A DNA stretch of 64,000 bases from an uncultured Oscillospiraceae bacterium (GCA_964490975.1 CAZBEQ010000001.1:27917-91916), one strand, 5' to 3'. Shown: positions 1-64,000, counted from the first letter of the stretch. Made by a program: numbers and translations. Notes: a model not told the origin generated them from the sequence alone.

Positions 1-489
1 GGCCTCGTGTTCAAATCCGGCGCGACTACCGGAGGCACCGATCTGGGTGCGAGGATAATGCATCATTTCATGCCGAGGCTTTCAATGGGAAAGGCGTTGC
101 TCATTATTGATTCCGGGGTAATTATATTTGCTGCCATAGCATTCAGAAGCTTTTTACTGGCGTTATATTCAATACTGGCACTCTATATTTCAACAAAAAT
201 CATTGATATCATTCTTGAAGGTGTTAATTTTGCAAAAGCTGTCTACATTATTTCCGACCACCCCGATGCTATCGCTGAGGACATAATGAAGGAACTGGAT
301 AGAGGCGTCACGGCACTTAAAGGAGTAGGGATGTATACAAAAAATGATAAAAATGTTCTATACTGCGTGATTCAGAGAGGCCAGCTGCAGGAGCTCAAGA
401 ATATTGTCAAAAAGACAGATCCTGCGGCATTTATCATACTAAGCGATGTAACAGAGGTATTGGGCGAGGGGTTCAAAACTTACGACTGA
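1..489 (+). CDS. YitT family membrane protein, C-terminal part with DUF2179-like domain (5' end outside window)
   Basis: The frame is open from base 1. It contains the FKSGATTGGTD motif and a C-terminal DUF2179-like segment (VTALKGVGMYT...FIILSDVTEV). Confidence 0.7.
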   Translation, partial: GLVFKSGATTGGTDLGARIMHHFMPRLSMGKALLIIDSGVIIFAAIAFRSFLLALYSILALYISTKIIDIILEGVNFAKAVYIISDHPDAIAEDIMKELDRGVTALKGVGMYTKNDKNVLYCVIQRGQLQELKNIVKKTDPAAFIILSDVTEVLGEGFKTYD

Positions 490-723
490 GTATTGCAGCT
501 GAGTGCCCTTGCTGAGAACCCCGACCGAGAACCCTGACATGGCCAAATCATGAAACCTTATTGTTCGAACCCATATTATTCCTAACACCTACTCTGGAGT
601 TTGAAAAAACTGCTCAAAATTTACAGTAAGGGCTACACTACTAATATAAATGGTTGTCATAACGCCGAAATATGCCAATTTAGTTAACTATTTATTGAAA
701 TTGTACAATAGGATTTCAAAAGA

Positions 724-823
724 GTTGGCCCTTATTGGAAAAAATGAGCAAAGATTAGGGTGTGAGCTATAAAGTTGGGCCTTACTTCGAAAATTGAGCA
801 AAGATTAGGGTGTGCTACATAAA
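724..823. repeat. Tandem duplication, 2 x 50 bp (~80% identical)
   Basis: Unit 724-773 (gttggcccttattggaaaaaatgagcaaagattagggtgtgagctataaa) is followed directly by unit 774-823 (gttgggccttacttcgaaaattgagcaaagattagggtgtgctacataaa). Confidence 0.85.
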
Positions 824-849
824 AGAATGAATTGAGGGTTGTATAGTTA

Positions 850-909
850 GCCGTGGCGTGATGGAATGTCATTGACTCGATGGAATGGCCGTGGCGTGAT
901 GGAATGTCA
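850..909. repeat. Direct repeat of a 22-mer (gccgtggcgtgatggaatgtca) with 38-bp period
   Basis: Identical copies lie at 850-871 and 888-909. Each is followed by a TTGAC(T/A) -35-like hexamer. Confidence 0.85.
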
Positions 910-912
910 CTA

Positions 913-942
913 TTGACATGGACAATGGGTCAGTGGTAATAT
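913..942 (+). promoter_or_regulatory. Putative sigma-A promoter of the ribU leader
   Basis: TTGACA at 913-918, an 18-nt spacer, and TAATAT at 937-942, just upstream of the riboswitch. Confidence 0.5.
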
Positions 943-963
943 GTGTTTATTAATTTGAATATT

Positions 964-1084
964 ATCTTCAGGGCAGGGTGAGATTCCCTACCGGCGGTAA
1001 TGCGGCTATAAGCCGTTAGCCCGCGAGCGGAAGCAGATCCGGTGTGATCCCGGAGCCGACAGTAAAGTCTGGATGGAAGAAGAT
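964..1084 (+). promoter_or_regulatory. FMN (RFN-element) riboswitch
   Basis: Conserved RFN blocks are present: agggcagggtgagattccctaccggcggtaa, agcccgcgagc, ggtgtgatcccggagccgacagt and agtctggatgg. The P1 helix pairs atcttc with gaagat. A riboflavin transporter gene lies downstream. Confidence 0.9.
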
Positions 1085-1105
1085 GCGCGCTTTTTGACCA
1101 TAGTG

Positions 1106-1135
1106 TCCCTGGAGTTATATTCCAGGGATTTTTTT
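1106..1135 (+). terminator. Riboswitch expression-platform intrinsic terminator
   Basis: Stem tccctgga (1106-1113) pairs with tccaggga (1121-1128), followed by a T7 run. Confidence 0.8.
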
Positions 1136-1160
1136 AATTTTCAAGAGGAGGTTGTACAAA

Positions 1161-1694
1161 ATGAAGAATAATGTTAAAAAAATGACTACTATGGCTATAT
1201 TGTCGGCGCTATCAATAGTTTTTATGCTGTTGATAAGGTTTCCGATACTGCCTGCGGCGCCATATCTTATCTATGAACCTGCCGATGTTCCAATATTCAT
1301 CGGGACTTTTCTGTTCGGACCACTGTCTGGCCTGGCGATAACACTAGTAGTCTGTGTGATCCAGGCATTCACGCTTAGCACTGACGGATGGGTCGGACTT
1401 GTTATGCACCTTGCCGCTACAGGATCGTTTGTGATAACAGCAGGCTTGATATACAAAAAGTATCATAAGTTCTCAGGGGCAGTTATCGCTCTTGCAGCGG
1501 GTACGCTGGTGATGACACTTGTGATGATCCCGGTGAACCTTATAATCCAGCCTAATTTTTACGGAACACCGATAGAGGTGGTCAAAAGTCTGATAGCTCC
1601 TGTGATAATCCCGTTTAATCTTATTAAAGCGGGAGTTAACTCGGTTTTAACGTTACTGGTCTATAAAAGCATCAGCAAGATAGTAAAGAAATGA
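1161..1694 (+). CDS. ribU: Riboflavin transporter, ECF S-component (RibU type)
   Basis: Small polytopic membrane protein immediately behind the FMN riboswitch. GGAGG lies 9 nt before ATG 1161. The ORF track start at 1152 is a TTG that abuts the RBS. Confidence 0.8.
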   Translation: MKNNVKKMTTMAILSALSIVFMLLIRFPILPAAPYLIYEPADVPIFIGTFLFGPLSGLAITLVVCVIQAFTLSTDGWVGLVMHLAATGSFVITAGLIYKKYHKFSGAVIALAAGTLVMTLVMIPVNLIIQPNFYGTPIEVVKSLIAPVIIPFNLIKAGVNSVLTLLVYKSISKIVKK

Positions 1695-1790
1695 GCCATA
1701 TGCGCTGATTTCAGACAGAAGGGTGATCATAGATATCATACTTTGCCTGTGAGTATATACAAAAATCACTGTAAATCGTTTGGAAATGTA

Positions 1791-1819
1791 TTGACAATAT
1801 TCCAGCCCTGTACTAGAAT
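1791..1819 (+). promoter_or_regulatory. Putative sigma-A promoter
   Basis: TTGACA at 1791-1796, a 17-nt spacer, and TAGAAT at 1814-1819. Confidence 0.55.
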
Positions 1820-1890
1820 TAAATAAAAATGTAATATATTTCTAGAAAAAATCGATTTATTACTTTGGAAATTAATTGGAGGAAACAGTG

Positions 1891-2100
1891 ATGGAAGTTA
1901 ACAGGCTGAAGGTACATGACCTTATGAATACCAACTGCGAGGGGAATTACAACCGTTTTGCAAGAGAACTTGGTGTTGATCCTTCACATCTTTACAGATT
2001 TCTCAATACAGGAGTGGGCGGTGGTAAAAAAATACTTATGTCCGTTATAAAGTATTGTAAGACAAACGGGTTGGATTTTGAAGAGTATATCAGTATCTGA
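1891..2100 (+). CDS. Small helix-turn-helix protein
   Basis: GGAGG lies 8 nt before ATG 1891. The protein has an HTH-like segment (NYNRFARELGVDPSHLYRFLN). Confidence 0.6.
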   Translation: MEVNRLKVHDLMNTNCEGNYNRFARELGVDPSHLYRFLNTGVGGGKKILMSVIKYCKTNGLDFEEYISI

Positions 2101-2146
2101 AAGCTGAAAGAATATCTGCCCAGCCAGCTGTGGACTTACAGGTATT

Positions 2147-2626
2147 TTAATAATATTCTTTGATCATCAGGGCTCTGACATAGCCTTTGTCTTTTGTTGT
2201 GGAGTCTATATAAAACCCCCTGCCGTAATAGAATCTGACAAGATCTCTATATTTTGAAGCAGTATGAAGACTTAAGTTTTTTATGCCTCTTTTGATAAGC
2301 ATTTTATCTATAAGGTTCATCAAGGACTTGCCTATGCCTATATTATGATAACTGAGCCGTACACCGAATCTGCTCAGATATGCGGTATTATCAGGCAGTA
2401 TACTGACTCTCGCGCTTCCTACGGCAACATTATCTATGACCGCGATATAGACTTCTTTTGATCTTATATCGCGGACAATATCCTCGCAGCTTTCCTGAAG
2501 GGCGTCCATTGTGACGGTCAGCCCCGTATCAGACATATATTTGCTGAAGGATTCCTGCATTATTTCAAATATTGCAGGAGCATCCTCTTCAACTGCCTTT
2601 CTAATAGTAAAAGAATAATCAACCAT
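2147..2626 (-). CDS. GNAT family N-acetyltransferase
   Basis: 159 aa with a GNAT core (RFGVRLSYHNIGIGKSLM...). It starts 4 nt after the argF stop, so it is probably co-transcribed. Confidence 0.8.
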   Translation of the reverse strand: MVDYSFTIRKAVEEDAPAIFEIMQESFSKYMSDTGLTVTMDALQESCEDIVRDIRSKEVYIAVIDNVAVGSARVSILPDNTAYLSRFGVRLSYHNIGIGKSLMNLIDKMLIKRGIKNLSLHTASKYRDLVRFYYGRGFYIDSTTKDKGYVRALMIKEYY

Positions 2627-2630
2627 GATG

Positions 2631-3548
2631 TCACCCCATTAGTGTAACCATGATGGCTTTCTGCACATGCAGCCTGTTTTCAGCTTCCTCAAATATGCAG
2701 GAGTTAGGACCATCAATGATTTCTTCCGTTACCTCAAGACCTCTATAGGCGGGAAGACAATGGAGGAACATTGCATCTTTCTTTGCCAGGGAGAACAATT
2801 TACCATTTATCTGATAAGGCATGAAGGTTTTTATTCTCATTTCTTTCTCATCTTCCTGCCCCATACTGACCCATGTGTCCGTATATACTACATCTGCATC
2901 CGTTATGGCTTCCTCCGGATCTTCGGTTATAACTATACTGCTGCCGGATATACCGGCTGCCTGCCTGGCTTGCTCGAGTATCGTCCCATCACACATATAG
3001 CCTGCAGGGGTTGCAACAGCGATATCCATGCCTGTTATTGCACAGCCTTGCAGCAATGAGTTGGCAACATTGTTCCCATCACCTATATATGCCAGCTTCA
3101 GTCCTTCAAGCTTGCCTTTCTTCTCATATACGGTAAAAAGATCCGCAAGTATCTGACAGGGATGCATAAGATCAGTAAGCCCGTTTATTATCGGTATGGT
3201 GCCATACCTTGCGAGATCTTGCACATCACTGTGCTTGAAGGTTCTGATCATGATACCGTCGATATAGTGTGAAAGTACCTTTGCCGTGTCATATATCGTT
3301 TCACCGCGGCCCAGCTGTATGTCGCTTGAGCTGAGGAATATCGGGTATCCCCCAAGCTGGTACATCCCTACTTCAAACGATACTCTCGTCCTTGTAGAGG
3401 ATTTTGAGAAGATCATCCCAAGTGACTTCCCCTTTAGCAGATGATGTTCAACACCAGTTTTGTTGTCTCTTTTCAGTTTCTCAGCCAGAGAGAAAAGGTC
3501 TTCAATCTCTTTATACGATACATCGTTCAGGTCTATAAGATGTTTCAT
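2631..3548 (-). CDS. argF: Ornithine carbamoyltransferase
   Basis: Contains the carbamoyl-phosphate-binding motif SSTRTR, plus HPCQ and HCLP motifs. 305 aa. Confidence 0.93.
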   Translation of the reverse strand: MKHLIDLNDVSYKEIEDLFSLAEKLKRDNKTGVEHHLLKGKSLGMIFSKSSTRTRVSFEVGMYQLGGYPIFLSSSDIQLGRGETIYDTAKVLSHYIDGIMIRTFKHSDVQDLARYGTIPIINGLTDLMHPCQILADLFTVYEKKGKLEGLKLAYIGDGNNVANSLLQGCAITGMDIAVATPAGYMCDGTILEQARQAAGISGSSIVITEDPEEAITDADVVYTDTWVSMGQEDEKEMRIKTFMPYQINGKLFSLAKKDAMFLHCLPAYRGLEVTEEIIDGPNSCIFEEAENRLHVQKAIMVTLMG

Positions 3549-3587
3549 TGTTATAAGCGTCCTTTCTGATAATAAAACTTTCCCTTG

Positions 3588-6500
3588 TCAATTCCCAGCC
3601 GTCTGACGGGAGTATTCGTCCAATGCGTAGATCCCTGCAGTGTTCTCCCAGGACAGGTGTTCAAGCACATCGAGCATTGCGTTGGTTGTGTCAAGTGATG
3701 TCAGACACGGAATATTGTATTCCATTGATGTCCTTCTTATCGAGAAGCCCAACCTTCCTGGAATACCTTCTTTTGCAGGTGTACTGATAACCAGCGATAC
3801 CTTGTCTGTTTTTATATGATCCAGGATACTGTCCTCCGGTATAAGCTCAACTGGCAGACCTGCGCCCGACAGGTAATCGTATGTATCTACAACTGCCATA
3901 AGCCTGAAGCCCAAGCTGCTGAACCTTGATGAGATAGCCAGACACTCGTCTCTGTCTCTTTCGCCGGCGGCTATAAGGACGCTGCCGTCTCTTGGTATGG
4001 ACAGTCCGGAAGCGATCAGCGCTTTGTAAAGCGCTTGGCGGTAGCTCTTATCAACACCCATGACTTCGCCTGTGGATTTCATTTCGGGGCTCAGGAACGT
4101 ATCGACCGTGGTGAGCTTTGCAAATGAAAATACAGGTGCCTTAACAGCGGTAAACTCAGGTTCTTTTGCGAGGCCTGGCTCATAACCGAGCTCTCTTAGC
4201 TTAGCGCCCATTATAAGCCTGGTTGCGACATTGACCATCGGGATACCGGTGATCTTGCTCATTATTGGGATCGTACGGCTGGCTCTCGGGTTGACTTCAA
4301 TGACGTAAACCTTGTTGCTTGAGTCTATTACAAACTGGATATTGAACAGGCCTATGGTTTTTAGTGCTTTTGCCAGGCGCATCGTATAGTCTGCGATCGT
4401 GCTCTTTATTTCATTTGACATTGTGTGCGGTGGATAGACGGCTATACTATCGCCGGAATGGACACCTGCTCTTTCCACATGCTGGAATATACCCGAAATG
4501 AGTACTTCTTCGCCATCGCATATACCGTCCACTTCAGCTTCGGTACCGTTTATATATTTGTCGATCAGTACCGGGTGCTTTGCAGAAAGTCCAACTGCCA
4601 TCTTCATGTATTCTTCCAGGGACTTGTCATTATAAACGATTTCCATGGCCCTTCCGCCAAGTACGTAGGAAGGCCTTACCAGCACAGGGTAGCCGATCCT
4701 TCGGGCTATTGCCAGCGCCTCTTTTACGGAATACGCAGTGCTGCCTTCAGGGATCGGTATTTCGAGTTCATCCAGAAGCTTCAGAAATTTGTCTCTGTCT
4801 TCCGCTATGTCGATACTCTCAACAGAGGTCCCGAGTATTCTCACACCTTCCTTGTGAAGCGTTTCAGCCAGGTTTATAGCAGTTTGTCCACCAAACTGTA
4901 CAATTATACCTTCCGGCTTTTCCTTTTCGATAATATCCAGAACACATTCCTTTGTCAGCGGCTCAAAATAAAGCTTATCGGAGGTGTCGAAATCTGTGCT
5001 CACGGTTTCAGGATTGTTATTGATAATGATCGATTCTATCCCCAGTTCTTTAAGAGTCCTGACAGAATGCACGCTGCAGTAGTCAAATTCTATGCCCTGG
5101 CCGATCCTTATCGGTCCCGAGCCTATGACCAGGACCTTCTTTTTGCCTGAAACGATAACGTCGTCCCGTCCTTCATATGTAGAATAATAATATGGCGTTA
5201 CAGCCTCGAATTCTCCGGCGCAGGTGTCGACGATCTTATATACGGGCTTGACAGGGTACTTTTCTCGGAGGTCCAGTATTGTGTCCAGAGGTACGTTGAC
5301 CAGATTTGCAATATATGAATCACCGAAACCTATTTGCTTGGCGCGCATATACAGATCATAGTCAAGCCAGGCAATTCCGGCGTTTTTGACATCCTCGGCA
5401 ACCTGAACGATATTTTGCAGCTTGTGGATAAAGAAGCTGTCAACCTTGGTGATATCGACTATTTTTTCAACTGATACACCCTTCTGTAAAGCCTTGAAGA
5501 TCACAAAAATGCGCTCATCTCTTGGAGATTTGAGTACTTCGACCAGCTCATCTGCGGTTTTGCTGTCGAATAGCTCAAGCCCCAGCTGGTAATTGAGCTT
5601 TATATCCAGCGAATCGATGGCTTTTAGCAGCGATTCTTCAAAGGTCCTGCCGATAGCCATTACTTCACCGGTAGCTTTCATCTGAGTACCGAGCGAGCGG
5701 TCAGCAGAGGTGAATTTGTCAAAGGGCCAGCGGGGTACTTTTGTGACGATGTAGTCTATAGTTGGCTCAAAGCAAGCAAAAGTGCTCTGTGTGACTGAAT
5801 TTCTTATCTCATCCAGATCCATGCCTATTGCTATCTTTGAAGCCACACGTGCTATAGGATAGCCGGTCGCCTTTGATGCAAGGGCGCTTGAACGGCTGAC
5901 CCTTGGATTGACCTCTATAACTACATACTCATAGCTATCGGGGTCAAGTGCAAACTGTATGTTGCAGCCGCCCTTTATTTCGAGGGCGCGTATTATCTTT
6001 ATCGAAGCGGTCCGGAGCATCTGATATTCTATGTCGGACAGTGTCTGGCATGGGGCGACTACGATGCTGTCGCCGGTGTGGACGCCGACCGGGTCCAGGT
6101 TCTCCATGCTGCAGATTATTATACAGTTGTCAGAACCGTCACGCATTACTTCAAACTCTATTTCCTTCCAGCCTGCTACGCTTTGCTCCAGCAGGACCTG
6201 ATTGATCATGCTGAGTTTGAGCCCCTTGCCGCATATGTACTTGAAATCCTCCATATTCTCGGCGATACCGCCTCCGGTGCCGCCGAGGGTGTATGCCGGC
6301 CTTATTATGATAGGAAATCCGATAGTCTCGGCAAATGCTATAGCATCGTTAAGGTTGGTCACGATCGTGCTGTGAGGTACCTTCTCATTTATTCTTTGCA
6401 TTGTTTCCTTGAAAAGCTCTCTGTCCTCAGCTCTTTTTATTGAAAGCAGGGATGTACCGAGCAATTCTATTCCAAGCCTGTCAAGTATGCCGTCATTGGC

Positions 6501-6806
6501 AAGCTGAACGGCCATATTCAGACCTGTCTGCCCTCCCAGTGAGGCAAGTATCCCATCAGGCATTTCACGCTCGATTATCTTTTTCACATAATCCAGAGTG
6601 ATGGGCTCTATGTATATTTTGTCGGCGGTCTCGCTATCGGTCATTATCGTTGCCGGATTGCTGTTGACCAGAACGACCTCGATGCCCTCTTCCTTTAATG
6701 ATTTGCAGGCTTGTGTACCTGAATAGTCAAACTCTGCGGCCTGACCTATTATGATAGGGCCTGATCCTATGACCAGCACCTTTTTGATTTCATTTCTTTT
6801 TGGCAT
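3588..6806 (-). CDS. carB: Carbamoyl-phosphate synthase large subunit
   Basis: ~1072 aa with duplicated ATP-grasp halves and an MGS-like C-terminus. The likely start is MPKRNEIKK; the track start at 6818 is an upstream GTG. Confidence 0.95.
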
Positions 6807-6901
6807 AACTCCCTCCACATATCATGCACCAACAGCAATGCAGCAACAGCTCCAAGGCTGATGTGACATTACATGCCGGATCAAATTTCATATCCGTATT
6901 C

Positions 6902-7957
6902 TTACATCATTTTCATAAAATCATCGAATATATACGAGGAATCCCTGGGGCCGGCGGCAGCTTCGGGATGGTATTGCACTCCGAGTATCGGCAGTGTTTT
7001 GTGCCGGAAGCCTTCTACGGTATTATCGTTTACATTTACCTGAATGATTTCTATATTATCATTTGTGTTTTCAGATAAAGCATAGTTATGATTCTGAGAT
7101 GTTATATAGCACCTGCCTGTATTGAAATCCTTTACAGGGTGATTTGCACCATGATGACCATATTTCAGCTTGTAGGTGGTACCACCGAGCGCAAGGCCAA
7201 GCAGCTGGTGTCCAAGACAAATGCCAAACAGAGGCTTTTTGCCAATCAGCTTTTGAAGCAGAGCTTTTTGCTCAACAAGGTCTGCGGGATCGCCAGGACC
7301 GTTTGATACCAGTATACCGTCAGGCTCACAGGCCATTACATCTTCAAAGGTGCAGGATGCCGGTAATATATAGATATCGCAATTGTGCTTCTCCAAATAT
7401 CTGACGATAGTGTACTTCAATCCCAGATCCAGCAAAACGACTCTTTTGCCCGTACCTTTGATATGGATCGGTTCTTTTGTAGTGACTTCCATTACCAGGT
7501 TACGGGGTTCCTGCATTTTTGCCTTCAGCCTCTCAAGTAAAACATCCACATTTCCACATTCCGTAGATATTATCCCGAACATGCTCCCAAAACTGCGGAT
7601 ATGCTGTGTCAGCGCTCGTGTGTCGATTCCTTTGAGCCCGATGATATTATTTTTCTTGAAATACTCATCAGTGCCTATCGAACAGCGCCAGTTGTTGGGA
7701 TACTCGCAGAGCTCCTTAACTATAAAGCCCTGCACATGAGTTTTGTAAGACTCGTTATCTTCGGTGTTGAAGCCATAGTTTCCTATGAGAGGATATGTCA
7801 TTGTAACGATCTGCCCATTATATGATGGGTCTGTGGTGATCTCCTGATAGCCTGTCATACATGTGTTAAAAACTACTTCGCCAATAGTTTCTCCGCTTGC
7901 TCCAAAACCCACCCCGGGGAAATATGTTCCATCTTCAAGGACCAATACTGATTTCAT
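6902..7957 (-). CDS. carA: Carbamoyl-phosphate synthase small (glutaminase) subunit
   Basis: 351 aa with the class-I amidotransferase motifs GICLGHQ and YHPE. Confidence 0.95.
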   Translation of the reverse strand: MKSVLVLEDGTYFPGVGFGASGETIGEVVFNTCMTGYQEITTDPSYNGQIVTMTYPLIGNYGFNTEDNESYKTHVQGFIVKELCEYPNNWRCSIGTDEYFKKNNIIGLKGIDTRALTQHIRSFGSMFGIISTECGNVDVLLERLKAKMQEPRNLVMEVTTKEPIHIKGTGKRVVLLDLGLKYTIVRYLEKHNCDIYILPASCTFEDVMACEPDGILVSNGPGDPADLVEQKALLQKLIGKKPLFGICLGHQLLGLALGGTTYKLKYGHHGANHPVKDFNTGRCYITSQNHNYALSENTNDNIEIIQVNVNDNTVEGFRHKTLPILGVQYHPEAAAGPRDSSYIFDDFMKMM

Positions 7958-7999
7958 ATATACACTCCTCTTTATAGATTAAAATCCTTTATCTGCAGG

Positions 8000-9199
8000 T
8001 TATTTAAGTGATCCAAGGATCTGCTCCAATGCTTCTGTGAAGATATCTATGTCATCCTTTGTTATGATCAGTGGAGGAAGGAGCCTTATGACACCTGTTC
8101 CGACACTGCCCACAAGGAAGCCCTTTTCGAAAAGCATATTTTTAACTTCCAATGCTCTATCCTGCCCCAATTCAATGCCTATCATCAAACCACGTCCGCG
8201 CACATCTTTGATTATGCTGAACCTTTGCTTCATCGCCAGCAGCTTTTCCCTGAGATAATTGCCCATTTTTTCAGCACATTCCGGGAGCTTTTCAGCAAGC
8301 AAGGTTTGCATTACGGCAAGGCCTGCCGCACAAGCCAGAGGATTGCCTCCGAAGGTAGAACCGTGATCTCCGGGAGCAAAGGCCTGCGCTACGCTCTCCT
8401 TTGCGCACAGGGCTCCGATTGGAACGCCGCCCCCCAATGCTTTTGCCAATGTAAATATGTCTGGTTCCACTCCGTAGCATTCATAAGCAAAAAGTTTGCC
8501 TGTTCTGCCCATGCCGGTCTGTATTTCGTCAAAGATCAATAAAAGACCATTTTCATCACAGATTTTCCGTACTGCTCTGACATAATTTGAATCCAGCGGA
8601 TGTACACCGCTCTCACCCTGTACAAGTTCCATCATAATCGCACAGGTTTCATTGTCAATAGCTGACTTAAGGGCATCAAGGTCATTTATGGGAACATGTT
8701 TGAAACCCGGTATCAAAGGAGCATATGGTTTCTGGTACTTCTCCTGTCCTGTTGCAGCCACGGTCGTGAGCGTCCTGCCGTGGAAGGACTTTTTCAACGT
8801 GATGATGCCAAATTTCTCAGGCATATCCTTCTTGTTGAAGTAGATCCTGGCAAGCTTTATTGCTCCTTCATTAGCTTCGGCACCACTATTTGCAAAGAAA
8901 ATACGGTCGGCACATGAATTTTCGGCCAGCATTTGAGCAAGCCTTGCCTGGGCTTCTATATAGTAGAGACTCGAACAGTGAATAAGCTTCTCCGCCTGTG
9001 ACCTGACAGCTTCAACAAGCGCCGGATGTCCGTAGCCAAGGGCATTTACAGCTATGCCGCCTAAAAAGTCCCGGTATTGACGGCCTTTGAGGTCGTAGAG
9101 CATCATGCCTTTTCCATATTCAAAGCAAATCGGTGACCTTGCACCGAAGGTATTCATATAGTATTTTGAGTCCAACTCCATTATTTCATTAAGATCCAT
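8000..9199 (-). CDS. argD: Acetylornithine aminotransferase (class-III PLP aminotransferase)
   Basis: 399 aa with DEIQTGMGRTG and TLAKALGGG (PLP lysine), located in the arg cluster. Confidence 0.9.
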   Translation of the reverse strand: MDLNEIMELDSKYYMNTFGARSPICFEYGKGMMLYDLKGRQYRDFLGGIAVNALGYGHPALVEAVRSQAEKLIHCSSLYYIEAQARLAQMLAENSCADRIFFANSGAEANEGAIKLARIYFNKKDMPEKFGIITLKKSFHGRTLTTVAATGQEKYQKPYAPLIPGFKHVPINDLDALKSAIDNETCAIMMELVQGESGVHPLDSNYVRAVRKICDENGLLLIFDEIQTGMGRTGKLFAYECYGVEPDIFTLAKALGGGVPIGALCAKESVAQAFAPGDHGSTFGGNPLACAAGLAVMQTLLAEKLPECAEKMGNYLREKLLAMKQRFSIIKDVRGRGLMIGIELGQDRALEVKNMLFEKGFLVGSVGTGVIRLLPPLIITKDDIDIFTEALEQILGSLK

Positions 9200-9260
9200 A
9201 AAAACAACTCCTCTGTAAAATAAACTCCAAGATATAACTCATACATAATTATACGACAAA

Positions 9261-9277
9261 ATGTATAAAAATGCAAT
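9261..9277. promoter_or_regulatory. ARG-box-like operator (ArgR/AhrC) upstream of argD
   Basis: atgtataaaaatgcaat resembles the TGAAT-AAAA-ATTCA type ARG box. An identical 17-mer lies at 12013-12029, and the flanks (taattatac...) are also similar. Confidence 0.6.
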
Positions 9278-9306
9278 ATAAAAATAAAGGGCATTACGCC
9301 TCTTTA

Positions 9307-9978
9307 TTAATCATTACTTTCTATGTATTGATTATATATGTCGGTTACTTCTTTCTCCAGCCGGTTGAAATAATCTGACAACTGCCTGTTACTAATATTA
9401 TCACATTCAATGAATTGCGCTGCATGATCTACGATGCTGTCGCTTGAACTTCTGCGCCTGATAATCTTGCCTGTTATCTTTGTAGCTTCACCTCCGGGCA
9501 GGTGTATGGTCATTTCGATATTCTCATTACCGTCAAATTTATGCTCACATACGAACGAAGCGCCTCCGTAAGATAGATCTGTTATAATACATTCATACGC
9601 TTCGTCGTCCCATACCGGACGGAGGGAGGCTTCCAGCTGGACATCATATCTGGGATAAAGTCTGTTGTTTATCATTTCTTCGGCGTTTTCCAGCTTTACC
9701 ATGATGTATCCGGGAGACTCCGGACAGATTTTTTTCAGCTTTCCATAGAAGTAATAAATAAAATAGTCGTTTGAATATTTGATCCAGACCGGGCAGTCGG
9801 GTTCTGCATACTGCTTCATGAATTTACTGATATAAGCAATACGTACAAGACTGCCGGTTACACCATACAAAATGTTACCATGCCATTGAGAATCCTGTCC
9901 GATACGGACACCTACCATCATGCCTTCCTTAAGGACAGCCGGAACATATGAGGCATTCAACAGATCACCCCCAAACAA
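9307..9978 (-). CDS. PilZ domain protein (YcgR-like, putative c-di-GMP receptor)
   Basis: The C-terminal half carries RxxxR (RLYPR) and DxSxxG (DLSYGG) motifs. Confidence 0.7.
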   Translation of the reverse strand: MFGGDLLNASYVPAVLKEGMMVGVRIGQDSQWHGNILYGVTGSLVRIAYISKFMKQYAEPDCPVWIKYSNDYFIYYFYGKLKKICPESPGYIMVKLENAEEMINNRLYPRYDVQLEASLRPVWDDEAYECIITDLSYGGASFVCEHKFDGNENIEMTIHLPGGEATKITGKIIRRRSSSDSIVDHAAQFIECDNISNRQLSDYFNRLEKEVTDIYNQYIESND

Positions 9979-10030
9979 AATCCATCCGTTTCTATATCGG
10001 ATGGATCATTGTTATTTATTACAAATTATA

Positions 10031-10945
10031 TTAAAGATTTTCTTTATCAAAGTAAAGTACCTTTTCTTTCATTATCATAGTACCTATGCCTTTGTTTGTG
10101 AATATTTCGAGTAATATGCAGTGAGGGATCCGGCCGTCGATGATGTGCGTCCTGCCAACGCCTTTGTCCAGCGCTTCGAGACAGCCGAGTACCTTTGGTA
10201 TCATTCCGCCGTTGATGACCTTTCTTTCTATAAGGTCGTTGACCTCTGTGGTGGTCAGTGCGTGGTAGATCTCATTACTGTCCTTTGAGGCCTTAACACC
10301 TTCCACATCAGTTAGCAGCATGAGTTTTTCCGCCTTTAGCGCGACAGCGACTTCGCCTGCGACTGTATCGGCATTGATGTTGTAGCTTCGGCCGTCGCTG
10401 CCGATGCCGATAGGAGCTAATACCGGAATGTATTCATCCTTTGCCATGATCTCAAGTACGGCTGAGTTGACCTTTGTGATTTTGCCCACGAGGCCGATAT
10501 CTGTTTCGATGCCGTCTACCATCGTTTTGTACTGCTCGCACTCGATTATATTGCCGTCGATACCGCAGAGCCCTATTGCCTTTCCGCCTTTCTGGTTGAT
10601 GAGGGATACAATCTCCTTGTTTGTTTTCCCGATCAGTACCATCTGTGCGACTTCCATCGTCTGCTTGTCGGTAACTCTGAGGCCATTGACAAAATCGCTC
10701 TTTATATCCAGGCGCTCGAGCATCTTGCTGATGTCGGGGCCTCCGCCGTGGACCACTACAGGATTCAAGCCTATATATTTCAGAAGAGTTATATCCTCCA
10801 TTACCGAGTTTTTTAATTCCTCACTGATCATGGCATTGCCGCCATACTTAATGACGACTGTTTTGCCATGCAGCTTTTGTATGTAGGGAAGAGCCTCAAT
10901 TAGTATTTCGGCCTTTTTAATGATCGTTTCCATAATAACCTCCAC
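10031..10945 (-). CDS. argB: Acetylglutamate kinase
   Basis: Amino-acid kinase fold with VIKYGGNAM and VVHGGGP motifs. An alternative start at 10933 gives METIIKK. Confidence 0.93.
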
Positions 10946-10957
10946 TTAAAATATATT

Positions 10958-11908
10958 TTATTCCAGTCCGGTAGATTCATCAATACCCAGCATTATATTC
11001 ATACACTGGACTGCAGCGCCCGATGCGCCTTTTCCAAGATTGTCGAGCCTTGCGGTCAGCAGTATATGATCTTCATTGCCGGTAACATATATTTCAAGTG
11101 TATTTGTATCATTACAGCCGGTTGCACTAAGGAAACCGTCAATAATACCTCCTTCGGAGCCATAGGGATAAACCTTTACAAAGCGCTGGCCCTTATAATA
11201 TTCGGAAAGGAAGCCGGACACTGCTCCTGCACTGTTCATTCCCTGCATAAATCTTGTATATAGAGGGACAGCAACTGTCATGCCCTTATAATAGGGACCG
11301 ATGATAGGTGTAAAAAGAGGCGGCTGACTGAGACCTGAAACTTTTTGCATTTCAGGTATGTGCTTATGCTTTAGTGATAATGCATAAAATCTTGGACTTC
11401 TTATCGATTCGTCCGCAGGGTCGGCAGAGACATATTCAGCGATCCTCTTCTTGCCGCCGCCGCTATATCCGGATACTGCATGGCATGTGACGGGATAATC
11501 AACCGGTATGATCTGCTCTTTCACCAAAGGATATATCAGAGCGTTAAAGCCGCTCGCATAACAGCCCGGTACTGATACTCTTGCGGCGGTCCCGATTTTC
11601 TCACGGTGTTCCTTGCTCAATTCCGGAAAACCATATGCCCAGGATGGATTTGTGCGGTGCGCTGTGCTTGCATCAATGATCCTGGCCTTACTATCTTGTG
11701 CAAGGGCGACTGATTCCCTTGCTGCATCGTCAGGAAGACATAAAAAAACAATGTCAGCTTCATTTATTAATCTTTTTCTTTCATTAACATCTTTTCTCAT
11801 TTCGGGGTCTATTGACAGTATTTCTACATCTTTACGCCTTGCCAGCCGCTCGTTTATCTGAAGGCCTGTGGTTCCTTCCTGGCCGTCTACGAATACTTTA
11901 TACGACAT
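10958..11908 (-). CDS. argC: N-acetyl-gamma-glutamyl-phosphate reductase (short, uncommon form)
   Basis: 316 aa with the active-site segment SVPGCYASG, adjacent to argB. Confidence 0.9.
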   Translation of the reverse strand: MSYKVFVDGQEGTTGLQINERLARRKDVEILSIDPEMRKDVNERKRLINEADIVFLCLPDDAARESVALAQDSKARIIDASTAHRTNPSWAYGFPELSKEHREKIGTAARVSVPGCYASGFNALIYPLVKEQIIPVDYPVTCHAVSGYSGGGKKRIAEYVSADPADESIRSPRFYALSLKHKHIPEMQKVSGLSQPPLFTPIIGPYYKGMTVAVPLYTRFMQGMNSAGAVSGFLSEYYKGQRFVKVYPYGSEGGIIDGFLSATGCNDTNTLEIYVTGNEDHILLTARLDNLGKGASGAAVQCMNIMLGIDESTGLE

Positions 11909-12012
11909 AAGGATTCCCCTTCCATTATAATATCTTATTTCACATTATTGTTTTTCGGATTATTGCTTTCTTTATATAATAGCATTAGTGTTTCTAATAA
12001 TTATACATATAG

Positions 12013-12029
12013 ATGTATAAAAATGCAAT
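12013..12029. promoter_or_regulatory. ARG-box-like operator upstream of argC
   Basis: Identical 17-mer atgtataaaaatgcaat, as at 9261-9277, lying ~105 nt upstream of the argC start. Confidence 0.6.
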
Positions 12030-12172
12030 GGTTTCACAAATAATCATTATGCAAAGTTACTAAATACCTTTTTTCAATTTTGGTAAAATGTCTACTAGTT
12101 GAAAAAAAAAAGGCATGGTATAGTTATATCTAAAGTATTATATAAACCGTATAGTTATATGGGAGGTAAAAA

Positions 12173-13285
12173 ATGGCTAGTGTTAAATTGAAAAATGTTT
12201 ACAAGAGGTATGATGGCGGTGTTACAGCTGTAAGCGATTTTAATCTGGATATTGAGGATAAGGAATTTATAATCCTCGTAGGACCTTCAGGCTGCGGTAA
12301 AACTACTACACTCAGAATGGTTGCCGGTCTCGAGGAGATCTCCGAGGGAGAGGTCTATATAGGCGATAAACTTGTTAATGATGTACAGCCAAAAGACAGG
12401 GATATAGCAATGGTTTTCCAGAACTACGCGTTGTATCCGCATATGACCGTTTTCGACAACATGGCATTCGGTCTGAAGCTCAGAAAGACTCCTAAGGAAG
12501 ATATAAAGAAGAGAGTTCATGAAGCAGCAAAGATCCTTGAGATAGAGCATCTGCTCGACAGAAAGCCGAAGGCTCTTTCAGGCGGACAGAGGCAGAGGGT
12601 TGCTCTCGGCCGTGCTATAGTCCGTGACCCTAAGGTATTCCTTATGGACGAACCTCTCTCCAACCTCGATGCAAAACTGAGGGTTCAGATGAGACTTGAA
12701 ATTACCAAGCTCCATCAGAAATTGAATACAACATTCATTTATGTTACACATGACCAGACTGAAGCTATGACAATGGGTACCAGGATCGTTGTTATGAAGG
12801 ATGGTTTCGTACAGCAGGTCGATACTCCTACATCACTTTATGACAGACCGGTCAACATGTTCGTTGCAGGCTTCATAGGCAGCCCTCAAATGAACTTTAT
12901 AAATGTCACTGTCGACAAGCGCGGGGATTCAATATTCCTGAAGTTCGGCGAAAATGAAATCAAGCTTCCCGAAGGCAAGGCAAAGAAGCTCGAAGGCACT
13001 GACTATATCGGCAGAGAGGTCGTTATGGGTATCAGACCTGAAAGCATGCATGATGAGGATGCTTTCCTGCAATCAATGCCTGACAGCATCGTAAAAGCAG
13101 ATGTCGAAGTCGTTGAAATGCTCGGCTCAGAGACATATCTACACATGTTTATCGAAGGCGTAAGCTGCACCGCAAGGGTCAACCCGAGAACGAAGACCAG
13201 GTCCGGTGACACGATCAAGATCGCTATCGATACAAATAGAGTTCACCTTTTCGATAAAGATACTGAAAAGACAATAGTGAACTGA
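12173..13285 (+). CDS. msmX: Sugar ABC transporter ATP-binding protein (MsmX/MalK/UgpC type), no adjacent permease
   Basis: Walker [10 protein letters not shown], signature LSGGQRQR, Walker B FLMDEP and a MalK-like regulatory C-domain. Confidence 0.85.
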
Positions 13286-13316
13286 TATTGAATCAGAGAC
13301 AAAATTATTTACAAAA

Positions 13317-13348
13317 CAGCGCCGGTAATTTTACCAGCGCTGTTTTTT
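13317..13348 (+). terminator. Intrinsic terminator of the msmX-like gene
   Basis: cagcgccggta (13317-13327) pairs with taccagcgctg (13332-13342) with one mismatch, followed by a T6 run. Confidence 0.8.
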
Positions 13349-13607
13349 GTGCGTTGTGTTATCGGTAATATTAAGACCGTCGGCGCAGTTTATTACGGTT
13401 GTGTTTCCAATCACCAACCGCGGTGCTCCTTTTCAAGGCACGATAAAGTCCAAGTAGGGGGTCCTGTCTCACGGGTATTGCAGTTGCTTCTACACTACTG
13501 CCTGCTTTGCAGAAGGGCTTTGAAGCGGGAAACACAACCTTCACAAACGGTATCGCCGGTTTGCCTACTATGGTGCTCCTTTATCAGCGCTGTTTTTTTG
13601 TGAAAAT
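13349..13607 (+). ncRNA. Candidate structured RNA or inserted element, unclassified
   Basis: GC-rich block between AT-rich flanks. A perfect 12-bp long-range helix pairs ggttgtgtttcc (13397-13408) with ggaaacacaacc (13528-13539), extendable outward. It ends with a second copy of the terminator 3' half (cagcgctgttttttt). Confidence 0.3.
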
Positions 13608-13673
13608 CTGCGTATTCCATATCTTTTTTTAATATAGTATAATAAAAATTAGCGGTAATTTGTCAGGATATCT

Positions 13674-14804
13674 GTGAGCTTGCCTGTAAAAAAGACGGCA
13701 GGGGGTATTAAATTGCGACTTTTTCAAAATCTAATCAATCAGATTCGAGATTATATGAGTGGGAATTTCGGCATAATGGATGAAACCGGACTCATATTAG
13801 GGTGTACAGATGAACAGCTGTCTGGAACTATACATCCTTCAATAACCGAGGTTATTCGTGATGAAAGAATATATACAGAGGTCGGCGGATGGATATACCA
13901 GAAGGTTTTTATCAAAAACAGACTGGAATTCATAGTGTTTACCGTAATGGAGGGTGAACACAGCAAAAAGCTCCTTTCTATGCTTTCTATAAACGTGGCA
14001 AATATCAAGAATTATTACGAAGAGAAATTCGACAGGGGAAATTTCTTTAAAAATATAATAACTGACAATATACTTCCTGGAGATATACAGGTCAAGGCAA
14101 AAGAACTGCATATACCTTTTAATGGATGCCGTGCGGTTTTTCTGATCAAGATGGCGAGAGTAAGGGACGTTCAACCTCAGGAGGTCATACAGAGCCTGTT
14201 TCCCAAAAAAATGAAGGACTATGTGATAGTACTTGATGATGAAACGCTGGTGCTCATCAAAGAGGTAAAGGATCTAAATGATACAAAGGAAATCGATAAA
14301 ACCGCAAAATCTATTATCGACATTCTAAATACCGAGATCATGGTAAAGGCACAGATCGGAATAGGTTCCATAGTCGAGAGTGTCTGGGATATAGGACGTT
14401 CCTACAAGGAAGCGCAGACGGCACTTCAGATAGGCAGCATTTTTGAAAGCGACAAGGCTATCATAAACTATGACAATCTGGGTATCGGAAGGCTGATTTA
14501 CCAGCTTCCGACTACAATGTGCAGACTTTTTATGAAAGAGGTCTTCAAGAAAGGTCCGTTTGAAGCGCTGGATCAGGAAACGCTTTTAACTATCCAGAAG
14601 TTTTTTGAAAACAACCTTAATGTCAGTGAAACCTCCAGGCAGCTGTATGTGCACAGAAATACGCTGGTTTACAGATTAGACAAGATACAGAAAATAACTG
14701 GGCTTGATCTGAGAAGCTTTGATGATGCCATTATATTTAAGGTATCATTGCTCGTAAAAAAATATCTAGACAAGGCAGAGAATATGCAGGGCGATTATAA
14801 TTAA
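13674..14804 (+). CDS. PucR/CdaR-family transcriptional regulator
   Basis: C-terminal PucR-type HTH (ETSRQLYVHRNTLVYRLDKIQKITGLD). The start codon is uncertain. Confidence 0.75.
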   Translation: MSLPVKKTAGGIKLRLFQNLINQIRDYMSGNFGIMDETGLILGCTDEQLSGTIHPSITEVIRDERIYTEVGGWIYQKVFIKNRLEFIVFTVMEGEHSKKLLSMLSINVANIKNYYEEKFDRGNFFKNIITDNILPGDIQVKAKELHIPFNGCRAVFLIKMARVRDVQPQEVIQSLFPKKMKDYVIVLDDETLVLIKEVKDLNDTKEIDKTAKSIIDILNTEIMVKAQIGIGSIVESVWDIGRSYKEAQTALQIGSIFESDKAIINYDNLGIGRLIYQLPTTMCRLFMKEVFKKGPFEALDQETLLTIQKFFENNLNVSETSRQLYVHRNTLVYRLDKIQKITGLDLRSFDDAIIFKVSLLVKKYLDKAENMQGDYN

Positions 14805-14901
14805 ATCAGTAAAATATTGTTGTAACAATATATAGCAGGAATTTTGTGGTTTTTTGTAGAAATAAAGCATCATACGATATCAATCAATGAGGTGTATTTT
14901 T

Positions 14902-15609
14902 GTGGTTGAACTTAAAGGTGTATCGAAAACGTATCCAAATGGTACTATAGCACTCAGGGATGTTAATCTTAAAATAGAAAAAGGCGAGTTCGTATTTTTG
15001 GTAGGCCCAAGCGGCTCTGGAAAATCAACGCTTGTCAAGCTTCTGCTCAAGGAAGAGGATGCTACTGAAGGCGAAGTTTACGTAAATGGTTATGATGTAT
15101 CCTCCATGACAAGGCGGGAGGTACCGTATCTTAGAAGGAGCCTTGGCTTTGTTTTTCAGGATTTCAGGCTGTTGCCCAATAAAACCGTGTATGAAAATGT
15201 CGCTTTTGCAATGATCATTACCGAAGCGCTGCCCAAGGAGATCAGAAGGCAGGTGCCAATGGCATTGGCGCTTGTAGGCCTGAGCAGAAAGGCCAATATG
15301 TATCCTAATCAGCTTTCCGGTGGAGAGCAGCAGAGAGTCGCGCTGGCAAGAGCGCTGGCAAATAATCCGGCGCTTCTGATTGCAGATGAACCAACAGGAA
15401 ATCTTGATCCTGAGACATCGTGGGAAATAATGAAGCTCCTTAGTGAGGTAAATCACAGGGGTACGACAGTGATCGTTGCAACTCATGAAAAATCTATCGT
15501 TGATGAAATGAAGAAGCGTGTTGTTTCGATCAGTAAGGGTTTGATAGTAAGGGATCAGGAGAAAGGACTTTACAAGGATGAAGATAAGAACAATCAGGCA
15601 TATATTTAA
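14902..15609 (+). CDS. ftsE: Cell-division ABC ATPase FtsE
   Basis: Walker A GPSGSGKST, signature LSGGEQQR, Walker B LIADEP. GAGGTG lies 7 nt before GTG 14902; the track start is 14887. Confidence 0.9.
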   Translation: MVELKGVSKTYPNGTIALRDVNLKIEKGEFVFLVGPSGSGKSTLVKLLLKEEDATEGEVYVNGYDVSSMTRREVPYLRRSLGFVFQDFRLLPNKTVYENVAFAMIITEALPKEIRRQVPMALALVGLSRKANMYPNQLSGGEQQRVALARALANNPALLIADEPTGNLDPETSWEIMKLLSEVNHRGTTVIVATHEKSIVDEMKKRVVSISKGLIVRDQEKGLYKDEDKNNQAYI

Positions 15610-16477
15610 AGAGGGCTTTGTTAACTCGTACAGGAACAAGCTTATGTCGCTGGCATCGATTGCCATTGTGGTGGCTTCGCTTATAGTATTCGGAATTTTT
15701 CTGCTGGCTGCGCTGAATATGGAAATGAATATAAATATGTGGAAGGAACAGCCGCAGCTGGAGGCTTTTTGTTACGAGGAACTTGACGATACACAGATAC
15801 AGCGGGTAGAGGATGAAATAAAGAAGGATGACAGGGTACTGCAATATGAAAAGGTGAGCAAGGATCAGGCATTTAAAAAGATGCAGGAAAGGCTGGGCAA
15901 GAACTCCGCTATCCTGGACGGATATGGGGCGGATATTTTCCCGGTATCGTTTATTATAAAGCTCAAGGATGTGGGGTATAGCGATGAGATCGTAAAATCA
16001 CTGGAAAAAATCAGCGGTGTCGAAAAGGTAAGCTATTCCCAGGATACTATCGATGTAATAACGAGGGTATCGTATTGGTTTAAACTTGGAAGCAGCGTTA
16101 TGATAGTTATATTTTTAGTGGTTTCGATTTTTATTATATCAAATACTATAAAGCTGACGGTTTTTGCCAGACGCAAGGAAATAAACATAATGAAATATAT
16201 AGGAGCCACAGATTGGTTTATTCGCTGGCCTTTTGTTGTGGAAGGTGTTATAATGAGTATAGTTGGCGCAATTTTGGCATTTGTGATATCAGCATATGGG
16301 TATAGTGCAATACAGGATAAATTTTCTCAGGATCTGTTTCTGGCCGAGTCACAGCTACTGAGTCTGGTAGAGATCAAGGATGTCTGGACCCAGTTGGCTG
16401 CATCGTATACAGCGATCGGGATCGTGGTCGGGGCAGTGGGTAGCTTTATATCGTTACGCAGACATTTGAGGGTATAA
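15578..16477 (+). CDS. ftsX: Cell-division permease FtsX
   Basis: Typical FtsX N-terminus (MKIRTIRHIFKEGF), a large extracellular loop and 4 TM segments. It overlaps the ftsE end. Confidence 0.9.
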   Translation: MKIRTIRHIFKEGFVNSYRNKLMSLASIAIVVASLIVFGIFLLAALNMEMNINMWKEQPQLEAFCYEELDDTQIQRVEDEIKKDDRVLQYEKVSKDQAFKKMQERLGKNSAILDGYGADIFPVSFIIKLKDVGYSDEIVKSLEKISGVEKVSYSQDTIDVITRVSYWFKLGSSVMIVIFLVVSIFIISNTIKLTVFARRKEINIMKYIGATDWFIRWPFVVEGVIMSIVGAILAFVISAYGYSAIQDKFSQDLFLAESQLLSLVEIKDVWTQLAASYTAIGIVVGAVGSFISLRRHLRV

Positions 16478-16478
16478 T

Positions 16479-16647
16479 GGTAAGGGGACACTCCTTTAGC
16501 AAGAGGCATGTCTCTGGGGACTAAGGAATGTATCAAGGTAAGGGGACACTCCTTTAGCAAGAGGCATGTCTCTGGGGACTAAGGAATGTATCAAGGTAAG
16601 GGGACACTCCTTTAGCAAGAGGCATGTCTCTGGGGACTAAGGAATGT
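16479..16647. repeat. Tandem repeat, 3 x 58 bp, near-perfect, non-coding
   Basis: The unit ggtaaggggacactcctttagcaagaggcatgtctctggggactaaggaatgtatcaa starts at 16479, 16537 and 16595. The period is not a multiple of 3. Confidence 0.95.
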
Positions 16648-16676
16648 CCCCAATAAGAGTTTTGGAGGTTGGATTA

Positions 16677-17810
16677 GTGAGGAAGAGATTTACGATCGCG
16701 ATACTAATATGCGCAATTATGGTTTCTTCTGTGTTCCCGGTCATGGCTGATGAGCTTTCAGAAGCTAAGAATCAAAAAGCATCCGCAGAGAATCGCATCA
16801 CTGAGCTCAAGAAGAAACAAAAGGAAGAACTACAAGAAAAGACAAAGCTCGAGCAGGAAAAAGCTGTTATTGCAAAGCAGCAGGCTAAGGAAACAAATGC
16901 ATATGAAGAGCTGCTCAAACAGATAAGTGATGCCGAGGAGCATCTTAGGCAGACAGAGTTGGCACTTGCTGAAGCTGTTGCAAATTACAACAAGCAGAAT
17001 GAACTTGTAAAGACAAGGCTTCAGGTGATGTACCAGAATTCAAGCACGACAAAGCTCGATACACTGCTTGAGACCAAAAGTGTTGTTGAGTTTTATGAGC
17101 GTTTCCATTATATGTCCGTAATTTCTGAAAATGATAATAATATGATCCTGGATCTTGAAGAAGCAAGAAAGGATGTAGAGGTAAAGAAGAAGCTCCAGCA
17201 GGAGGCCAAGGAATATTTTGAGCAAAAGGCCAGTGAAAAGCAGACGCGGCTCCAGCAGCTCAAAACCTCAAGATCAGAGGTTGAAGGTGAAATATCAAGA
17301 AGTAAAACCGAGATTGCTAAGCTTGAAAAGGAAATCGACAAACAGATAGAGGAATCCAAAAGACTGAACAGTGTCATCAAGAGCCTTTCAACAAAGAAAA
17401 AGTACGCAGGCGGTTCCATGACGTGGCCCTGCCCGAGTTCGCACAATATTACGTCTCCTTATGGTATGAGAAAGCATCCCATACTCAGAAAGTACAAGCT
17501 GCACACAGGGGTTGACATAGGAGCAGACAAAGGTGCCTCAATAGTCGCTGCCAACAGCGGAACGGTAATAATGGCGCATTATGATAACAGCGGTTATGGG
17601 AAAATGGTCGTTATAGACCATGGCGGCGGTATTACTACTCTCTACGCACATGCCAGCAAGATTTGCGTAAGTGTCGGCCAGACGGTCAAAGCCGGGGAAG
17701 TCATAGCCAAAGTAGGCAGTACCGGATTATCGACCGGAAATCACCTTCATTTTGAAGTAAGGGTAAACGGTGAGACAAAGAATCCGATGAAGGGTTATAT
17801 AAGCAAGTAG
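16677..17810 (+). CDS. Coiled-coil M23 (LytM) peptidase, EnvC/PcsB-like partner of FtsEX
   Basis: Signal peptide, a long heptad-rich coiled coil, and a C-terminal M23 domain (HTGVDIGA...GNHLHFEV). GGAGG lies 8 nt before GTG 16677. Confidence 0.85.
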   Translation: MRKRFTIAILICAIMVSSVFPVMADELSEAKNQKASAENRITELKKKQKEELQEKTKLEQEKAVIAKQQAKETNAYEELLKQISDAEEHLRQTELALAEAVANYNKQNELVKTRLQVMYQNSSTTKLDTLLETKSVVEFYERFHYMSVISENDNNMILDLEEARKDVEVKKKLQQEAKEYFEQKASEKQTRLQQLKTSRSEVEGEISRSKTEIAKLEKEIDKQIEESKRLNSVIKSLSTKKKYAGGSMTWPCPSSHNITSPYGMRKHPILRKYKLHTGVDIGADKGASIVAANSGTVIMAHYDNSGYGKMVVIDHGGGITTLYAHASKICVSVGQTVKAGEVIAKVGSTGLSTGNHLHFEVRVNGETKNPMKGYISK

Positions 17811-17844
17811 GATTGCATAGCTTAGTATTTATGCTGATCAATAT

Positions 17845-17895
17845 ACGGGTGAAAGAGCTGGCCATCATGAATGGACGCAGCTTCGCCCGTTTTTT
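17845..17895 (+). terminator. Probable intrinsic terminator
   Basis: Imperfect stem pairing acgggtgaaagagctg with cagcttcgcccgt, followed by a T5 run. Confidence 0.5.
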
Positions 17896-18006
17896 GTAAC
17901 CAGCAAAGCTCTTTGATATATTCTCTTTATAACTGGTTTAGCCGCTGCAATGCTGATTTTGCTTCTACATAGTATATGAGTTCAATAACTGAGCGTAGGT
18001 ATAAAG

Positions 18007-19161
18007 ATGAATAAGAAGGCAACTATATCTAATATTGTATTGATTGGGCTTGTCAGCATGTTTGCTGATATGAGCACAGAAATGGTTTATCCTCTGGTTC
18101 CTCTCTTTTTGACAGCTACACTTGGCGCGTCACCTGCCATTGTGGGAGTAATTGAAGGAATTGCAGAGAGCCTTGCATCGATTCTCAAAGTGTTCAGCGG
18201 TTATATCGGAGATGTCTACCACAATAAGAAGCGGCTTGCTTTCACCGGATATTCAGCATCGATACTTTATAAGATATTTCTTATTCTTTCTACATCATGG
18301 TTCGGAGTTTTAGTCGCAAGAGTTATCGACCGTACAGGAAAGGGTATACGGACCGCGCCGCGGGATGCACTTGTTGCACAATCGAGTGACGGCAAAAAGC
18401 TTGGCTCGTCATTTGGACTACATAAAATGCTGGATATGGCCGGTTCCTCACTAGGCGTTTTGCTTGCTTATATTTTTGTGGCTACAAACTTTGGGTTGCA
18501 GAAAGCGTTTTTCTACTCCATTATTCCGGCAGTCATCGGAGTATTGATCATTTTAGCAGTCAAGGAGGACAAAAACTCTGAAGCGGCAGGTAAAAAGTTT
18601 AAGCTGAAGGGATTAGTTCTTGACCGGAAGCTGAAAATGTATTTAGCTGTAATATTTGTTTTCTGTATTGGTAATTCATCAAATGCATTTTTGCTGCTAA
18701 AAGCACAGGAGCGAGGGTTTTCAGCATCACAGGTAATTCTGCTTTATTTTATTTTTAATGTCACTGCATCAATACTGGCAATTCCGGCAGGAAAATTATC
18801 TGATAAATTTGGAAGAAGCAAAGTCCTTGTTCCGGGTTATCTAGTCTATGGCCTTGTTTATCTTGGTTTTGCTATTTTTTCTTCAAAATCGGCAATTGTT
18901 CTGTTGTTTATTGCCTACGGCGTTTATAATGCATTCATAAGTGGTGCGGAACGGGCGCTTATTGTTGAGAATTCACCTTCGGGGCACAAGGGAACTATTC
19001 TTGGACTTTATGGTATGCTGCAGGGTATCGGTCTGTTGTTGTCTTCTACTATAGCCGGCCTTATGTGGTATAATATCAATTCGGGTGCACCGTTTTTATT
19101 TGGTGGCATCCTTGGAATAGTGTCAGCTGCAATGATCGGATTAATTCTTGGGTTTATTTAG
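18007..19161 (+). CDS. MFS transporter
   Basis: 384 aa with ~12 predicted TM segments and an MFS loop motif (RVIDRTGKGIRTAPRDAL). Confidence 0.8.
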   Translation: MNKKATISNIVLIGLVSMFADMSTEMVYPLVPLFLTATLGASPAIVGVIEGIAESLASILKVFSGYIGDVYHNKKRLAFTGYSASILYKIFLILSTSWFGVLVARVIDRTGKGIRTAPRDALVAQSSDGKKLGSSFGLHKMLDMAGSSLGVLLAYIFVATNFGLQKAFFYSIIPAVIGVLIILAVKEDKNSEAAGKKFKLKGLVLDRKLKMYLAVIFVFCIGNSSNAFLLLKAQERGFSASQVILLYFIFNVTASILAIPAGKLSDKFGRSKVLVPGYLVYGLVYLGFAIFSSKSAIVLLFIAYGVYNAFISGAERALIVENSPSGHKGTILGLYGMLQGIGLLLSSTIAGLMWYNINSGAPFLFGGILGIVSAAMIGLILGFI

Positions 19162-19260
19162 CTGACAGGCGGCATAAGATATATTGATCGGCTCAGAAAT
19201 TAATTTAAAAGTAGAGATTGTGCCATACCATTAATTATTTTAACTTGAGGAGCGTGCAAG

Positions 19261-20490
19261 ATGGGTAAAAAATTCTCAATACGTCAGGTCGCTGCAATAG
19301 TTGCTGTGGCAGTGACCATTTCTGTCTGTGCGACCATATTTGTCACCAATTACATATATACGTCTTCAGATAGGCATGTTATAAGCTTTGACGCTGAAGC
19401 TGTAAACCTTGAGAATGTAGTAAAGTTCAATCAGGTCAGGGATATTCTGAAAAAGGACTTTTATATGAGCGTTGACGAGAATAAGCTGATAGAGGGTGCA
19501 ACCAGCGGTCTTGCCGACTCGCTGGAGGATCCGTATACCGTATATTTCAATAGGCAGCAGATGCAGACGTTCCTTGAAAAATCGGAAGGCAGCTATGTCG
19601 GTATCGGTGTTACTGTAAATGTCGACGATAAGGGACTTTTGACCGTCATCGAGCCTTATGAGGGATCACCAGCAAAAGAGGCCGGAATGCAGCAGGGCGA
19701 CAAGATCGTTAAAGTTGACGATAAGGACGTGACCGCATATAGTGATGAAAACATGATAATAAGCATGATAAAGGGAAAGGAAAATACCAAGGTAAGTATC
19801 ACTGTTTACCGCCCCGGTGAGGACCGCTACGTTCAGTTTGATATTACCCGGAAGAGGATTAAGGCATCTAATATAAAAAGTGAGATACTCGATGGCAACA
19901 TCGGATATATCAAGCTTGTTATGTTTGACAGTGAAATAGCGAAGTATTTCAGGAATGACTTGAACAGTATGCTTAAAAAGGGTATTAAAGGTCTGGTAAT
20001 CGATCTAAGGGATAATCCCGGAGGGTCATATGAGCAAGTGGTTCAGATTGCTGACAGCCTGTTGCCCGAGGGCATTATAGTTTATACTGAGGACAGAGAG
20101 GGCAATAAAAACGTCGAGAGATCCAACAGGTCAAGTATTGGTCTGCCAATGGTGCTTCTTATCAACGGAAACAGCGCCAGCGCTTCGGAAATACTGGCAG
20201 GTTCAGTCAAAGATCATGGTGTTGGCAAGCTTGTTGGGAGCAGGACATTTGGGAAAGGACTTGTTCAGGAGCTGAAAGTCCTCAAGGACGGCTCAGGACT
20301 TAAGGTGACCATATCCAGATATTTCACACCATCAGGGGTTTGTATACATGGAACGGGTGTCAAGCCTGACATAGAAGTTGATGTATTGGATGAATATAAG
20401 AATTATCCTGTTTCTCAGATCCCAAGGGACAGGGATGTTCAGCTGAAATCAGCTATTGAGGCGTTGCTTGGTGAAATAGAAAATGATTAA
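19261..20490 (+). CDS. ctpA: S41 family C-terminal processing peptidase (PDZ-containing)
   Basis: N-terminal anchor, a PDZ segment (GSPAKEAGMQQGDKIVKVD) and a catalytic region (NGNSASASEI...GKG). Confidence 0.85.
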   Translation: MGKKFSIRQVAAIVAVAVTISVCATIFVTNYIYTSSDRHVISFDAEAVNLENVVKFNQVRDILKKDFYMSVDENKLIEGATSGLADSLEDPYTVYFNRQQMQTFLEKSEGSYVGIGVTVNVDDKGLLTVIEPYEGSPAKEAGMQQGDKIVKVDDKDVTAYSDENMIISMIKGKENTKVSITVYRPGEDRYVQFDITRKRIKASNIKSEILDGNIGYIKLVMFDSEIAKYFRNDLNSMLKKGIKGLVIDLRDNPGGSYEQVVQIADSLLPEGIIVYTEDREGNKNVERSNRSSIGLPMVLLINGNSASASEILAGSVKDHGVGKLVGSRTFGKGLVQELKVLKDGSGLKVTISRYFTPSGVCIHGTGVKPDIEVDVLDEYKNYPVSQIPRDRDVQLKSAIEALLGEIEND

Positions 20491-20560
20491 TGTATAAAAG
20501 CGTATATTTCTCCACAAAATACCTAACAGTAATATAAATAAAGGGCTGAGAGGTGTGGGT

Positions 20561-20734
20561 ATGGAGAAGAAGCAAGAAATGCTTAAGTTTGAGATCGCCA
20601 GTGAACTGGGGCTTGGTGAAAAGGTGTTGAAATTAGGCTGGAAGAGCCTGTCTGCTAAAGAAACAGGCAGAATCGGCGGGCTCGTCTCGAAGAGGAAGAA
20701 AGCACAGCAGGGAATGAATCAGGAGCAGATGTGA
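20561..20734 (+). CDS. Alpha/beta-type small acid-soluble spore protein (57 aa, absent from ORF track)
   Basis: MEKKQEMLKFEIASELGLGEKV...SAKETGRIGGLVSKR matches the SASP signature pattern K(L/F)EIA.E.G....G..GG.. GAGGTG RBS upstream; a possible forespore-type promoter lies at gtata-N18-caaaata. Confidence 0.7.
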   Translation: MEKKQEMLKFEIASELGLGEKVLKLGWKSLSAKETGRIGGLVSKRKKAQQGMNQEQM

Positions 20735-20858
20735 CAGGAAGCTGTAACTAGGCGCGGGCAGATGTGCGGCGGGAGATCAGGCACCAGGTGCGGCGGGAGT
20801 ATGTTCATCGCGCTGTAAGCTATGAACTATAATTATAGGCTGTGAGCTATCGGTATAT

Positions 20859-20888
20859 GGGAACCGTATTGGAAACGGCTCCTTTTTT
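20859..20888 (+). terminator. Intrinsic terminator
   Basis: ggaaccgt pairs with acggctcc (one mismatch), followed by a T6 run. Confidence 0.6.
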
Positions 20889-21126
20889 GTATATTATTAC
20901 ACAGGTTCGACAACCAAAGGGCTATTCGAGCTATTTGTGCTGCCGGAGTATCCGAAACAAAAAAATGAGCAAGAACTTTACCTGTGATTCTAAGATGTAA
21001 TTGTTGCCAGTGATTTTGAGGCGCGGCCCGATACTGCTAAGGATTCGGCTAGCTACTCTTGGCGGCAAGACGATGATGTGATAAAATTAGGCCGATAGCA
21101 GTAAGCAGACCTGATGATTTGAAATA

Positions 21127-21882
21127 GTGAGGGTGATAAAGATTTATAATGATTTTGCATACTATTACGACAAACTTATGAGTGATGTCAACTACTTACA
21201 ATGGGCGGACTATTTGACCGGCATATTTGAGAAGCATGACCGCAGGCCAAAGCTCATAGCAGACCTTGGCTGTGGTACAGGCAGCTTCTGTATCGAGATG
21301 TGCAGGAGAGGATATGAAATGATAGGTATAGACGCTTCAGCAGAGATGCTGAGCTGTGCGCAGCAAAAAGCATCTGATGCTGGGACTGAAATTCTTTTCC
21401 TGAACCAGGATATAACTGAATTTGAACTGTACGGAACTGTAGATGCAATTACCTGTCTAATGGACAGTCTTAACTATATTACTTATAAAAATGACCTAAA
21501 TCGACTTTTCAAATGGGTGAACAACTACCTTAATCCAAATGGCCTTTTTATTTTTGATATCAATTCGCCATACAAGTTTGAAAATATTCTGGCATCAAAT
21601 GTTTTCTATGAAACCTCTGAAGACATCTCATATATATGGCAGAACAGCTACGACAAAAGGTCGCACATCTGCAGGTTTGATCTGACTTTTTTCGCTAAAG
21701 AGGGAGAGCTTTACAGGAGATTTGATGAGGTGCATCACGAGAGGAACTATGCTGTCGAAGAATTGATTGAAATGCTCGGAAATGTTCAAATGAGGGTGCT
21801 GGGGATCTATTCGGCATTTAGCTATAAGAAGCCCGAGAGCAAAAGCGAACGTATTTTTTTTGTATGTGATAAACTTGTGTAA
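21127..21882 (+). CDS. Class I SAM-dependent methyltransferase
   Basis: Motif I is IADLGCGTGSF. 251 aa with a GTG start. Confidence 0.8.
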   Translation: MRVIKIYNDFAYYYDKLMSDVNYLQWADYLTGIFEKHDRRPKLIADLGCGTGSFCIEMCRRGYEMIGIDASAEMLSCAQQKASDAGTEILFLNQDITEFELYGTVDAITCLMDSLNYITYKNDLNRLFKWVNNYLNPNGLFIFDINSPYKFENILASNVFYETSEDISYIWQNSYDKRSHICRFDLTFFAKEGELYRRFDEVHHERNYAVEELIEMLGNVQMRVLGIYSAFSYKKPESKSERIFFVCDKLV

Positions 21883-22002
21883 TAAGGGATAATATTACTT
21901 ATTGATTACTGTATATAAAAATCGATATTGTGGGAATATAGAATCACAATAGTTTATGGTAAACGTCAATCATATTAATTGTAGATTATGTAATCTATTT
22001 GA

Positions 22003-22030
22003 TTGACAAGCCATGAAGTAATGTGATAAT
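22003..22030 (+). promoter_or_regulatory. Putative promoter of the cold-shock gene (extended -10)
   Basis: TTGACA at 22003-22008, a 16-nt spacer ending in TGT, and GATAAT at 22025-22030. Confidence 0.5.
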
Positions 22031-22098
22031 ATAATTAAGGTTTGGCAAAAAACACAAAGTGTGGTCAGATCTAAGTTAAATTCAGGAGGTTTTACGCA

Positions 22099-22302
22099 AT
22101 GCAAAAAGGAAGAGTAAAATGGTTTAATGCTGAAAAGGGTTTTGGATTTATTGAAAGAGACAACGGAAACGATGTTTTCGTTCATTTTTCAGCTATCACT
22201 ATGGACGGTTTCAAAACACTCGAAGAAGGCTGCGAAGTAGAATTTGATGTTGTTGAGGGTGCTAAGGGACCCCAGGCTGCAAATGTCTCAAGGGTTATGT
22301 AA
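22099..22302 (+). CDS. cspA: Cold-shock protein (CspA family)
   Basis: 67 aa with the RNP1 motif KGFGFI and the RNP2 motif VFVHF. Confidence 0.95.
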
Positions 22303-22344
22303 TTAAAGTTTTTCAAACTTTAACATAAATCTAGTCAGCAAACA

Positions 22345-22374
22345 AAAACCTCGATATTTGATATCGGGGTTTTT
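22345..22374 (+). terminator. Intrinsic terminator after csp
   Basis: aaaacctcgatat pairs with atatcggggtttt, followed by a T run. Confidence 0.75.
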
Positions 22375-22503
22375 GACTAATATTCGGGGTCAGGCTTGAA
22401 TAATTATCTTATTTGATTAACCTAATAATATATGTAGACTATTTTTACTGAGTAAGTATAGCATATCTGACCGTTAAACAGGCCGGATACCAAAGGAGAT
22501 AGC

Positions 22504-23373
22504 ATGGCAGACCATATAGTCAGGGCAACAGCAGCAGGGGGTATGGTGCGAGCATTTGCGGCTGCAACTAAAGACCTTGTCCAGCAGGCCCATATAATTC
22601 ACGGCACATCCGGAGTAGCATCCGCAGCTCTTGGGAGGACTCTTACGGCAGCAGCGATCATGGGCAGGATGTTCAAAAGCGAAAAGGATGTATTGACTAT
22701 CCAGATAAAAGGAGACGGGCCGCTTGGCGGGATAATAGCAGTATCTGACGCACATTCGAATGTCAGAGGCTATGTGTATGAACCGCAGGTATATCTTCCG
22801 TTGAATGCTGCCGGTAAATTCGATGTTGCGCAGGCAGTAGGCAAGAATGGTTATCTTAATGTCATAAAGGATATGGGTCTCAAGGAGCCGTATGTGGGTT
22901 ATGTTGAACTGGTTTCGGGTGAGATCGGGGAGGACATGGCATACTATTTTGCCTCTTCGGAACAGATCCCGACAGTCGTGTCGCTTGGAGTCCTCGTAGA
23001 TGCTGATGAAAATGTTGTGACAGCAGGGGGTTATGTAATTCAGCTTATGCCAGGAGCTGACGAGAGCATAATTGAGTTCATAGAGGATAAGGTTTTCTTT
23101 GCAGATTCGATAACATATATGCTCTCTGTAGGCATGGATGCCCAAGCAGTTCTGGAAAGTTTGCTGGGAGAGAAGGAGCTTCAGATCACGGACAGGCTGC
23201 CATGTAAATATCAATGCAATTGCAGCAGGGAACGTATGGAGAGGAGCCTGATCAGCCTTGGTGCCAAGGAACTGCAGGAAATGGCGGACGAACAGCATGG
23301 AGCGGAGCTTCAGTGCCATTTCTGCAATACAAAGTATCAGTTTACAGAGGATGAACTTAGAGAGCTGATATGA
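22504..23373 (+). CDS. hslO: Redox-regulated chaperone Hsp33
   Basis: 289 aa with the C-terminal zinc centre CxC...CxxC (CKYQCNC...CHFCNTKY). Confidence 0.92.
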   Translation: MADHIVRATAAGGMVRAFAAATKDLVQQAHIIHGTSGVASAALGRTLTAAAIMGRMFKSEKDVLTIQIKGDGPLGGIIAVSDAHSNVRGYVYEPQVYLPLNAAGKFDVAQAVGKNGYLNVIKDMGLKEPYVGYVELVSGEIGEDMAYYFASSEQIPTVVSLGVLVDADENVVTAGGYVIQLMPGADESIIEFIEDKVFFADSITYMLSVGMDAQAVLESLLGEKELQITDRLPCKYQCNCSRERMERSLISLGAKELQEMADEQHGAELQCHFCNTKYQFTEDELRELI

Positions 23374-23521
23374 GAGGAAGTAGCAAGGCCAAGCTCAGGG
23401 AGTTGATCTGAGAGTACACTGTAAAACCGCCATTGTGGTGGGCTGAAATGCATTAATGCAATTTGTGTCATATGTGGTCGAAATTACTTGAAAATTACTT
23501 AATATAAAATTGAAAATGTTA

Positions 23522-23550
23522 TTGACTTTGAAGTGGCTTTTTTGTATACT
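23522..23550 (+). promoter_or_regulatory. Putative sigma-A promoter of the tRNA cluster
   Basis: TTGACT at 23522-23527, a 17-nt spacer, and TATACT at 23545-23550. Confidence 0.6.
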
Positions 23551-23581
23551 AGTTAATGTCGCTCGGGGCGATAAACGGTGA

Positions 23582-23657
23582 GGGCGCTTAGCTCAGCTGG
23601 GGGAGCACCTGCCTTACAAGCAGGGGGTCATAGGTTCGAGCCCTATAGTGCCCACCA
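23582..23657 (+). tRNA. tRNA-Val (TAC)
   Basis: Folds by eye into a cloverleaf with anticodon loop cTTACAa and an encoded CCA. Confidence 0.9.
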
Positions 23658-23722
23658 AAGTTTTTTCACAAACCCGTTAAGGCAAGTGAGAAAATTCCAA
23701 TAGTTTATCGTCGGCGATATAT

Positions 23723-23799
23723 GGCCCGGTAGTTCAGTTGGTTAGAACGCTAGCCTGTCACGCTAGAGGTCGAGGGTTCGAGCCCCTTCCGGGTCGCCA
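23723..23799 (+). tRNA. tRNA-Asp (GTC)
   Basis: Cloverleaf with anticodon loop cctGTCacg and an encoded CCA. Confidence 0.9.
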
Positions 23800-23831
23800 A
23801 TATACAGATGGCAAATGTCATCTGTATACAT

Positions 23832-23907
<76 letters not shown>

Positions 23908-23968
23908 ATTATTTACCTGCTGTATGGCGGATGAATAAGTGCTTAAGGATATGATCCCGGGCACATAT

Positions 23969-24043
23969 GCGGGATTAACTCAGTGGTAGAGTGTCACCTT
24001 GCCAAGGTGAAAGTCGCGAGTCCGAATCTCGTATCCCGCTCCA
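23969..24043 (+). tRNA. tRNA-Gly (GCC)
   Basis: Cloverleaf with anticodon loop cttGCCaag and an encoded CCA. Confidence 0.9.
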
Positions 24044-24045
24044 AA

Positions 24046-24075
24046 ATAAAGCGCAAATGCGCTTTATTTTTTTTT
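24046..24075 (+). terminator. Intrinsic terminator of the tRNA operon
   Basis: ataaagcgc pairs with gcgctttat, followed by a T9 run. Confidence 0.85.
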
Positions 24076-24156
24076 GCACTTTTAAACATGACATACTGTT
24101 GTCACTTACATGGCGTAATATGTTAATAAAACATATTATTGTAGGGGGAAAATGAG

Positions 24157-24501
24157 ATGGAGAAAAATATTGCATTCTGTGGACTGGATTGTAACGCCTG
24201 CCCAGCATACATTGCTACTGTCAACAATGACGACGCATTAAGGGCAAAGACCGCAAAGGAGTGGTCAGGCAGTTTCGGAGGCGAATTCAAGCCTGAAGAC
24301 ATCAACTGTGACGGCTGTACCGGTAAGGAAGGAAGGCATTTGGGATACTGCAGCGTGTGTGAGATACGTTTATGCGGTGTACAAAATGAAGTTGAAAACT
24401 GTGCGCACTGTAAGGACTATTCCTGTGATAAGCTTCAAGGGTTCCATGCAAACTCTCCTGAAGCCAAAAACACTTTGGATGAGATCAGGAAAGGTTTGTG
24501 A
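24157..24501 (+). CDS. DUF3795-type cysteine-rich protein
   Basis: N-terminal FCGLDCNACPAY and further CxxC pairs, typical of DUF3795. Confidence 0.7.
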   Translation: MEKNIAFCGLDCNACPAYIATVNNDDALRAKTAKEWSGSFGGEFKPEDINCDGCTGKEGRHLGYCSVCEIRLCGVQNEVENCAHCKDYSCDKLQGFHANSPEAKNTLDEIRKGL

Positions 24502-24684
24502 TCCTAAGCACCTGCTTCAGAGCTTTTTGATTTGGCGTTGAGAGAATACCTCCATTATTCATGGAGGGTTGTATATCTCAGGCGTAGAATGCCCGAATCA
24601 TGCTCTAAGCAGGTGCTTTTTCAGATATAAACACTGTTGACATCGAACTATGTTCATGTTATCATATACTAGCGTAATTGATAC

Positions 24685-24759
24685 GGCGCCATAGCCAAGT
24701 GGTAAGGCACGGGTCTGCAAAACCCTTATCCCCCGGTCCGAATCCGGGTGGCGCCTCCA
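24685..24759 (+). tRNA. tRNA-Cys (GCA), integration target
   Basis: Cloverleaf with anticodon loop tctGCAaaa and an encoded CCA. Its 3' 45 nt recur at 49380-49424. Confidence 0.9.
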
Positions 24760-24836
24760 ATAAAAAGCCTCATTTACAGGGTTTCCCGTAAATGAGGCTT
24801 TTGCAATTTATATTATTTTTATTGAGTTGGGTACTA
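24715..24836 (+). repeat. attL-like direct repeat (122 bp: 3' part of tRNA-Cys plus 77 bp flank)
   Basis: 117 of 122 positions are identical to 49380-49501, with no indels. Confidence 0.9.
24765..24803 (+). terminator. Hairpin terminator after tRNA-Cys (part of the direct repeat)
   Basis: aagcctcatttac pairs with gtaaatgaggctt, followed by TTTT. An identical hairpin lies at 49430-49468. Confidence 0.8.
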
Positions 24837-25486
24837 CGAGAAATCAAACTTATTATTCTTCATGGTTCTGTTTATCAACTAATAACAAGCTTTCTAATTT
24901 ATATAAATTTCTTAATACCTCAAATTTTGCAATGAAAGCCGATAGGTATGAAAAAGGAAGTCATGTATATTCCAAACATTTTTAGGGGAAGATATAAATC
25001 CCAATATATACAGATTATAAGTTTGGATTTAGAAAAACATTCTTAACTTGGTACGATAAATCATTTAACCAATGTATAAAAACAATTTTCCAAATATGTT
25101 ATATGATGTTGTAATAGACACAACGATAAGTAAATTTAGGAATAGTTAGAGTTCTTGAGGATTTCACTTGAAGGGCTTATGCAAAATAGATGAGTATTCT
25201 ATGGAGCAAGAGCTCTTTTTTTCAAAAGTTTAAAGGCAAGTTCCCGGAAGAACATGCCTTTATAGAATAATTAAATATACGAATAAATAATTACACTACC
25301 CTTCATGATGTTGAGTGTTGGGAACAGAACATGGAAAAACAATATGTCCCGCGAAGCATGGGAACAACTTGAGCGTTGAAGAATCTGAAATTTATATTAA
25401 TATTACCCGAATAATATACTTATTTATGATTTTTCTTGACGAATAAATAAATTCAACATACAATATTGGCAATGAGGTGATTGTTT

Positions 25487-26773
25487 ATGCGTAGAAAAAT
25501 CGAGACTCAACTCGTAGAGTGGAAGGAAAGAGAGAGAATGCCCCTATTGCTTTACGGAGCCAGGCAGGTTGGAAAAACCTACATTCTTACAGAGTTTGGA
25601 GAGAAGTATTTCCACAATACTGTATATGTCAACCTGGAAACGAACCTCTCGGTTGCCAGATATTTTGATGACGACATTACGCCCGAAAGATTGATACGTT
25701 TCCTTGAAACAACGGTAAATGAAGAAATCATTCCTGATAAAACATTAATAATATTTGATGAAATACAAAGCTGCGAGAGAGCTCTGACGGCTCTTAAATA
25801 CTTTTGCGAGTTAGCACCGGAATATCATGTGGCGGCGGCTGGAAGTTTACTAGGTGTTGCCATAAATAGAGAAAAATATAGCTTCCCTGTGGGCAAGGTG
25901 GAAAGCATGACGCTCTACCCGCTGGATTTTGAGGAATTTCTATGGGCAATGGGAGAAGAACGGCTTGCTCAGGAAATCCGCAATTGTTTTACCGATATTG
26001 CACCGATGCCAGAAGCTCTCCACAATAAAGCATTGGAGCTGTATCGTTACTATTTGATAGTAGGCGGTATGCCTGCAAGCGTTTCATCCTTTATAAAATC
26101 CGGTAAATTGGTACTTGTACCTAACGTTCAGAATGAAATAACCGGCAACTATGTCGCCGACATGGCAAAGTATGCCGATACTTCCGAAACAGTGAAAATA
26201 CGCGCCTGCTTCAACTCCATACCTGCTCAGCTTGCCAAAGAAAACACGAAGTTTCAGTATAAGGTTATCCAAAAAGGCGGCAGTGCTGCTTTGTTCGGAG
26301 CTTCAATCGACTGGTTGACACAAGCGGGAGTCGTTTTGAAATGCCAAAAGATAGAGCATGCCCAGAACCCCATTTCTGTTTACGCAGATTTATCTTCTTT
26401 TAAGCTGTATATGAGTGATGTTGGCTTGCTTGTCATGAAATCTGGATTGGCACAACAAACGATATTGACTGGTGAATCCAACATTTTCATGGGAGCTGTA
26501 ACTGAAAATTATATTGCACAGGCGCTCGTGTCCAACGGATATACGCCTTACTACTGGACGAGCGAGCATTCGGCAGAGCTTGATTTTGTGATACAAAAGG
26601 ATGCGGATATTGTTGGCATTGAAGTCAAAAAGTCTACCAGTACCAAGTCAAAAAGTCTTGGTGTGTTCATTCAGAAGTATAAGCCTACCTATTCCATCCG
26701 GTTTTCAGAAAAGAACTTTGGTCAAAGCGAGGGGATACAGGCGATACCACACTATGCTGCATTTTGCGTATAA
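25487..26773 (+). CDS. AAA ATPase with DUF4143-type C-terminal domain
   Basis: Walker A GARQVGKT and Walker B IIFDEIQ. The ~430-aa architecture is typical of the AAA_14/DUF4143 family. Confidence 0.7.
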   Translation: MRRKIETQLVEWKERERMPLLLYGARQVGKTYILTEFGEKYFHNTVYVNLETNLSVARYFDDDITPERLIRFLETTVNEEIIPDKTLIIFDEIQSCERALTALKYFCELAPEYHVAAAGSLLGVAINREKYSFPVGKVESMTLYPLDFEEFLWAMGEERLAQEIRNCFTDIAPMPEALHNKALELYRYYLIVGGMPASVSSFIKSGKLVLVPNVQNEITGNYVADMAKYADTSETVKIRACFNSIPAQLAKENTKFQYKVIQKGGSAALFGASIDWLTQAGVVLKCQKIEHAQNPISVYADLSSFKLYMSDVGLLVMKSGLAQQTILTGESNIFMGAVTENYIAQALVSNGYTPYYWTSEHSAELDFVIQKDADIVGIEVKKSTSTKSKSLGVFIQKYKPTYSIRFSEKNFGQSEGIQAIPHYAAFCV

Positions 26774-26828
26774 AATGCTTCATTGCTGTGATTTCAGCAT
26801 ATACATTAAATTCAATCAAAGCAAAAAA

Positions 26829-26857
26829 ATAGAACGCAATGAGCGTTCTATTTTTTT
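26829..26857 (+). terminator. Intrinsic terminator
   Basis: atagaacgc pairs with gcgttctat, followed by a T7 run. Confidence 0.8.
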
Positions 26858-27092
26858 AGTAATTTTCTGCTTTCTTGCGGTTATTCCTTCAGAGAGTTGT
26901 ATATAGTGTTTCGATTTGTCTGTTATTAACGGTTTTATTATATGAAGACCGAACTCACCGCCGCACTTTCAGGGCGGTAGTGGTTCGGTTTTTTTGACGT
27001 TTATTTGTAGCAATAATAGAAAACGTATAAGTTCATTTTTAATTTATATATTCTCTCAATATATCAAAGAACCCAAAAGGATGTGATGAAAT

Positions 27093-27351
27093 ATGGACAT
27101 AAAGAAGTACGGAAGCCGGAACTGGGCAGTGTACGGCGATTTCGACAATTTAATTTGTGTAGCAGTCTACAAAAGGTGCTTTGGAAGTTTTGAACAGGCT
27201 TTCAGGTATAGAAACCGGAAACTATTCTGTCCCTTCTATTGATATTAAGGAATTTACGAAGCAACAAAAGGAAATAAGGCAGATACACAAAAAGCTTAAT
27301 AACATTTTTAATCAAATCAAATCCGAAAACAAGCTAAATGAAGCTGTTTAA
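27093..27351 (+). pseudogene. Small conserved mobile-element gene with +1 frameshift in an A-run
   Basis: MDIKKYGSRNWAVY...VAVYK continues in the next frame as GALEVLNRLSGIETGN...NEAV*. The 259-nt length is consistent with one extra A in acaaaagg (~27170). Confidence 0.5.
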
Positions 27352-27376
27352 AAAAACCAAAAAGGAGAGAATCATT

Positions 27377-28308
27377 ATGCCAGCAAATGTAGAAACCATG
27401 TTTTATGTAAGGGAAGCACCCTGGCACGGCCTTGGTACCCGTGTAGAAACTGCTCTTAGTTCTGAAGAGGCTCTAAAGGAATCAGGGCTAGACTGGACTG
27501 TAACACAACGACCTATTATGACAAGCGATTTCAAGCCTATTCCCGGCTACAAGGCGAATATACGCCAGACCGATGAAACTGTGCTTGGGGTGGTAACCGA
27601 CCGGTACAAAGTTGTTCAGAATCACGAAGCTTTTGAGTTTACTGATTCCCTGTTAGGCGAAGGGGTAAAGTTTGAAACGGCGGGAAGTTTGAACGGAGGA
27701 AGATATGGCTGCTCGCTAAACTCCCGGATAAGTACATCATGGAAGGTGAACGAATCGAACCGTTTCTAGTTTTTTCCAATACGCATGACGGGACAGGCAG
27801 TATCAAGGTCGCAATGACACCGATTAGGGTTGTCTGTCAAAACACTTTGAATATGGCTCTGGCCAGTGCAAAGCGTATATGGACAACAATTCATGTGGGC
27901 AATCTTTCTCAAAAGATGGAAGAAGCCCATAATACCTTATTACTTGCGGAGGATTATATGCAAAACCTTGGCGCAGAGTTCAGAAGGTTAAGTAAAGTTA
28001 AACTGTCCGACAGCAAAGTAATGGAGTATATTGAAATGCTGCTGCCTATGGCTGACAACCCAACGGAGATTCAGCGTAAAAATGTTATACAGATCAGGGA
28101 TGACTTGAAGATGAGATACTTTGACGCTCCCGATCTGCGCTATGTTGGGAAAAATGCTTACCGTTTCATCAACGCTGTGTCTGACTTCGCCACCCATGCC
28201 AAGCCTTTACGAGAGACATCTTCCTATCGTGAGAACGTTTTCGCTAAGACAATAGAGGGGAATCCCTTGCTTGACAAGGCTTATGAAATCGTTCTGGCTG
28301 TAGCGTAG
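27377..28308 (+). pseudogene. DUF932-family (phage/plasmid-like) gene, frameshifted
   Basis: The N-terminus (MPANVETMFYVREAPWHGLG) is typical of DUF932. The frame changes at ~27700: GSLNGG in one frame, RKIWLLAKLPDKYIMEGER in the next. This fits a 1-nt deletion. Confidence 0.7.
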
Positions 28309-28323
28309 ATGGGAGGATTGACT

Positions 28324-29268
28324 ATGTTTAAAATATTAACATCAACCGAGGGCCTATCAACCGAAGAGTGGCTAGAATTCCGAAGATTAGGCATTAGAGG
28401 ATCTGATTCCTCCGTTGTATGTGGAGTCAACCGTTATAAATCGCCCATTGAACTCTGGATGGAAAAAACGGGTCAATGGCCGAATCAGGAAGCAGGAGAG
28501 CCAGCATACTGGGGACAGCAGCTAGAATCTTTAGTACGAAATGAATTTACCAAGCGGACAGGCATTGAGGTAACTCTGGTAAAGCAAATGCTGCAAAGCG
28601 AAGCCCACCCCTTTATGCTCGCCAATCTTGACGGAATATGCGAACATCCGGATTATGGAACCTATGTATTTGAGGCCAAAACAGCTAGCACTTTTAAGAG
28701 TGGAGAATGGGAGGATGCCATACCGGATGAATATGTATTGCAAGTCCAGCACTATTTAGCCGTAACCGGTTATACGGGTGCTTTTATTGCAGTACTTATT
28801 GGCGGGAATCAATTCAAGTGGAAATATATAGAACGGGATGAAGAATTGATAGCCATGCTAATACAACTGGAAACAGACTTCTGGGGGCATGTTCAATCGA
28901 ACGTGCCTCCTTCTCTTGACGGTTCGGAGGCTGCCGCCAGGTTTCTGAGCGAAAGGTTTCCTGATAGTGTGCCGCAGTCCAGACTTGAACTGCCTCAAGA
29001 AGCTGCTTCCTTAATTGAACAATATAATCTTGCATGCGAGGGAGTCGAGAAGCATACCGAAAAGAAGCTGGAGGCGGAAAATCAATTAAAACAGATGCTT
29101 GGCGAGAATGAAGCCGGAACTGTCGGAGATAAGGTTATCATGTGGAAAGCAATTACACAGGAGCGATTAGATACAAAAACCCTAAAGGCCGAACACCCGG
29201 CATTATTCCAGAAGTACGCGAACAAAACCTCATATCGCAGGTTCTCCATCAAGCAGGTAGCTATATGA
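28324..29268 (+). CDS. YqaJ-like viral recombinase exonuclease (PD-(D/E)XK)
   Basis: GSDSSVVCGVNRYKSPIELW plus D...E.K (DGICEHP...VFEAKT). The likely start is ATG 28324, after GGGAGGA. Confidence 0.8.
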   Translation: MFKILTSTEGLSTEEWLEFRRLGIRGSDSSVVCGVNRYKSPIELWMEKTGQWPNQEAGEPAYWGQQLESLVRNEFTKRTGIEVTLVKQMLQSEAHPFMLANLDGICEHPDYGTYVFEAKTASTFKSGEWEDAIPDEYVLQVQHYLAVTGYTGAFIAVLIGGNQFKWKYIERDEELIAMLIQLETDFWGHVQSNVPPSLDGSEAAARFLSERFPDSVPQSRLELPQEAASLIEQYNLACEGVEKHTEKKLEAENQLKQMLGENEAGTVGDKVIMWKAITQERLDTKTLKAEHPALFQKYANKTSYRRFSIKQVAI

Positions 29269-29290
29269 AAAAGTAACGGGGAGGTACAGA

Positions 29291-30091
29291 ATGAACAATA
29301 CAAATCTTAAAAATCGTTTGAACGGGAAAGTACAAAACATGCAGGCTGAGCCAATGAAAGGAAAGGTTATAAATATGAAAGATACACTTTTAACAACAGA
29401 AACCGCATTAACATCTGCCGATTCCAATTATATCGCGCTTACGACAAACGCCCTGGACATAATTAATGAAAACTTGAAGAATCAGCCTCTTTCGTATCGA
29501 CTGTTTGATATTATCAAATCTCCGGCCGGAGGCGGCACAGTCTTTACCGTAGCCGGCCTGAGCGGAGATGAAATTCAAAAAGAACTGACGGGGATTATTC
29601 TTGATTATACCACCCCGAGGGCTTATTGGGAGACTACCAGCCCAGTGGAAGGGACTCCGCCAGTCTGTTACAGTAAAGACAGTATAATGTCAGTTGAAGG
29701 TAAGTCTTGTAGTCATTGTATTTACAATGAGTTCGGCTCAAAAGAAGGTGATTCAAACGGTAAGGCATGTAAAGAGTCGGTTTTACTATACCTGCTTCGC
29801 CCAGATAACATTATGCCGGTTTTTGTCCGTATTCCTGCATCAAGTAAATTTATCTTCCAGAGATATATGACAAGATTAATTGGCCGCCTTATTCCGTTGT
29901 ATGGTGTAGTGACAAAAATCACGCTCGAAAAGGCAACCAGCAAGACCGGACAAGCTTATGCACAGTTCAACTTTGAAGCTGTCAAGATGCTAAGTCCCGA
30001 AGAAGCCCGTAACGCCAAGACTTTTGGAAGTAAATTTGTAGAAATATTAAACGCCGCTGATAACGCAGAAGGCAATAAAGAAGCTGTGTAA
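29291..30091 (+). CDS. Hypothetical protein with a Cys cluster; positional candidate for the annealing/ssDNA-binding partner of YqaJ
   Basis: Good RBS. Contains a PVCYS...CSHC...ACK cysteine cluster. The function is inferred only from its position after the exonuclease. Confidence 0.35.
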   Translation: MNNTNLKNRLNGKVQNMQAEPMKGKVINMKDTLLTTETALTSADSNYIALTTNALDIINENLKNQPLSYRLFDIIKSPAGGGTVFTVAGLSGDEIQKELTGIILDYTTPRAYWETTSPVEGTPPVCYSKDSIMSVEGKSCSHCIYNEFGSKEGDSNGKACKESVLLYLLRPDNIMPVFVRIPASSKFIFQRYMTRLIGRLIPLYGVVTKITLEKATSKTGQAYAQFNFEAVKMLSPEEARNAKTFGSKFVEILNAADNAEGNKEAV

Positions 30092-30122
30092 GGGGTTACA
30101 TAACACTTTATCAACAAAACAG

Positions 30123-30152
30123 TCCCCGGACTCTAAATCCGGGGATTGCTTT
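30123..30152 (+). terminator. Intrinsic terminator
   Basis: tccccgga pairs with tccgggga, followed by a T-rich tail. Confidence 0.6.
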
Positions 30153-30177
30153 TACTAATTAACTTTTGGAGGCAGAC

Positions 30178-30366
30178 ATGAAAAAAGATCTCAATATAGA
30201 AATATACGGCCACAGAATTGATGATGTTGCAGAAAAAATTGGCTCTCTGTTTGGCGAGACAGGAAGGGCTGTCGGCAAGGCGATAGACAGTGTGACGAAA
30301 AACGTAACTATAAAAATTGACGATAAGAAAAACAATAGACAAAATGAGAATCCTTATAACTATTGA
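30178..30366 (+). CDS. Small hypothetical protein (62 aa)
   Basis: GGAGG lies 7 nt before ATG 30178. No recognisable family. Confidence 0.4.
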   Translation: MKKDLNIEIYGHRIDDVAEKIGSLFGETGRAVGKAIDSVTKNVTIKIDDKKNNRQNENPYNY

Positions 30367-30394
30367 TAATTTTATCTTACGAGGAAGGACTTTT

Positions 30395-30580
30395 ATGAGA
30401 TTCACTGACATATTCAAACCCAAGTGTGCTAAATGCCCTTATACGCTAGGGCTTGTAAAATTTGTGGTCTGCCCTTGTCCTTATTGCAAAAGAAACAATT
30501 ACTGCACATATCACAGGCTTATTAAAGGCAGGCATACATTCACTGAAAGTAAAAAAAGGAATAACCATACCTGTTGCTAA
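30395..30580 (+). CDS. Small cysteine-rich (zinc-ribbon-like) hypothetical protein (61 aa)
   Basis: GAGGAAGG RBS, then CAKCPY...CPCPYC. Confidence 0.4.
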   Translation: MRFTDIFKPKCAKCPYTLGLVKFVVCPCPYCKRNNYCTYHRLIKGRHTFTESKKRNNHTCC

Positions 30581-30769
30581 CAAGTAATAAATTACCGAAT
30601 GATATGATTTACATGTCCGTGCCTTGTTGCACGGGCATGTAAGTCATATGTTCCTACTAACTATTGTGGAGAAAAAGAATAAATAATGAAGAATTCTTGT
30701 GATTCACAATCAATGTGAAGCTATTTAAAGGGTTATCAGGGTTGCAATTTCTGCTCATAGCCTACACAA

Positions 30770-31117
30770 TTAAGTGTCCTTGAATACAATTTTTTCACGA
30801 TATAACTTTATATAGTCAATCAAAAATGACAATTCATCGTCTGTTGCATTGCTTAGCAAGGTCATTATCGTGTCTTTTTTATCGGTTGAAGACTCTAGGA
30901 TTATGTTTCTATCAAAAATTATTGAATCGGCGCTTACTCCAAGTGTCTTACAAACACCTATCAGTGTTTCAATGCTTAAAGAAGATTCTCCGCGTTCAAG
31001 GGTTCCCAGAAATGAAGAGGATATACCTATCAATTCAGATAGTGTATCTATTGTTAGGTTCTTACTTTTTCGAGCTAACCGTATATTCTCTCCAATATAT
31101 TTTAAATCATCTTTCAT
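30770..31117 (-). CDS. XRE-family HTH transcriptional regulator
   Basis: IGENIRLARKSKNLTIDTLSELIGISSSFLGTLERG is a classic Cro/CI HTH. Confidence 0.8.
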   Translation of the reverse strand: MKDDLKYIGENIRLARKSKNLTIDTLSELIGISSSFLGTLERGESSLSIETLIGVCKTLGVSADSIIFDRNIILESSTDKKDTIMTLLSNATDDELSFLIDYIKLYREKIVFKDT

Positions 31118-31311
31118 ATCATCACCTATGATAAATAGTACAGGCAAGCTGATGAGATTAGAACCGCATGTGGCAGGTGCTATTAGCGACTGTATTGCGG
31201 TTTTTTGAATTAACTGATATAATTTTCACAAGCAAGAATATTCAAAAACTACCATTATGAGCATATAGAACGAAAATTTCTAGAATATAAAAGTGAAGGA
31301 GACTTATTATT

Positions 31312-31866
31312 ATGAAGAAAGTTTTTGTTGGCATAATTTATATCTTACTTTTACTTGCTATACTAACAGGGTGTAGCACAATTACGCAAACTTTTGGAAA
31401 AGAGTATCTGTTAGTGGATGATTTTTATGACCAATTGGAAGCGGACATTAGGTTTTCCGTTAATGAATACACCTCTACGCAAAAAGATTATTCTGAGAGA
31501 AAGAGCGAAATAGATAATAGGTTAGATTTACTAATGGCAGATATAAAGATATCAAGAAGTGAAATGAAATCACAAATAGAGGATTTCAAAAAAAATGCAG
31601 ACGAATTAGGTTTTACCGGTTCTACATCTGATTATATAGAAAAAGTACTTTTAGAAACAAGAATAGGCATCGAACAAAAATTCAAAGAAGAGACTGATGG
31701 TAAATTCACTCTCAAACATGCTAAAGTGAATAGAGATTTCTTCAGTTCTGTATGGCATTTTGTCAGAAACCATTGGCTTATAACACTTATCATCTTTGGT
31801 GTTGTCTGTGCTCTTATTGAAAAGTTGGGAGAATTTTGGTCTGAGAAAGTAAAAATTGAGAAATAA
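31312..31866 (+). CDS. Lipoprotein, unknown function (C-terminal TM helix)
   Basis: Signal peptide with the lipobox LTGC. Confidence 0.6.
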   Translation: MKKVFVGIIYILLLLAILTGCSTITQTFGKEYLLVDDFYDQLEADIRFSVNEYTSTQKDYSERKSEIDNRLDLLMADIKISRSEMKSQIEDFKKNADELGFTGSTSDYIEKVLLETRIGIEQKFKEETDGKFTLKHAKVNRDFFSSVWHFVRNHWLITLIIFGVVCALIEKLGEFWSEKVKIEK

Positions 31867-32038
31867 GCATCAGACAGATACTGCCGGTTAATTGGAATGC
31901 AGGCATATGAATGAAAAAAATGTAAGCAAAGCTAATGTTGAAAATTGAGAAATAATGGAGCATAATGAAATAATAGGAGCCCTAGGTTGCTTAATCAACT
32001 TTTGGTATGCTAACTGAGAGTGAAAGGGGGATATTAGA

Positions 32039-33712
32039 ATGAAGAAATCAAACAAACTCGGTTACATCACAATTGTAATGATCCTTTCATTTATTACCGG
32101 TATAGCAACGCCTGCTTATGCAGTAGCTACTAAAGATGTAGCTAAACAATTGTCGGCGTACTTTATGTCTGGCGGAAAAGCTATCAGCCTTTGTGTCAAT
32201 GGCACAGAGATTACTAATGATTCTAATGGTAAAGCAGCTACTCCATTCACTTCTGACGGTGTTACATATGTGCCAGTTAGAGCTGCTAGTGAAGCTTTAG
32301 GTAAAGATGTTACATGGGATGCTGCTACTGCTACAGTTAAAATTACTGATAGAGCAACATCTACACCTGTCATGACAACAACAACTACTAAGACAATTAT
32401 ACATGATGCAGTTGAGCAATTGACGGTGTACTTTACAGCTGTTGGAAAAGACATTACCCTTTCTGTGGATGGTACTAAGGTTACCAAGGATTCTAACGGC
32501 AAAGCTGTTACTCCATTCACTTCTGACGGTGTTACATATGTACCAGTCAGAGCTGTTGCTGAGGCTCTGGGTAAAGATGTTACCTGGGATGCAACTACAG
32601 CTACAGTTAAAATAGCTGATAAAACATCATCTACACCTGCTGCAGAACCTGCTCCTGTCAACAAAGATATCAACAAGGTTGTCACCACAAAGAATGATAA
32701 GGGTTGGCTGGTAGATACTTTGACCAACTATGAATTTGTACTGGATAAAGAAGCTATTGGTACATGGGAACAGATTGAATATGTTGGAACTCCTGATCAA
32801 TTTGATGGAACAAATACAACAAGGAATGAACGTATCCCAATACGTATCCGCAACTTTTATGATGACGGCAGAGAGGTTGATTATGCTGTTAAAGATACAT
32901 TTATAGCAGAATTGAAGCAGGATAAAAATATTGATATAACTAAAATAGGACTCCCTTGGACTAAAGGTTATATTGATAACAATAATGTTCAGACTGTTTC
33001 AGCTTATGAAATCAGACAGATCAACGGCAAAACATTTATGTTTATTCAGCATAAATCCGGCGATTACACTATCAGAGGTAAAGAACCTGCTTACTTTGTA
33101 TTACTGAAAACTTCTGATACTCCTGATCCTGAATTCGCACCCAAGGTTACCCGGAATATTACAATAGATCCAACTGCTAAATCATTCAAGATGGAAGATG
33201 GTACAGTTGTAAATCTACCTGGAACGGGTAAGGATGAAAGCGGGAAGTTTACTACCATCGTAGATGATAAAGGTGAACGACATGACAAACTAAACGGTGA
33301 GTTCGAATTGGATAAAGACGCTGTAGGTGAATGGGAACTTTTCTTTATAGGTGATATACCTACAATATCAAAATACTTTGATCCTAATAGTGCTCCATGG
33401 AGTACATCACAAAATTGGAAAGGCCTTAGCATCTATGACGACGGTACGATGATTATGCGTTACATAGATAATGGGCATGTAGTTGATAGAAAAAATCTAC
33501 ACTGGACCAAAGGTTACTTTGTACGTATATTGTTCAATCGCGAGGATGTTATACCAGCTTATGCAATATCTACGATTAATGGCAAAACGTTTATGTTAAT
33601 GCAGTGGAAAAGCAACGATTATGTCACTAAGGGTATTATCACATCTTACTATGTATTTGTGAAAAACTCGTCAACTCCGGCTTCAAAGGATACAAACGTA
33701 TATGCAAAATAA
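32039..33712 (+). CDS. Secreted protein with two copper-amine-oxidase-N-terminal-like (stalk) domains and a duplicated C-terminal module
   Basis: Signal peptide. The DGVTYVPVRA..EALGKDVTWDA.TATVKI segment occurs twice, and two ~170-aa repeats each end in INGKTFM..Q.KS.DY. Confidence 0.7.
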   Translation: MKKSNKLGYITIVMILSFITGIATPAYAVATKDVAKQLSAYFMSGGKAISLCVNGTEITNDSNGKAATPFTSDGVTYVPVRAASEALGKDVTWDAATATVKITDRATSTPVMTTTTTKTIIHDAVEQLTVYFTAVGKDITLSVDGTKVTKDSNGKAVTPFTSDGVTYVPVRAVAEALGKDVTWDATTATVKIADKTSSTPAAEPAPVNKDINKVVTTKNDKGWLVDTLTNYEFVLDKEAIGTWEQIEYVGTPDQFDGTNTTRNERIPIRIRNFYDDGREVDYAVKDTFIAELKQDKNIDITKIGLPWTKGYIDNNNVQTVSAYEIRQINGKTFMFIQHKSGDYTIRGKEPAYFVLLKTSDTPDPEFAPKVTRNITIDPTAKSFKMEDGTVVNLPGTGKDESGKFTTIVDDKGERHDKLNGEFELDKDAVGEWELFFIGDIPTISKYFDPNSAPWSTSQNWKGLSIYDDGTMIMRYIDNGHVVDRKNLHWTKGYFVRILFNREDVIPAYAISTINGKTFMLMQWKSNDYVTKGIITSYYVFVKNSSTPASKDTNVYAK

Positions 33713-33844
33713 GTAAAATGAATTAGGGATATAATTCCCAAGTTAAAAGCCAGAATCACCTAAAATATCTGAAAGTAAAAAAATTAATCAAAGCATAAAC
33801 AGGGCTTCCTACACGGAAGTCCATTTTTATGTCTAAAAAAGGAG

Positions 33845-34126
33845 GTGTTATTTACGTCAAACGTAAAATTCCCACTTGGACAAACTGTAGCAACAAGAGG
33901 TGTGCTGGGTTTGTTAAACGATGATGAAATATTGAAACTCTTAACACGTCACTCTGCTGGAGATTGGGGTGATTTATGCTATGAGGACAAAAACCTCAAT
34001 AACTCTGCTCTGTCATCTGGTGAAGGTCGGCTATTCTCTGCTTATAATACTTTAAAAGGGAAGGTTTGGATAATCACAGAACATGACCGCTCTGCAACAA
34101 CAATTTTATTGCCAAATGAATACTAA
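33845..34126 (+). CDS. Small conserved plasmid/ICE-associated protein, unknown function
   Basis: I recall the motifs HSAGDWGDL and ITEHDRSATTILLPNEY from small proteins on plasmids and ICEs. The start codon is uncertain. Confidence 0.45.
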   Translation: MLFTSNVKFPLGQTVATRGVLGLLNDDEILKLLTRHSAGDWGDLCYEDKNLNNSALSSGEGRLFSAYNTLKGKVWIITEHDRSATTILLPNEY

Positions 34127-34296
34127 AGGGATTAGTGTTTTATGATGTCGCTGATTTAGGACTGTAAAGAATACAGATTGTGTTCATAATAGTATGTTAC
34201 TTTACAGATATGTTCATAAAATCAAGATAGGCTTTTTTGAATGCTGTCAATAAAAGAATTCCTATATTCAAAAAAGTACACATTTACGGAGGGAGT

Positions 34297-34899
34297 ATGA
34301 AATCAAGAACTTTTGGATATGCTCGCGTATCATCAACTGAACAGAATTTGGATAGGCAAATACAAGCGCTCATTGAATATGGTGTATGTGAACGTGATAT
34401 TATTACTGACAAAGTATCAGGTAAAGATTTTAACAGGCAGGGGTACAATGCACTGAAAAATCAAATACTGCGCCAGGGCGATATCTTGGTAATCAAGGAA
34501 CTTGACAGATTGGGCAGAAGCTATGAGCAAATGAAAATCGAGTGGCAGGAACTTCAGCAATTAGGAATAGATATTGTAATACTGGATATGCCAATTCTGA
34601 ACACTAAAGAAAAAAGCGACCTTGAAAAAGCCTTGATAGCAAATATTGTCTTTGAACTTTTAGCGTATACTGCTGAAAAAGAACGGCAGAAAATCAAAAC
34701 GCGACAAAGAGAAGGTATCGATATTGCAAAAAATAAAGGTGTAAAATTTGGTAGACCTACAATTGCTGTTCCTACTGAATTTGAAACCGAATATGAAAGG
34801 TGGAGAGATGGTGAACAATCAGCAGTACAAACAATGAAGCGGTTAGGGCTTAAACGGACAACGTTCTATAAACTCGTTAAATCATATTCTGCCACCTAA
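34297..34899 (+). CDS. Small serine recombinase (resolvase/invertase family)
   Basis: FGYARVSSTEQNLDRQ contains the catalytic Ser. There is a C-terminal HTH, and GGAGGGA lies before ATG 34297. Confidence 0.9.
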   Translation: MKSRTFGYARVSSTEQNLDRQIQALIEYGVCERDIITDKVSGKDFNRQGYNALKNQILRQGDILVIKELDRLGRSYEQMKIEWQELQQLGIDIVILDMPILNTKEKSDLEKALIANIVFELLAYTAEKERQKIKTRQREGIDIAKNKGVKFGRPTIAVPTEFETEYERWRDGEQSAVQTMKRLGLKRTTFYKLVKSYSAT

Positions 34900-35045
34900 T
34901 CTATAAGAGCCTGTTCTATGATAAGTACAGGCCTTTTTTGTTTTTTTGCCATGAATATAAACAGCATATCTATAAATCACTATATATATTATTAAGAGAT
35001 AAACGTTATTTGAACGACTAACACTACAATCGCAAGGAGGACTAT

Positions 35046-35310
35046 ATGAAAAATTATATTTTTGGATATGCCCTTGTCAGCATGGGATCTTAAAATTTAG
35101 ACCATCAACTGGACGCTTTGAAAAAATACTGCGTAGACTATATATACAATGAAAAAATGACGGGCTAGAGCTTAACAAGATGCTGGACAGAATGACCGAG
35201 GGGGGTGTCGTAATAATTGAATCGTTGTCACGTCTGGGTCGCAGCACAAAAGACTTGATTGAACTGACAGAGTTATTTCGGTCCAGGGGAGTTAACCTCA
35301 TATTGCACTT
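35046..35310 (+). pseudogene. Serine recombinase pseudogene
   Basis: MKNYIFGYALVSMGS*NLDHQLDAL has TAA at the conserved Gln position. A TAG, an internal deletion and a frame change to ...ELNKMLDRMTEGGVVIIESLSRLGRS follow. Confidence 0.8.
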
Positions 35311-35598
35311 AGAGAGGGCTATTGAAGTGCAAAGAAAAAACCACGCGAGACAGAGCCCGAAGGGTAGTATAAAAAGTGAATTCTTCTTTCATCAAACCCA
35401 CGAAGTTCCAGTAAATATCAATTTTCTGTCGGCGGTTTTTACCACTCTTGCTTTGTTTGTAGACAAGCAATGCTATTAATAAAAACACGGACGATTTCGG
35501 CGTTAAACTCTGATGTTCGTGTACTTTTCACCAGTTCAAGAAAATACTGAAAAATGCTTATATATTGAGCAAAATTGTCTAACATTGGCAAAAAATGC

Positions 35599-35627
35599 TT
35601 GATGTTTTCGTTTAGACGAAGTATAAT
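35599..35627 (+). promoter_or_regulatory. Putative promoter of the HTH-dcm operon with a spacer palindrome
   Basis: TTGATG at 35599-35604, a 17-nt spacer, and TATAAT at 35622-35627. The spacer contains the palindrome ttcgt-ttag-acgaa. Confidence 0.55.
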
Positions 35628-35665
35628 GATAGAGTTAACCTATAGGAGGACTGGAGGCTAATCAG

Positions 35666-35836
35666 ATGAACGGATTTGTAACGGTTCAGGAAACAGCTGA
35701 AAAATGGGGTGTAACGCCACGTCAGGTTCAATTATGGTGTAAAGAAAATAAAATTCCGGGCGCTCAAATGTATAGCCGAATATGGATTATTCCAGAAAAC
35801 ACAAAAAGGCCTGTAACCAAGAGAAAGACTAGGTAG
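35666..35836 (+). CDS. Small HTH_17/excisionase-type DNA-binding protein (56 aa, absent from ORF track)
   Basis: MNGFVTVQETAEKWGVTPRQVQLWCKENKIPGA. AGGAGG lies upstream. Confidence 0.65.
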   Translation: MNGFVTVQETAEKWGVTPRQVQLWCKENKIPGAQMYSRIWIIPENTKRPVTKRKTR

Positions 35837-35879
35837 TAGGTTTTATTTATTTTATATTTTATTAGAGGGAGGTACCTGT

Positions 35880-37052
35880 TTGGAGGCAAATAAGAAAACA
35901 AAAAAGCTTCGTGTGTTTGAGGCTTTTGCAGGGATTGGCGCTCAGGCTACTGCCCTTGAACGCTTAAATGCAAACTATGAAATTGTCGGTATCAGCGAAT
36001 GGATGGTTGACGCTGTTATTTTCTACGATGCAATTCACCATTCTGATGAACCGCAGTTTGAGGTACCTACATACGAGGAACAGATAAAGTATCTGTCTCA
36101 GTTCGATTTCAGCCGTGATTCAGTCAGAAAGACAAAACTCAGTCAGATTGAACACGATATAATCGAAAAACTGTATATTGCAAACATAAGAAGTAAAAAT
36201 TTCGGTTCCATTTCACAGCTATCCGGTGAAAGGATGCCGAAATGTGATTTACTTATTTACAGCTTTCCCTGTCAGGATTTATCCACCGGCGGGAACGGAT
36301 ACGGAATGAAAAAGGGTTCCGGCACGCGTTCTTCACTTCTATGGGAGATTGAACGCATCCTGAAAGAGCTTTCCGCTTTGGGTAAACTGCCGAAATATCT
36401 CCTGATGGAGAATGTAACCACAGTTCTATGTGACAAATTCAAGAATGATCTGAATGATTTTCTTTCCTTCCTTGAGTCAATAGGTTACCAAAACGATGTG
36501 CCTATGAAATTGAATGCACTTGATTTCGGTGTGCCGCAGGACAGAATTCGGGCATTTATCGTTAGCAAACTCGGTCATGTTCCAGCAGTCATATCGGAGA
36601 AGATACAATCCGTAAAAAGCAAACGTGAGTTTGATGCAACCAAATTCCTCAGGCTTGATTATACTGACCAGAGATATAAAGACGAGGCCGATATTGCCCA
36701 ATTAAACGCAACTCCTTCTCGGAAAGTAATGTGGGATATTAATGGAAAGGAAGCCAATGCTTCAACTATAGTCAGAACTATCACCTGCAATATGGATAGG
36801 ACGCATACTGCTGCGCTGTTTAAATACAGTGGTGCTTTAGGCGATACTTTTAGGAGACTGACAATCAGGGAAGCATTCCTTTTTATGGGGTTCACTGAAG
36901 AAGAATACGATAGAACAATTTATTTGGATTTCACTTACCGACGCATGAACAAACTTGTTGGAAATTCAATCGTGGTAAATGTTTTGACGGAGATTTTCCG
37001 CGAAATGTTTGTCGGTCATTACGGCATTGAACCGAGGAAGTCAGACGGGTAA
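35880..37052 (+). CDS. dcm: DNA (cytosine-5)-methyltransferase
   Basis: Motif I FAGIGAQ, IV FPCQDLS, VI LMENV, VIII QDRIRAF, X GNSIVV. TTG start 7 nt after AGGGAGG. Confidence 0.92.
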   Translation: MEANKKTKKLRVFEAFAGIGAQATALERLNANYEIVGISEWMVDAVIFYDAIHHSDEPQFEVPTYEEQIKYLSQFDFSRDSVRKTKLSQIEHDIIEKLYIANIRSKNFGSISQLSGERMPKCDLLIYSFPCQDLSTGGNGYGMKKGSGTRSSLLWEIERILKELSALGKLPKYLLMENVTTVLCDKFKNDLNDFLSFLESIGYQNDVPMKLNALDFGVPQDRIRAFIVSKLGHVPAVISEKIQSVKSKREFDATKFLRLDYTDQRYKDEADIAQLNATPSRKVMWDINGKEANASTIVRTITCNMDRTHTAALFKYSGALGDTFRRLTIREAFLFMGFTEEEYDRTIYLDFTYRRMNKLVGNSIVVNVLTEIFREMFVGHYGIEPRKSDG

Positions 37053-37074
37053 TAATTAAAAGGAGGTTTGGTGT

Positions 37075-38532
37075 GTGGGACGGATAATCGTCAAGGAACC
37101 ACCTGCGAAAACTCTTATAACAGGTATTCGCGCAATAGGGTATAATTTTTCCACAGCTATTGCTGACATTATTGACAACAGCATTTCTGCCAATGCCTCC
37201 CGGATTGACATAATTACAGATATAACCGACTCATCTTCTTATGTAGCTTTTCTCGACAATGGATATGGTATGAGCTACACTGAATTGGAAAACGCTATGC
37301 TACTCGGTTCAAATCGTGAAGACCGAACCGACAGCGAGATTGAACTTGGCAGATTCGGCTTGGGGCTTAAATCCGCCTCACTTTCCCAGTGCAGAGAATT
37401 CACTGTTACAAGTAAGTCCTCTGGCGAAATACATGCAATTATGTTCGATCTTGATTTGATTGAGACTGAGAACAAATGGAATTTACGTGTTCTTGACGGA
37501 ACTGAAATAAATGCGTTATGCAATATTGAGCAGTTAAACGAGTATTCTTCCGGCACTTTGGTTATTTGGAGAAAATTCGATAAAATTGAGAGAAGAGCAA
37601 AGAAGTATGAGGACTCGTTCCGAGAAGCGGTAGCTGACGCGAAACGCCATGTAGAGCTTGTATTCCATCGCTTTTATACTACCCGTGAGATTTATTTCAA
37701 TTTCAGGCGTATAGAAAAGCGCGATCCGTTTCTGTGCGGTTCTGCACCGCGACAGCAGACAGGGCATACAGAGAATATTTATATCAGCGGACAAAGGATT
37801 TCCGTGACTCCGTACACACTCCCGTTTTGGAATACGATCACCGACGAAGAAAAGTCTTTGCTCGGATATCCGAAAAGTATTTATGATGATCAGGGCTTTT
37901 ATCTTTACCGCAACAAGCGGCTTATTTCATGGGGAAGTTGGCTGCGAATGGGTTTGAAAAGCGAGCAAAACAAACTTGCCCGTGTTCAGGTTGATATTCC
38001 GTCATCTCTAGATTCGATATGGATGTTGGATGTAAAGAAATCCTCGGCAAAAATTCCCGATGTAATAAGAGAAGAGCTCCGGGCATCTGTAAGAGATTCT
38101 TTTGTCCGCAGCAAGAAAACTGTCCGTTTTCCAGGGCTAAAGGAACAGCAGGCTGAGAATAAGGTATGGATACGGACTATAAATATGCACGACGGAACAG
38201 TGCAGTACACGATCAACCGCGACAATCCGCTCGTAGCCGAGTTGTTTGAAAATCTGGGTAAAGGCGAATCGCGGTTACTTGAAGTGCTTCTTTCGCAGAT
38301 TGAAACACTGTTCCCGAAATACTCAATCATGAACGATCACACGGATTCTCTAAAGATTCCAGACCGAGAGGATGCCGTGGATAACGAGCAGCTAATTTCT
38401 GAACTGACAGATATTCTGGCAATGGCAAAGCCGGAAGATAAAGCGGCTTTACTTGAGCGAATGCTGGCTTCTGAAGCATACAGCCGCTTGCGTGAGAAAG
38501 CCGATTATATAACGAGGAGGGTGTTCGGATAA
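37075..38532 (+). CDS. GHKL-type ATPase (HATPase_c_3, MutL/Hsp90-like); MzaA-like
   Basis: N-box IIDNSISA, G1 box DNGYGM, G2 box GRFGLGLKSAS. GTG start after AAAGGAGG. Confidence 0.8.
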   Translation: MGRIIVKEPPAKTLITGIRAIGYNFSTAIADIIDNSISANASRIDIITDITDSSSYVAFLDNGYGMSYTELENAMLLGSNREDRTDSEIELGRFGLGLKSASLSQCREFTVTSKSSGEIHAIMFDLDLIETENKWNLRVLDGTEINALCNIEQLNEYSSGTLVIWRKFDKIERRAKKYEDSFREAVADAKRHVELVFHRFYTTREIYFNFRRIEKRDPFLCGSAPRQQTGHTENIYISGQRISVTPYTLPFWNTITDEEKSLLGYPKSIYDDQGFYLYRNKRLISWGSWLRMGLKSEQNKLARVQVDIPSSLDSIWMLDVKKSSAKIPDVIREELRASVRDSFVRSKKTVRFPGLKEQQAENKVWIRTINMHDGTVQYTINRDNPLVAELFENLGKGESRLLEVLLSQIETLFPKYSIMNDHTDSLKIPDREDAVDNEQLISELTDILAMAKPEDKAALLERMLASEAYSRLREKADYITRRVFG

Positions 38533-41315
38533 TGAACAACGAAATCATTACCAGAGCCTTAACTATACTTGAGGCATTGCTGGACAAGAAATCCATTGCC
38601 CACCAGGAACTAATATCCCAAGCAGAAAAAGTCTTGTATATGATTAAAGTCTACTCCAACAGCCTTGAGTATCAGAAAATCCTCGGTGAAGTAATTTGCA
38701 GGTACGAAAGCAATGTCGGCGTAAAGACATTTGATCCCGACGTTCTTGTAAAAGATCCGTCGAGTGATGTTTGGTTTACTACACGACGCGATGATATTGA
38801 GCATCCCTATTTTGACCGTTATCACTCTTATCTGCGGCAGAGCGGTTGGGACACCGATGTCATTGACAATCTTCAGATGAACTGCGAAAGAACTCTCTCA
38901 CGCTGTGCCGATCCGAATATTTCAGCTTCACTTCCGGATGCCAAGAAGCGCGGGATGGTAATGGGAGATGTTCAGGCTGGGAAGACTGCAAACTATCTGG
39001 GCTTAATCAACATGGCTTGCGACTATGGTTATCGGGTAATTGTACTCCTTGCAGGACTTACAGACTCCCTCCGTAAGCAGACTCAGGATCGCGTGGATTT
39101 AGGTTTTATTGGTGCTTACAGCAATACTATAGGTGGTGTTGTGAAATATGTAGGTGTTGGAACTCCGTTTCAGCAGTATTTTGCGATTCCGCTCACAAAC
39201 GGCGATTATGATTTTGCAAAGTTTATACAAAAGAATGTAAACGCAGCTCCAACAGATTTCAATAAGCCAGTCATTCTTGTAGTCAAAAAGAACGCCAAGA
39301 TACTTGAAAGCGTTCACAGCTGGCTGAAACCGGGTGAACATAACATTTCTGGTGACAGCATACTTATCATTGACGATGAGGCTGATAATGCTTCTGTTAA
39401 TACAAAAAAGCCTGAATATGATCCGTCGACAGTTAACCGCCGAATCCGTGATATATACAACAACTTTCCGATTGCTTCCTATATCGGGTTTACCGCTACG
39501 CCATTCGCAAATATTTTCATTAATCCGTTTGATGTAAGCGAAGATGATCAGGACTTATTCCCGGCAGATTTTATTGTTCAGTTAAATGCCCCTGACAAGT
39601 ACTTCGGAGGGGAAAAGGTATTTCCAGCAGATGGTTCCATATCTTCGGCGATAAGATTGCTGGACACAGAAGAGCCTGATTTTATTTCAGTCAAGCATAA
39701 AAAAGAACTTTATGTTACAGCGTTGCCTGACAGCCTAAAAGAGGCAATTCTATGCTTCTTGCTTAACAACGTAATCCGTACTCTGCGAGGCGATAAATAT
39801 AAACATCGTTCAATGATGATAAATGTTTCTCCTTTGAATGATCCGCAAGAAAGCATTCGGAATGCAGTTGACGCTTATGTGGTTAGGCTCAAAAACGTTA
39901 TTGAGCAGGATGCCTATAAGCCTGAAAAGGAGTTTATCAGGAACGCAGAAATGCTTCGTCTCTATAAAATCTATATGAAAGCCGATGAGCGCGGATCAGA
40001 TTTCTATGCTCAAATTCGTGATGATTTTACTTGGACAGATATTCAGCACGGGCTTTGGGAAGAGATAAAACAGTTTGAATCTACGATTATTAACAATCGT
40101 TATCGCGGAGACTTGCGTTATGACTACAATACTCATTCCGATCAGGGATCAAGGGTAATTGTAATCGGCGGGTTTGTCCTTTCCCGTGGGTTGACACTTG
40201 AAGGCTTGTGTGTTAGTTACTACAGTCGAAGCGCCACCGCTTACGATACTTTGTTGCAGATGTGCCGATGGTTCGGATACCGCCCGCGCTATGAGGACTT
40301 GTGCAGGATATACCTTTCACAGGCAAGCATTGATTCTTTCGGAGCTGTAATGGACGCAATCCGAAATCTCAAAGACCAGTTTCGCGAGATGGAATTGCAG
40401 GGTAAAACACCACGCGAGTTTGGGCTTATGGTGAAAGAGTCGCCGGCAACTTTGGAAACTACTCTTATTGTGACCGCCCGTAACAAAATGTACCACACAC
40501 AGGTATTTGAACATTACGTCAATTACGGCGGTGTATATGCCGATACATCCAAACTGTTCAAAGATGCCGCAAAGAACAGAACAAACCTTGCACGTTTAAA
40601 TACCTTTTTTGATGAACAGCGACAAAAGGGAAAGGTTTTTCAGGATGTCGGTCACCGTTTTATGCTTTGCGGTGTAAGCAGTAGCGATATAGCAGAATTG
40701 CTTCAGAGGATTACAATTCCAAGCATAAACAAACGCTTTGACTGTACAAGCCTTGCCACATATATAAAGGGAAGCCCGATATTCCCTGAGTGGGATGTAG
40801 TTGTCGCATCAGGTGATTCGCGTCAGACCGTTTTGGTTCAGGATCGTCAGCTTGGAAGTTCTGTCCGTGTTTTCAGGTTAGGAGCATCCAATGAGAATTA
40901 TATCCGCTTAGGCGGCACCAATAACCGAATTATCGATCCGGGCATCTTTGACAGTGGTGTAAATATTACGCCGGATCAGAAGCAGGATATTCTTTCGAAG
41001 AAAAAGAAAAGAAATCCTAACAAGCCACCGGATCAACTAACCGCAACCGACTGGCTGAAACTCCGTGAGCGTCCTCTGCTGGCGCTATACTACATCGATC
41101 TGAAAATTGATGATAGTAATCTGTCGCTGGCTGACCGTGAAAAATATGTTGCAGTTAAGGAGGCTTTCGGTTCGGATTTACTTGCTGGTTTTGCAGTAGG
41201 TTTTCCGGCGCGTGAATCAAAAGTTTTGTTTCAGTTTCGTGCAAATCTGGTCAAATTGGAAGAGCTAGACTCTGATGGTGAAGATTTTGAAGAGGAGGAA
41301 CTCGACGTTGAGTAA
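38532..41315 (+). CDS. Z1-domain NTPase (helicase-like)
   Basis: Walker A GDVQAGKTANY and DEAD-like IIDDEADNAS. Z1 hallmark LSRGLTLEGL...DTLLQMCRWFGYRPRYEDLCRIY. The start overlaps the upstream stop (ATAATG). Confidence 0.85.
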   Translation: MNNEIITRALTILEALLDKKSIAHQELISQAEKVLYMIKVYSNSLEYQKILGEVICRYESNVGVKTFDPDVLVKDPSSDVWFTTRRDDIEHPYFDRYHSYLRQSGWDTDVIDNLQMNCERTLSRCADPNISASLPDAKKRGMVMGDVQAGKTANYLGLINMACDYGYRVIVLLAGLTDSLRKQTQDRVDLGFIGAYSNTIGGVVKYVGVGTPFQQYFAIPLTNGDYDFAKFIQKNVNAAPTDFNKPVILVVKKNAKILESVHSWLKPGEHNISGDSILIIDDEADNASVNTKKPEYDPSTVNRRIRDIYNNFPIASYIGFTATPFANIFINPFDVSEDDQDLFPADFIVQLNAPDKYFGGEKVFPADGSISSAIRLLDTEEPDFISVKHKKELYVTALPDSLKEAILCFLLNNVIRTLRGDKYKHRSMMINVSPLNDPQESIRNAVDAYVVRLKNVIEQDAYKPEKEFIRNAEMLRLYKIYMKADERGSDFYAQIRDDFTWTDIQHGLWEEIKQFESTIINNRYRGDLRYDYNTHSDQGSRVIVIGGFVLSRGLTLEGLCVSYYSRSATAYDTLLQMCRWFGYRPRYEDLCRIYLSQASIDSFGAVMDAIRNLKDQFREMELQGKTPREFGLMVKESPATLETTLIVTARNKMYHTQVFEHYVNYGGVYADTSKLFKDAAKNRTNLARLNTFFDEQRQKGKVFQDVGHRFMLCGVSSSDIAELLQRITIPSINKRFDCTSLATYIKGSPIFPEWDVVVASGDSRQTVLVQDRQLGSSVRVFRLGASNENYIRLGGTNNRIIDPGIFDSGVNITPDQKQDILSKKKKRNPNKPPDQLTATDWLKLRERPLLALYYIDLKIDDSNLSLADREKYVAVKEAFGSDLLAGFAVGFPARESKVLFQFRANLVKLEELDSDGEDFEEEELDVE

Positions 41316-42237
41316 CTTTACAAAGGAAGTATTCGAAGCCTTCCCCAATGAAACGGGCTCGCAAAAAAAGCTAGAACTTGATTCTGCTATTAATGTTTAC
41401 TATGGGGTGAGTAACGAAGGAAATCCGCGCCTTTCGTTCATGTCATCTGTTGCTCCACCCAAGATGGACTCCACGAAGCTGTTGAAAGTCATTCAAGGTA
41501 AAGAAATGGATGGGGTTTACTGGACGAGTTTTGATTTGCTTCAGGCAAACGCAAAACAAGTATTCTATTCCTTTTGCAGTGATCTTGTAGGTTCGGTAGA
41601 AAACATCGATGAAGAAAAGAAAGCCCTCGTTTACCTAAAGAATCGGTTCTATATCTGGAAGTCGATGTTTAAAAAGGGAAGCTTGAGTATCTCAGACGAA
41701 CTGTTAAAAGGACTTTTCGGTGAACTGTATTTTCTTCAAACATTTTTATCGGATAAGTACGGAATGGCTAAAGCCATAGAAGCATGGAGCGGAGCAGACG
41801 GAGCGGCTAAAGATTTTTCCGTCGGTACTGACTGGTACGAGATAAAAGCAGTGTCTTCATCTTCGGTAAGCGTAAAAATTCCATCCGTTTCTCAGCTTTC
41901 GTCCGATTTGCCCGGACATCTTGTCATAGTCAAAATTGAATTTATGTCACCTGTGTTTGTAAACGGAAAATCAAGTATAGGTGAACTGCTTCAGGCAATA
42001 TTGAACAAGATTGAAATTGATGAAGTCAGGGAAACCTTTCTCGGCAAGCTCGCTCAGTATGGTCTTGATTTGACTGATGAATGCTGTTTAAAAAAATTTT
42101 GCGTATCATCGATACATTTCTACACAGTTGATTCGGATTTCCCGCGCATTTTGGAAGAAGATGTTAAATACAAGGAAATTTGCAAAGTCAGCTATGAATT
42201 GATAATCAACTCTCTGGATCGGTTTAAGGAGGGGTAA
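41275..42237 (+). CDS. PD-(D/E)XK motif protein (DUF4420-like)
   Basis: AKDFSVGTDWYEIKAV gives the D...E.K motif. An alternative TTG start at 41308 follows GAGGAGGA. Confidence 0.7.
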   Translation: MVKILKRRNSTLSNFTKEVFEAFPNETGSQKKLELDSAINVYYGVSNEGNPRLSFMSSVAPPKMDSTKLLKVIQGKEMDGVYWTSFDLLQANAKQVFYSFCSDLVGSVENIDEEKKALVYLKNRFYIWKSMFKKGSLSISDELLKGLFGELYFLQTFLSDKYGMAKAIEAWSGADGAAKDFSVGTDWYEIKAVSSSSVSVKIPSVSQLSSDLPGHLVIVKIEFMSPVFVNGKSSIGELLQAILNKIEIDEVRETFLGKLAQYGLDLTDECCLKKFCVSSIHFYTVDSDFPRILEEDVKYKEICKVSYELIINSLDRFKEG

Positions 42238-42239
42238 CC

Positions 42240-44330
42240 ATGGATTTATTGGAATACAGAGAATACTATCTGAACCAAATTAAAGCCACTTCGATTGAGG
42301 AAGAAAGATATCCTTACGAGGTTTTCATTGATCTGGTTTCAGAAATAATGGTCAGTGACTGGTCGCTCCTTTCATGCATAGATCAGTGTTATTTCTCTGT
42401 TCCCACAGGCACCCGTGCGTTCAAGAGTATGCTTATCCATGCAGGTTCTCTTGAACTTTCCACAAATACGGTCAATCTGCTTTTTGCAGACTATAACTCG
42501 GAAGAGATCGCAAATATAACGAACACTGACATCAACACCCATAGCAATCAGATGGTTAGTTTCGTTGAAAATGCACTGAAAGGCTATTTCGCCAATGCTG
42601 AACAGTCTAATCCGGCTGTTCAGTTGGCTCTTAATATCAAGCGAAATGCCCCCGATATATACAAAATTCATCTCTTTATTATTAGCACCAATCAACTCAG
42701 CAAGCGTGTCAAGAGGATTGATTTGGACGATGTTCAGATACTGGGAAAAACCTATAAAGTTGAACTCGATATTATTGACTTTGAGAAGATTTTCAATGTT
42801 CAGCTTGCTTCAGCTGAAAAGGAAGATGTAGTAATTGACGTTGCAGAATTCGGTATTGACGGTATCCAGTGCATTAGAGCCGATATCGGAACTGGAAGCT
42901 ATGAAGCGTACCTCGCGGTCGTACCGGGAGAATTTCTATCCAATATTTATAAGAAATTCGGCCCGAGACTGCTCGAAAGAAATGTCCGTTCATTCCTTCA
43001 ACTACATGGCGGCGTTAACAAGGGAATCCGGGGCACAATCCTAAATGAGCGTCAGAATTTCTTCTCGTACAATAACGGCATCTCAACAACAGCAAAGCGC
43101 GTTACCTTGGTTGATATTCCGGGCAAAGGGATGTGTCTTACCTCTTTTACCGATTTGCAAATTATTAACGGCGGTCAAACTACCGCATCACTTGCTTCCG
43201 CAAGCATAAAAGATGGAGCGCCGCTTGACGGCATTTTCGTTCAGATGAAGCTTACCGTAATATTGGACGAAAGCGAAGAAGGCGATGAATTTGTCAGGAA
43301 AACATCCCAATACGCAAACAGCCAGAATAAAGTAACTTCTGCGGATTTGGTTTCAAACCATCCGTTCTATCTGCGAATAGAGGAATTCTCGCGCAAGATG
43401 TATGCGCCGCCGTCAAAGGGCTTACCATATCAGACGCTGTGGTTCTTTGAGCGTTCACGTGGGCAATACGATCAGCCAAAAATGAAAATGACAAAGAGCG
43501 AACGTGCCACTTACGAGCGTGTGAATCCTCATACCCAGCGTTTTGATAAGACCGATCTAGCTAAGTACATAAATTCTACTGACATGTTACCTTTCAATGT
43601 GGCTTGGGGACGTGAAGTAAACTCTGTACGCTTCCAAGTTGAAATGGAGAAGCAGTGGCGTAAAGATCCGTCTGTATTTAACGAATCCTACTATCGTGAA
43701 CTGATTGCAAAGGCGATTATTTTCATTAGCATCCGTAAAACTATTCTTGGGTTGGATTGGTACAAAGAGAACAAAGGATATTTAATCCAATTGGTCACAT
43801 ACACATTCTCAAAACTGATTTATGAAGTCCAGAAGCTCGGAAGAATGATGAACTACCGCCAGATATGGGATAAGCAGGAGCTGGCCGATTTTCTAACTGC
43901 CGATATTGCCTGCATTGCATTTGCTATAAGGGAATTGCTTATCAGTCCGAACCACGGCAACATTGAGACATACTGCAAGAACAGAGACTGCTGGACTGCC
44001 GTGCAGGAAATTCAGATTGAACTGAGTGGCTTAACGAAATCCTTTCTTGTTAGCAAGGACGATGTCCGTGACGAAAAAATCGCAGCAAAACGGGAGCAAA
44101 GATTTAGCGACGGGATATCGATTGAAGTTCAGGTATTCGAGTTCGGCGAGGAGTATTGGAGTCGCCTAATGTCAATTGGTAAACAGCAGGGATTGCTCAA
44201 CGGAGCGGATATTCAACTTCTCGGATTGGCAATAGAATATTGTAAAGGCTTGCGTGGCTTGCCCCAGTCGCATTTCAAGAAAATTATGGCTGTGCGCGAT
44301 AAACTTTTCGAAGCCCAAATTCCTGTATAA
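42240..44330 (+). CDS. AIPR (abortive-infection phage-resistance) family protein
   Basis: 696 aa with NNGISTT...IINGGQTTASL, typical of AIPR. It starts 2 nt after the upstream stop. Confidence 0.8.
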   Translation: MDLLEYREYYLNQIKATSIEEERYPYEVFIDLVSEIMVSDWSLLSCIDQCYFSVPTGTRAFKSMLIHAGSLELSTNTVNLLFADYNSEEIANITNTDINTHSNQMVSFVENALKGYFANAEQSNPAVQLALNIKRNAPDIYKIHLFIISTNQLSKRVKRIDLDDVQILGKTYKVELDIIDFEKIFNVQLASAEKEDVVIDVAEFGIDGIQCIRADIGTGSYEAYLAVVPGEFLSNIYKKFGPRLLERNVRSFLQLHGGVNKGIRGTILNERQNFFSYNNGISTTAKRVTLVDIPGKGMCLTSFTDLQIINGGQTTASLASASIKDGAPLDGIFVQMKLTVILDESEEGDEFVRKTSQYANSQNKVTSADLVSNHPFYLRIEEFSRKMYAPPSKGLPYQTLWFFERSRGQYDQPKMKMTKSERATYERVNPHTQRFDKTDLAKYINSTDMLPFNVAWGREVNSVRFQVEMEKQWRKDPSVFNESYYRELIAKAIIFISIRKTILGLDWYKENKGYLIQLVTYTFSKLIYEVQKLGRMMNYRQIWDKQELADFLTADIACIAFAIRELLISPNHGNIETYCKNRDCWTAVQEIQIELSGLTKSFLVSKDDVRDEKIAAKREQRFSDGISIEVQVFEFGEEYWSRLMSIGKQQGLLNGADIQLLGLAIEYCKGLRGLPQSHFKKIMAVRDKLFEAQIPV

Positions 44331-44374
44331 TGGTAATTACCGATAAAACGAACGGAAGAAAGGAGGATTTGAAA

Positions 44375-44668
44375 ATGTCGAACAGAAATTAGACACGCGA
44401 AGAAACAATTCTTGCTTTTTAGCGGTACTGTCACGTTCCTTTTGGCAAAATCCGTTAGTTAAGCAGTTAAGCAACAGTTATAGGCAAAACGCCGTCGGCA
44501 GTTAGTATGAAGATATGCAACTATGGAAGATTTAATTAGGCCTTAAAAAACCGATATATTTAGATATGGTCTACGTCATACTTTTTCAAAGCGTCAAGTG
44601 ACAAGATCAATTTTTATGCTCCCATCCTTCCGAAGATACCGGGGAAAGCGGGTAGAATACCTGCATAG
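44375..44668 (+). pseudogene. HNH-endonuclease-like gene remnant with multiple in-frame stops
   Basis: Intact RBS (AGGAGGA) and ATG. The translation is MSNRN*TREETILAF*RYCHVPFGKIR*LSS*ATVIGKTPSAVSMKICNYGRFN*ALKNRYI*. It resembles the N-terminus of PF13391-type HNH proteins (NWTREE...GRTPSAV.MK..N). Confidence 0.55.
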
Positions 44669-45066
44669 TATGAACCATATAAGGTTCGCGCTGAGATAGT
44701 AAGCAGTGGTCAATTCGATACATGATCATCGTTTTTTTACTTTCTTTTTCCGCTATTTACCTATTCACTCTTATGTATTATTCTGTTAGCGATGGTATTC
44801 ATTTTCTGTATACCATTCTTAAACAAATAAGTTGTTAACATTCCGTAAAGTTAATAACAGACCTTCAGAATAATTAATTTCAATAATTAGTAATTTACAT
44901 CGTATATCAGAATGTATTGTTTCCGCAATTGCTGTTAAGAATATTGTATCTTGAAGTCCGTAGTCATCAGGATGGAAACAAAGGAATATTTGTTATTAAC
45001 TTTTTTTAATATATGCTATCTAAGCTCACTATATAGTAATTATTTTTGAATGAGGTGGTGAATTAG

Positions 45067-46338
45067 ATGCAAAATACTTCACAGGGCGTGCATACATTTT
45101 CTTTTTTTCAAAGAGTAAAAGAGAATGAGTATTTTTCATTAAAGAGCGATTTCGAAAAGTATATTAAAGAGAAAGGTGAGTTGGAACGTCAGCCCATCAA
45201 AGATAAAAATGACCCAAAGAAAATAACAGGGTGGATATATACTTATGAAAGCAGAAAAGGAATCAGATGGGTGCTACATTCTACCAAAGTGAGTCATGAG
45301 TTTACTATATATGTTATTATGGGCATCATCACCCCGAAAGTCCTTATTGGAAATAATTACATAGCAGTCGCAAACGCAGCTGATCTTGATCAAGTTGAAT
45401 ATTTATTTAACAAAGAAGCAGAAAAAATTTCCCCTATATTGAACAAATTCGGGTTCTGTTCAATGAACCGTGCCGATCCCGGCTTAACTATTGACCTTAA
45501 AGAATTAAATTATCCCTGCTCCCCTGAACAGCTGACGATACTGATAAAACGTGGTGATATTCCGAAACATTTTGTTGAGCGGATGAAATATAACGACAAA
45601 GCTCATAGAAAAGAGGCTGATAAGTACAGCCATTATCTGGAGAATGACTCGGTTGTTATAAACTACTACTGGAAATACCCGAAGATAAATAAACACCACC
45701 CTGATTTTATAAACAAAGAAAATTTCCGTAATGTAATACGCTTTGAAACGGAATGCATGTACCGAAAATTATATTCAATATCGAAAAACTTAAAACGCAA
45801 TTCAAGATATTGCAAATCCTATGACGATATTCCGGTAGACGAACTTTTGGAGATGGCCGAGAATAATATCCGCAACCCATCAATTCCAATAGATGTCATG
45901 TTGTCCGATGATGTTTCCGCTAATGTCATCCGTAGCTACTTTAATAAAGTGATACGGCAGGGAGATTACTTAACTTTAGATGGTGCGAGATGGATGGTTG
46001 CGGCACATAATTTCAGACGGGATAAAGAAGAACGATTGATATTCGCTTTGGAGCTAATCAACGAATGTCGGAGTATTGCCAAAGCCAAAAAGAAACTGTA
46101 TGGCGAAGAAGTAAAAGAGTTCAAACGGTCACTAAATGATTTAGATGCCATACTGGTTAACCCTGTCACAATACCAAGAGAATGGGAAATTTTCTATATT
46201 CCCAATCCTATCCGAGCTTACTATAATTATATTACGGAAGAGCAATTAGTACCTAAAGCAGAAGTTCTGTTTGACAATCTTTTAGCAGAATATCTTTTAG
46301 AAACAAAGAGGCATAAAACACGTACCCAATCTTCTTAA
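45067..46338 (+). CDS. Hypothetical protein, weak resemblance to Rep_trans / gene II-type rolling-circle initiators
   Basis: 423 aa, AT-rich, good RBS. Spaced motifs NRADPGLTIDL, VINYYWKYPK and VIRFETECMYRKL loosely recall RxD..D / YdK / R.E blocks. Confidence 0.3.
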   Translation: MQNTSQGVHTFSFFQRVKENEYFSLKSDFEKYIKEKGELERQPIKDKNDPKKITGWIYTYESRKGIRWVLHSTKVSHEFTIYVIMGIITPKVLIGNNYIAVANAADLDQVEYLFNKEAEKISPILNKFGFCSMNRADPGLTIDLKELNYPCSPEQLTILIKRGDIPKHFVERMKYNDKAHRKEADKYSHYLENDSVVINYYWKYPKINKHHPDFINKENFRNVIRFETECMYRKLYSISKNLKRNSRYCKSYDDIPVDELLEMAENNIRNPSIPIDVMLSDDVSANVIRSYFNKVIRQGDYLTLDGARWMVAAHNFRRDKEERLIFALELINECRSIAKAKKKLYGEEVKEFKRSLNDLDAILVNPVTIPREWEIFYIPNPIRAYYNYITEEQLVPKAEVLFDNLLAEYLLETKRHKTRTQSS

Positions 46339-46675
46339 TTCTTATTATAATAAAATTATGGTACGCTGTATCCCATAGAGATTTAAAAAGCTTAAATCCT
46401 GTAGGGACTGCAAAAAACTTCGTAGTATTGAATCTGATAACGGAAACCTGACGAGGCTTGGTTGCGGGAAAAATTATTCGGCACGATTATGCACATATTG
46501 AATGTGTTTTAATTAGGTTGAAGAGAATATGATTCTTGGTTTTTGGGGAAAATATTTATTGATTGTTGGCTTCCGTTATGTTATTAGAAATTTCATAATC
46601 GTCAAATATCATAAAGCTATTGACGTTTTGTGTTTATTAGAATATTCCGCCTCTGGCAGTTGGAGAAGAGAAAAG

Positions 46676-46713
46676 GCTTGGAAACCATTGAGGCTAGAGG
46701 TTTCCAAGCTTTT
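46676..46713. terminator. Perfect 11-bp hairpin plus T-run in a 676-bp non-coding gap
   Basis: gcttggaaacc (46676-46686) pairs with ggtttccaagc (46699-46709), followed by TTTT. No CDS lies upstream. Confidence 0.5.
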
Positions 46714-47014
46714 ATCATTTGGCATAAAAGTGAGTAATACAGCTATTTTTTGTGGCTTTCAAAATATTTTTCATCTGGCTGGTTCCAACAATCTGGTAGT
46801 CCGTACGGAATCCAAAGGTATCATTCCTCGTCTTTTTATAGTGTGAGGTTTTTCAGTAAGGAATGAAGAGCTTTTATTGGAGAGCATAAGTTTGTCGATT
46901 TACATAAACAAATAAAGAAAAAGAAACATTTTGTACCGTATTAACAATTTGATTGACAATTCTGAGGTATAGTGATAACATTATGGCGCGGTACTTATAT
47001 TGGAGGTGCTATAA

Positions 47015-48436
47015 ATGAATAATTCAATTGTACGGATAGATAATATTTCTATTCGCAATTTCAAAAATGTCGTTAATGGCGAAGTATCTTTAATTAATAA
47101 TAGGAAAGAATATGAGACAAGTATTGTTGGATTGTATGGACAAAATGGTTCTGGAAAAACAGCTCTCATTGATGCTATTGAATTATTAAAGCTTACATTG
47201 TGTAGTCAACCAATACCTATCAAATATGCTGATTATATAAATGTTGATGCTCCATATTCGGAGTTGAAGTATATTTTAAAAGTTAACAATCCAAAAGAAA
47301 ATAGCATGTATACGGTATACTATGATTTTTGTATTAAGAAAGAATTAGATACTTCATCTCAAAATACAGATACACCTGATGTTGATGCTGAAAAATTCAA
47401 GGTAGCAATATTTAATGAAGTTCTTAGTTATTCATTTTCTTGTGATAAAGGTAGTAAAGATGATAATAGAAAGCAAAAAGTAATAGACACTCAGACCGAC
47501 GATGTCTTTATTCCGAAGACAAAATATGACTTGTTAACGAATAAAAATAAAAATGTTACCACTGACCTATTAGTTGCTAAAAAGCTGGCTTATGCAACGT
47601 CCAGATCCTTTATTTTTTCCAAAGAACTTTTAAGCGTCTTACGTAGCAATTGCAAAGTAGAATGGCATTTATTCTTATTTGAAGTTTTGGTTTATTACGG
47701 GAATTTTAATTTATTCGTAATAAACACTTCAAATTCTGGACTTATAAGCATGAACGCTCTTCCCCTAGCTTTTAAGTACGAGGAAAAAAATATGGGTTTT
47801 GTAGGCAACCTAACAATTCCACTAGAAGGTACAGCTACTATTCCGCAGGATGCTGTTGATCTTGTTAAAAAGCTAACCCAAAACATGAATATTGTCTTAA
47901 GTCAACTTGTTCCAGGATTAACAATAAGCATTAAAGACTTAGGTCCTCAAATATTAAAAAATGGTAAGATTGGTTGTAAAATTGAAGTAGTATCCCATAA
48001 AAATAGCAAGGAAATTCCTCTAAGATATGAATCTGATGGAATTAAAAAGATTATTTCAATTCTTCAGTTACTAATCGTAATATATAATAAGTCGTCTATC
48101 ACTGTCGCAATTGATGAATTAGATGCCGGAGTATTTGAATATCTTTTAGGAGAGCTATTACGAATAATCTCTGAGAAAGGAAAAGGACAGCTAATCTTTA
48201 CTTCGCATAATCTCCGACCATTGGAAACATTAGATAAAGGCTTTATAGCTTTTACAACAACTAATCCCGTAAATAGATATATCCGCCTAAATAATGTTAA
48301 AACTAATCATAATTTGAGGGATTTCTATTACCGTGATATTGTACTTGGTGAACAAAACGAAGAAGTGTACGAACCTACGAATAACTATGAAATTTCACTT
48401 GCATTTAGAGAGGCAGGTGAATTTAGTGGCACGTAA
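47015..48436 (+). CDS. ABC/SMC-like AAA ATPase (AAA_15/21 type; AbiLi/RloA/AriA-like)
   Basis: Walker A GLYGQNGSGKTA, Walker B VAIDELDAGV, H-loop FTSHN. Confidence 0.75.
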   Translation: MNNSIVRIDNISIRNFKNVVNGEVSLINNRKEYETSIVGLYGQNGSGKTALIDAIELLKLTLCSQPIPIKYADYINVDAPYSELKYILKVNNPKENSMYTVYYDFCIKKELDTSSQNTDTPDVDAEKFKVAIFNEVLSYSFSCDKGSKDDNRKQKVIDTQTDDVFIPKTKYDLLTNKNKNVTTDLLVAKKLAYATSRSFIFSKELLSVLRSNCKVEWHLFLFEVLVYYGNFNLFVINTSNSGLISMNALPLAFKYEEKNMGFVGNLTIPLEGTATIPQDAVDLVKKLTQNMNIVLSQLVPGLTISIKDLGPQILKNGKIGCKIEVVSHKNSKEIPLRYESDGIKKIISILQLLIVIYNKSSITVAIDELDAGVFEYLLGELLRIISEKGKGQLIFTSHNLRPLETLDKGFIAFTTTNPVNRYIRLNNVKTNHNLRDFYYRDIVLGEQNEEVYEPTNNYEISLAFREAGEFSGT

Positions 48437-49109
48437 AAAAATAGTATTTATTATCGTAGAAGGACCGTCCGATGAAGAAGCTCTGGGTGTTGTTTTAAGT
48501 AAAATATATGATAGCAATGCAGTGTATGTTCATATAATGAGATGTGATATAACTACCGAGAATGGCTCTACGCCAGCAAATATAATTACCAAAGTATATA
48601 ATGCAATAAAACAATATGCAAATGATAACCATTTTACCCAAATTCATTTTCAAGAAATTATTCATATCGTTGATACAGATGGGGCCTATATTTCTGAAGA
48701 ACTGGTCATAGAAGATAATACATTATTGGACCATGTGTATTCAACTGATAACATCAGAACACCAAACAAACAAGGAATCGCACAAAGAAACATCCAAAAG
48801 AGTGCGAATTTAAATAAACTGGCTTCGATAAGCACAATATGGGGCTTGCCTTATCAGATTTACTATATGTCGTGCAATTTAGACCATGTACTTTATAATA
48901 AAATAAATAGCACAAACGATGAAAAAGAAAGAGATTCTTTTAATTTTGCAAAACAATATAAAACTGATATAGAAGGCTTTCTATCTTATATTTGTCACTC
49001 GGATTTTTCTATAATGACCGATTACAGACAATCATGGGACTATATAAAAATGGGCTCTAATTCATTAAAGCGGCATACTAATTTAGGGCTTTGTTTAAAT
49101 ACCACATGA
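48426..49109 (+). CDS. RloB-like / TOPRIM-type partner protein (AbiLii-like)
   Basis: GTG 48426 overlaps the ATPase stop by 11 nt. Contains IVEGPSDE (Glu motif), IVDTDG (DxD) and MSCNLDHVLY. Confidence 0.55.
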   Translation: MARKKIVFIIVEGPSDEEALGVVLSKIYDSNAVYVHIMRCDITTENGSTPANIITKVYNAIKQYANDNHFTQIHFQEIIHIVDTDGAYISEELVIEDNTLLDHVYSTDNIRTPNKQGIAQRNIQKSANLNKLASISTIWGLPYQIYYMSCNLDHVLYNKINSTNDEKERDSFNFAKQYKTDIEGFLSYICHSDFSIMTDYRQSWDYIKMGSNSLKRHTNLGLCLNTT

Positions 49110-49379
49110 AGATTAACACAGTAAATTTACCCTCATAGATGGTAACCTTTGGTATATAAAAGGTGTTTCACAGTTTTAAAATTGTAGATCGGCGAAAAAT
49201 CCGTATTTTAACAAATGTTTCGAGATACTTCCTATAAAACAGTTGGGTACTATTTGGGTACTATACATATAAAATAATACCCAATAATATAACATCTTAC
49301 ATATGCATAGCCAATGCAAAACCTTTAAAATACAAGGTTTTTGCATGCAATTTAAATATACAAAACGACTAATCGAGTC

Positions 49380-49501
49380 CTGCAAAACCCTTATCCCCCG
49401 GTCCGAATCCGGGTGGCGCCTCCAACAAAAAGCCTCATTTACAGGGTTTCCCGTAAATGAGGCTTTTACCATTTATACTATTTTTATTGAATTGGGTACT
49501 A
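49380..49501 (+). repeat. attR-like direct repeat (3' 45 nt of tRNA-Cys plus 77-bp flank)
   Basis: 117 of 122 positions are identical to 24715-24836, including the hairpin at 49430-49468. Confidence 0.9.
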
Positions 49502-49843
49502 TTTGGCTGTCATATCTGTTGATAATCAAGTTGACTTCCTTAATTAGGAAATATAAAATATATTTACTAAGGTTCAGCCCGGTTGGAGATGATTTATCAT
49601 ACCAAACAAGAAGACTTCATCCTCTTTGGACCTCGTTGTAACCATGCTAAAAGCAGCGACATTCTTTCTAAATGAAACCTTTGAGTGAACACAGATAGTG
49701 TAAAGCAGCTTATGAAGAACAGGTTAAGCACTAGCAAGGTGCTCAAAAATGCAAGTTCAGGATGCACTTGGCCAACGGATTGCTCAAAATACGCAGGGTT
49801 AGGGGTAAAACTTAGAGAATGTTTACGAAAATTTTAACCAACA

Positions 49844-49881
49844 AGTCAACATAAATCGAGTAATGTACATTTATGTTGACT
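49844..49881. repeat. Perfect 13-bp inverted repeat (12-nt loop) nested in a larger imperfect inverted repeat
   Basis: agtcaacataaat (49844-49856) pairs with atttatgttgact (49869-49881). The outer arms are ttgctcaaaatacgcagggtta (49780-) and taccctgcgaatttgagcacc (-49925). Confidence 0.8.
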
Positions 49882-49973
49882 CAAATCAGTATCAACCCTC
49901 CCATTACCCTGCGAATTTGAGCACCTTATACAATCAGTCCGTTTAGTAACTGAACACGCATAGAAGGGAGCCT

Positions 49974-51692
49974 ATGAAGAAATACATTTTTACCAGCTTA
50001 AGGCCGGGAGAAGGTACAAACCCCTGTACCGATCATAGAATGAAGTCTCAAAAAGGAAGGGGAAGCTGCAACAGCGGTAAAGTGCGGCTGATCATTCCTG
50101 TTCTTGCAGCAGTGGTATTGATTTTATCAATAGCACTTGTTCTGTTTTTAGCCGGGAGAAAAGTAAAATACCCCAGTGAAACCAGAATCGAATTCCCGAC
50201 GATGACACCGCCCTGTGAAGTCATCACCTTAAACGCTCCACCCCCATCTCCCGTACCTCCTTTGGTTACAAAACTGTCCCAGCCAATGCCGGACATGTTT
50301 TATATCAAGCAGTATACGTTATATCACGCATCAGGGGCAGAATTCAAACCCAAAGGAGTTGTAACTGTTCCGGAATATGTAGATGATGCCTTTTTCATCC
50401 GAAGCAATGAGGCTGGCAATACGATTCTTTATCCACGAATCTTCACAGAGGGCTCTGCTCAGCCTTCTTCCGAGCTGTACTGCTGTGATTTAACCACTGA
50501 TAACTCCACCAGCTACAAGCTTGGCAAGGGAATACAACAAACAACCATCAGCCAGGATGGTTCCAAGGTAGCTTATATCGATCAAGAAGCACTTTATGTC
50601 TATGATTTCAATCAAACCAAAAAGCTGGCCGAAGACGTTGCCGAATTTTACATGGATAAAACAGGTAACAGCTTCCTTTATATCACAACAGATTCCCGCT
50701 TACTTTTGATGCAAGCAAATAAACCTGCGCAGGAAATCGACTCTGTTACATGTGTGGAGTATGTATCCAAAGATTTGAATACAATCCTCTATATCAAGCG
50801 GGAGATATCCGAAGATCTGAATACCGCCTTTTACACCCGGCAGGATACACTCTATCTGGTGAGGGATCGAAAAGCTCCTCAGAGGATTGATTCGGGGGTT
50901 CGGGCCATTCTCACGGGAAGTGTCTGTGAGGACGGGTCTTTCTACTATTTTAAGGATAGACCTCTGATGCACTCAGATTATGTTCATGATGATATGGCAG
51001 CAGCTGATGCCATACTCAGTCCGCCCGTACGGTCGGATTATCCGGATGCTGCCGGTTACTCCCTGGCCCTGCAGCAATTCAGTGAAAAAAGTAACAGGGA
51101 TGATATTCGACAAGCGCTTCAGGATTCAGAAGAAATCGAAAGGGTTTTAAACTCTTTATATTACTATAAAGATGGCAAGTCAACTGAAATCAGCGACTGC
51201 ATCAAGCAGGTATGGCCATATCCCTCCGAAAAAAAGCAGAATGATCCTCACAGCCTCTAGGAAAGGCCGTTTCTGGCCTACTCGGAGCTAAAACCGGAAA
51301 AGGTTAAAATTTCAGAGGTCAATAGTTATGAGGATATTACCACATATATCCGCGGTTCTCATCTCAGGGACGAGAATTATGTCTGCAGCGGTGCTGAAGT
51401 ACTCGGTAAATTTTTTGAGGGAACCATATATCAATTGCGTTATGATACAAAAAATTCTACGGTAAATTATATTGCCAACTATCGCGAACGAAAATATCTT
51501 GGCGATCTGCATGGTGTAACCATCAAGGACGCTAAGATATCTGAGAACCGGTTATATGCCGAAGATGTTTATTACGATGAGCCGGAGGATTTTTTTATCG
51601 CCGATTCAGTGGTGTATTTGACAAATGGAAACAACATAGCAGAGGATCAATGGCTGTTTGTAAACCAGGGAAAGATGGACAGCGGGGTCTAG
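49974..51692 (+). pseudogene. Membrane-anchored protein, paralogue of 51753-53366, interrupted by one in-frame TAG (51258-51260)
   Basis: Both parts (49974-51260 and 51261-51692) are in the same frame. The downstream part still aligns with the paralogue (GDLHGVTI with GDLFHVSI; GKMDSGV with GKMIDSGV). Confidence 0.6.
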
Positions 51693-51752
51693 CTTCCGGA
51701 AGCTAGCTAGTTGATGATTCGGAAATCAAGAGAGAATCAAAAGAGATAGAGA

Positions 51753-53366
51753 ATGGGGGTTCAAAGGTATCCTATGAGTGGAACAGAAGCTGAAAGTAAT
51801 CAAAGAAACCGCAGTAAAACACGCTTCTTATGGATCGGCATAACAGTGGTAGTCCTTATTGCAGCAGTTTGCAGCATCCTTCTGATGTCGAGGGCTTCGA
51901 AGCCTTTGTCTGCAGAAGAGAAGGTCCCGAACAATGTGTTCTATATGAAGGGAAAAGCGGTTTATCACACCTTTATTGACGAAATCAAACCTCAACAGGT
52001 GATTCCCGAATACGACTTTACCGGAGGTACGAAATTATACGTCAGTGGTGATGGGAAATGGCTGTTTTATCCAAGTGGCGAATGGGAGAATGCTAATCTT
52101 TTCAGGTGTTCGCTCCACAATGTGGAAGAGGGACGCCAAAAAATTGTTTCAAAGGCAGCCATGTTCACGACCAACTATGATGCAAGCAGATTGGTTTATC
52201 TGGCCGATCGGGTACTGTATGCCACTTTCGGAAAAGAAACGAAAGAGATTGCCGGCGAGGTGGAACGATACTTCACGAACCAGGAGTGTGATACGTTTCT
52301 ATACCTGACCACCGACCAAATTCTTTATTTTAAGAAGGGAAACCAGGAAGCCCGAAAGCTGGACGAAAATGTTTGGTTCAGGTATGTATCGCCGGATTTG
52401 AACACAATTTATTATGTACATGAGGGTACCCTGTACCTGGTCAAAAACGGAGAAACCCCGAAGAAAATACAGGATATAAACCCATACAGCCTGATTATTT
52501 GCGACAACGAGGATATTTACCTGTCAAACATGTCAGAAGGCGAAGCACCGCTGTTTCATTACTCCAAGGGGGTATCTACAGAGCTTATCCACAGGTTTAT
52601 CTATTATTTGAGCAATTTTGATTACGCTTTATATTATCCTTACCGAACGCTGAGGGTAAAGTCAGATCCTCCCGTCATTATGGCCGCAGATGTAAAAGGG
52701 GATGCTTACGTAATCAAAGGTTCCCAGGTAATCAAAAAAATCACCGGTGGTTATCTTACCAACGCTTTAGTGAGTCCTGATGGTCGTGAATTGTATTATA
52801 TGGCCATGTATGAAGACAGAGGCCTGGAGGGCGATCTGTTTCATGTCTCAATTGATGGAACTACTGTTTCTGGAAGCCGCAGAATTGATACAAATGTAAC
52901 GGGTTCTTTATACCTGGATAAACATTTTCTCTACTTTAAGAATGGAGAGGACTATCCTACTGTGGCAGATATGTATAAGGATGGCAAAATGATCGACAGC
53001 GGAGTTCTGACGTGGGGCATTCAATCCGTCGGGAATTCCGGCGCCTTCGTTTATCCTGTGAATTCGAAGGATTACATGAATGATGACCAGTATTATACCT
53101 GCGACACCATCATGCTGTATCAGGATGGCAACTCACGTAAGGTTTCCGACAATGTGATCGATTATATCATCTGCGGAGAAAGAATTGTTTATCTGTGGGT
53201 GGAGAATCTGGACGCAACGGAAGGAACGCTGCATCTTTATGATACCATCACTGGCAGTGATATCATTGTGGATACAGGTGTGAAGCAATTCGTGCGGCCC
53301 AAAAAGGATAGTGAAAGGGACAGTGAAATAAACTTGAAATACAGAATAGGGGATCACTACCCATGA
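51753..53366 (+). CDS. Membrane-anchored hypothetical protein (beta-propeller-like repeats?), paralogue of the upstream gene
   Basis: N-terminal TM helix. Segments shared with the upstream gene include FLY(L/I)TTD and S(P/K)DLNTI(Y/L)Y...(G/D)TLYLV. An alternative start at 51774 is possible. Confidence 0.6.
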   Translation: MGVQRYPMSGTEAESNQRNRSKTRFLWIGITVVVLIAAVCSILLMSRASKPLSAEEKVPNNVFYMKGKAVYHTFIDEIKPQQVIPEYDFTGGTKLYVSGDGKWLFYPSGEWENANLFRCSLHNVEEGRQKIVSKAAMFTTNYDASRLVYLADRVLYATFGKETKEIAGEVERYFTNQECDTFLYLTTDQILYFKKGNQEARKLDENVWFRYVSPDLNTIYYVHEGTLYLVKNGETPKKIQDINPYSLIICDNEDIYLSNMSEGEAPLFHYSKGVSTELIHRFIYYLSNFDYALYYPYRTLRVKSDPPVIMAADVKGDAYVIKGSQVIKKITGGYLTNALVSPDGRELYYMAMYEDRGLEGDLFHVSIDGTTVSGSRRIDTNVTGSLYLDKHFLYFKNGEDYPTVADMYKDGKMIDSGVLTWGIQSVGNSGAFVYPVNSKDYMNDDQYYTCDTIMLYQDGNSRKVSDNVIDYIICGERIVYLWVENLDATEGTLHLYDTITGSDIIVDTGVKQFVRPKKDSERDSEINLKYRIGDHYP

Positions 53367-53467
53367 AAACTGCAGAGATTACAACGGAAGGCTGAATGCC
53401 GGTTGTTTTTGGAAGAGCGTTACAGCATCTGACTGTAACGCTTTTTGCTTTTCGTACAGCAGATATA

Positions 53468-53496
53468 TTGACAAAGGTTGTATATACAATTATACT
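53468..53496 (+). promoter_or_regulatory. Sigma-A promoter with a 12-bp palindromic operator candidate (MarR site)
   Basis: TTGACA at 53468-53473, a 17-nt spacer, and TATACT at 53491-53496. The perfect palindrome ttgtatatacaa (53478-53489) lies in the spacer. Confidence 0.6.
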
Positions 53497-53534
53497 ATTT
53501 ACAACAGAGTTATTATTAAAGGCAGGTAAGGTTC

Positions 53535-53966
53535 ATGGAACAAGTTCGCTCGGGTGGATATCTGATATCAAAAATACATCAGTTGGCAGAAAGAATTTTT
53601 GCAAAGAAGCTAAAGGATTATAATATTCATGAGATAAACCCTGCACAAGGGAGAATACTATTTGCACTCTGGCAGGAAGATGATATTTCCATACAACAGT
53701 TATCAAAAAAGACAGCTTTGAGCAAATCCACACTGACGCGTATGCTTGACAGACTTGAAGAGGTCGGTCACATTCTTCGTGTATTCCCAAGCAATGATCG
53801 AAGAAAAGTGTTAATAAAGCTTACAGAAGAAAATAAGAGAATGAAAGCAGCATATCAGGAGGTATCCATTGATATGACAAAGCTGTTTTATAAAGGTTTT
53901 TCTGATGATGAGGTAAATGAATTTGAAAGTTATTTGAACAGAATTTATACGAACCTTACTGAGTAA
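53535..53966 (+). CDS. MarR family transcriptional regulator
   Basis: 143 aa with a winged HTH (ISIQQLSKKTALSKSTLTRMLDRLEEVGHILR...DRR). Confidence 0.85.
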   Translation: MEQVRSGGYLISKIHQLAERIFAKKLKDYNIHEINPAQGRILFALWQEDDISIQQLSKKTALSKSTLTRMLDRLEEVGHILRVFPSNDRRKVLIKLTEENKRMKAAYQEVSIDMTKLFYKGFSDDEVNEFESYLNRIYTNLTE

Positions 53967-54005
53967 GTGGATAATTAGTCTATTTTAAGAAAGGGGTAAA
54001 CAAAA

Positions 54006-54497
54006 ATGGCAAGTGAGAATGGACTTGACAATGCAATTAAGTCAGCAAAATTGTTTGCAGCAAGTGAGAAAGAGAAGTCAGATTTAGATGAGGTTTTAGC
54101 AGAATCGTTAGAACTGGTGGAATGTTGTACAAACGCAATGGTAGGTTCAAATGGTGATGACGGGTATCCAAATATTAAAGCGATGATCAAAGTAGAGGCT
54201 GAAGGGATAAAAACCATTTGGTTCAGTACGAATACTTCATCAAAACGAGTATCTCAGTTTAAACAGAACAAGAAGGCTTGTGTTTATTTTGTTAACGAGG
54301 ATAACTATAAAGGATTAATGCTAGTTGGAGATATAGAGGTGCTATCCGATATTGAGTCAAGAAAGCATCTTTGGAGTGAGGGCTGTGAAGTATACTATCC
54401 TCTGGGTATAGAAGATCCTGATTATTCTGTGCTGCGATTTACAGCAAAATGGGGTAATTATTACCATGGCTTGAAAAATGTAAGCTTTGATGTTTAG
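54006..54497 (+). CDS. Pyridoxamine 5'-phosphate oxidase family protein (general stress protein 26-like)
   Basis: 163 aa with a PNPOx-like split barrel pattern (ACVYF...YKGLMLVGDIEVL...LWSEG...Y). Confidence 0.65.
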   Translation: MASENGLDNAIKSAKLFAASEKEKSDLDEVLAESLELVECCTNAMVGSNGDDGYPNIKAMIKVEAEGIKTIWFSTNTSSKRVSQFKQNKKACVYFVNEDNYKGLMLVGDIEVLSDIESRKHLWSEGCEVYYPLGIEDPDYSVLRFTAKWGNYYHGLKNVSFDV

Positions 54498-54501
54498 ATA
54501 A

Positions 54502-54517
54502 CCGGGTGGCGCCTCCA
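54502..54517 (+). repeat. Third copy of the tRNA-Cys 3' end (16 nt)
   Basis: ccgggtggcgcctcca is identical to 24744-24759 and 49409-49424. Confidence 0.7.
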
Positions 54518-55018
54518 GAAAAGAATCCCTGAGAGTTTGAACATGATTTTCTGGATGAGAATGAGATCACTTTTTATAAAAACCGAAATAACAAGATGTA
54601 CATAAAGTGGACAGCGATATGTAATTCTCCGGGGATGGAACAGTTAAAAATCCATATCGATACCGGTATTGAGTTTCTCGGGTTTAATCTAAATAAAATG
54701 AATGAAGACTATATAAAAAAGAATATTCAATTTGACCTGAAAGGTTTATGCTTTTATGAACAAGATAAAGTGCTTTACTTAGTGCCGGAATAAATAAATT
54801 GATTGATCTGGGGGTTGATTTATGCAGGAGATTTTACATTTAAATGTCAAATATACGCTGAAGGACTTGAAGGAGTTCCCCCCTATATTGTTTGTCAACA
54901 TACTTCTCTAGGAATTAAAACTATTCCCTAGCTTTACCGCCATATTATGGGGCTCTATTTACCTCTTCTTTTGAGCTCGTATCTGGCCTCTGGGTTACAA
55001 TCAAGCTTCATTTAATAA

Positions 55019-55044
55019 TCTGGAGGCGCCACTAGGATTCGAAC
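55019..55044 (-). repeat. Inverted, diverged tRNA 3'-end remnant
   Basis: The reverse complement ttcgaatcctagtggcgcctcca(ga) compares with tccgaatccgggtggcgcctcca in tRNA-Cys. It forms a perfect 14-bp inverted repeat with 54506-54519. Confidence 0.65.
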
Positions 55045-55306
55045 TGAAGGACTCTTCTTCGGTAAAGTATTTTGCCGATGGATGTGTCCTATGGGCTTTA
55101 TCATGGAATTGATGCTCGGAAATAATAGTGATGAAAAACAGCTGCAGTTATATAACTACCATAAGCTAGGCTGTCCCATAGCTTGGGTAACTGGTTTCAT
55201 GAATAGATTCAGCTTGTTTAGGATTAAGAGGGATGCAAATAGTTGCTCAAAATGCCTTGCATGTGTGGAAAAGTGCCCGACAAAAAGCTTGAAATATAAA
55301 GCCTGA
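55019..55306 (+). pseudogene. 5'-truncated 4Fe-4S-binding (NapH/MauN-like) gene fragment
   Basis: The frame opens only at 55019. It contains FCRWMCPMG and CSKCLACVEKCP. No N-terminal half is present, and homology starts at the tRNA-like remnant. Confidence 0.6.
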
Positions 55307-55326
55307 TTAAAGTGTCATACATTAGG

Positions 55327-55350
55327 TAAAGGCTCCTGAGGGAGCCTTTA
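55327..55350. terminator. Bidirectional hairpin between convergent genes
   Basis: taaaggctcc pairs with ggagccttta across a 4-nt loop. Confidence 0.7.
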
Positions 55351-55356
55351 CTGATC

Positions 55357-56085
55357 TTAATTCTTTAATTTATCGACTAATTCCTGAAGCGGTTCCTTTA
55401 AAGTGCTGAACTCAACTCCTTTTGCCGTTGCATAGTCCTTTACTGTTCTACTGGTATCGGGCATCTTATCGTTTATGATATTTTCGATATCTTCCTTCTT
55501 TACGCCCCAATCCAGTAATACTTTAAAAGTCGTGCTGCCCTTGATGATCCCGTCTGTATTTTCAGTCCCGGAATTCACGGCTGCTGGCTCTGTATCCAGG
55601 GGTGTAACTGTATGGCTTTCCAGATATGTTAATTGTTCGTCGATAAGCTTTGCTTTACTTTTAAGAATACTTACAGCAGGTTTGGGCAAATATGTGGCAT
55701 TGTTTAGGGTTATAGGCAGTGATTTGTATAAAGAGACAAAAATCCTTACCGAATCGGTACCTACTTCTTTACCTTCTGCAGAGGATGCAGCATAGATTGC
55801 CTCAAGCTCTTTACACTGGAAGGCTTCATATTTGCTTTCATCTTTTACTGCAAACGCTTTTCCAAGATCCTCAAGAGGAATTCCGAATAATTCGCTTATT
55901 TCGCCAAAGGTATACGAACCTCTTATATCAGCCGGGTTATATTCACCTGCGAATTCTCCAGATGCATAACGAGCAGGTTCTTTTGTATTTACAGTGTTCC
56001 AGAGCCCCAGTACTGATGTGAGGGCTATCCCGCCAAAAATTATGATGAAAATGATCATAGCAATGTGTAATGTTTTTACCTTCAT
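55357..56085 (-). CDS. Membrane-anchored hypothetical protein, translationally coupled to the polyferredoxin
   Basis: N-terminal TM helix. Its start overlaps the upstream stop by 4 nt. Confidence 0.6.
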   Translation of the reverse strand: MKVKTLHIAMIIFIIIFGGIALTSVLGLWNTVNTKEPARYASGEFAGEYNPADIRGSYTFGEISELFGIPLEDLGKAFAVKDESKYEAFQCKELEAIYAASSAEGKEVGTDSVRIFVSLYKSLPITLNNATYLPKPAVSILKSKAKLIDEQLTYLESHTVTPLDTEPAAVNSGTENTDGIIKGSTTFKVLLDWGVKKEDIENIINDKMPDTSRTVKDYATAKGVEFSTLKEPLQELVDKLKN

Positions 56086-56948
56086 TTGCGAGCACCTCCC
56101 GCGCTGAAATTTACAGTATCATTGATGGGGCAAGCCGATTCACTGGTACATTTCATACAGCTTATACACTGATGATTTTTCACAGTATTTGACCCGGATA
56201 CCTTGATGTTCATGGGACAAGCTTTGTCACATGCTTTGCAGCTTATACAGGTTGGGGCATTGCGCCGTATCTTGAATATCCTTATCAAATTGAAAAGTCC
56301 GAGGAAGGCACCATAGGGACATGCGTACTTGCACCATGGACGTTCAATGACAAGTGAAAGCAGTATAGTTACTGCCAATATAATATATGCGGTCAGAGCT
56401 ACTTCACCTGTCCAGAAATTGAAAAGAGCGTAATAGGGGTCAATTCCCTGAAACATTAGCTTGGCAGTGGCAGCGGTATTGTAGAGGACTAGTCCGAGAA
56501 GGATATACCTGGTATAACGCAGATATTTATCAATTCCTGCAGGAATAATATTGTTGTAATGCTTTTTAAAAAGCTTACGGCCAATTTTACCAAGCCATTC
56601 CTGAAAGCTCCCGAAGGGACAAACCCAACCGCAGATCAGCGGACCGAAGCCGATGGCAAGAATAATGCTTATAGTCATTAGAATGAAAGAGGATTCGTGG
56701 ATCTTCTGGACAAAGGTTCCTGCAGTTAATAATTCATAGATGGAAACAACACCGCCAAAGGGGCAGATTGCGTGAAGGGATGCCTCAGATAGCAGGGGTA
56801 TTGCAAAGCCAGCCTCGGAGAGGCTTTTACTTATCGAGATCGACAGTACAAGTGCGAAGAAGAATATTTGCACAGCTAGTCTGATCCATGTATTTTTCTT
56901 CTTTGTTTTTGCTGAGGGCTTGGTTTGTGGTTTTATTTGTGTATCCAT
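56082..56948 (-). CDS. Membrane 4Fe-4S-binding protein (NapH/MauN/YccM-type polyferredoxin)
   Basis: Repeated CP.G motifs (CPFGG, CGWVCPFG, CKYACPYG) and two ferredoxin-type clusters (CISCKACDKACP, CISCMKC...CP). Confidence 0.8.
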   Translation of the reverse strand: MDTQIKPQTKPSAKTKKKNTWIRLAVQIFFFALVLSISISKSLSEAGFAIPLLSEASLHAICPFGGVVSIYELLTAGTFVQKIHESSFILMTISIILAIGFGPLICGWVCPFGSFQEWLGKIGRKLFKKHYNNIIPAGIDKYLRYTRYILLGLVLYNTAATAKLMFQGIDPYYALFNFWTGEVALTAYIILAVTILLSLVIERPWCKYACPYGAFLGLFNLIRIFKIRRNAPTCISCKACDKACPMNIKVSGSNTVKNHQCISCMKCTSESACPINDTVNFSAGGARK

Positions 56949-57349
56949 AAAATCGCGGCCTCCTTATTTGTCTAAATTATTGCGGAATGCATTTTCCTTT
57001 GAAGTTGATTAATCATTTCTTGCATTTTTAATATACATTTCATTTGTGATGAAAGTTTGATAGGACAATGAAAAAACAACGAAACAAAGTGTAGCCTATT
57101 ATAGAGATAAATCAATAGTTAAACTATACTATCTCAAAAGTCGGTGGACTCTTTTGATGGCTTAAGGATAATAGTACAGATTATGGATGTCAAGGAATAA
57201 GAGATAATTTACAACCAAGCCCTCCTGACACAATAGTAAGAATAGAAAATTATCAATACTATGGCATTGATTGACAAGTAATGGTATTATTAGATAATAA
57301 CTAATTATCTTGACAAGATAGTATTGGCATAACTGCCTGGAGGTCATGT

Positions 57350-58240
57350 ATGTACGACAACGAAATAGAGAAGCTAATCAGCAAAACTGCCATCTTTGAA
57401 AAGCTGTACCAGGATATCAGATTTGTCGATCCAGTGGCTAAGAAAGTACTGATTTATAAAGACAATATTGTGCATGAAATTGGTACGAAGTGCTTTGATT
57501 TCTGGCAAAAAAATATGGTTTGCAACAATTGCATATCTATGCGCGCATATCATGAAAACAAAACCTTTATGAAGGTAGAGCATACACCTGACAAAATATT
57601 TGTGGTGGTAGCTGTTCCATTTGAGCTTAACAACAGGCGAATAGTAATAGAGTTACTGAGTGATGCAACAAATAGCTTTATTTATGAAGATTTAGTTAAC
57701 AGAAATTCCAGTGAAGTCTATACAATGATAGATAACTTGAATAATCTTGCTTTAAGAGATCCATTGACCGGTATCTTTAACAGGCGGTACATAAATGATA
57801 AGCTTCCTATAGACATTTTGAATACTGCTCTGCTGGAACAGGAGATATCTGTTATCATGGCTGATATTGACTTTTTCAAAAAAGTCAATGATACCTATGG
57901 TCATCTGGCAGGAGATGAAGTACTGAAAAACTTTGCTTCTGCTCTTTCCGGCTGTATGAGAAGAGAAAGTGACTGGGTGGCGCGTTTCGGCGGAGAAGAA
58001 TTTTTGATTTGCCTGCCGGGTGCGGATTTGGAGAAGGCAAGGGAGACAGCGGAAAAAATGAGATCGAAAGTGGAAGCTGATGAAATCGAATGGAACGGCA
58101 ATAAAATAAAAATTACTTCAAGCTTTGGTATTTGCTCGGCTAGGCCGGCACAAGGGAGCAGCGCAGAAAGTTTGATAGATGCCGCAGACAAGAAGCTTTA
58201 TACAGCCAAGGCCAATGGAAGGAATAGGGTGGAGTACTGA
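57350..58240 (+). CDS. Diguanylate cyclase (GGDEF) with a Cys-containing N-terminal sensor domain
   Basis: GGEEF active site with an RxxD I-site (RESD) 5 residues upstream. The N-terminal part has C...CNNC. Confidence 0.85.
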   Translation: MYDNEIEKLISKTAIFEKLYQDIRFVDPVAKKVLIYKDNIVHEIGTKCFDFWQKNMVCNNCISMRAYHENKTFMKVEHTPDKIFVVVAVPFELNNRRIVIELLSDATNSFIYEDLVNRNSSEVYTMIDNLNNLALRDPLTGIFNRRYINDKLPIDILNTALLEQEISVIMADIDFFKKVNDTYGHLAGDEVLKNFASALSGCMRRESDWVARFGGEEFLICLPGADLEKARETAEKMRSKVEADEIEWNGNKIKITSSFGICSARPAQGSSAESLIDAADKKLYTAKANGRNRVEY

Positions 58241-58254
58241 GGTAAGCGACTTAT

Positions 58255-58297
58255 AGAGCACAAGGGGATCTTATACTTACAGATCCCCTTGTGCTCT
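58255..58297. terminator. Bidirectional terminator, perfect 17-bp stem
   Basis: agagcacaaggggatct pairs with agatccccttgtgctct, between convergent genes. Confidence 0.85.
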
Positions 58298-58346
58298 ACT
58301 TGTGTAAGGAGGTTGTATTATTGAAACACTGCTGATATAAGATAAT

Positions 58347-61300
58347 TTAAGTGTTATAAAGCCGCCAGATCACCATAGCAGCCTGCTGCATAGTAAAGGT
58401 GCCCTTCGGATCAAGGAGCTTGTTATGGCCTACCAGAAAGCCTGCTTTTACAAGCATTGCCAGGCTGCCCTTTGCATAAGGCGATATTTTTCCTGTATCG
58501 CTGAACTTGTTCAAATCAGATATGCCGCCTGCTGAGTAATCCTTGTTAACTGCTTTTAATGCTCGTGCCACCATAGTTGACATATCCTGCCGGGTTATGC
58601 TCTGTTTCGCTCCAAGCTTGTTGTTCCCGATTCCGGTAGAAATTCCGTATTCTTTGGCAATAGCGGCCGCTTCATAATAAAAGTCTGTAGGCTTCACATC
58701 CGAGAAATTACTTTCACTTGTACCCTGAAGATCCAGTGCTGTTATCAGCAGATACAGGAATTCTCCTCTGGTAATATTTCTATTGGGGTTAAAAGAGCTT
58801 CCTTCTACCCATTCATAGAAGCCTTTGGACGCAAGTGTTTCTATCTCTGCTTTAGCATAAGACTTGGCCAGGTCATTGTAAGTTCTCTCTACATATACGG
58901 CTGCATATGTACTAAAATGTGTAACAGTGAAGGTCAGCTTTTTAGTAGTTGGGTCGTATCGGCCGCTGGGTACTGAAACAGCATTACCCTTTCCGTCAAT
59001 GTACCATACTACGATATGATTCGGGTTTTTCATTTCCTTTGCAGTCGGTGTATAATCCAGTGATACCTTTACCGGTGCCTTTTTGTTTTTCCAATTGATC
59101 TTTTTTCCGTCAACATAGGCAGTCAAATTGATCATCGGGCGATTACCGATTTTACTGGCAAGCTCTTTTGTAAGCTGTGAACGATCTGCATTGGTTATGG
59201 ATATCCCCACATTTTGCTTCTTGCTGGTTGTGCTTGCGATGAACATATTTCCGGGGATTGTGACTGAAGCGATAGGCGTATTAATCTCATACAACTCTTT
59301 AGCAGCTCCATTCCGGAAAAGCTCCGCTGGGATTTCCTGAAGGTATGTATTGGCGTTTGCTGTTTCAGGGACTATCAATGTCACAGTCTTCTTTCCGCTC
59401 TTGTCTGATACTGCCTGTTTCAAAGCGTCCTTCAACTGTTCGGTGTTAACTATAGTTTTTGCTGTTCCTGCTGTTACGGTTGGTTTTTGTGTAATTACCG
59501 GCGGAGGATTATTAGTGCCACCTGAAGGGTTGGTACCACCGCCAGCACCACCGGACGGATTAGTGCCGCTGCCATTACCGCCGGACGGATTAGTGCCGCT
59601 GCCATTACCGCCGGACGGATTAGTACCGCTGCCATTACCGCCGGACGGATTAGTGCCGCTGCCATTACCACCTGACGGATTAGTGCCGTCGCCAGTGCCA
59701 CCTGACGGAATTGGGTTTGGCACAACAGCTTTGCTGAATTCATCCGCACCTATGTCTGGCTTGACTTCACGGGTGTTTCTGTCAATATCCTCTGTTACTT
59801 CTGTCAGCTGCACACCCTGGTTAATAGCGCCAGTTGCAGCCTCTGTCAGGTGAAGGTCGCCCGAGGAGGCATTGACAACATATACCGAAGACAAATTGCC
59901 ACTGAGATTATGTTCATTCCGGCTGATGGTGAGGTTATTGTCAAATACAAGCCTTCCAAAAACAAGATTGTTGACCATCTGGGTGTTGGTGATGTTTTGG
60001 ATGAAACGAATTCCTCTGCCCTCTGAACTGTTGTTCAGCTGCCAGACTGTATTATTGTAGATTTTCACATTGTCGACATCGGAGCATTCAATGCCTGCGT
60101 CACTCTGGTAACCTGGTTTGCTCCCCGGCAGAATGAAATTGTTTTTGACCAGGGCTTCTTTCACATGGAATCCTCCGCCAAGGCTTGAACCCGGCAGACC
60201 AAGTGTGATTCCTCTGTCGCAGTTGATGATGCGGTTGCGTTGTATTGTCAGGTTTTCGGAGAAATGCCAGATCATAATGGCTGAGCGCCCTTCTCCGGTA
60301 ACTCCCTGAATGTTGTGAAATTCATTATCTTCAATTACCCAGTCGTCCAGCGACATCATATCGATCGCACTGGTATAATTTCCGTCAAAGTGCCATCCTC
60401 CTGTGGCTGGCGGGGTGACGGTATTTTCAAAATAGCAGTTCCTGATAGCTCCGCCTTTGATCCGCTTTGTGTTGGAATTGCTGTCCTTTGTTCCTTTAAT
60501 ATGGCGTGTGCCGATATCAATGAAGTGGCAGCTTTCAATGATTATTGCATTTGGGTTCGAATCACCGTCGAGTTCCAGCTTGATACCATAACCATGAGCC
60601 TGTGTAAACGTCAAACCGGATATGCTTATATTATTACAGTCTCCGATTCGCAGTATGTCATCAAGCTCATCGTAGGAACCTGTTCCTGTGAAATTTGTCC
60701 GCCCGCGTAAGATCACCTTAGCAGGGTTGCCGGATTGGCTTCTGATGGCAATATTGTCTACATTGTTCAGAATAAGAGGATTGCCGTTTTTATATTCGCC
60801 GTCGGCTATTACTATAGTATCCCCATCCTGTGCATTGCTTATAGCGTTTCGCAGTTCTGTGATCGTTGTAACTCTTACATTACGTTCCTGCGGGGGAGTG
60901 TTGTCCATGTTCCTGACCGTTATTACAACATCCTCGGTATCAGTTAGCTTTCCATCGCTCACTGTAAAGCGGATCTTATAGGTCCCGCTTTGATTATTGC
61001 CGGGTGTCCAGCTAAAAGCACGGGTACTGGCATTGAAGCTGATGCCGGCCGGCAGCGTTGTCGGTGAAACCGGACTTATCGAATAGGTCAACTTATCTCC
61101 GGAATTACGGTCTGCTGCATTGACGGTAAAGGAAAGATTCGCACCTTCGTTAACCGTTTTTGCCCCGATCGGTCCGAGTACAGGGGCATAATTTTGCTGC
61201 CCTGAAGGGGTGTTGTAGTTAATCTCCAGGGTCGGGCGTATTTCCTGCAGCCCGTTTTCGGAAGAGATTAGTTCCAGAGCTTTCCAGGCCTCCATGTGCT

Positions 61301-64000
61301 GCAGCATAAACCCATGATTTGGTGAACCATTCAGCCATACCAGTACTTGATTTGTAACATCGGCTACGATACATTCCTCACCTGCGGCCATCGTGCCGGT
61401 GAAAATAGCTGCATTGCCATAGGTCAGCCCATCATTCCATACAATACCGGAATGATTCCCGTTATTCCAGGTTCCTGTGCCTTCCTTCCAGGCACCGGTT
61501 ATAGTATAGATTTCATAATCAATATCCGATGTAACAGGTGAGCCTGTCCAAAGCTTTAGCTTTACTGAAGTAATATCGGTTTTGTCAACCCCTGACAGAT
61601 CAAAGCGGATAAGTCCCATTGTTCTATTAACTACATCGTCGTTATAAATATTCATACCAGACCCCCCTCCGAAGTTATCGTCTCCTCCCCAAAGCTGTGA
61701 GATATATGTATCCTGCACAGCAGAGGGATTTTCATTGGTGCGTCTGATAATTACTTTTGGATATTCGCTGGCTAAGATGCAGTAATGTGCAGTCGGTCCC
61801 CATGAGTTGCCATTACTGCCCCGAACATGGAAATACCAGGTCCCGTCGGAAGGGATATTAACATTAACGGTCGCTGAACTGCCTTCTGCCACAGTGTCCG
61901 TCGTTGTATAGGGGTTTGAGTCCAGGAGCCAGCTATAACTTGCCGGTATAGGCCCACTGTCATGGCTTATTTTGAATACCGCGTTAAGTCCCGCGGTCAA
62001 TGTTTTATATGGGTGGGTCGTAGAAGAGACCATAAGAATGGGTGCCTGCGTACCGTCTGCAGGTTCGTTGTCGAATACGATCCTCTTTAACTTTTCAGCC
62101 ATGTCCAGCGTCAAAACGCTTCTGATATTATAACCATCATTCCGCAGCGAAGCATCAGAAAGGTCTCCGGAGCCATAGGTGTGGGAGGGATGGACGCCAT
62201 CTCCCAAAAGGGCTGAACTCCAGTCATTGGGGTGCAGTTCCATAAACAAGCCGTACAGATCAACCAGTGGAATGTTCATTTCCCGGGCTACACGGCGAAT
62301 GACTGTGTTGGCTTCCACGACCTTCTGGTCATAGTTTGCGCGAGGGGGGATAGTACTTAGTACAGGAACGATTCCCTCATCGATATTGATCTGGATAAAA
62401 CGCTCCAGATTAGTTTCAAAGGACTGTGCATTCCACGAGGTGATATCGTTTGTGCCAAACATGGTCAGTGACCAGGACGGGTTTGCTGCCGTAATGCTGT
62501 TATCGATGGCTGCAAGGCCGTTTGTGATCCTCCAGCCGGAATCATTGCCATAGCTTCCGCCCTTGAAATTGTGTAACGGGTTGTTGTTTGAATTTGCTGA
62601 GGCGCCCATCCACATTAAAATTGGTTCATAATCGTGACTGTTGGAGGGAGGTGTGTCGATCATACCCCAGCTTGCCATGCTTCCGAGGTAAGCCTGTGAA
62701 TTAGTGATGCTGTCGCCCCATTGCCCGAGTACGCCTTCTTTTCGCCCCTTAGCATCGCCCCGGAGCTTGATAGCTCGGAGATTTGCTTTCATTGAAGCGT
62801 CTATTGCCGGAGTATATTTCAACCTGAGGTCGTACAGACTTGCTGTACCATTGGAAACTGTAATCACAACATCCTCAGAATCCGTCAGTTTTCCGTCGCT
62901 GACAGTAATACGGACGGTAAAGGCTCCACACTGATTTTGCCCGGGTATCCAGCTAAAAGCGCCATTGCCGGTGTTGAAGCTGATGCCGCTTGGCAATGCC
63001 GCCGGTGAAACCCCGCTGATGGAATAGACAAGGATATCGCTTCTGTCAGGATCGCTTCCGCTGGCTGTGAAATTCAGCGTTGAACCTGAAGAAACCGCTT
63101 TTGCTCCGATTACAGCAAGCACAGGAGGCTGATTTTGAATAGCAGTGGAGCTGCCTCCGGTGCTTCCGTCCCAGCCTGCAAGCCGTGCCCACAGATACCA
63201 GGCTGCGTAGGCCTTCATATTCGCGTTGAGCGGCTGGCTATGCGCCGAGCCGCAGCTGTACCAGTCCACATTCCGGGTATGGCTGTTTTGCCAGGCTGTT
63301 GCCCAGTTTTTATCCCTTGAACCGTTCCCGTCTGAGTCATAGTCGCAATTGTCATTGACTGCCTTATTCATATAATAGTTGCCATCCGGATCATAGCTTT
63401 CGATATCGGCATAATCAAACAGGATCTTATTATTTGTCAGGCAGTATTGGCGGATCTGCTCATTTCTACGATGAAGATTGCCATTTTCTCCGGATCCGTC
63501 AGTATGACCTGTCATATAAACAAATTCGACATTGGGATAATCTTTTTCCAACTGGCTCATGGTGCTCAGATAGGTGTTGATGGTTGCCTCCGAGGAGCCA
63601 CTGACTTGTCCGCACCAGGACCACATGACCACGTTGATGTTCGGATGTCTGCTCAAATAATCGCGTGTGATGCTGGGCCAACCTGAATTACCCAGATCGG
63701 CGCTGTATGTATCGGCCAGGTGCAGCGCTCCATTGCTGCCGTCCGGATTCCAGGCATAAGCGCTTCCCTTGAAGCCTGCCAGACCGGTCATGCCGTCAGA
63801 AACCTGGCTGCCATGGGAGGTATGGTTGTAATAGATATGAAGGTTGGTCTTTGCCTTGTTGATCCATTCTGCCGGTATGGCTTCCAAATCAGCCAGAGTG
63901 GCATTGCTGTGATCCGCAACGATAGCCGAAGAAGTGCCTTCTGCGGCGCTTGCGGCTAATGGCGGACATAAAAGTGTTATCAGAATTACTGCAATAAGAA
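58347..64000 (-). CDS. Giant SLH-anchored surface protein; 5' end outside window
   Basis: The frame stays open to base 64000 and encodes a signal peptide (LIAVILITLLCPPLAASA-AEG). Domains seen: two cadherin-like repeats, an SGNH/GDSL-like hydrolase (GDSITN...DGVHPS), a DNRLRE-like domain (GLIRFDLSG), parallel beta-helix repeats, a GTNPSGGNGS linker and C-terminal SLH repeats. Confidence 0.85.
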   Translation of the reverse strand, partial: LIAVILITLLCPPLAASAAEGTSSAIVADHSNATLADLEAIPAEWINKAKTNLHIYYNHTSHGSQVSDGMTGLAGFKGSAYAWNPDGSNGALHLADTYSADLGNSGWPSITRDYLSRHPNINVVMWSWCGQVSGSSEATINTYLSTMSQLEKDYPNVEFVYMTGHTDGSGENGNLHRRNEQIRQYCLTNNKILFDYADIESYDPDGNYYMNKAVNDNCDYDSDGNGSRDKNWATAWQNSHTRNVDWYSCGSAHSQPLNANMKAYAAWYLWARLAGWDGSTGGSSTAIQNQPPVLAVIGAKAVSSGSTLNFTASGSDPDRSDILVYSISGVSPAALPSGISFNTGNGAFSWIPGQNQCGAFTVRITVSDGKLTDSEDVVITVSNGTASLYDLRLKYTPAIDASMKANLRAIKLRGDAKGRKEGVLGQWGDSITNSQAYLGSMASWGMIDTPPSNSHDYEPILMWMGASANSNNNPLHNFKGGSYGNDSGWRITNGLAAIDNSITAANPSWSLTMFGTNDITSWNAQSFETNLERFIQINIDEGIVPVLSTIPPRANYDQKVVEANTVIRRVAREMNIPLVDLYGLFMELHPNDWSSALLGDGVHPSHTYGSGDLSDASLRNDGYNIRSVLTLDMAEKLKRIVFDNEPADGTQAPILMVSSTTHPYKTLTAGLNAVFKISHDSGPIPASYSWLLDSNPYTTTDTVAEGSSATVNVNIPSDGTWYFHVRGSNGNSWGPTAHYCILASEYPKVIIRRTNENPSAVQDTYISQLWGGDDNFGGGSGMNIYNDDVVNRTMGLIRFDLSGVDKTDITSVKLKLWTGSPVTSDIDYEIYTITGAWKEGTGTWNNGNHSGIVWNDGLTYGNAAIFTGTMAAGEECIVADVTNQVLVWLNGSPNHGFMLQHMEAWKALELISSENGLQEIRPTLEINYNTPSGQQNYAPVLGPIGAKTVNEGANLSFTVNAADRNSGDKLTYSISPVSPTTLPAGISFNASTRAFSWTPGNNQSGTYKIRFTVSDGKLTDTEDVVITVRNMDNTPPQERNVRVTTITELRNAISNAQDGDTIVIADGEYKNGNPLILNNVDNIAIRSQSGNPAKVILRGRTNFTGTGSYDELDDILRIGDCNNISISGLTFTQAHGYGIKLELDGDSNPNAIIIESCHFIDIGTRHIKGTKDSNSNTKRIKGGAIRNCYFENTVTPPATGGWHFDGNYTSAIDMMSLDDWVIEDNEFHNIQGVTGEGRSAIMIWHFSENLTIQRNRIINCDRGITLGLPGSSLGGGFHVKEALVKNNFILPGSKPGYQSDAGIECSDVDNVKIYNNTVWQLNNSSEGRGIRFIQNITNTQMVNNLVFGRLVFDNNLTISRNEHNLSGNLSSVYVVNASSGDLHLTEAATGAINQGVQLTEVTEDIDRNTREVKPDIGADEFSKAVVPNPIPSGGTGDGTNPSGGNGSGTNPSGGNGSGTNPSGGNGSGTNPSGGNGSGTNPSGGAGGGTNPSGGTNNPPPVITQKPTVTAGTAKTIVNTEQLKDALKQAVSDKSGKKTVTLIVPETANANTYLQEIPAELFRNGAAKELYEINTPIASVTIPGNMFIASTTSKKQNVGISITNADRSQLTKELASKIGNRPMINLTAYVDGKKINWKNKKAPVKVSLDYTPTAKEMKNPNHIVVWYIDGKGNAVSVPSGRYDPTTKKLTFTVTHFSTYAAVYVERTYNDLAKSYAKAEIETLASKGFYEWVEGSSFNPNRNITRGEFLYLLITALDLQGTSESNFSDVKPTDFYYEAAAIAKEYGISTGIGNNKLGAKQSITRQDMSTMVARALKAVNKDYSAGGISDLNKFSDTGKISPYAKGSLAMLVKAGFLVGHNKLLDPKGTFTMQQAAMVIWRLYNT
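59521..59700. repeat. Tandem 30-bp coding repeat (6 units, 3 perfect) encoding the (GTNPSGGNGS)n linker
   Basis: ccggacggattagtgccgctgccattaccg occurs at 59551, 59581, 59611 (one substitution) and 59641 (one substitution). Diverged units lie at 59521 and 59671. Confidence 0.95.

Follow-up and report, generated by a model that had tools for sequence, protein, structure and literature searches.

ICEs and IMEs of Firmicutes, such as those of the ICEBs1 and Tn916 types, combine a tyrosine integrase with a modular transfer region. A functional element has its own integrase and a relaxase or translocase, plus a T4SS in the case of an ICE. Islands of large serine recombinases lack a regenerated-target repeat and carry, at one end, a ~450-550-aa recombinase that has Recombinase and Zn_ribbon domains. 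The tRNA-gene islands of the Islander type have an intact tDNA and a same-orientation 3′ fragment at their ends, and an integrase gene inside. A regenerated gene, a displaced fragment and anticodon-centred attP sites are established for such islands (PMC4383910, which cites the sublocation classes of Williams 2002). For ICEs and IMEs, a scheme of decay followed by accretion is established, together with the definition of the CIME (PMC5704250). A CIME keeps the attL and attR of an ICE/IME family at its ends but not the genes for integration and transfer, derives from an ICE or IME by deletion, and can be mobilised, by excision and transfer, once accreted with a working relative. As that review recounts them, the ICESt1/ICESt3-related remnants of Streptococcus thermophilus are CIMEs (Pavlovic 2004, Bellanger 2011, reviewed in PMC5704250).

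Here, we analyse an island beside tRNA-Cys in a 64-kb window, the whole stretch of DNA studied. Island A (24760-49424) is probably a decayed, CIME-like ICE/IME that a tyrosine integrase once inserted into tRNA-Cys. We read it so because a direct repeat starts at the anticodon loop with zero mismatches in its tRNA part, and because of integrase-adjacent att loci, the P arm of locus L099, backbone collinearity, an integrase stub, a third tRNA-Cys end and island-free relatives. The island is a left-truncated remnant, from which the integrase and transfer genes are gone, while both att sites and the anti-phage cargo are kept. Like the CIMEs, it has the attL and attR of an ICE/IME family at its two ends, its integration and transfer genes are deleted, and it lies in a tandem array built by same-target accretion. 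Unlike the Streptococcus thermophilus CIMEs, its target is tRNA-Cys and not fda, one arm motif is lost from attL, and its host is an uncultured organism of the anaerobic-digester Clostridia type.

Results

Direct repeats of tRNA-Cys bound the island

An intact tRNA-Cys(GCA) lies on the + strand at 24685-24759 (ARAGORN; Rfam tRNA, 62.1 bits), and its 3′ 45 nt (24715-24759) make up the core of attL. The initial annotation had bounded the island at 24715-49501 by a 122-bp repeat starting in the anticodon loop, and recomputing this repeat gave the same values. The attL copy (24715-24836) and the attR copy (49380-49501), both on the + strand, are identical at 117/122 positions with zero indels, and consist of the last 45 nt of tRNA-Cys and 77 nt of flank. 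Identity begins at the first base of the anticodon loop. The tRNA portions (24715-24759 and 49380-49424, the latter being the displaced tRNA-Cys 3′ half) match at 45/45 positions, so that all five mismatches (24761, 24803, 24805, 24813 and 24826) fall 3′ of the tRNA end. The common flank holds a strong hairpin with an A-run on one side and a T-run on the other (dG -24.9 kcal/mol, z = -8.0). In attL, this bidirectional terminator hairpin (24763-24802) is followed by one arm motif (24827-24836). The repeat is real, but the bounds needed revision on the right: in comparisons with family members, the match of the right-hand copy extends to 49506, and the island belongs, as a single unit, to a larger array ending at 54517.

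The DNA of the island is absent downstream of tRNA-Cys in 6/6 related species in which that region was readable, as expected of an insertion at this gene. No strictly syntenic empty site was found, and in none of the relatives examined is tRNA-Cys followed by counterparts of the genes that lie to the right of the array; this counts against our main reading.

Like Islander islands, the locus shows a regenerated tRNA and a same-orientation displaced 3′ fragment, both on the + strand, an anticodon-loop start, and arm-type repeats on both sides. Unlike them, it has an unusually long identity block of 122 bp, because the flank was apparently inherited from an earlier occupant. Only a 36-nt stub represents the integrase gene inside the island, and the Islander integrase filter would therefore reject it.

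In related loci, a tyrosine integrase adjoins the counterpart of attL

A scan of the 64 kb with the motif TTGGGTACTA returned exact copies at 24827, 49243, 49254 and 49492 and none elsewhere, four copies where ~0.12-0.15 are expected by chance. An inverted copy with one mismatch (TTGGGTATTA) lies at 49275-49284. This is the arrangement noticed initially, with the motif at the end of both repeat copies and, just inside the right end, twice in tandem and once inverted. The two direct copies and the inverted one belong to the P arm of attR (49242-49379, + strand), which has a conserved spacer to the core and is 80% identical over 184 nt to L099, where all three motifs are kept. In L099, this right-end arm precedes a displaced and diverged tRNA-Cys 3′ half, beyond which the flank is unrelated.

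The attL copy is homologous to the integrase-adjacent flank of three independent contigs, L016, L084 and L086. In these, the tRNA-Cys 3′ half, the terminator and tandem TTGGGTACTA adjoin a tyrosine integrase of 465-487 aa that converges on the tRNA (Pfam Phage_integrase 1.2e-20, SAM_3 9.5e-16). In L086, the partial tRNA copy starts at the same anticodon-loop position. L016 is from the same species as L083 and L085. The tandem pair, with its 11-bp spacing, is kept beside the integrase in all three contigs, and the same pair with the inverted copy is kept in the right arm of L099. Compared with the three contigs, attL lacks one 11-bp unit, that is, one of the two P′ motif units. The suggestion that the motifs are recombinase arm sites gains from these comparisons: they behave as putative arm-type sites, to which Int would bind. 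By the homology of the att sites, the lost integrase is a tyrosine integrase, so no unusual recombinase need be invoked.

The integrase itself is missing, as the initial annotation had stated. No island ORF of at least 100 aa matches Pfam Phage_integrase, and tblastn with two family integrases gave nothing significant against the 64-kb window. The remnant that such a search was proposed to uncover appeared instead in a nucleotide alignment, as a probable 3′-end stub of a tyrosine integrase at 24866-24901 on the - strand. The stub spans ~12 codons (KLESLLLVDKQN vs KLENLLLVDKNN) and is 83% identical to L016 over 36 nt (30/38 nt in the alignment). Taken alone its significance is weak (nhmmer E = 0.17 across the window), which counts against the main reading, and we take it for an integrase end because it sits at the collinear position. 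A 47-nt deletion took its stop-codon region. Between the stub and the backbone lies the deletion junction (24902-25308), which has no ORF and no match. Homology to L097, L091, L094 and L090 starts at 25309-25391, beginning abruptly at 25309, ~470 nt past attL.

A collinear backbone carries defence cargo

Profile searches of the genes in 24760-49424 found no integrase, excisionase, relaxase, coupling protein or FtsK, whereas the relatives have them. The island interior (PDC-S01, DUF932, YqaJ, a Cu-amine-oxidase-like gene, Mza and a 423-aa gene) is collinear with longer elements at 83-93% identity, consistent with derivation by deletion. Window positions 25309-33700 are collinear with L090, L091, L093, L094 and L097 (83-92%), and 35503-46338 is 91.5% identical to L099. 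L091 has a MobA/MobL relaxase and a T4SS coupling protein left of PDC-S01, and L084 has int, a 92-aa gene, FtsK/SpoIIIE and a 495-aa gene left of DUF932; the window has none of these. Since the left modules differ among backbone relatives (tyrosine integrase and FtsK in L084, a large serine recombinase in L088, relaxase and coupling protein in L091), the exact make-up of the deleted module is uncertain. The family picture is pieced together from several contigs, no single one of which has int, the full backbone and both att sites, and this counts against the main reading. Like elements of the ICEBs1 and Tn916 types, these relatives bring together a tyrosine integrase that binds arm sites, a small gene of Xis size, either an FtsK/SpoIIIE translocase or a relaxase and its coupling protein, and cargo hotspots. 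Unlike them, they have a PDC-S01/DUF932/YqaJ/Cu_amine_oxidN1 backbone that matched no named ICE in this analysis, and an integrase module interchangeable with a large serine recombinase (L088).

The backbone opens on the + strand with the candidate defence ATPase PDC-S01 (25481-26773; AAA_14 and DUF4143 in Pfam, PADLOC 2.6e-172), which is 95-97% identical in amino acids in L090 and L091. At 27018-28308 (+ strand), aligned to L084, a small ORF has a 2-bp deletion (~27175) and DUF932 is split into two Pfam pieces by a 4-bp deletion (~27697); in relatives both genes are intact (87 aa and 311 aa). A recombination module of a YqaJ-type exonuclease (Pfam 3e-43) and a conserved 266-aa partner (phrog_23155) follows at 28309-30091 (+ strand), with 84-90% amino-acid identity in many contigs. 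The conserved backbone ends with the segment 30770-33712, identified by Pfam and collinear with L090 and L094, which holds an XRE repressor (30770-31147, - strand), a 184-aa lipoprotein-like gene and a Cu_amine_oxidN1-repeat protein (32039-33712). The order of genes in the backbone family is PDC-S01, DUF932, YqaJ, the 266-aa gene, XRE and Cu_amine_oxidN1.

A window-specific insertion (33713-35502, + strand) carries a 93-aa ORF, an intact small serine resolvase (34237-34899; 220 aa, Pfam Resolvase 1.2e-28) and a resolvase full of stops (35046-35480; Pfam 1e-15 on a patched translation). This stretch is missing from L097 and L099, which have a SpoOE-like gene in its place. The intact resolvase is the only intact recombinase of the island, as first noted.

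The Mza defence system (35503-44330, + strand) consists of a small gene matching the HTH_17 gene of L099, a C5 methylase, MzaB (HATPase_c_3), MzaC (Z1), MzaD (DUF4420) and MzaE (AIPR). PADLOC recognises the Mza operon (E-values: MzaB 7e-66, MzaC 5e-105, MzaD 2e-11, MzaE 6e-63, MTase_II 9e-55). Next, at 44331-46338, come a decayed stretch, with stops in all frames at 44331-45066 and an N-terminal resolvase fragment (44561-44626, - strand), and the 423-aa gene. Both are common to L099 within one continuous 10.85-kb alignment, and profile and structure-database searches found no family or PDB match for the 423-aa protein. The indels and stops described here bear out the four decayed genes of the initial annotation (27093, 27377, 35046 and 44375). 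The end-proximal cargo (47015-49109, + strand) is an AbiLi-like AAA ATPase (AAA_21 and AAA_15 in Pfam; PADLOC AbiLi 2.8e-25) with a partner of ~240-258 aa, whose OLD-like Toprim match (E = 0.013) is sub-threshold. This pair is not homologous to the AAA_21 and RloB pair of L099 at the equivalent place. There is nothing new in the defence systems; MzaB-E fit the PADLOC models. Like the defence islands on mobile elements in PADLOC-DB, the island places three defence loci (Mza, PDC-S01 and AbiL) at variable hotspots of a mobile backbone.

The island is one unit of a tandem array

A third direct copy of the tRNA-Cys 3′ end (16/17 nt, 54501-54517, + strand) is followed up to 54541 by GAAAAGAATCCCT, the ancestral native flank. 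There are four matches against 0.01 expected, and 54501-54541 is 38/41 identical to the tRNA-Cys 3′ end and flank of L013; the flank is the native one of L013 and L007. Because this third end is followed by the relatives' native flank, the whole insertion is a tandem array of ~29.8 kb. Island B (49502-54500, + strand), bounded on the right by this end, holds genes for a pair of membrane-anchored paralogues of 428 and 537 aa and for a MarR regulator, together with a PNPOx-like gene, and no recombinase.

The 77-nt flank of attR is missing from the attR of L099 and from the closest relatives L003, L007, L009, L011 and L013. We take it for what is left of the P′ arm of a family member that came earlier. 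L084 and L086 also form tandem arrays at the same tRNA-Cys. With the flankless right junction of L099 and the third end at 54501, this upholds the initial view that the long common flank reflects accretion of related elements. In L014, an otherwise empty tRNA-Cys site holds the terminator and one arm motif.

Discussion

We infer the following order of events. An ancestor of at least 38 kb would have circularised, and a tyrosine integrase of 465-487 aa with an N-terminal arm-binding domain would have recombined the element's attP into tRNA-Cys, presumably with a crossover at the anticodon loop. The attP would have run from the P arm (two direct and one inverted TTGGGTACTA) through the 45-nt tRNA-Cys 3′ half and the bidirectional terminator to the P′ arm (tandem TTGGGTACTA) and int on the opposite strand. 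The element-borne tRNA 3′ half and terminator would complete a working tRNA-Cys gene at attL, and the host's own 3′ half would be pushed to attR. The 77-nt flank, deposited by a previous family member, would already have been present at the target, so that the repeat would measure 122 bp and not 45 bp. As the true native flank is at 54518, at least two elements would stand in tandem. A later deletion would have taken int, xis and the transfer module, fusing the last int codons to the region upstream of PDC-S01. The remnant, unable to excise alone, would have kept its defence cargo of PDC-S01, Mza and the AbiL-like pair. It could leave only by RecA-dependent recombination of the 122-bp repeats or through the integrase of an incoming relative.

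The last route raises the question of whether the island is still mobile in cis or in trans, which would extend the main reading rather than exclude it. A sibling elsewhere in the genome, or an incoming element integrating into attL or attR, would supply integrase and excisionase, and the island would excise alone or as a composite. The att cores are 45/45 identical, the P arm is fully conserved with L099, L084 and L086 show arrays at the same tRNA, and cis-mobilization of such remnants is documented in other ICE families (PMC5704250). Against this, one of the two P′ motif units is gone from attL and the 64-kb window has no related integrase, and we consider continued mobility rather unlikely.

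An origin of the backbone as a prophage or phage satellite, instead of a conjugative or mobilizable element, is very improbable. YqaJ with its partner gene, the XRE repressor and the PHROG match would suit it, as would the Mza system of L100, which adjoins phage portal and capsid genes. However, neither the island nor its backbone relatives have capsid, portal, terminase or lysis genes; L091 carries a coupling protein alongside its relaxase, and L084 carries FtsK/SpoIIIE. Among 2.9 million viral contigs, neither the att and arm patterns nor the integrase had a match.

The window comes from a metagenome assembly of an uncultured organism, and a k-mer assembly (Logan contig) of the same sample stops inside the repeat. 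The join could thus be a misthreading through the shared 122 bp, or the repeat a local duplication without site-specific integration. This is scarcely probable, since five mismatches tell the copies apart, each copy has the expected arm (the left one the P′ arm with the integrase stub, the right one the P arm), independent assemblies share the architecture, and the Logan break falls 30 nt before the next mismatch, as would be expected of a k-mer graph branch. That the intact serine resolvase, as the sole intact recombinase, was the island's integrase and excisionase was already disfavoured and is hardly credible: it lies mid-island and lacks the C-terminal domains of large serine recombinases, it sits in a 1.8-kb insertion that the L097/L099 element, 91-93% identical elsewhere, does not have, the att sites that match the island ends adjoin tyrosine integrases in three loci, and an anticodon-loop-start repeat that regenerates the tRNA is a tyrosine integrase signature (PMC4383910). 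By its place in that strain-specific insertion, the resolvase has no relation to the island ends, and the large-serine-recombinase islands find their example in the relative L088, not here.

For a decayed transferable element, to have kept att sites and cargo after losing integrase and transfer genes is an ordinary fate. More speculatively, and with considerable doubt, the backbone family may be an undescribed integrative transferable lineage in anaerobic-digester Clostridia, with at least three hotspots of defence cargo and with swappable integration modules, a tyrosine Int that uses tRNA-Cys and a large serine recombinase that uses other places. Decayed members leave the terminator and one arm motif beside tRNA-Cys, as in the attR of the window and at the L014 site. 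If this broader view is true, such a relic would offer the next arriving element a longer stretch of homology and perhaps one more site for Int to bind, and the 122-bp repeat would record target-site priming through serial occupancy.

Repeat, motifs and gene content of the island

The tRNA-Cys(GCA) gene (24685-24759, detected by ARAGORN and Rfam) is the final gene of a Val-Asp-Phe-Gly-Cys tRNA cluster lying downstream of hslO. Comparing 24715-24836 with 49380-49501, we find 117 of 122 positions identical without any indel. The first base of the repeat is the first base of the anticodon loop; the 45 tRNA bases carry no mismatch, and the 77-nt flank carries all five. The flank contains a hairpin (-24.9 kcal/mol, z = -8.0), which a simple terminator scanner misses because of a bulge and which folding confirms. 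Since an A-run precedes the hairpin and a T-run follows it, it could act as a bidirectional transcription terminator. The motif TTGGGTACTA has four exact matches in the 64 kb, at 24827, 49243, 49254 and 49492 (about 0.12-0.15 expected by chance), and an inverted copy with one mismatch lies at 49275-49284.

Nearly all genes of island A (24760-49424) are on the plus strand. From left to right, we find a PDC-S01 ATPase (AAA_14 + DUF4143; 25481-26773), a small frameshifted ORF (about 27090-27340), a frameshifted DUF932 gene (27338-28308), a YqaJ exonuclease (28309-29268), a conserved 266-aa gene (29291-30091), a minus-strand XRE repressor (30770-31147), a 184-aa lipoprotein-like gene (31312-31866), a Cu_amine_oxidN1 protein (32039-33712), an intact 220-aa resolvase (34237-34899) and a decayed one (35046-35480). 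These are followed by the Mza system (35880-44330), a decayed stretch (44331-45066), a 423-aa gene of unknown function (45067-46338) and an AbiLi-like ATPase with its partner (47015-49109). No tyrosine integrase, excisionase, relaxase, coupling protein or translocase is found among these genes. The initial annotation had described the repeat and its motifs, the lack of a tyrosine integrase and two frameshifts; all were borne out, the frameshifts being 2-bp and 4-bp deletions of the window relative to L084, a related metagenomic locus.

Searching PDB sequences with the 423-aa protein and the 428-aa protein of the right flank returned no match, and by megablast the resolvase and Mza region matched no plasmid. 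Three features elsewhere in the window have no relation to the island: an FMN riboswitch (960-1088), three tandem 58-bp repeats (16472-16647), and 30-bp tandem repeats (59488-59727) within an 1846-aa minus-strand ORF.

The left-end architecture recurs beside a tyrosine integrase

In the related locus L016, the 77-nt flank is followed by TTGGGTACTATTTGGGTACT and then by a tyrosine integrase gene on the opposite strand, converging on the tRNA. Scanning metagenomes for the terminator-plus-motif pattern, we obtained four loci: two more copies of the L016 locus (L083 and L085), the new locus L084, and L082, an ORF-dense, tRNA-free stretch that was rejected as a chance match. Read in the tRNA orientation, L084 starts with tRNA-Cys and the flank, after which come two motifs and a short stub of an integrase. 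Other DNA (1.9 kb) separates this stub from a second flank, which is degenerate and also has two motifs, and then comes an intact 487-aa integrase (Phage_integrase 1.2e-20, SAM_3 9.5e-16). Past the integrase lie a 92-aa gene, FtsK/SpoIIIE, a 495-aa gene and DNA that shares 86.6% identity with window 27018-27765. At its N-terminus, MATIEKRGENSYRLTVSCGYD, this integrase resembles the arm-binding domain found in integrases of the Tn916 and ICEBs1 type.

A third locus, L086, encodes P0001, a 465-aa integrase 93% identical to that of L084. Here tRNA-Cys is followed by a 9.5-kb island with its own 329-aa integrase and then by a partial tRNA-Cys copy, which starts where the window's copy does in the anticodon loop and is followed by the flank, by two motifs and then by the 465-aa integrase. 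The left-end att architecture of the window is thus found again in three independent assemblies (L016, L084 and L086), in each of them next to this integrase. Viral contigs were scanned for the hairpin pattern, for the tandem arm motif and for the integrase protein, with no match in any case.

The only resemblance to the integrase 3′ end in the window is at 24866-24901 (30 of 38 nt), at the collinear position, where it encodes KLESLLLVDKQN versus KLENLLLVDKNN in L016. With an nhmmer E-value of 0.17 across the window, this stub was rejected as standalone proof and is taken as positional support only.

The right end is shared with a related element

L099 continues the L097 contig. Its identity to the window is 91.5% over 35503-46338; a different ATPase pair comes next, and beyond it L099 is 80% identical to window 49242-49425. 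All three motifs (two direct, one inverted) fall within the latter match, as do the spacer and the junction with CTGCAAAACC. Beyond the junction, L099 continues into a diverged tRNA-Cys 3′ half and then into an unrelated flank. The P arm (49242-49379) is thus a feature of the element family. The comparison further places the element-to-host boundary at the anticodon loop, and the 77-nt flank is no intrinsic part of attR.

Within the P arm, we also observed a hairpin, TGCAAAACCTT...AAGGTTTTTGCA (49300-49352; dG -12.3 kcal/mol, z = -2.0). The hairpin is partly kept in L099, and its arms are similar to the anticodon-loop core CTGCAAAACCC; it is possibly an additional core-type site, or else just a terminator. 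The 258-aa right-end gene was considered as an RloB homologue of the L099 partner gene, and this was rejected as BLASTP found no similarity.

Island A carries three serine-recombinase genes or fragments: one intact and one stop-ridden, both in 33713-35502, and an inverted N-terminal fragment (44561-44626, minus strand). A 39-nt inverted repeat pairs 35108-35146 with 44561-44599. We rejected the reading of Mza as a cassette between these inverted resolvase fragments: the left one belongs to the block 33713-35502, a window-specific insertion, and the right one is common to the window and L099.

Relatives of the host and the native flank

Searching with HslO, we obtained matches solely from uncultured Bacillota, Acetivibrionales-like MAGs from anaerobic digesters (top match 93%), and the tRNA cluster is kept in these relatives. 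Island A and the right-flank genes of the window are absent from all six relatives whose contig extends beyond tRNA-Cys (L003, L007, L009, L011, L013 and L014). No relative carries the right-flank genes downstream of tRNA-Cys, and a syntenic empty site was not found; the empty-site argument therefore depends on 40 nt of native flank (54501-54541). An exact-protein look-up found no record of the left-flank DUF3795 gene, and that of the right-flank 428-aa gene returned the same strain only, on a contig ending within the 122-bp repeat.

The 77-nt flank is missing in the closer relatives. L016 has it, and so does the more distant L014 (88% identity), with glycoside hydrolase genes immediately after it. 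The island-free site of L014 (11813-11891) still has the terminator and one TTGGGTACTATT, both lacking in the closer relatives, and they are probably a relic of a past occupant.

The tRNA-Cys acceptor end occurs four times in the window versus 0.01 expected: in the gene itself, at 49408-49424, at 54501-54517 (direct, 16/17) and at 55021-55037 (inverted, 15/17). The third copy runs on as GAAAAGAATCCCT, which L013 and L007 have as their native tRNA-Cys flank, with 38 of 41 positions identical to L013. This native flank indicates that ancestral downstream DNA begins near 54518 and that 24760-54517 was inserted, which makes the inserted DNA a tandem array of about 29.8 kb, composed of island A and a 5.1-kb island B.

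Island B is without a recombinase. It encodes two paralogous membrane-anchored proteins (49974-51260 and 51753-53366; 27% identity, E = 5e-22), for which Pfam, NCBIfam, PHROG and PDB sequence searches gave no match. The inverted copy belongs to a tRNA-Cys-like 3′ fragment running from the T-loop to CCA (55021-55051, minus strand; 81% over 31 nt), located exactly at the point where an ORF like a 4Fe-4S membrane protein is truncated at its 5′ end. A further integration, or an inversion, may have left this fragment as a scar.

A conserved backbone with variable modules

YqaJ homologues at 84-90% occur in many contigs, which have in common PDC-S01, the 87-aa gene, DUF932, YqaJ, the 266-aa gene, small ORFs, XRE and the Cu_amine_oxidN1 gene, and are collinear with window 25309-33700 at 83-92%. 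Their left modules vary: L091 has a MobA/MobL relaxase and T4SS coupling protein, L088 a large serine recombinase, and L084 a tyrosine integrase and FtsK. In the window, backbone homology starts at 25309, only about 470 nt past attL, and the left module has thus been deleted. The DUF932-YqaJ backbone together with a large serine recombinase (517 aa, L088 2834-4387) indicates integrase-module swapping within the element family. In a second contig near-identical to L088, a truncated Mn-catalase gene adjoins the large serine recombinase.

Downstream of the Cu_amine_oxidN1 gene (window 33713-44330), we observed a cargo hotspot in L090, L093, L094, L095, L097 and L099. Mza occupies it in the window, in L093 and in L097. 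L090 has a different system there (Dcm + HATPase_c_3), L094 has N6_N4_Mtase, MTaX1 and an SNF2 helicase, and in L095 no cargo was seen and genes typical of a host chromosome come next. PDC-S01 is separated from the 87-aa and DUF932 genes by a second hotspot, occupied by a 1202-aa protein in L090 (4372-7980), a group II intron reverse transcriptase in L091 (6302-7720), and a Y1 transposase with an AIPR protein in L094 (5263-8274); the equivalent window segment (26774-27017) is empty.

Discussion

The 24.7-kb structure is very likely a decayed integrative element of a standard kind, situated in a tandem array, and the interpretation in the initial annotation is supported. From the att sites and their relatives, we infer the following mechanism and order of events. 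One or several earlier elements would have integrated at tRNA-Cys and decayed, leaving island B and, by the tRNA, a relic P′ arm (the terminator with roughly one and a half motifs). An element of the Int465 family, to which the L016, L084 and L086 integrases belong, would then have recombined with this extended target at the anticodon loop, creating the 122-bp repeat. Finally, int, xis and the transfer genes would have been lost by deletion. This history fits the scheme of integration, decay to a cis-mobilizable element (CIME) and accretion for ICEs and IMEs (PMC5704250), as well as the logic of tRNA islands with an anticodon-centred attP, in which the gene is regenerated and a fragment displaced (PMC4383910).

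The island does not indicate a new recombination mechanism. It is chiefly useful as a worked example, in which an integrase-less tRNA island with long repeats can be accounted for in full by comparing att sites, not genes, with metagenomic relatives. The island also documents a mobile-element family through which Mza, PDC-S01 and AbiL-type defence systems move between uncultured Clostridia, and tRNA-Cys appears to be a repeated landing pad where elements accumulate and decay.
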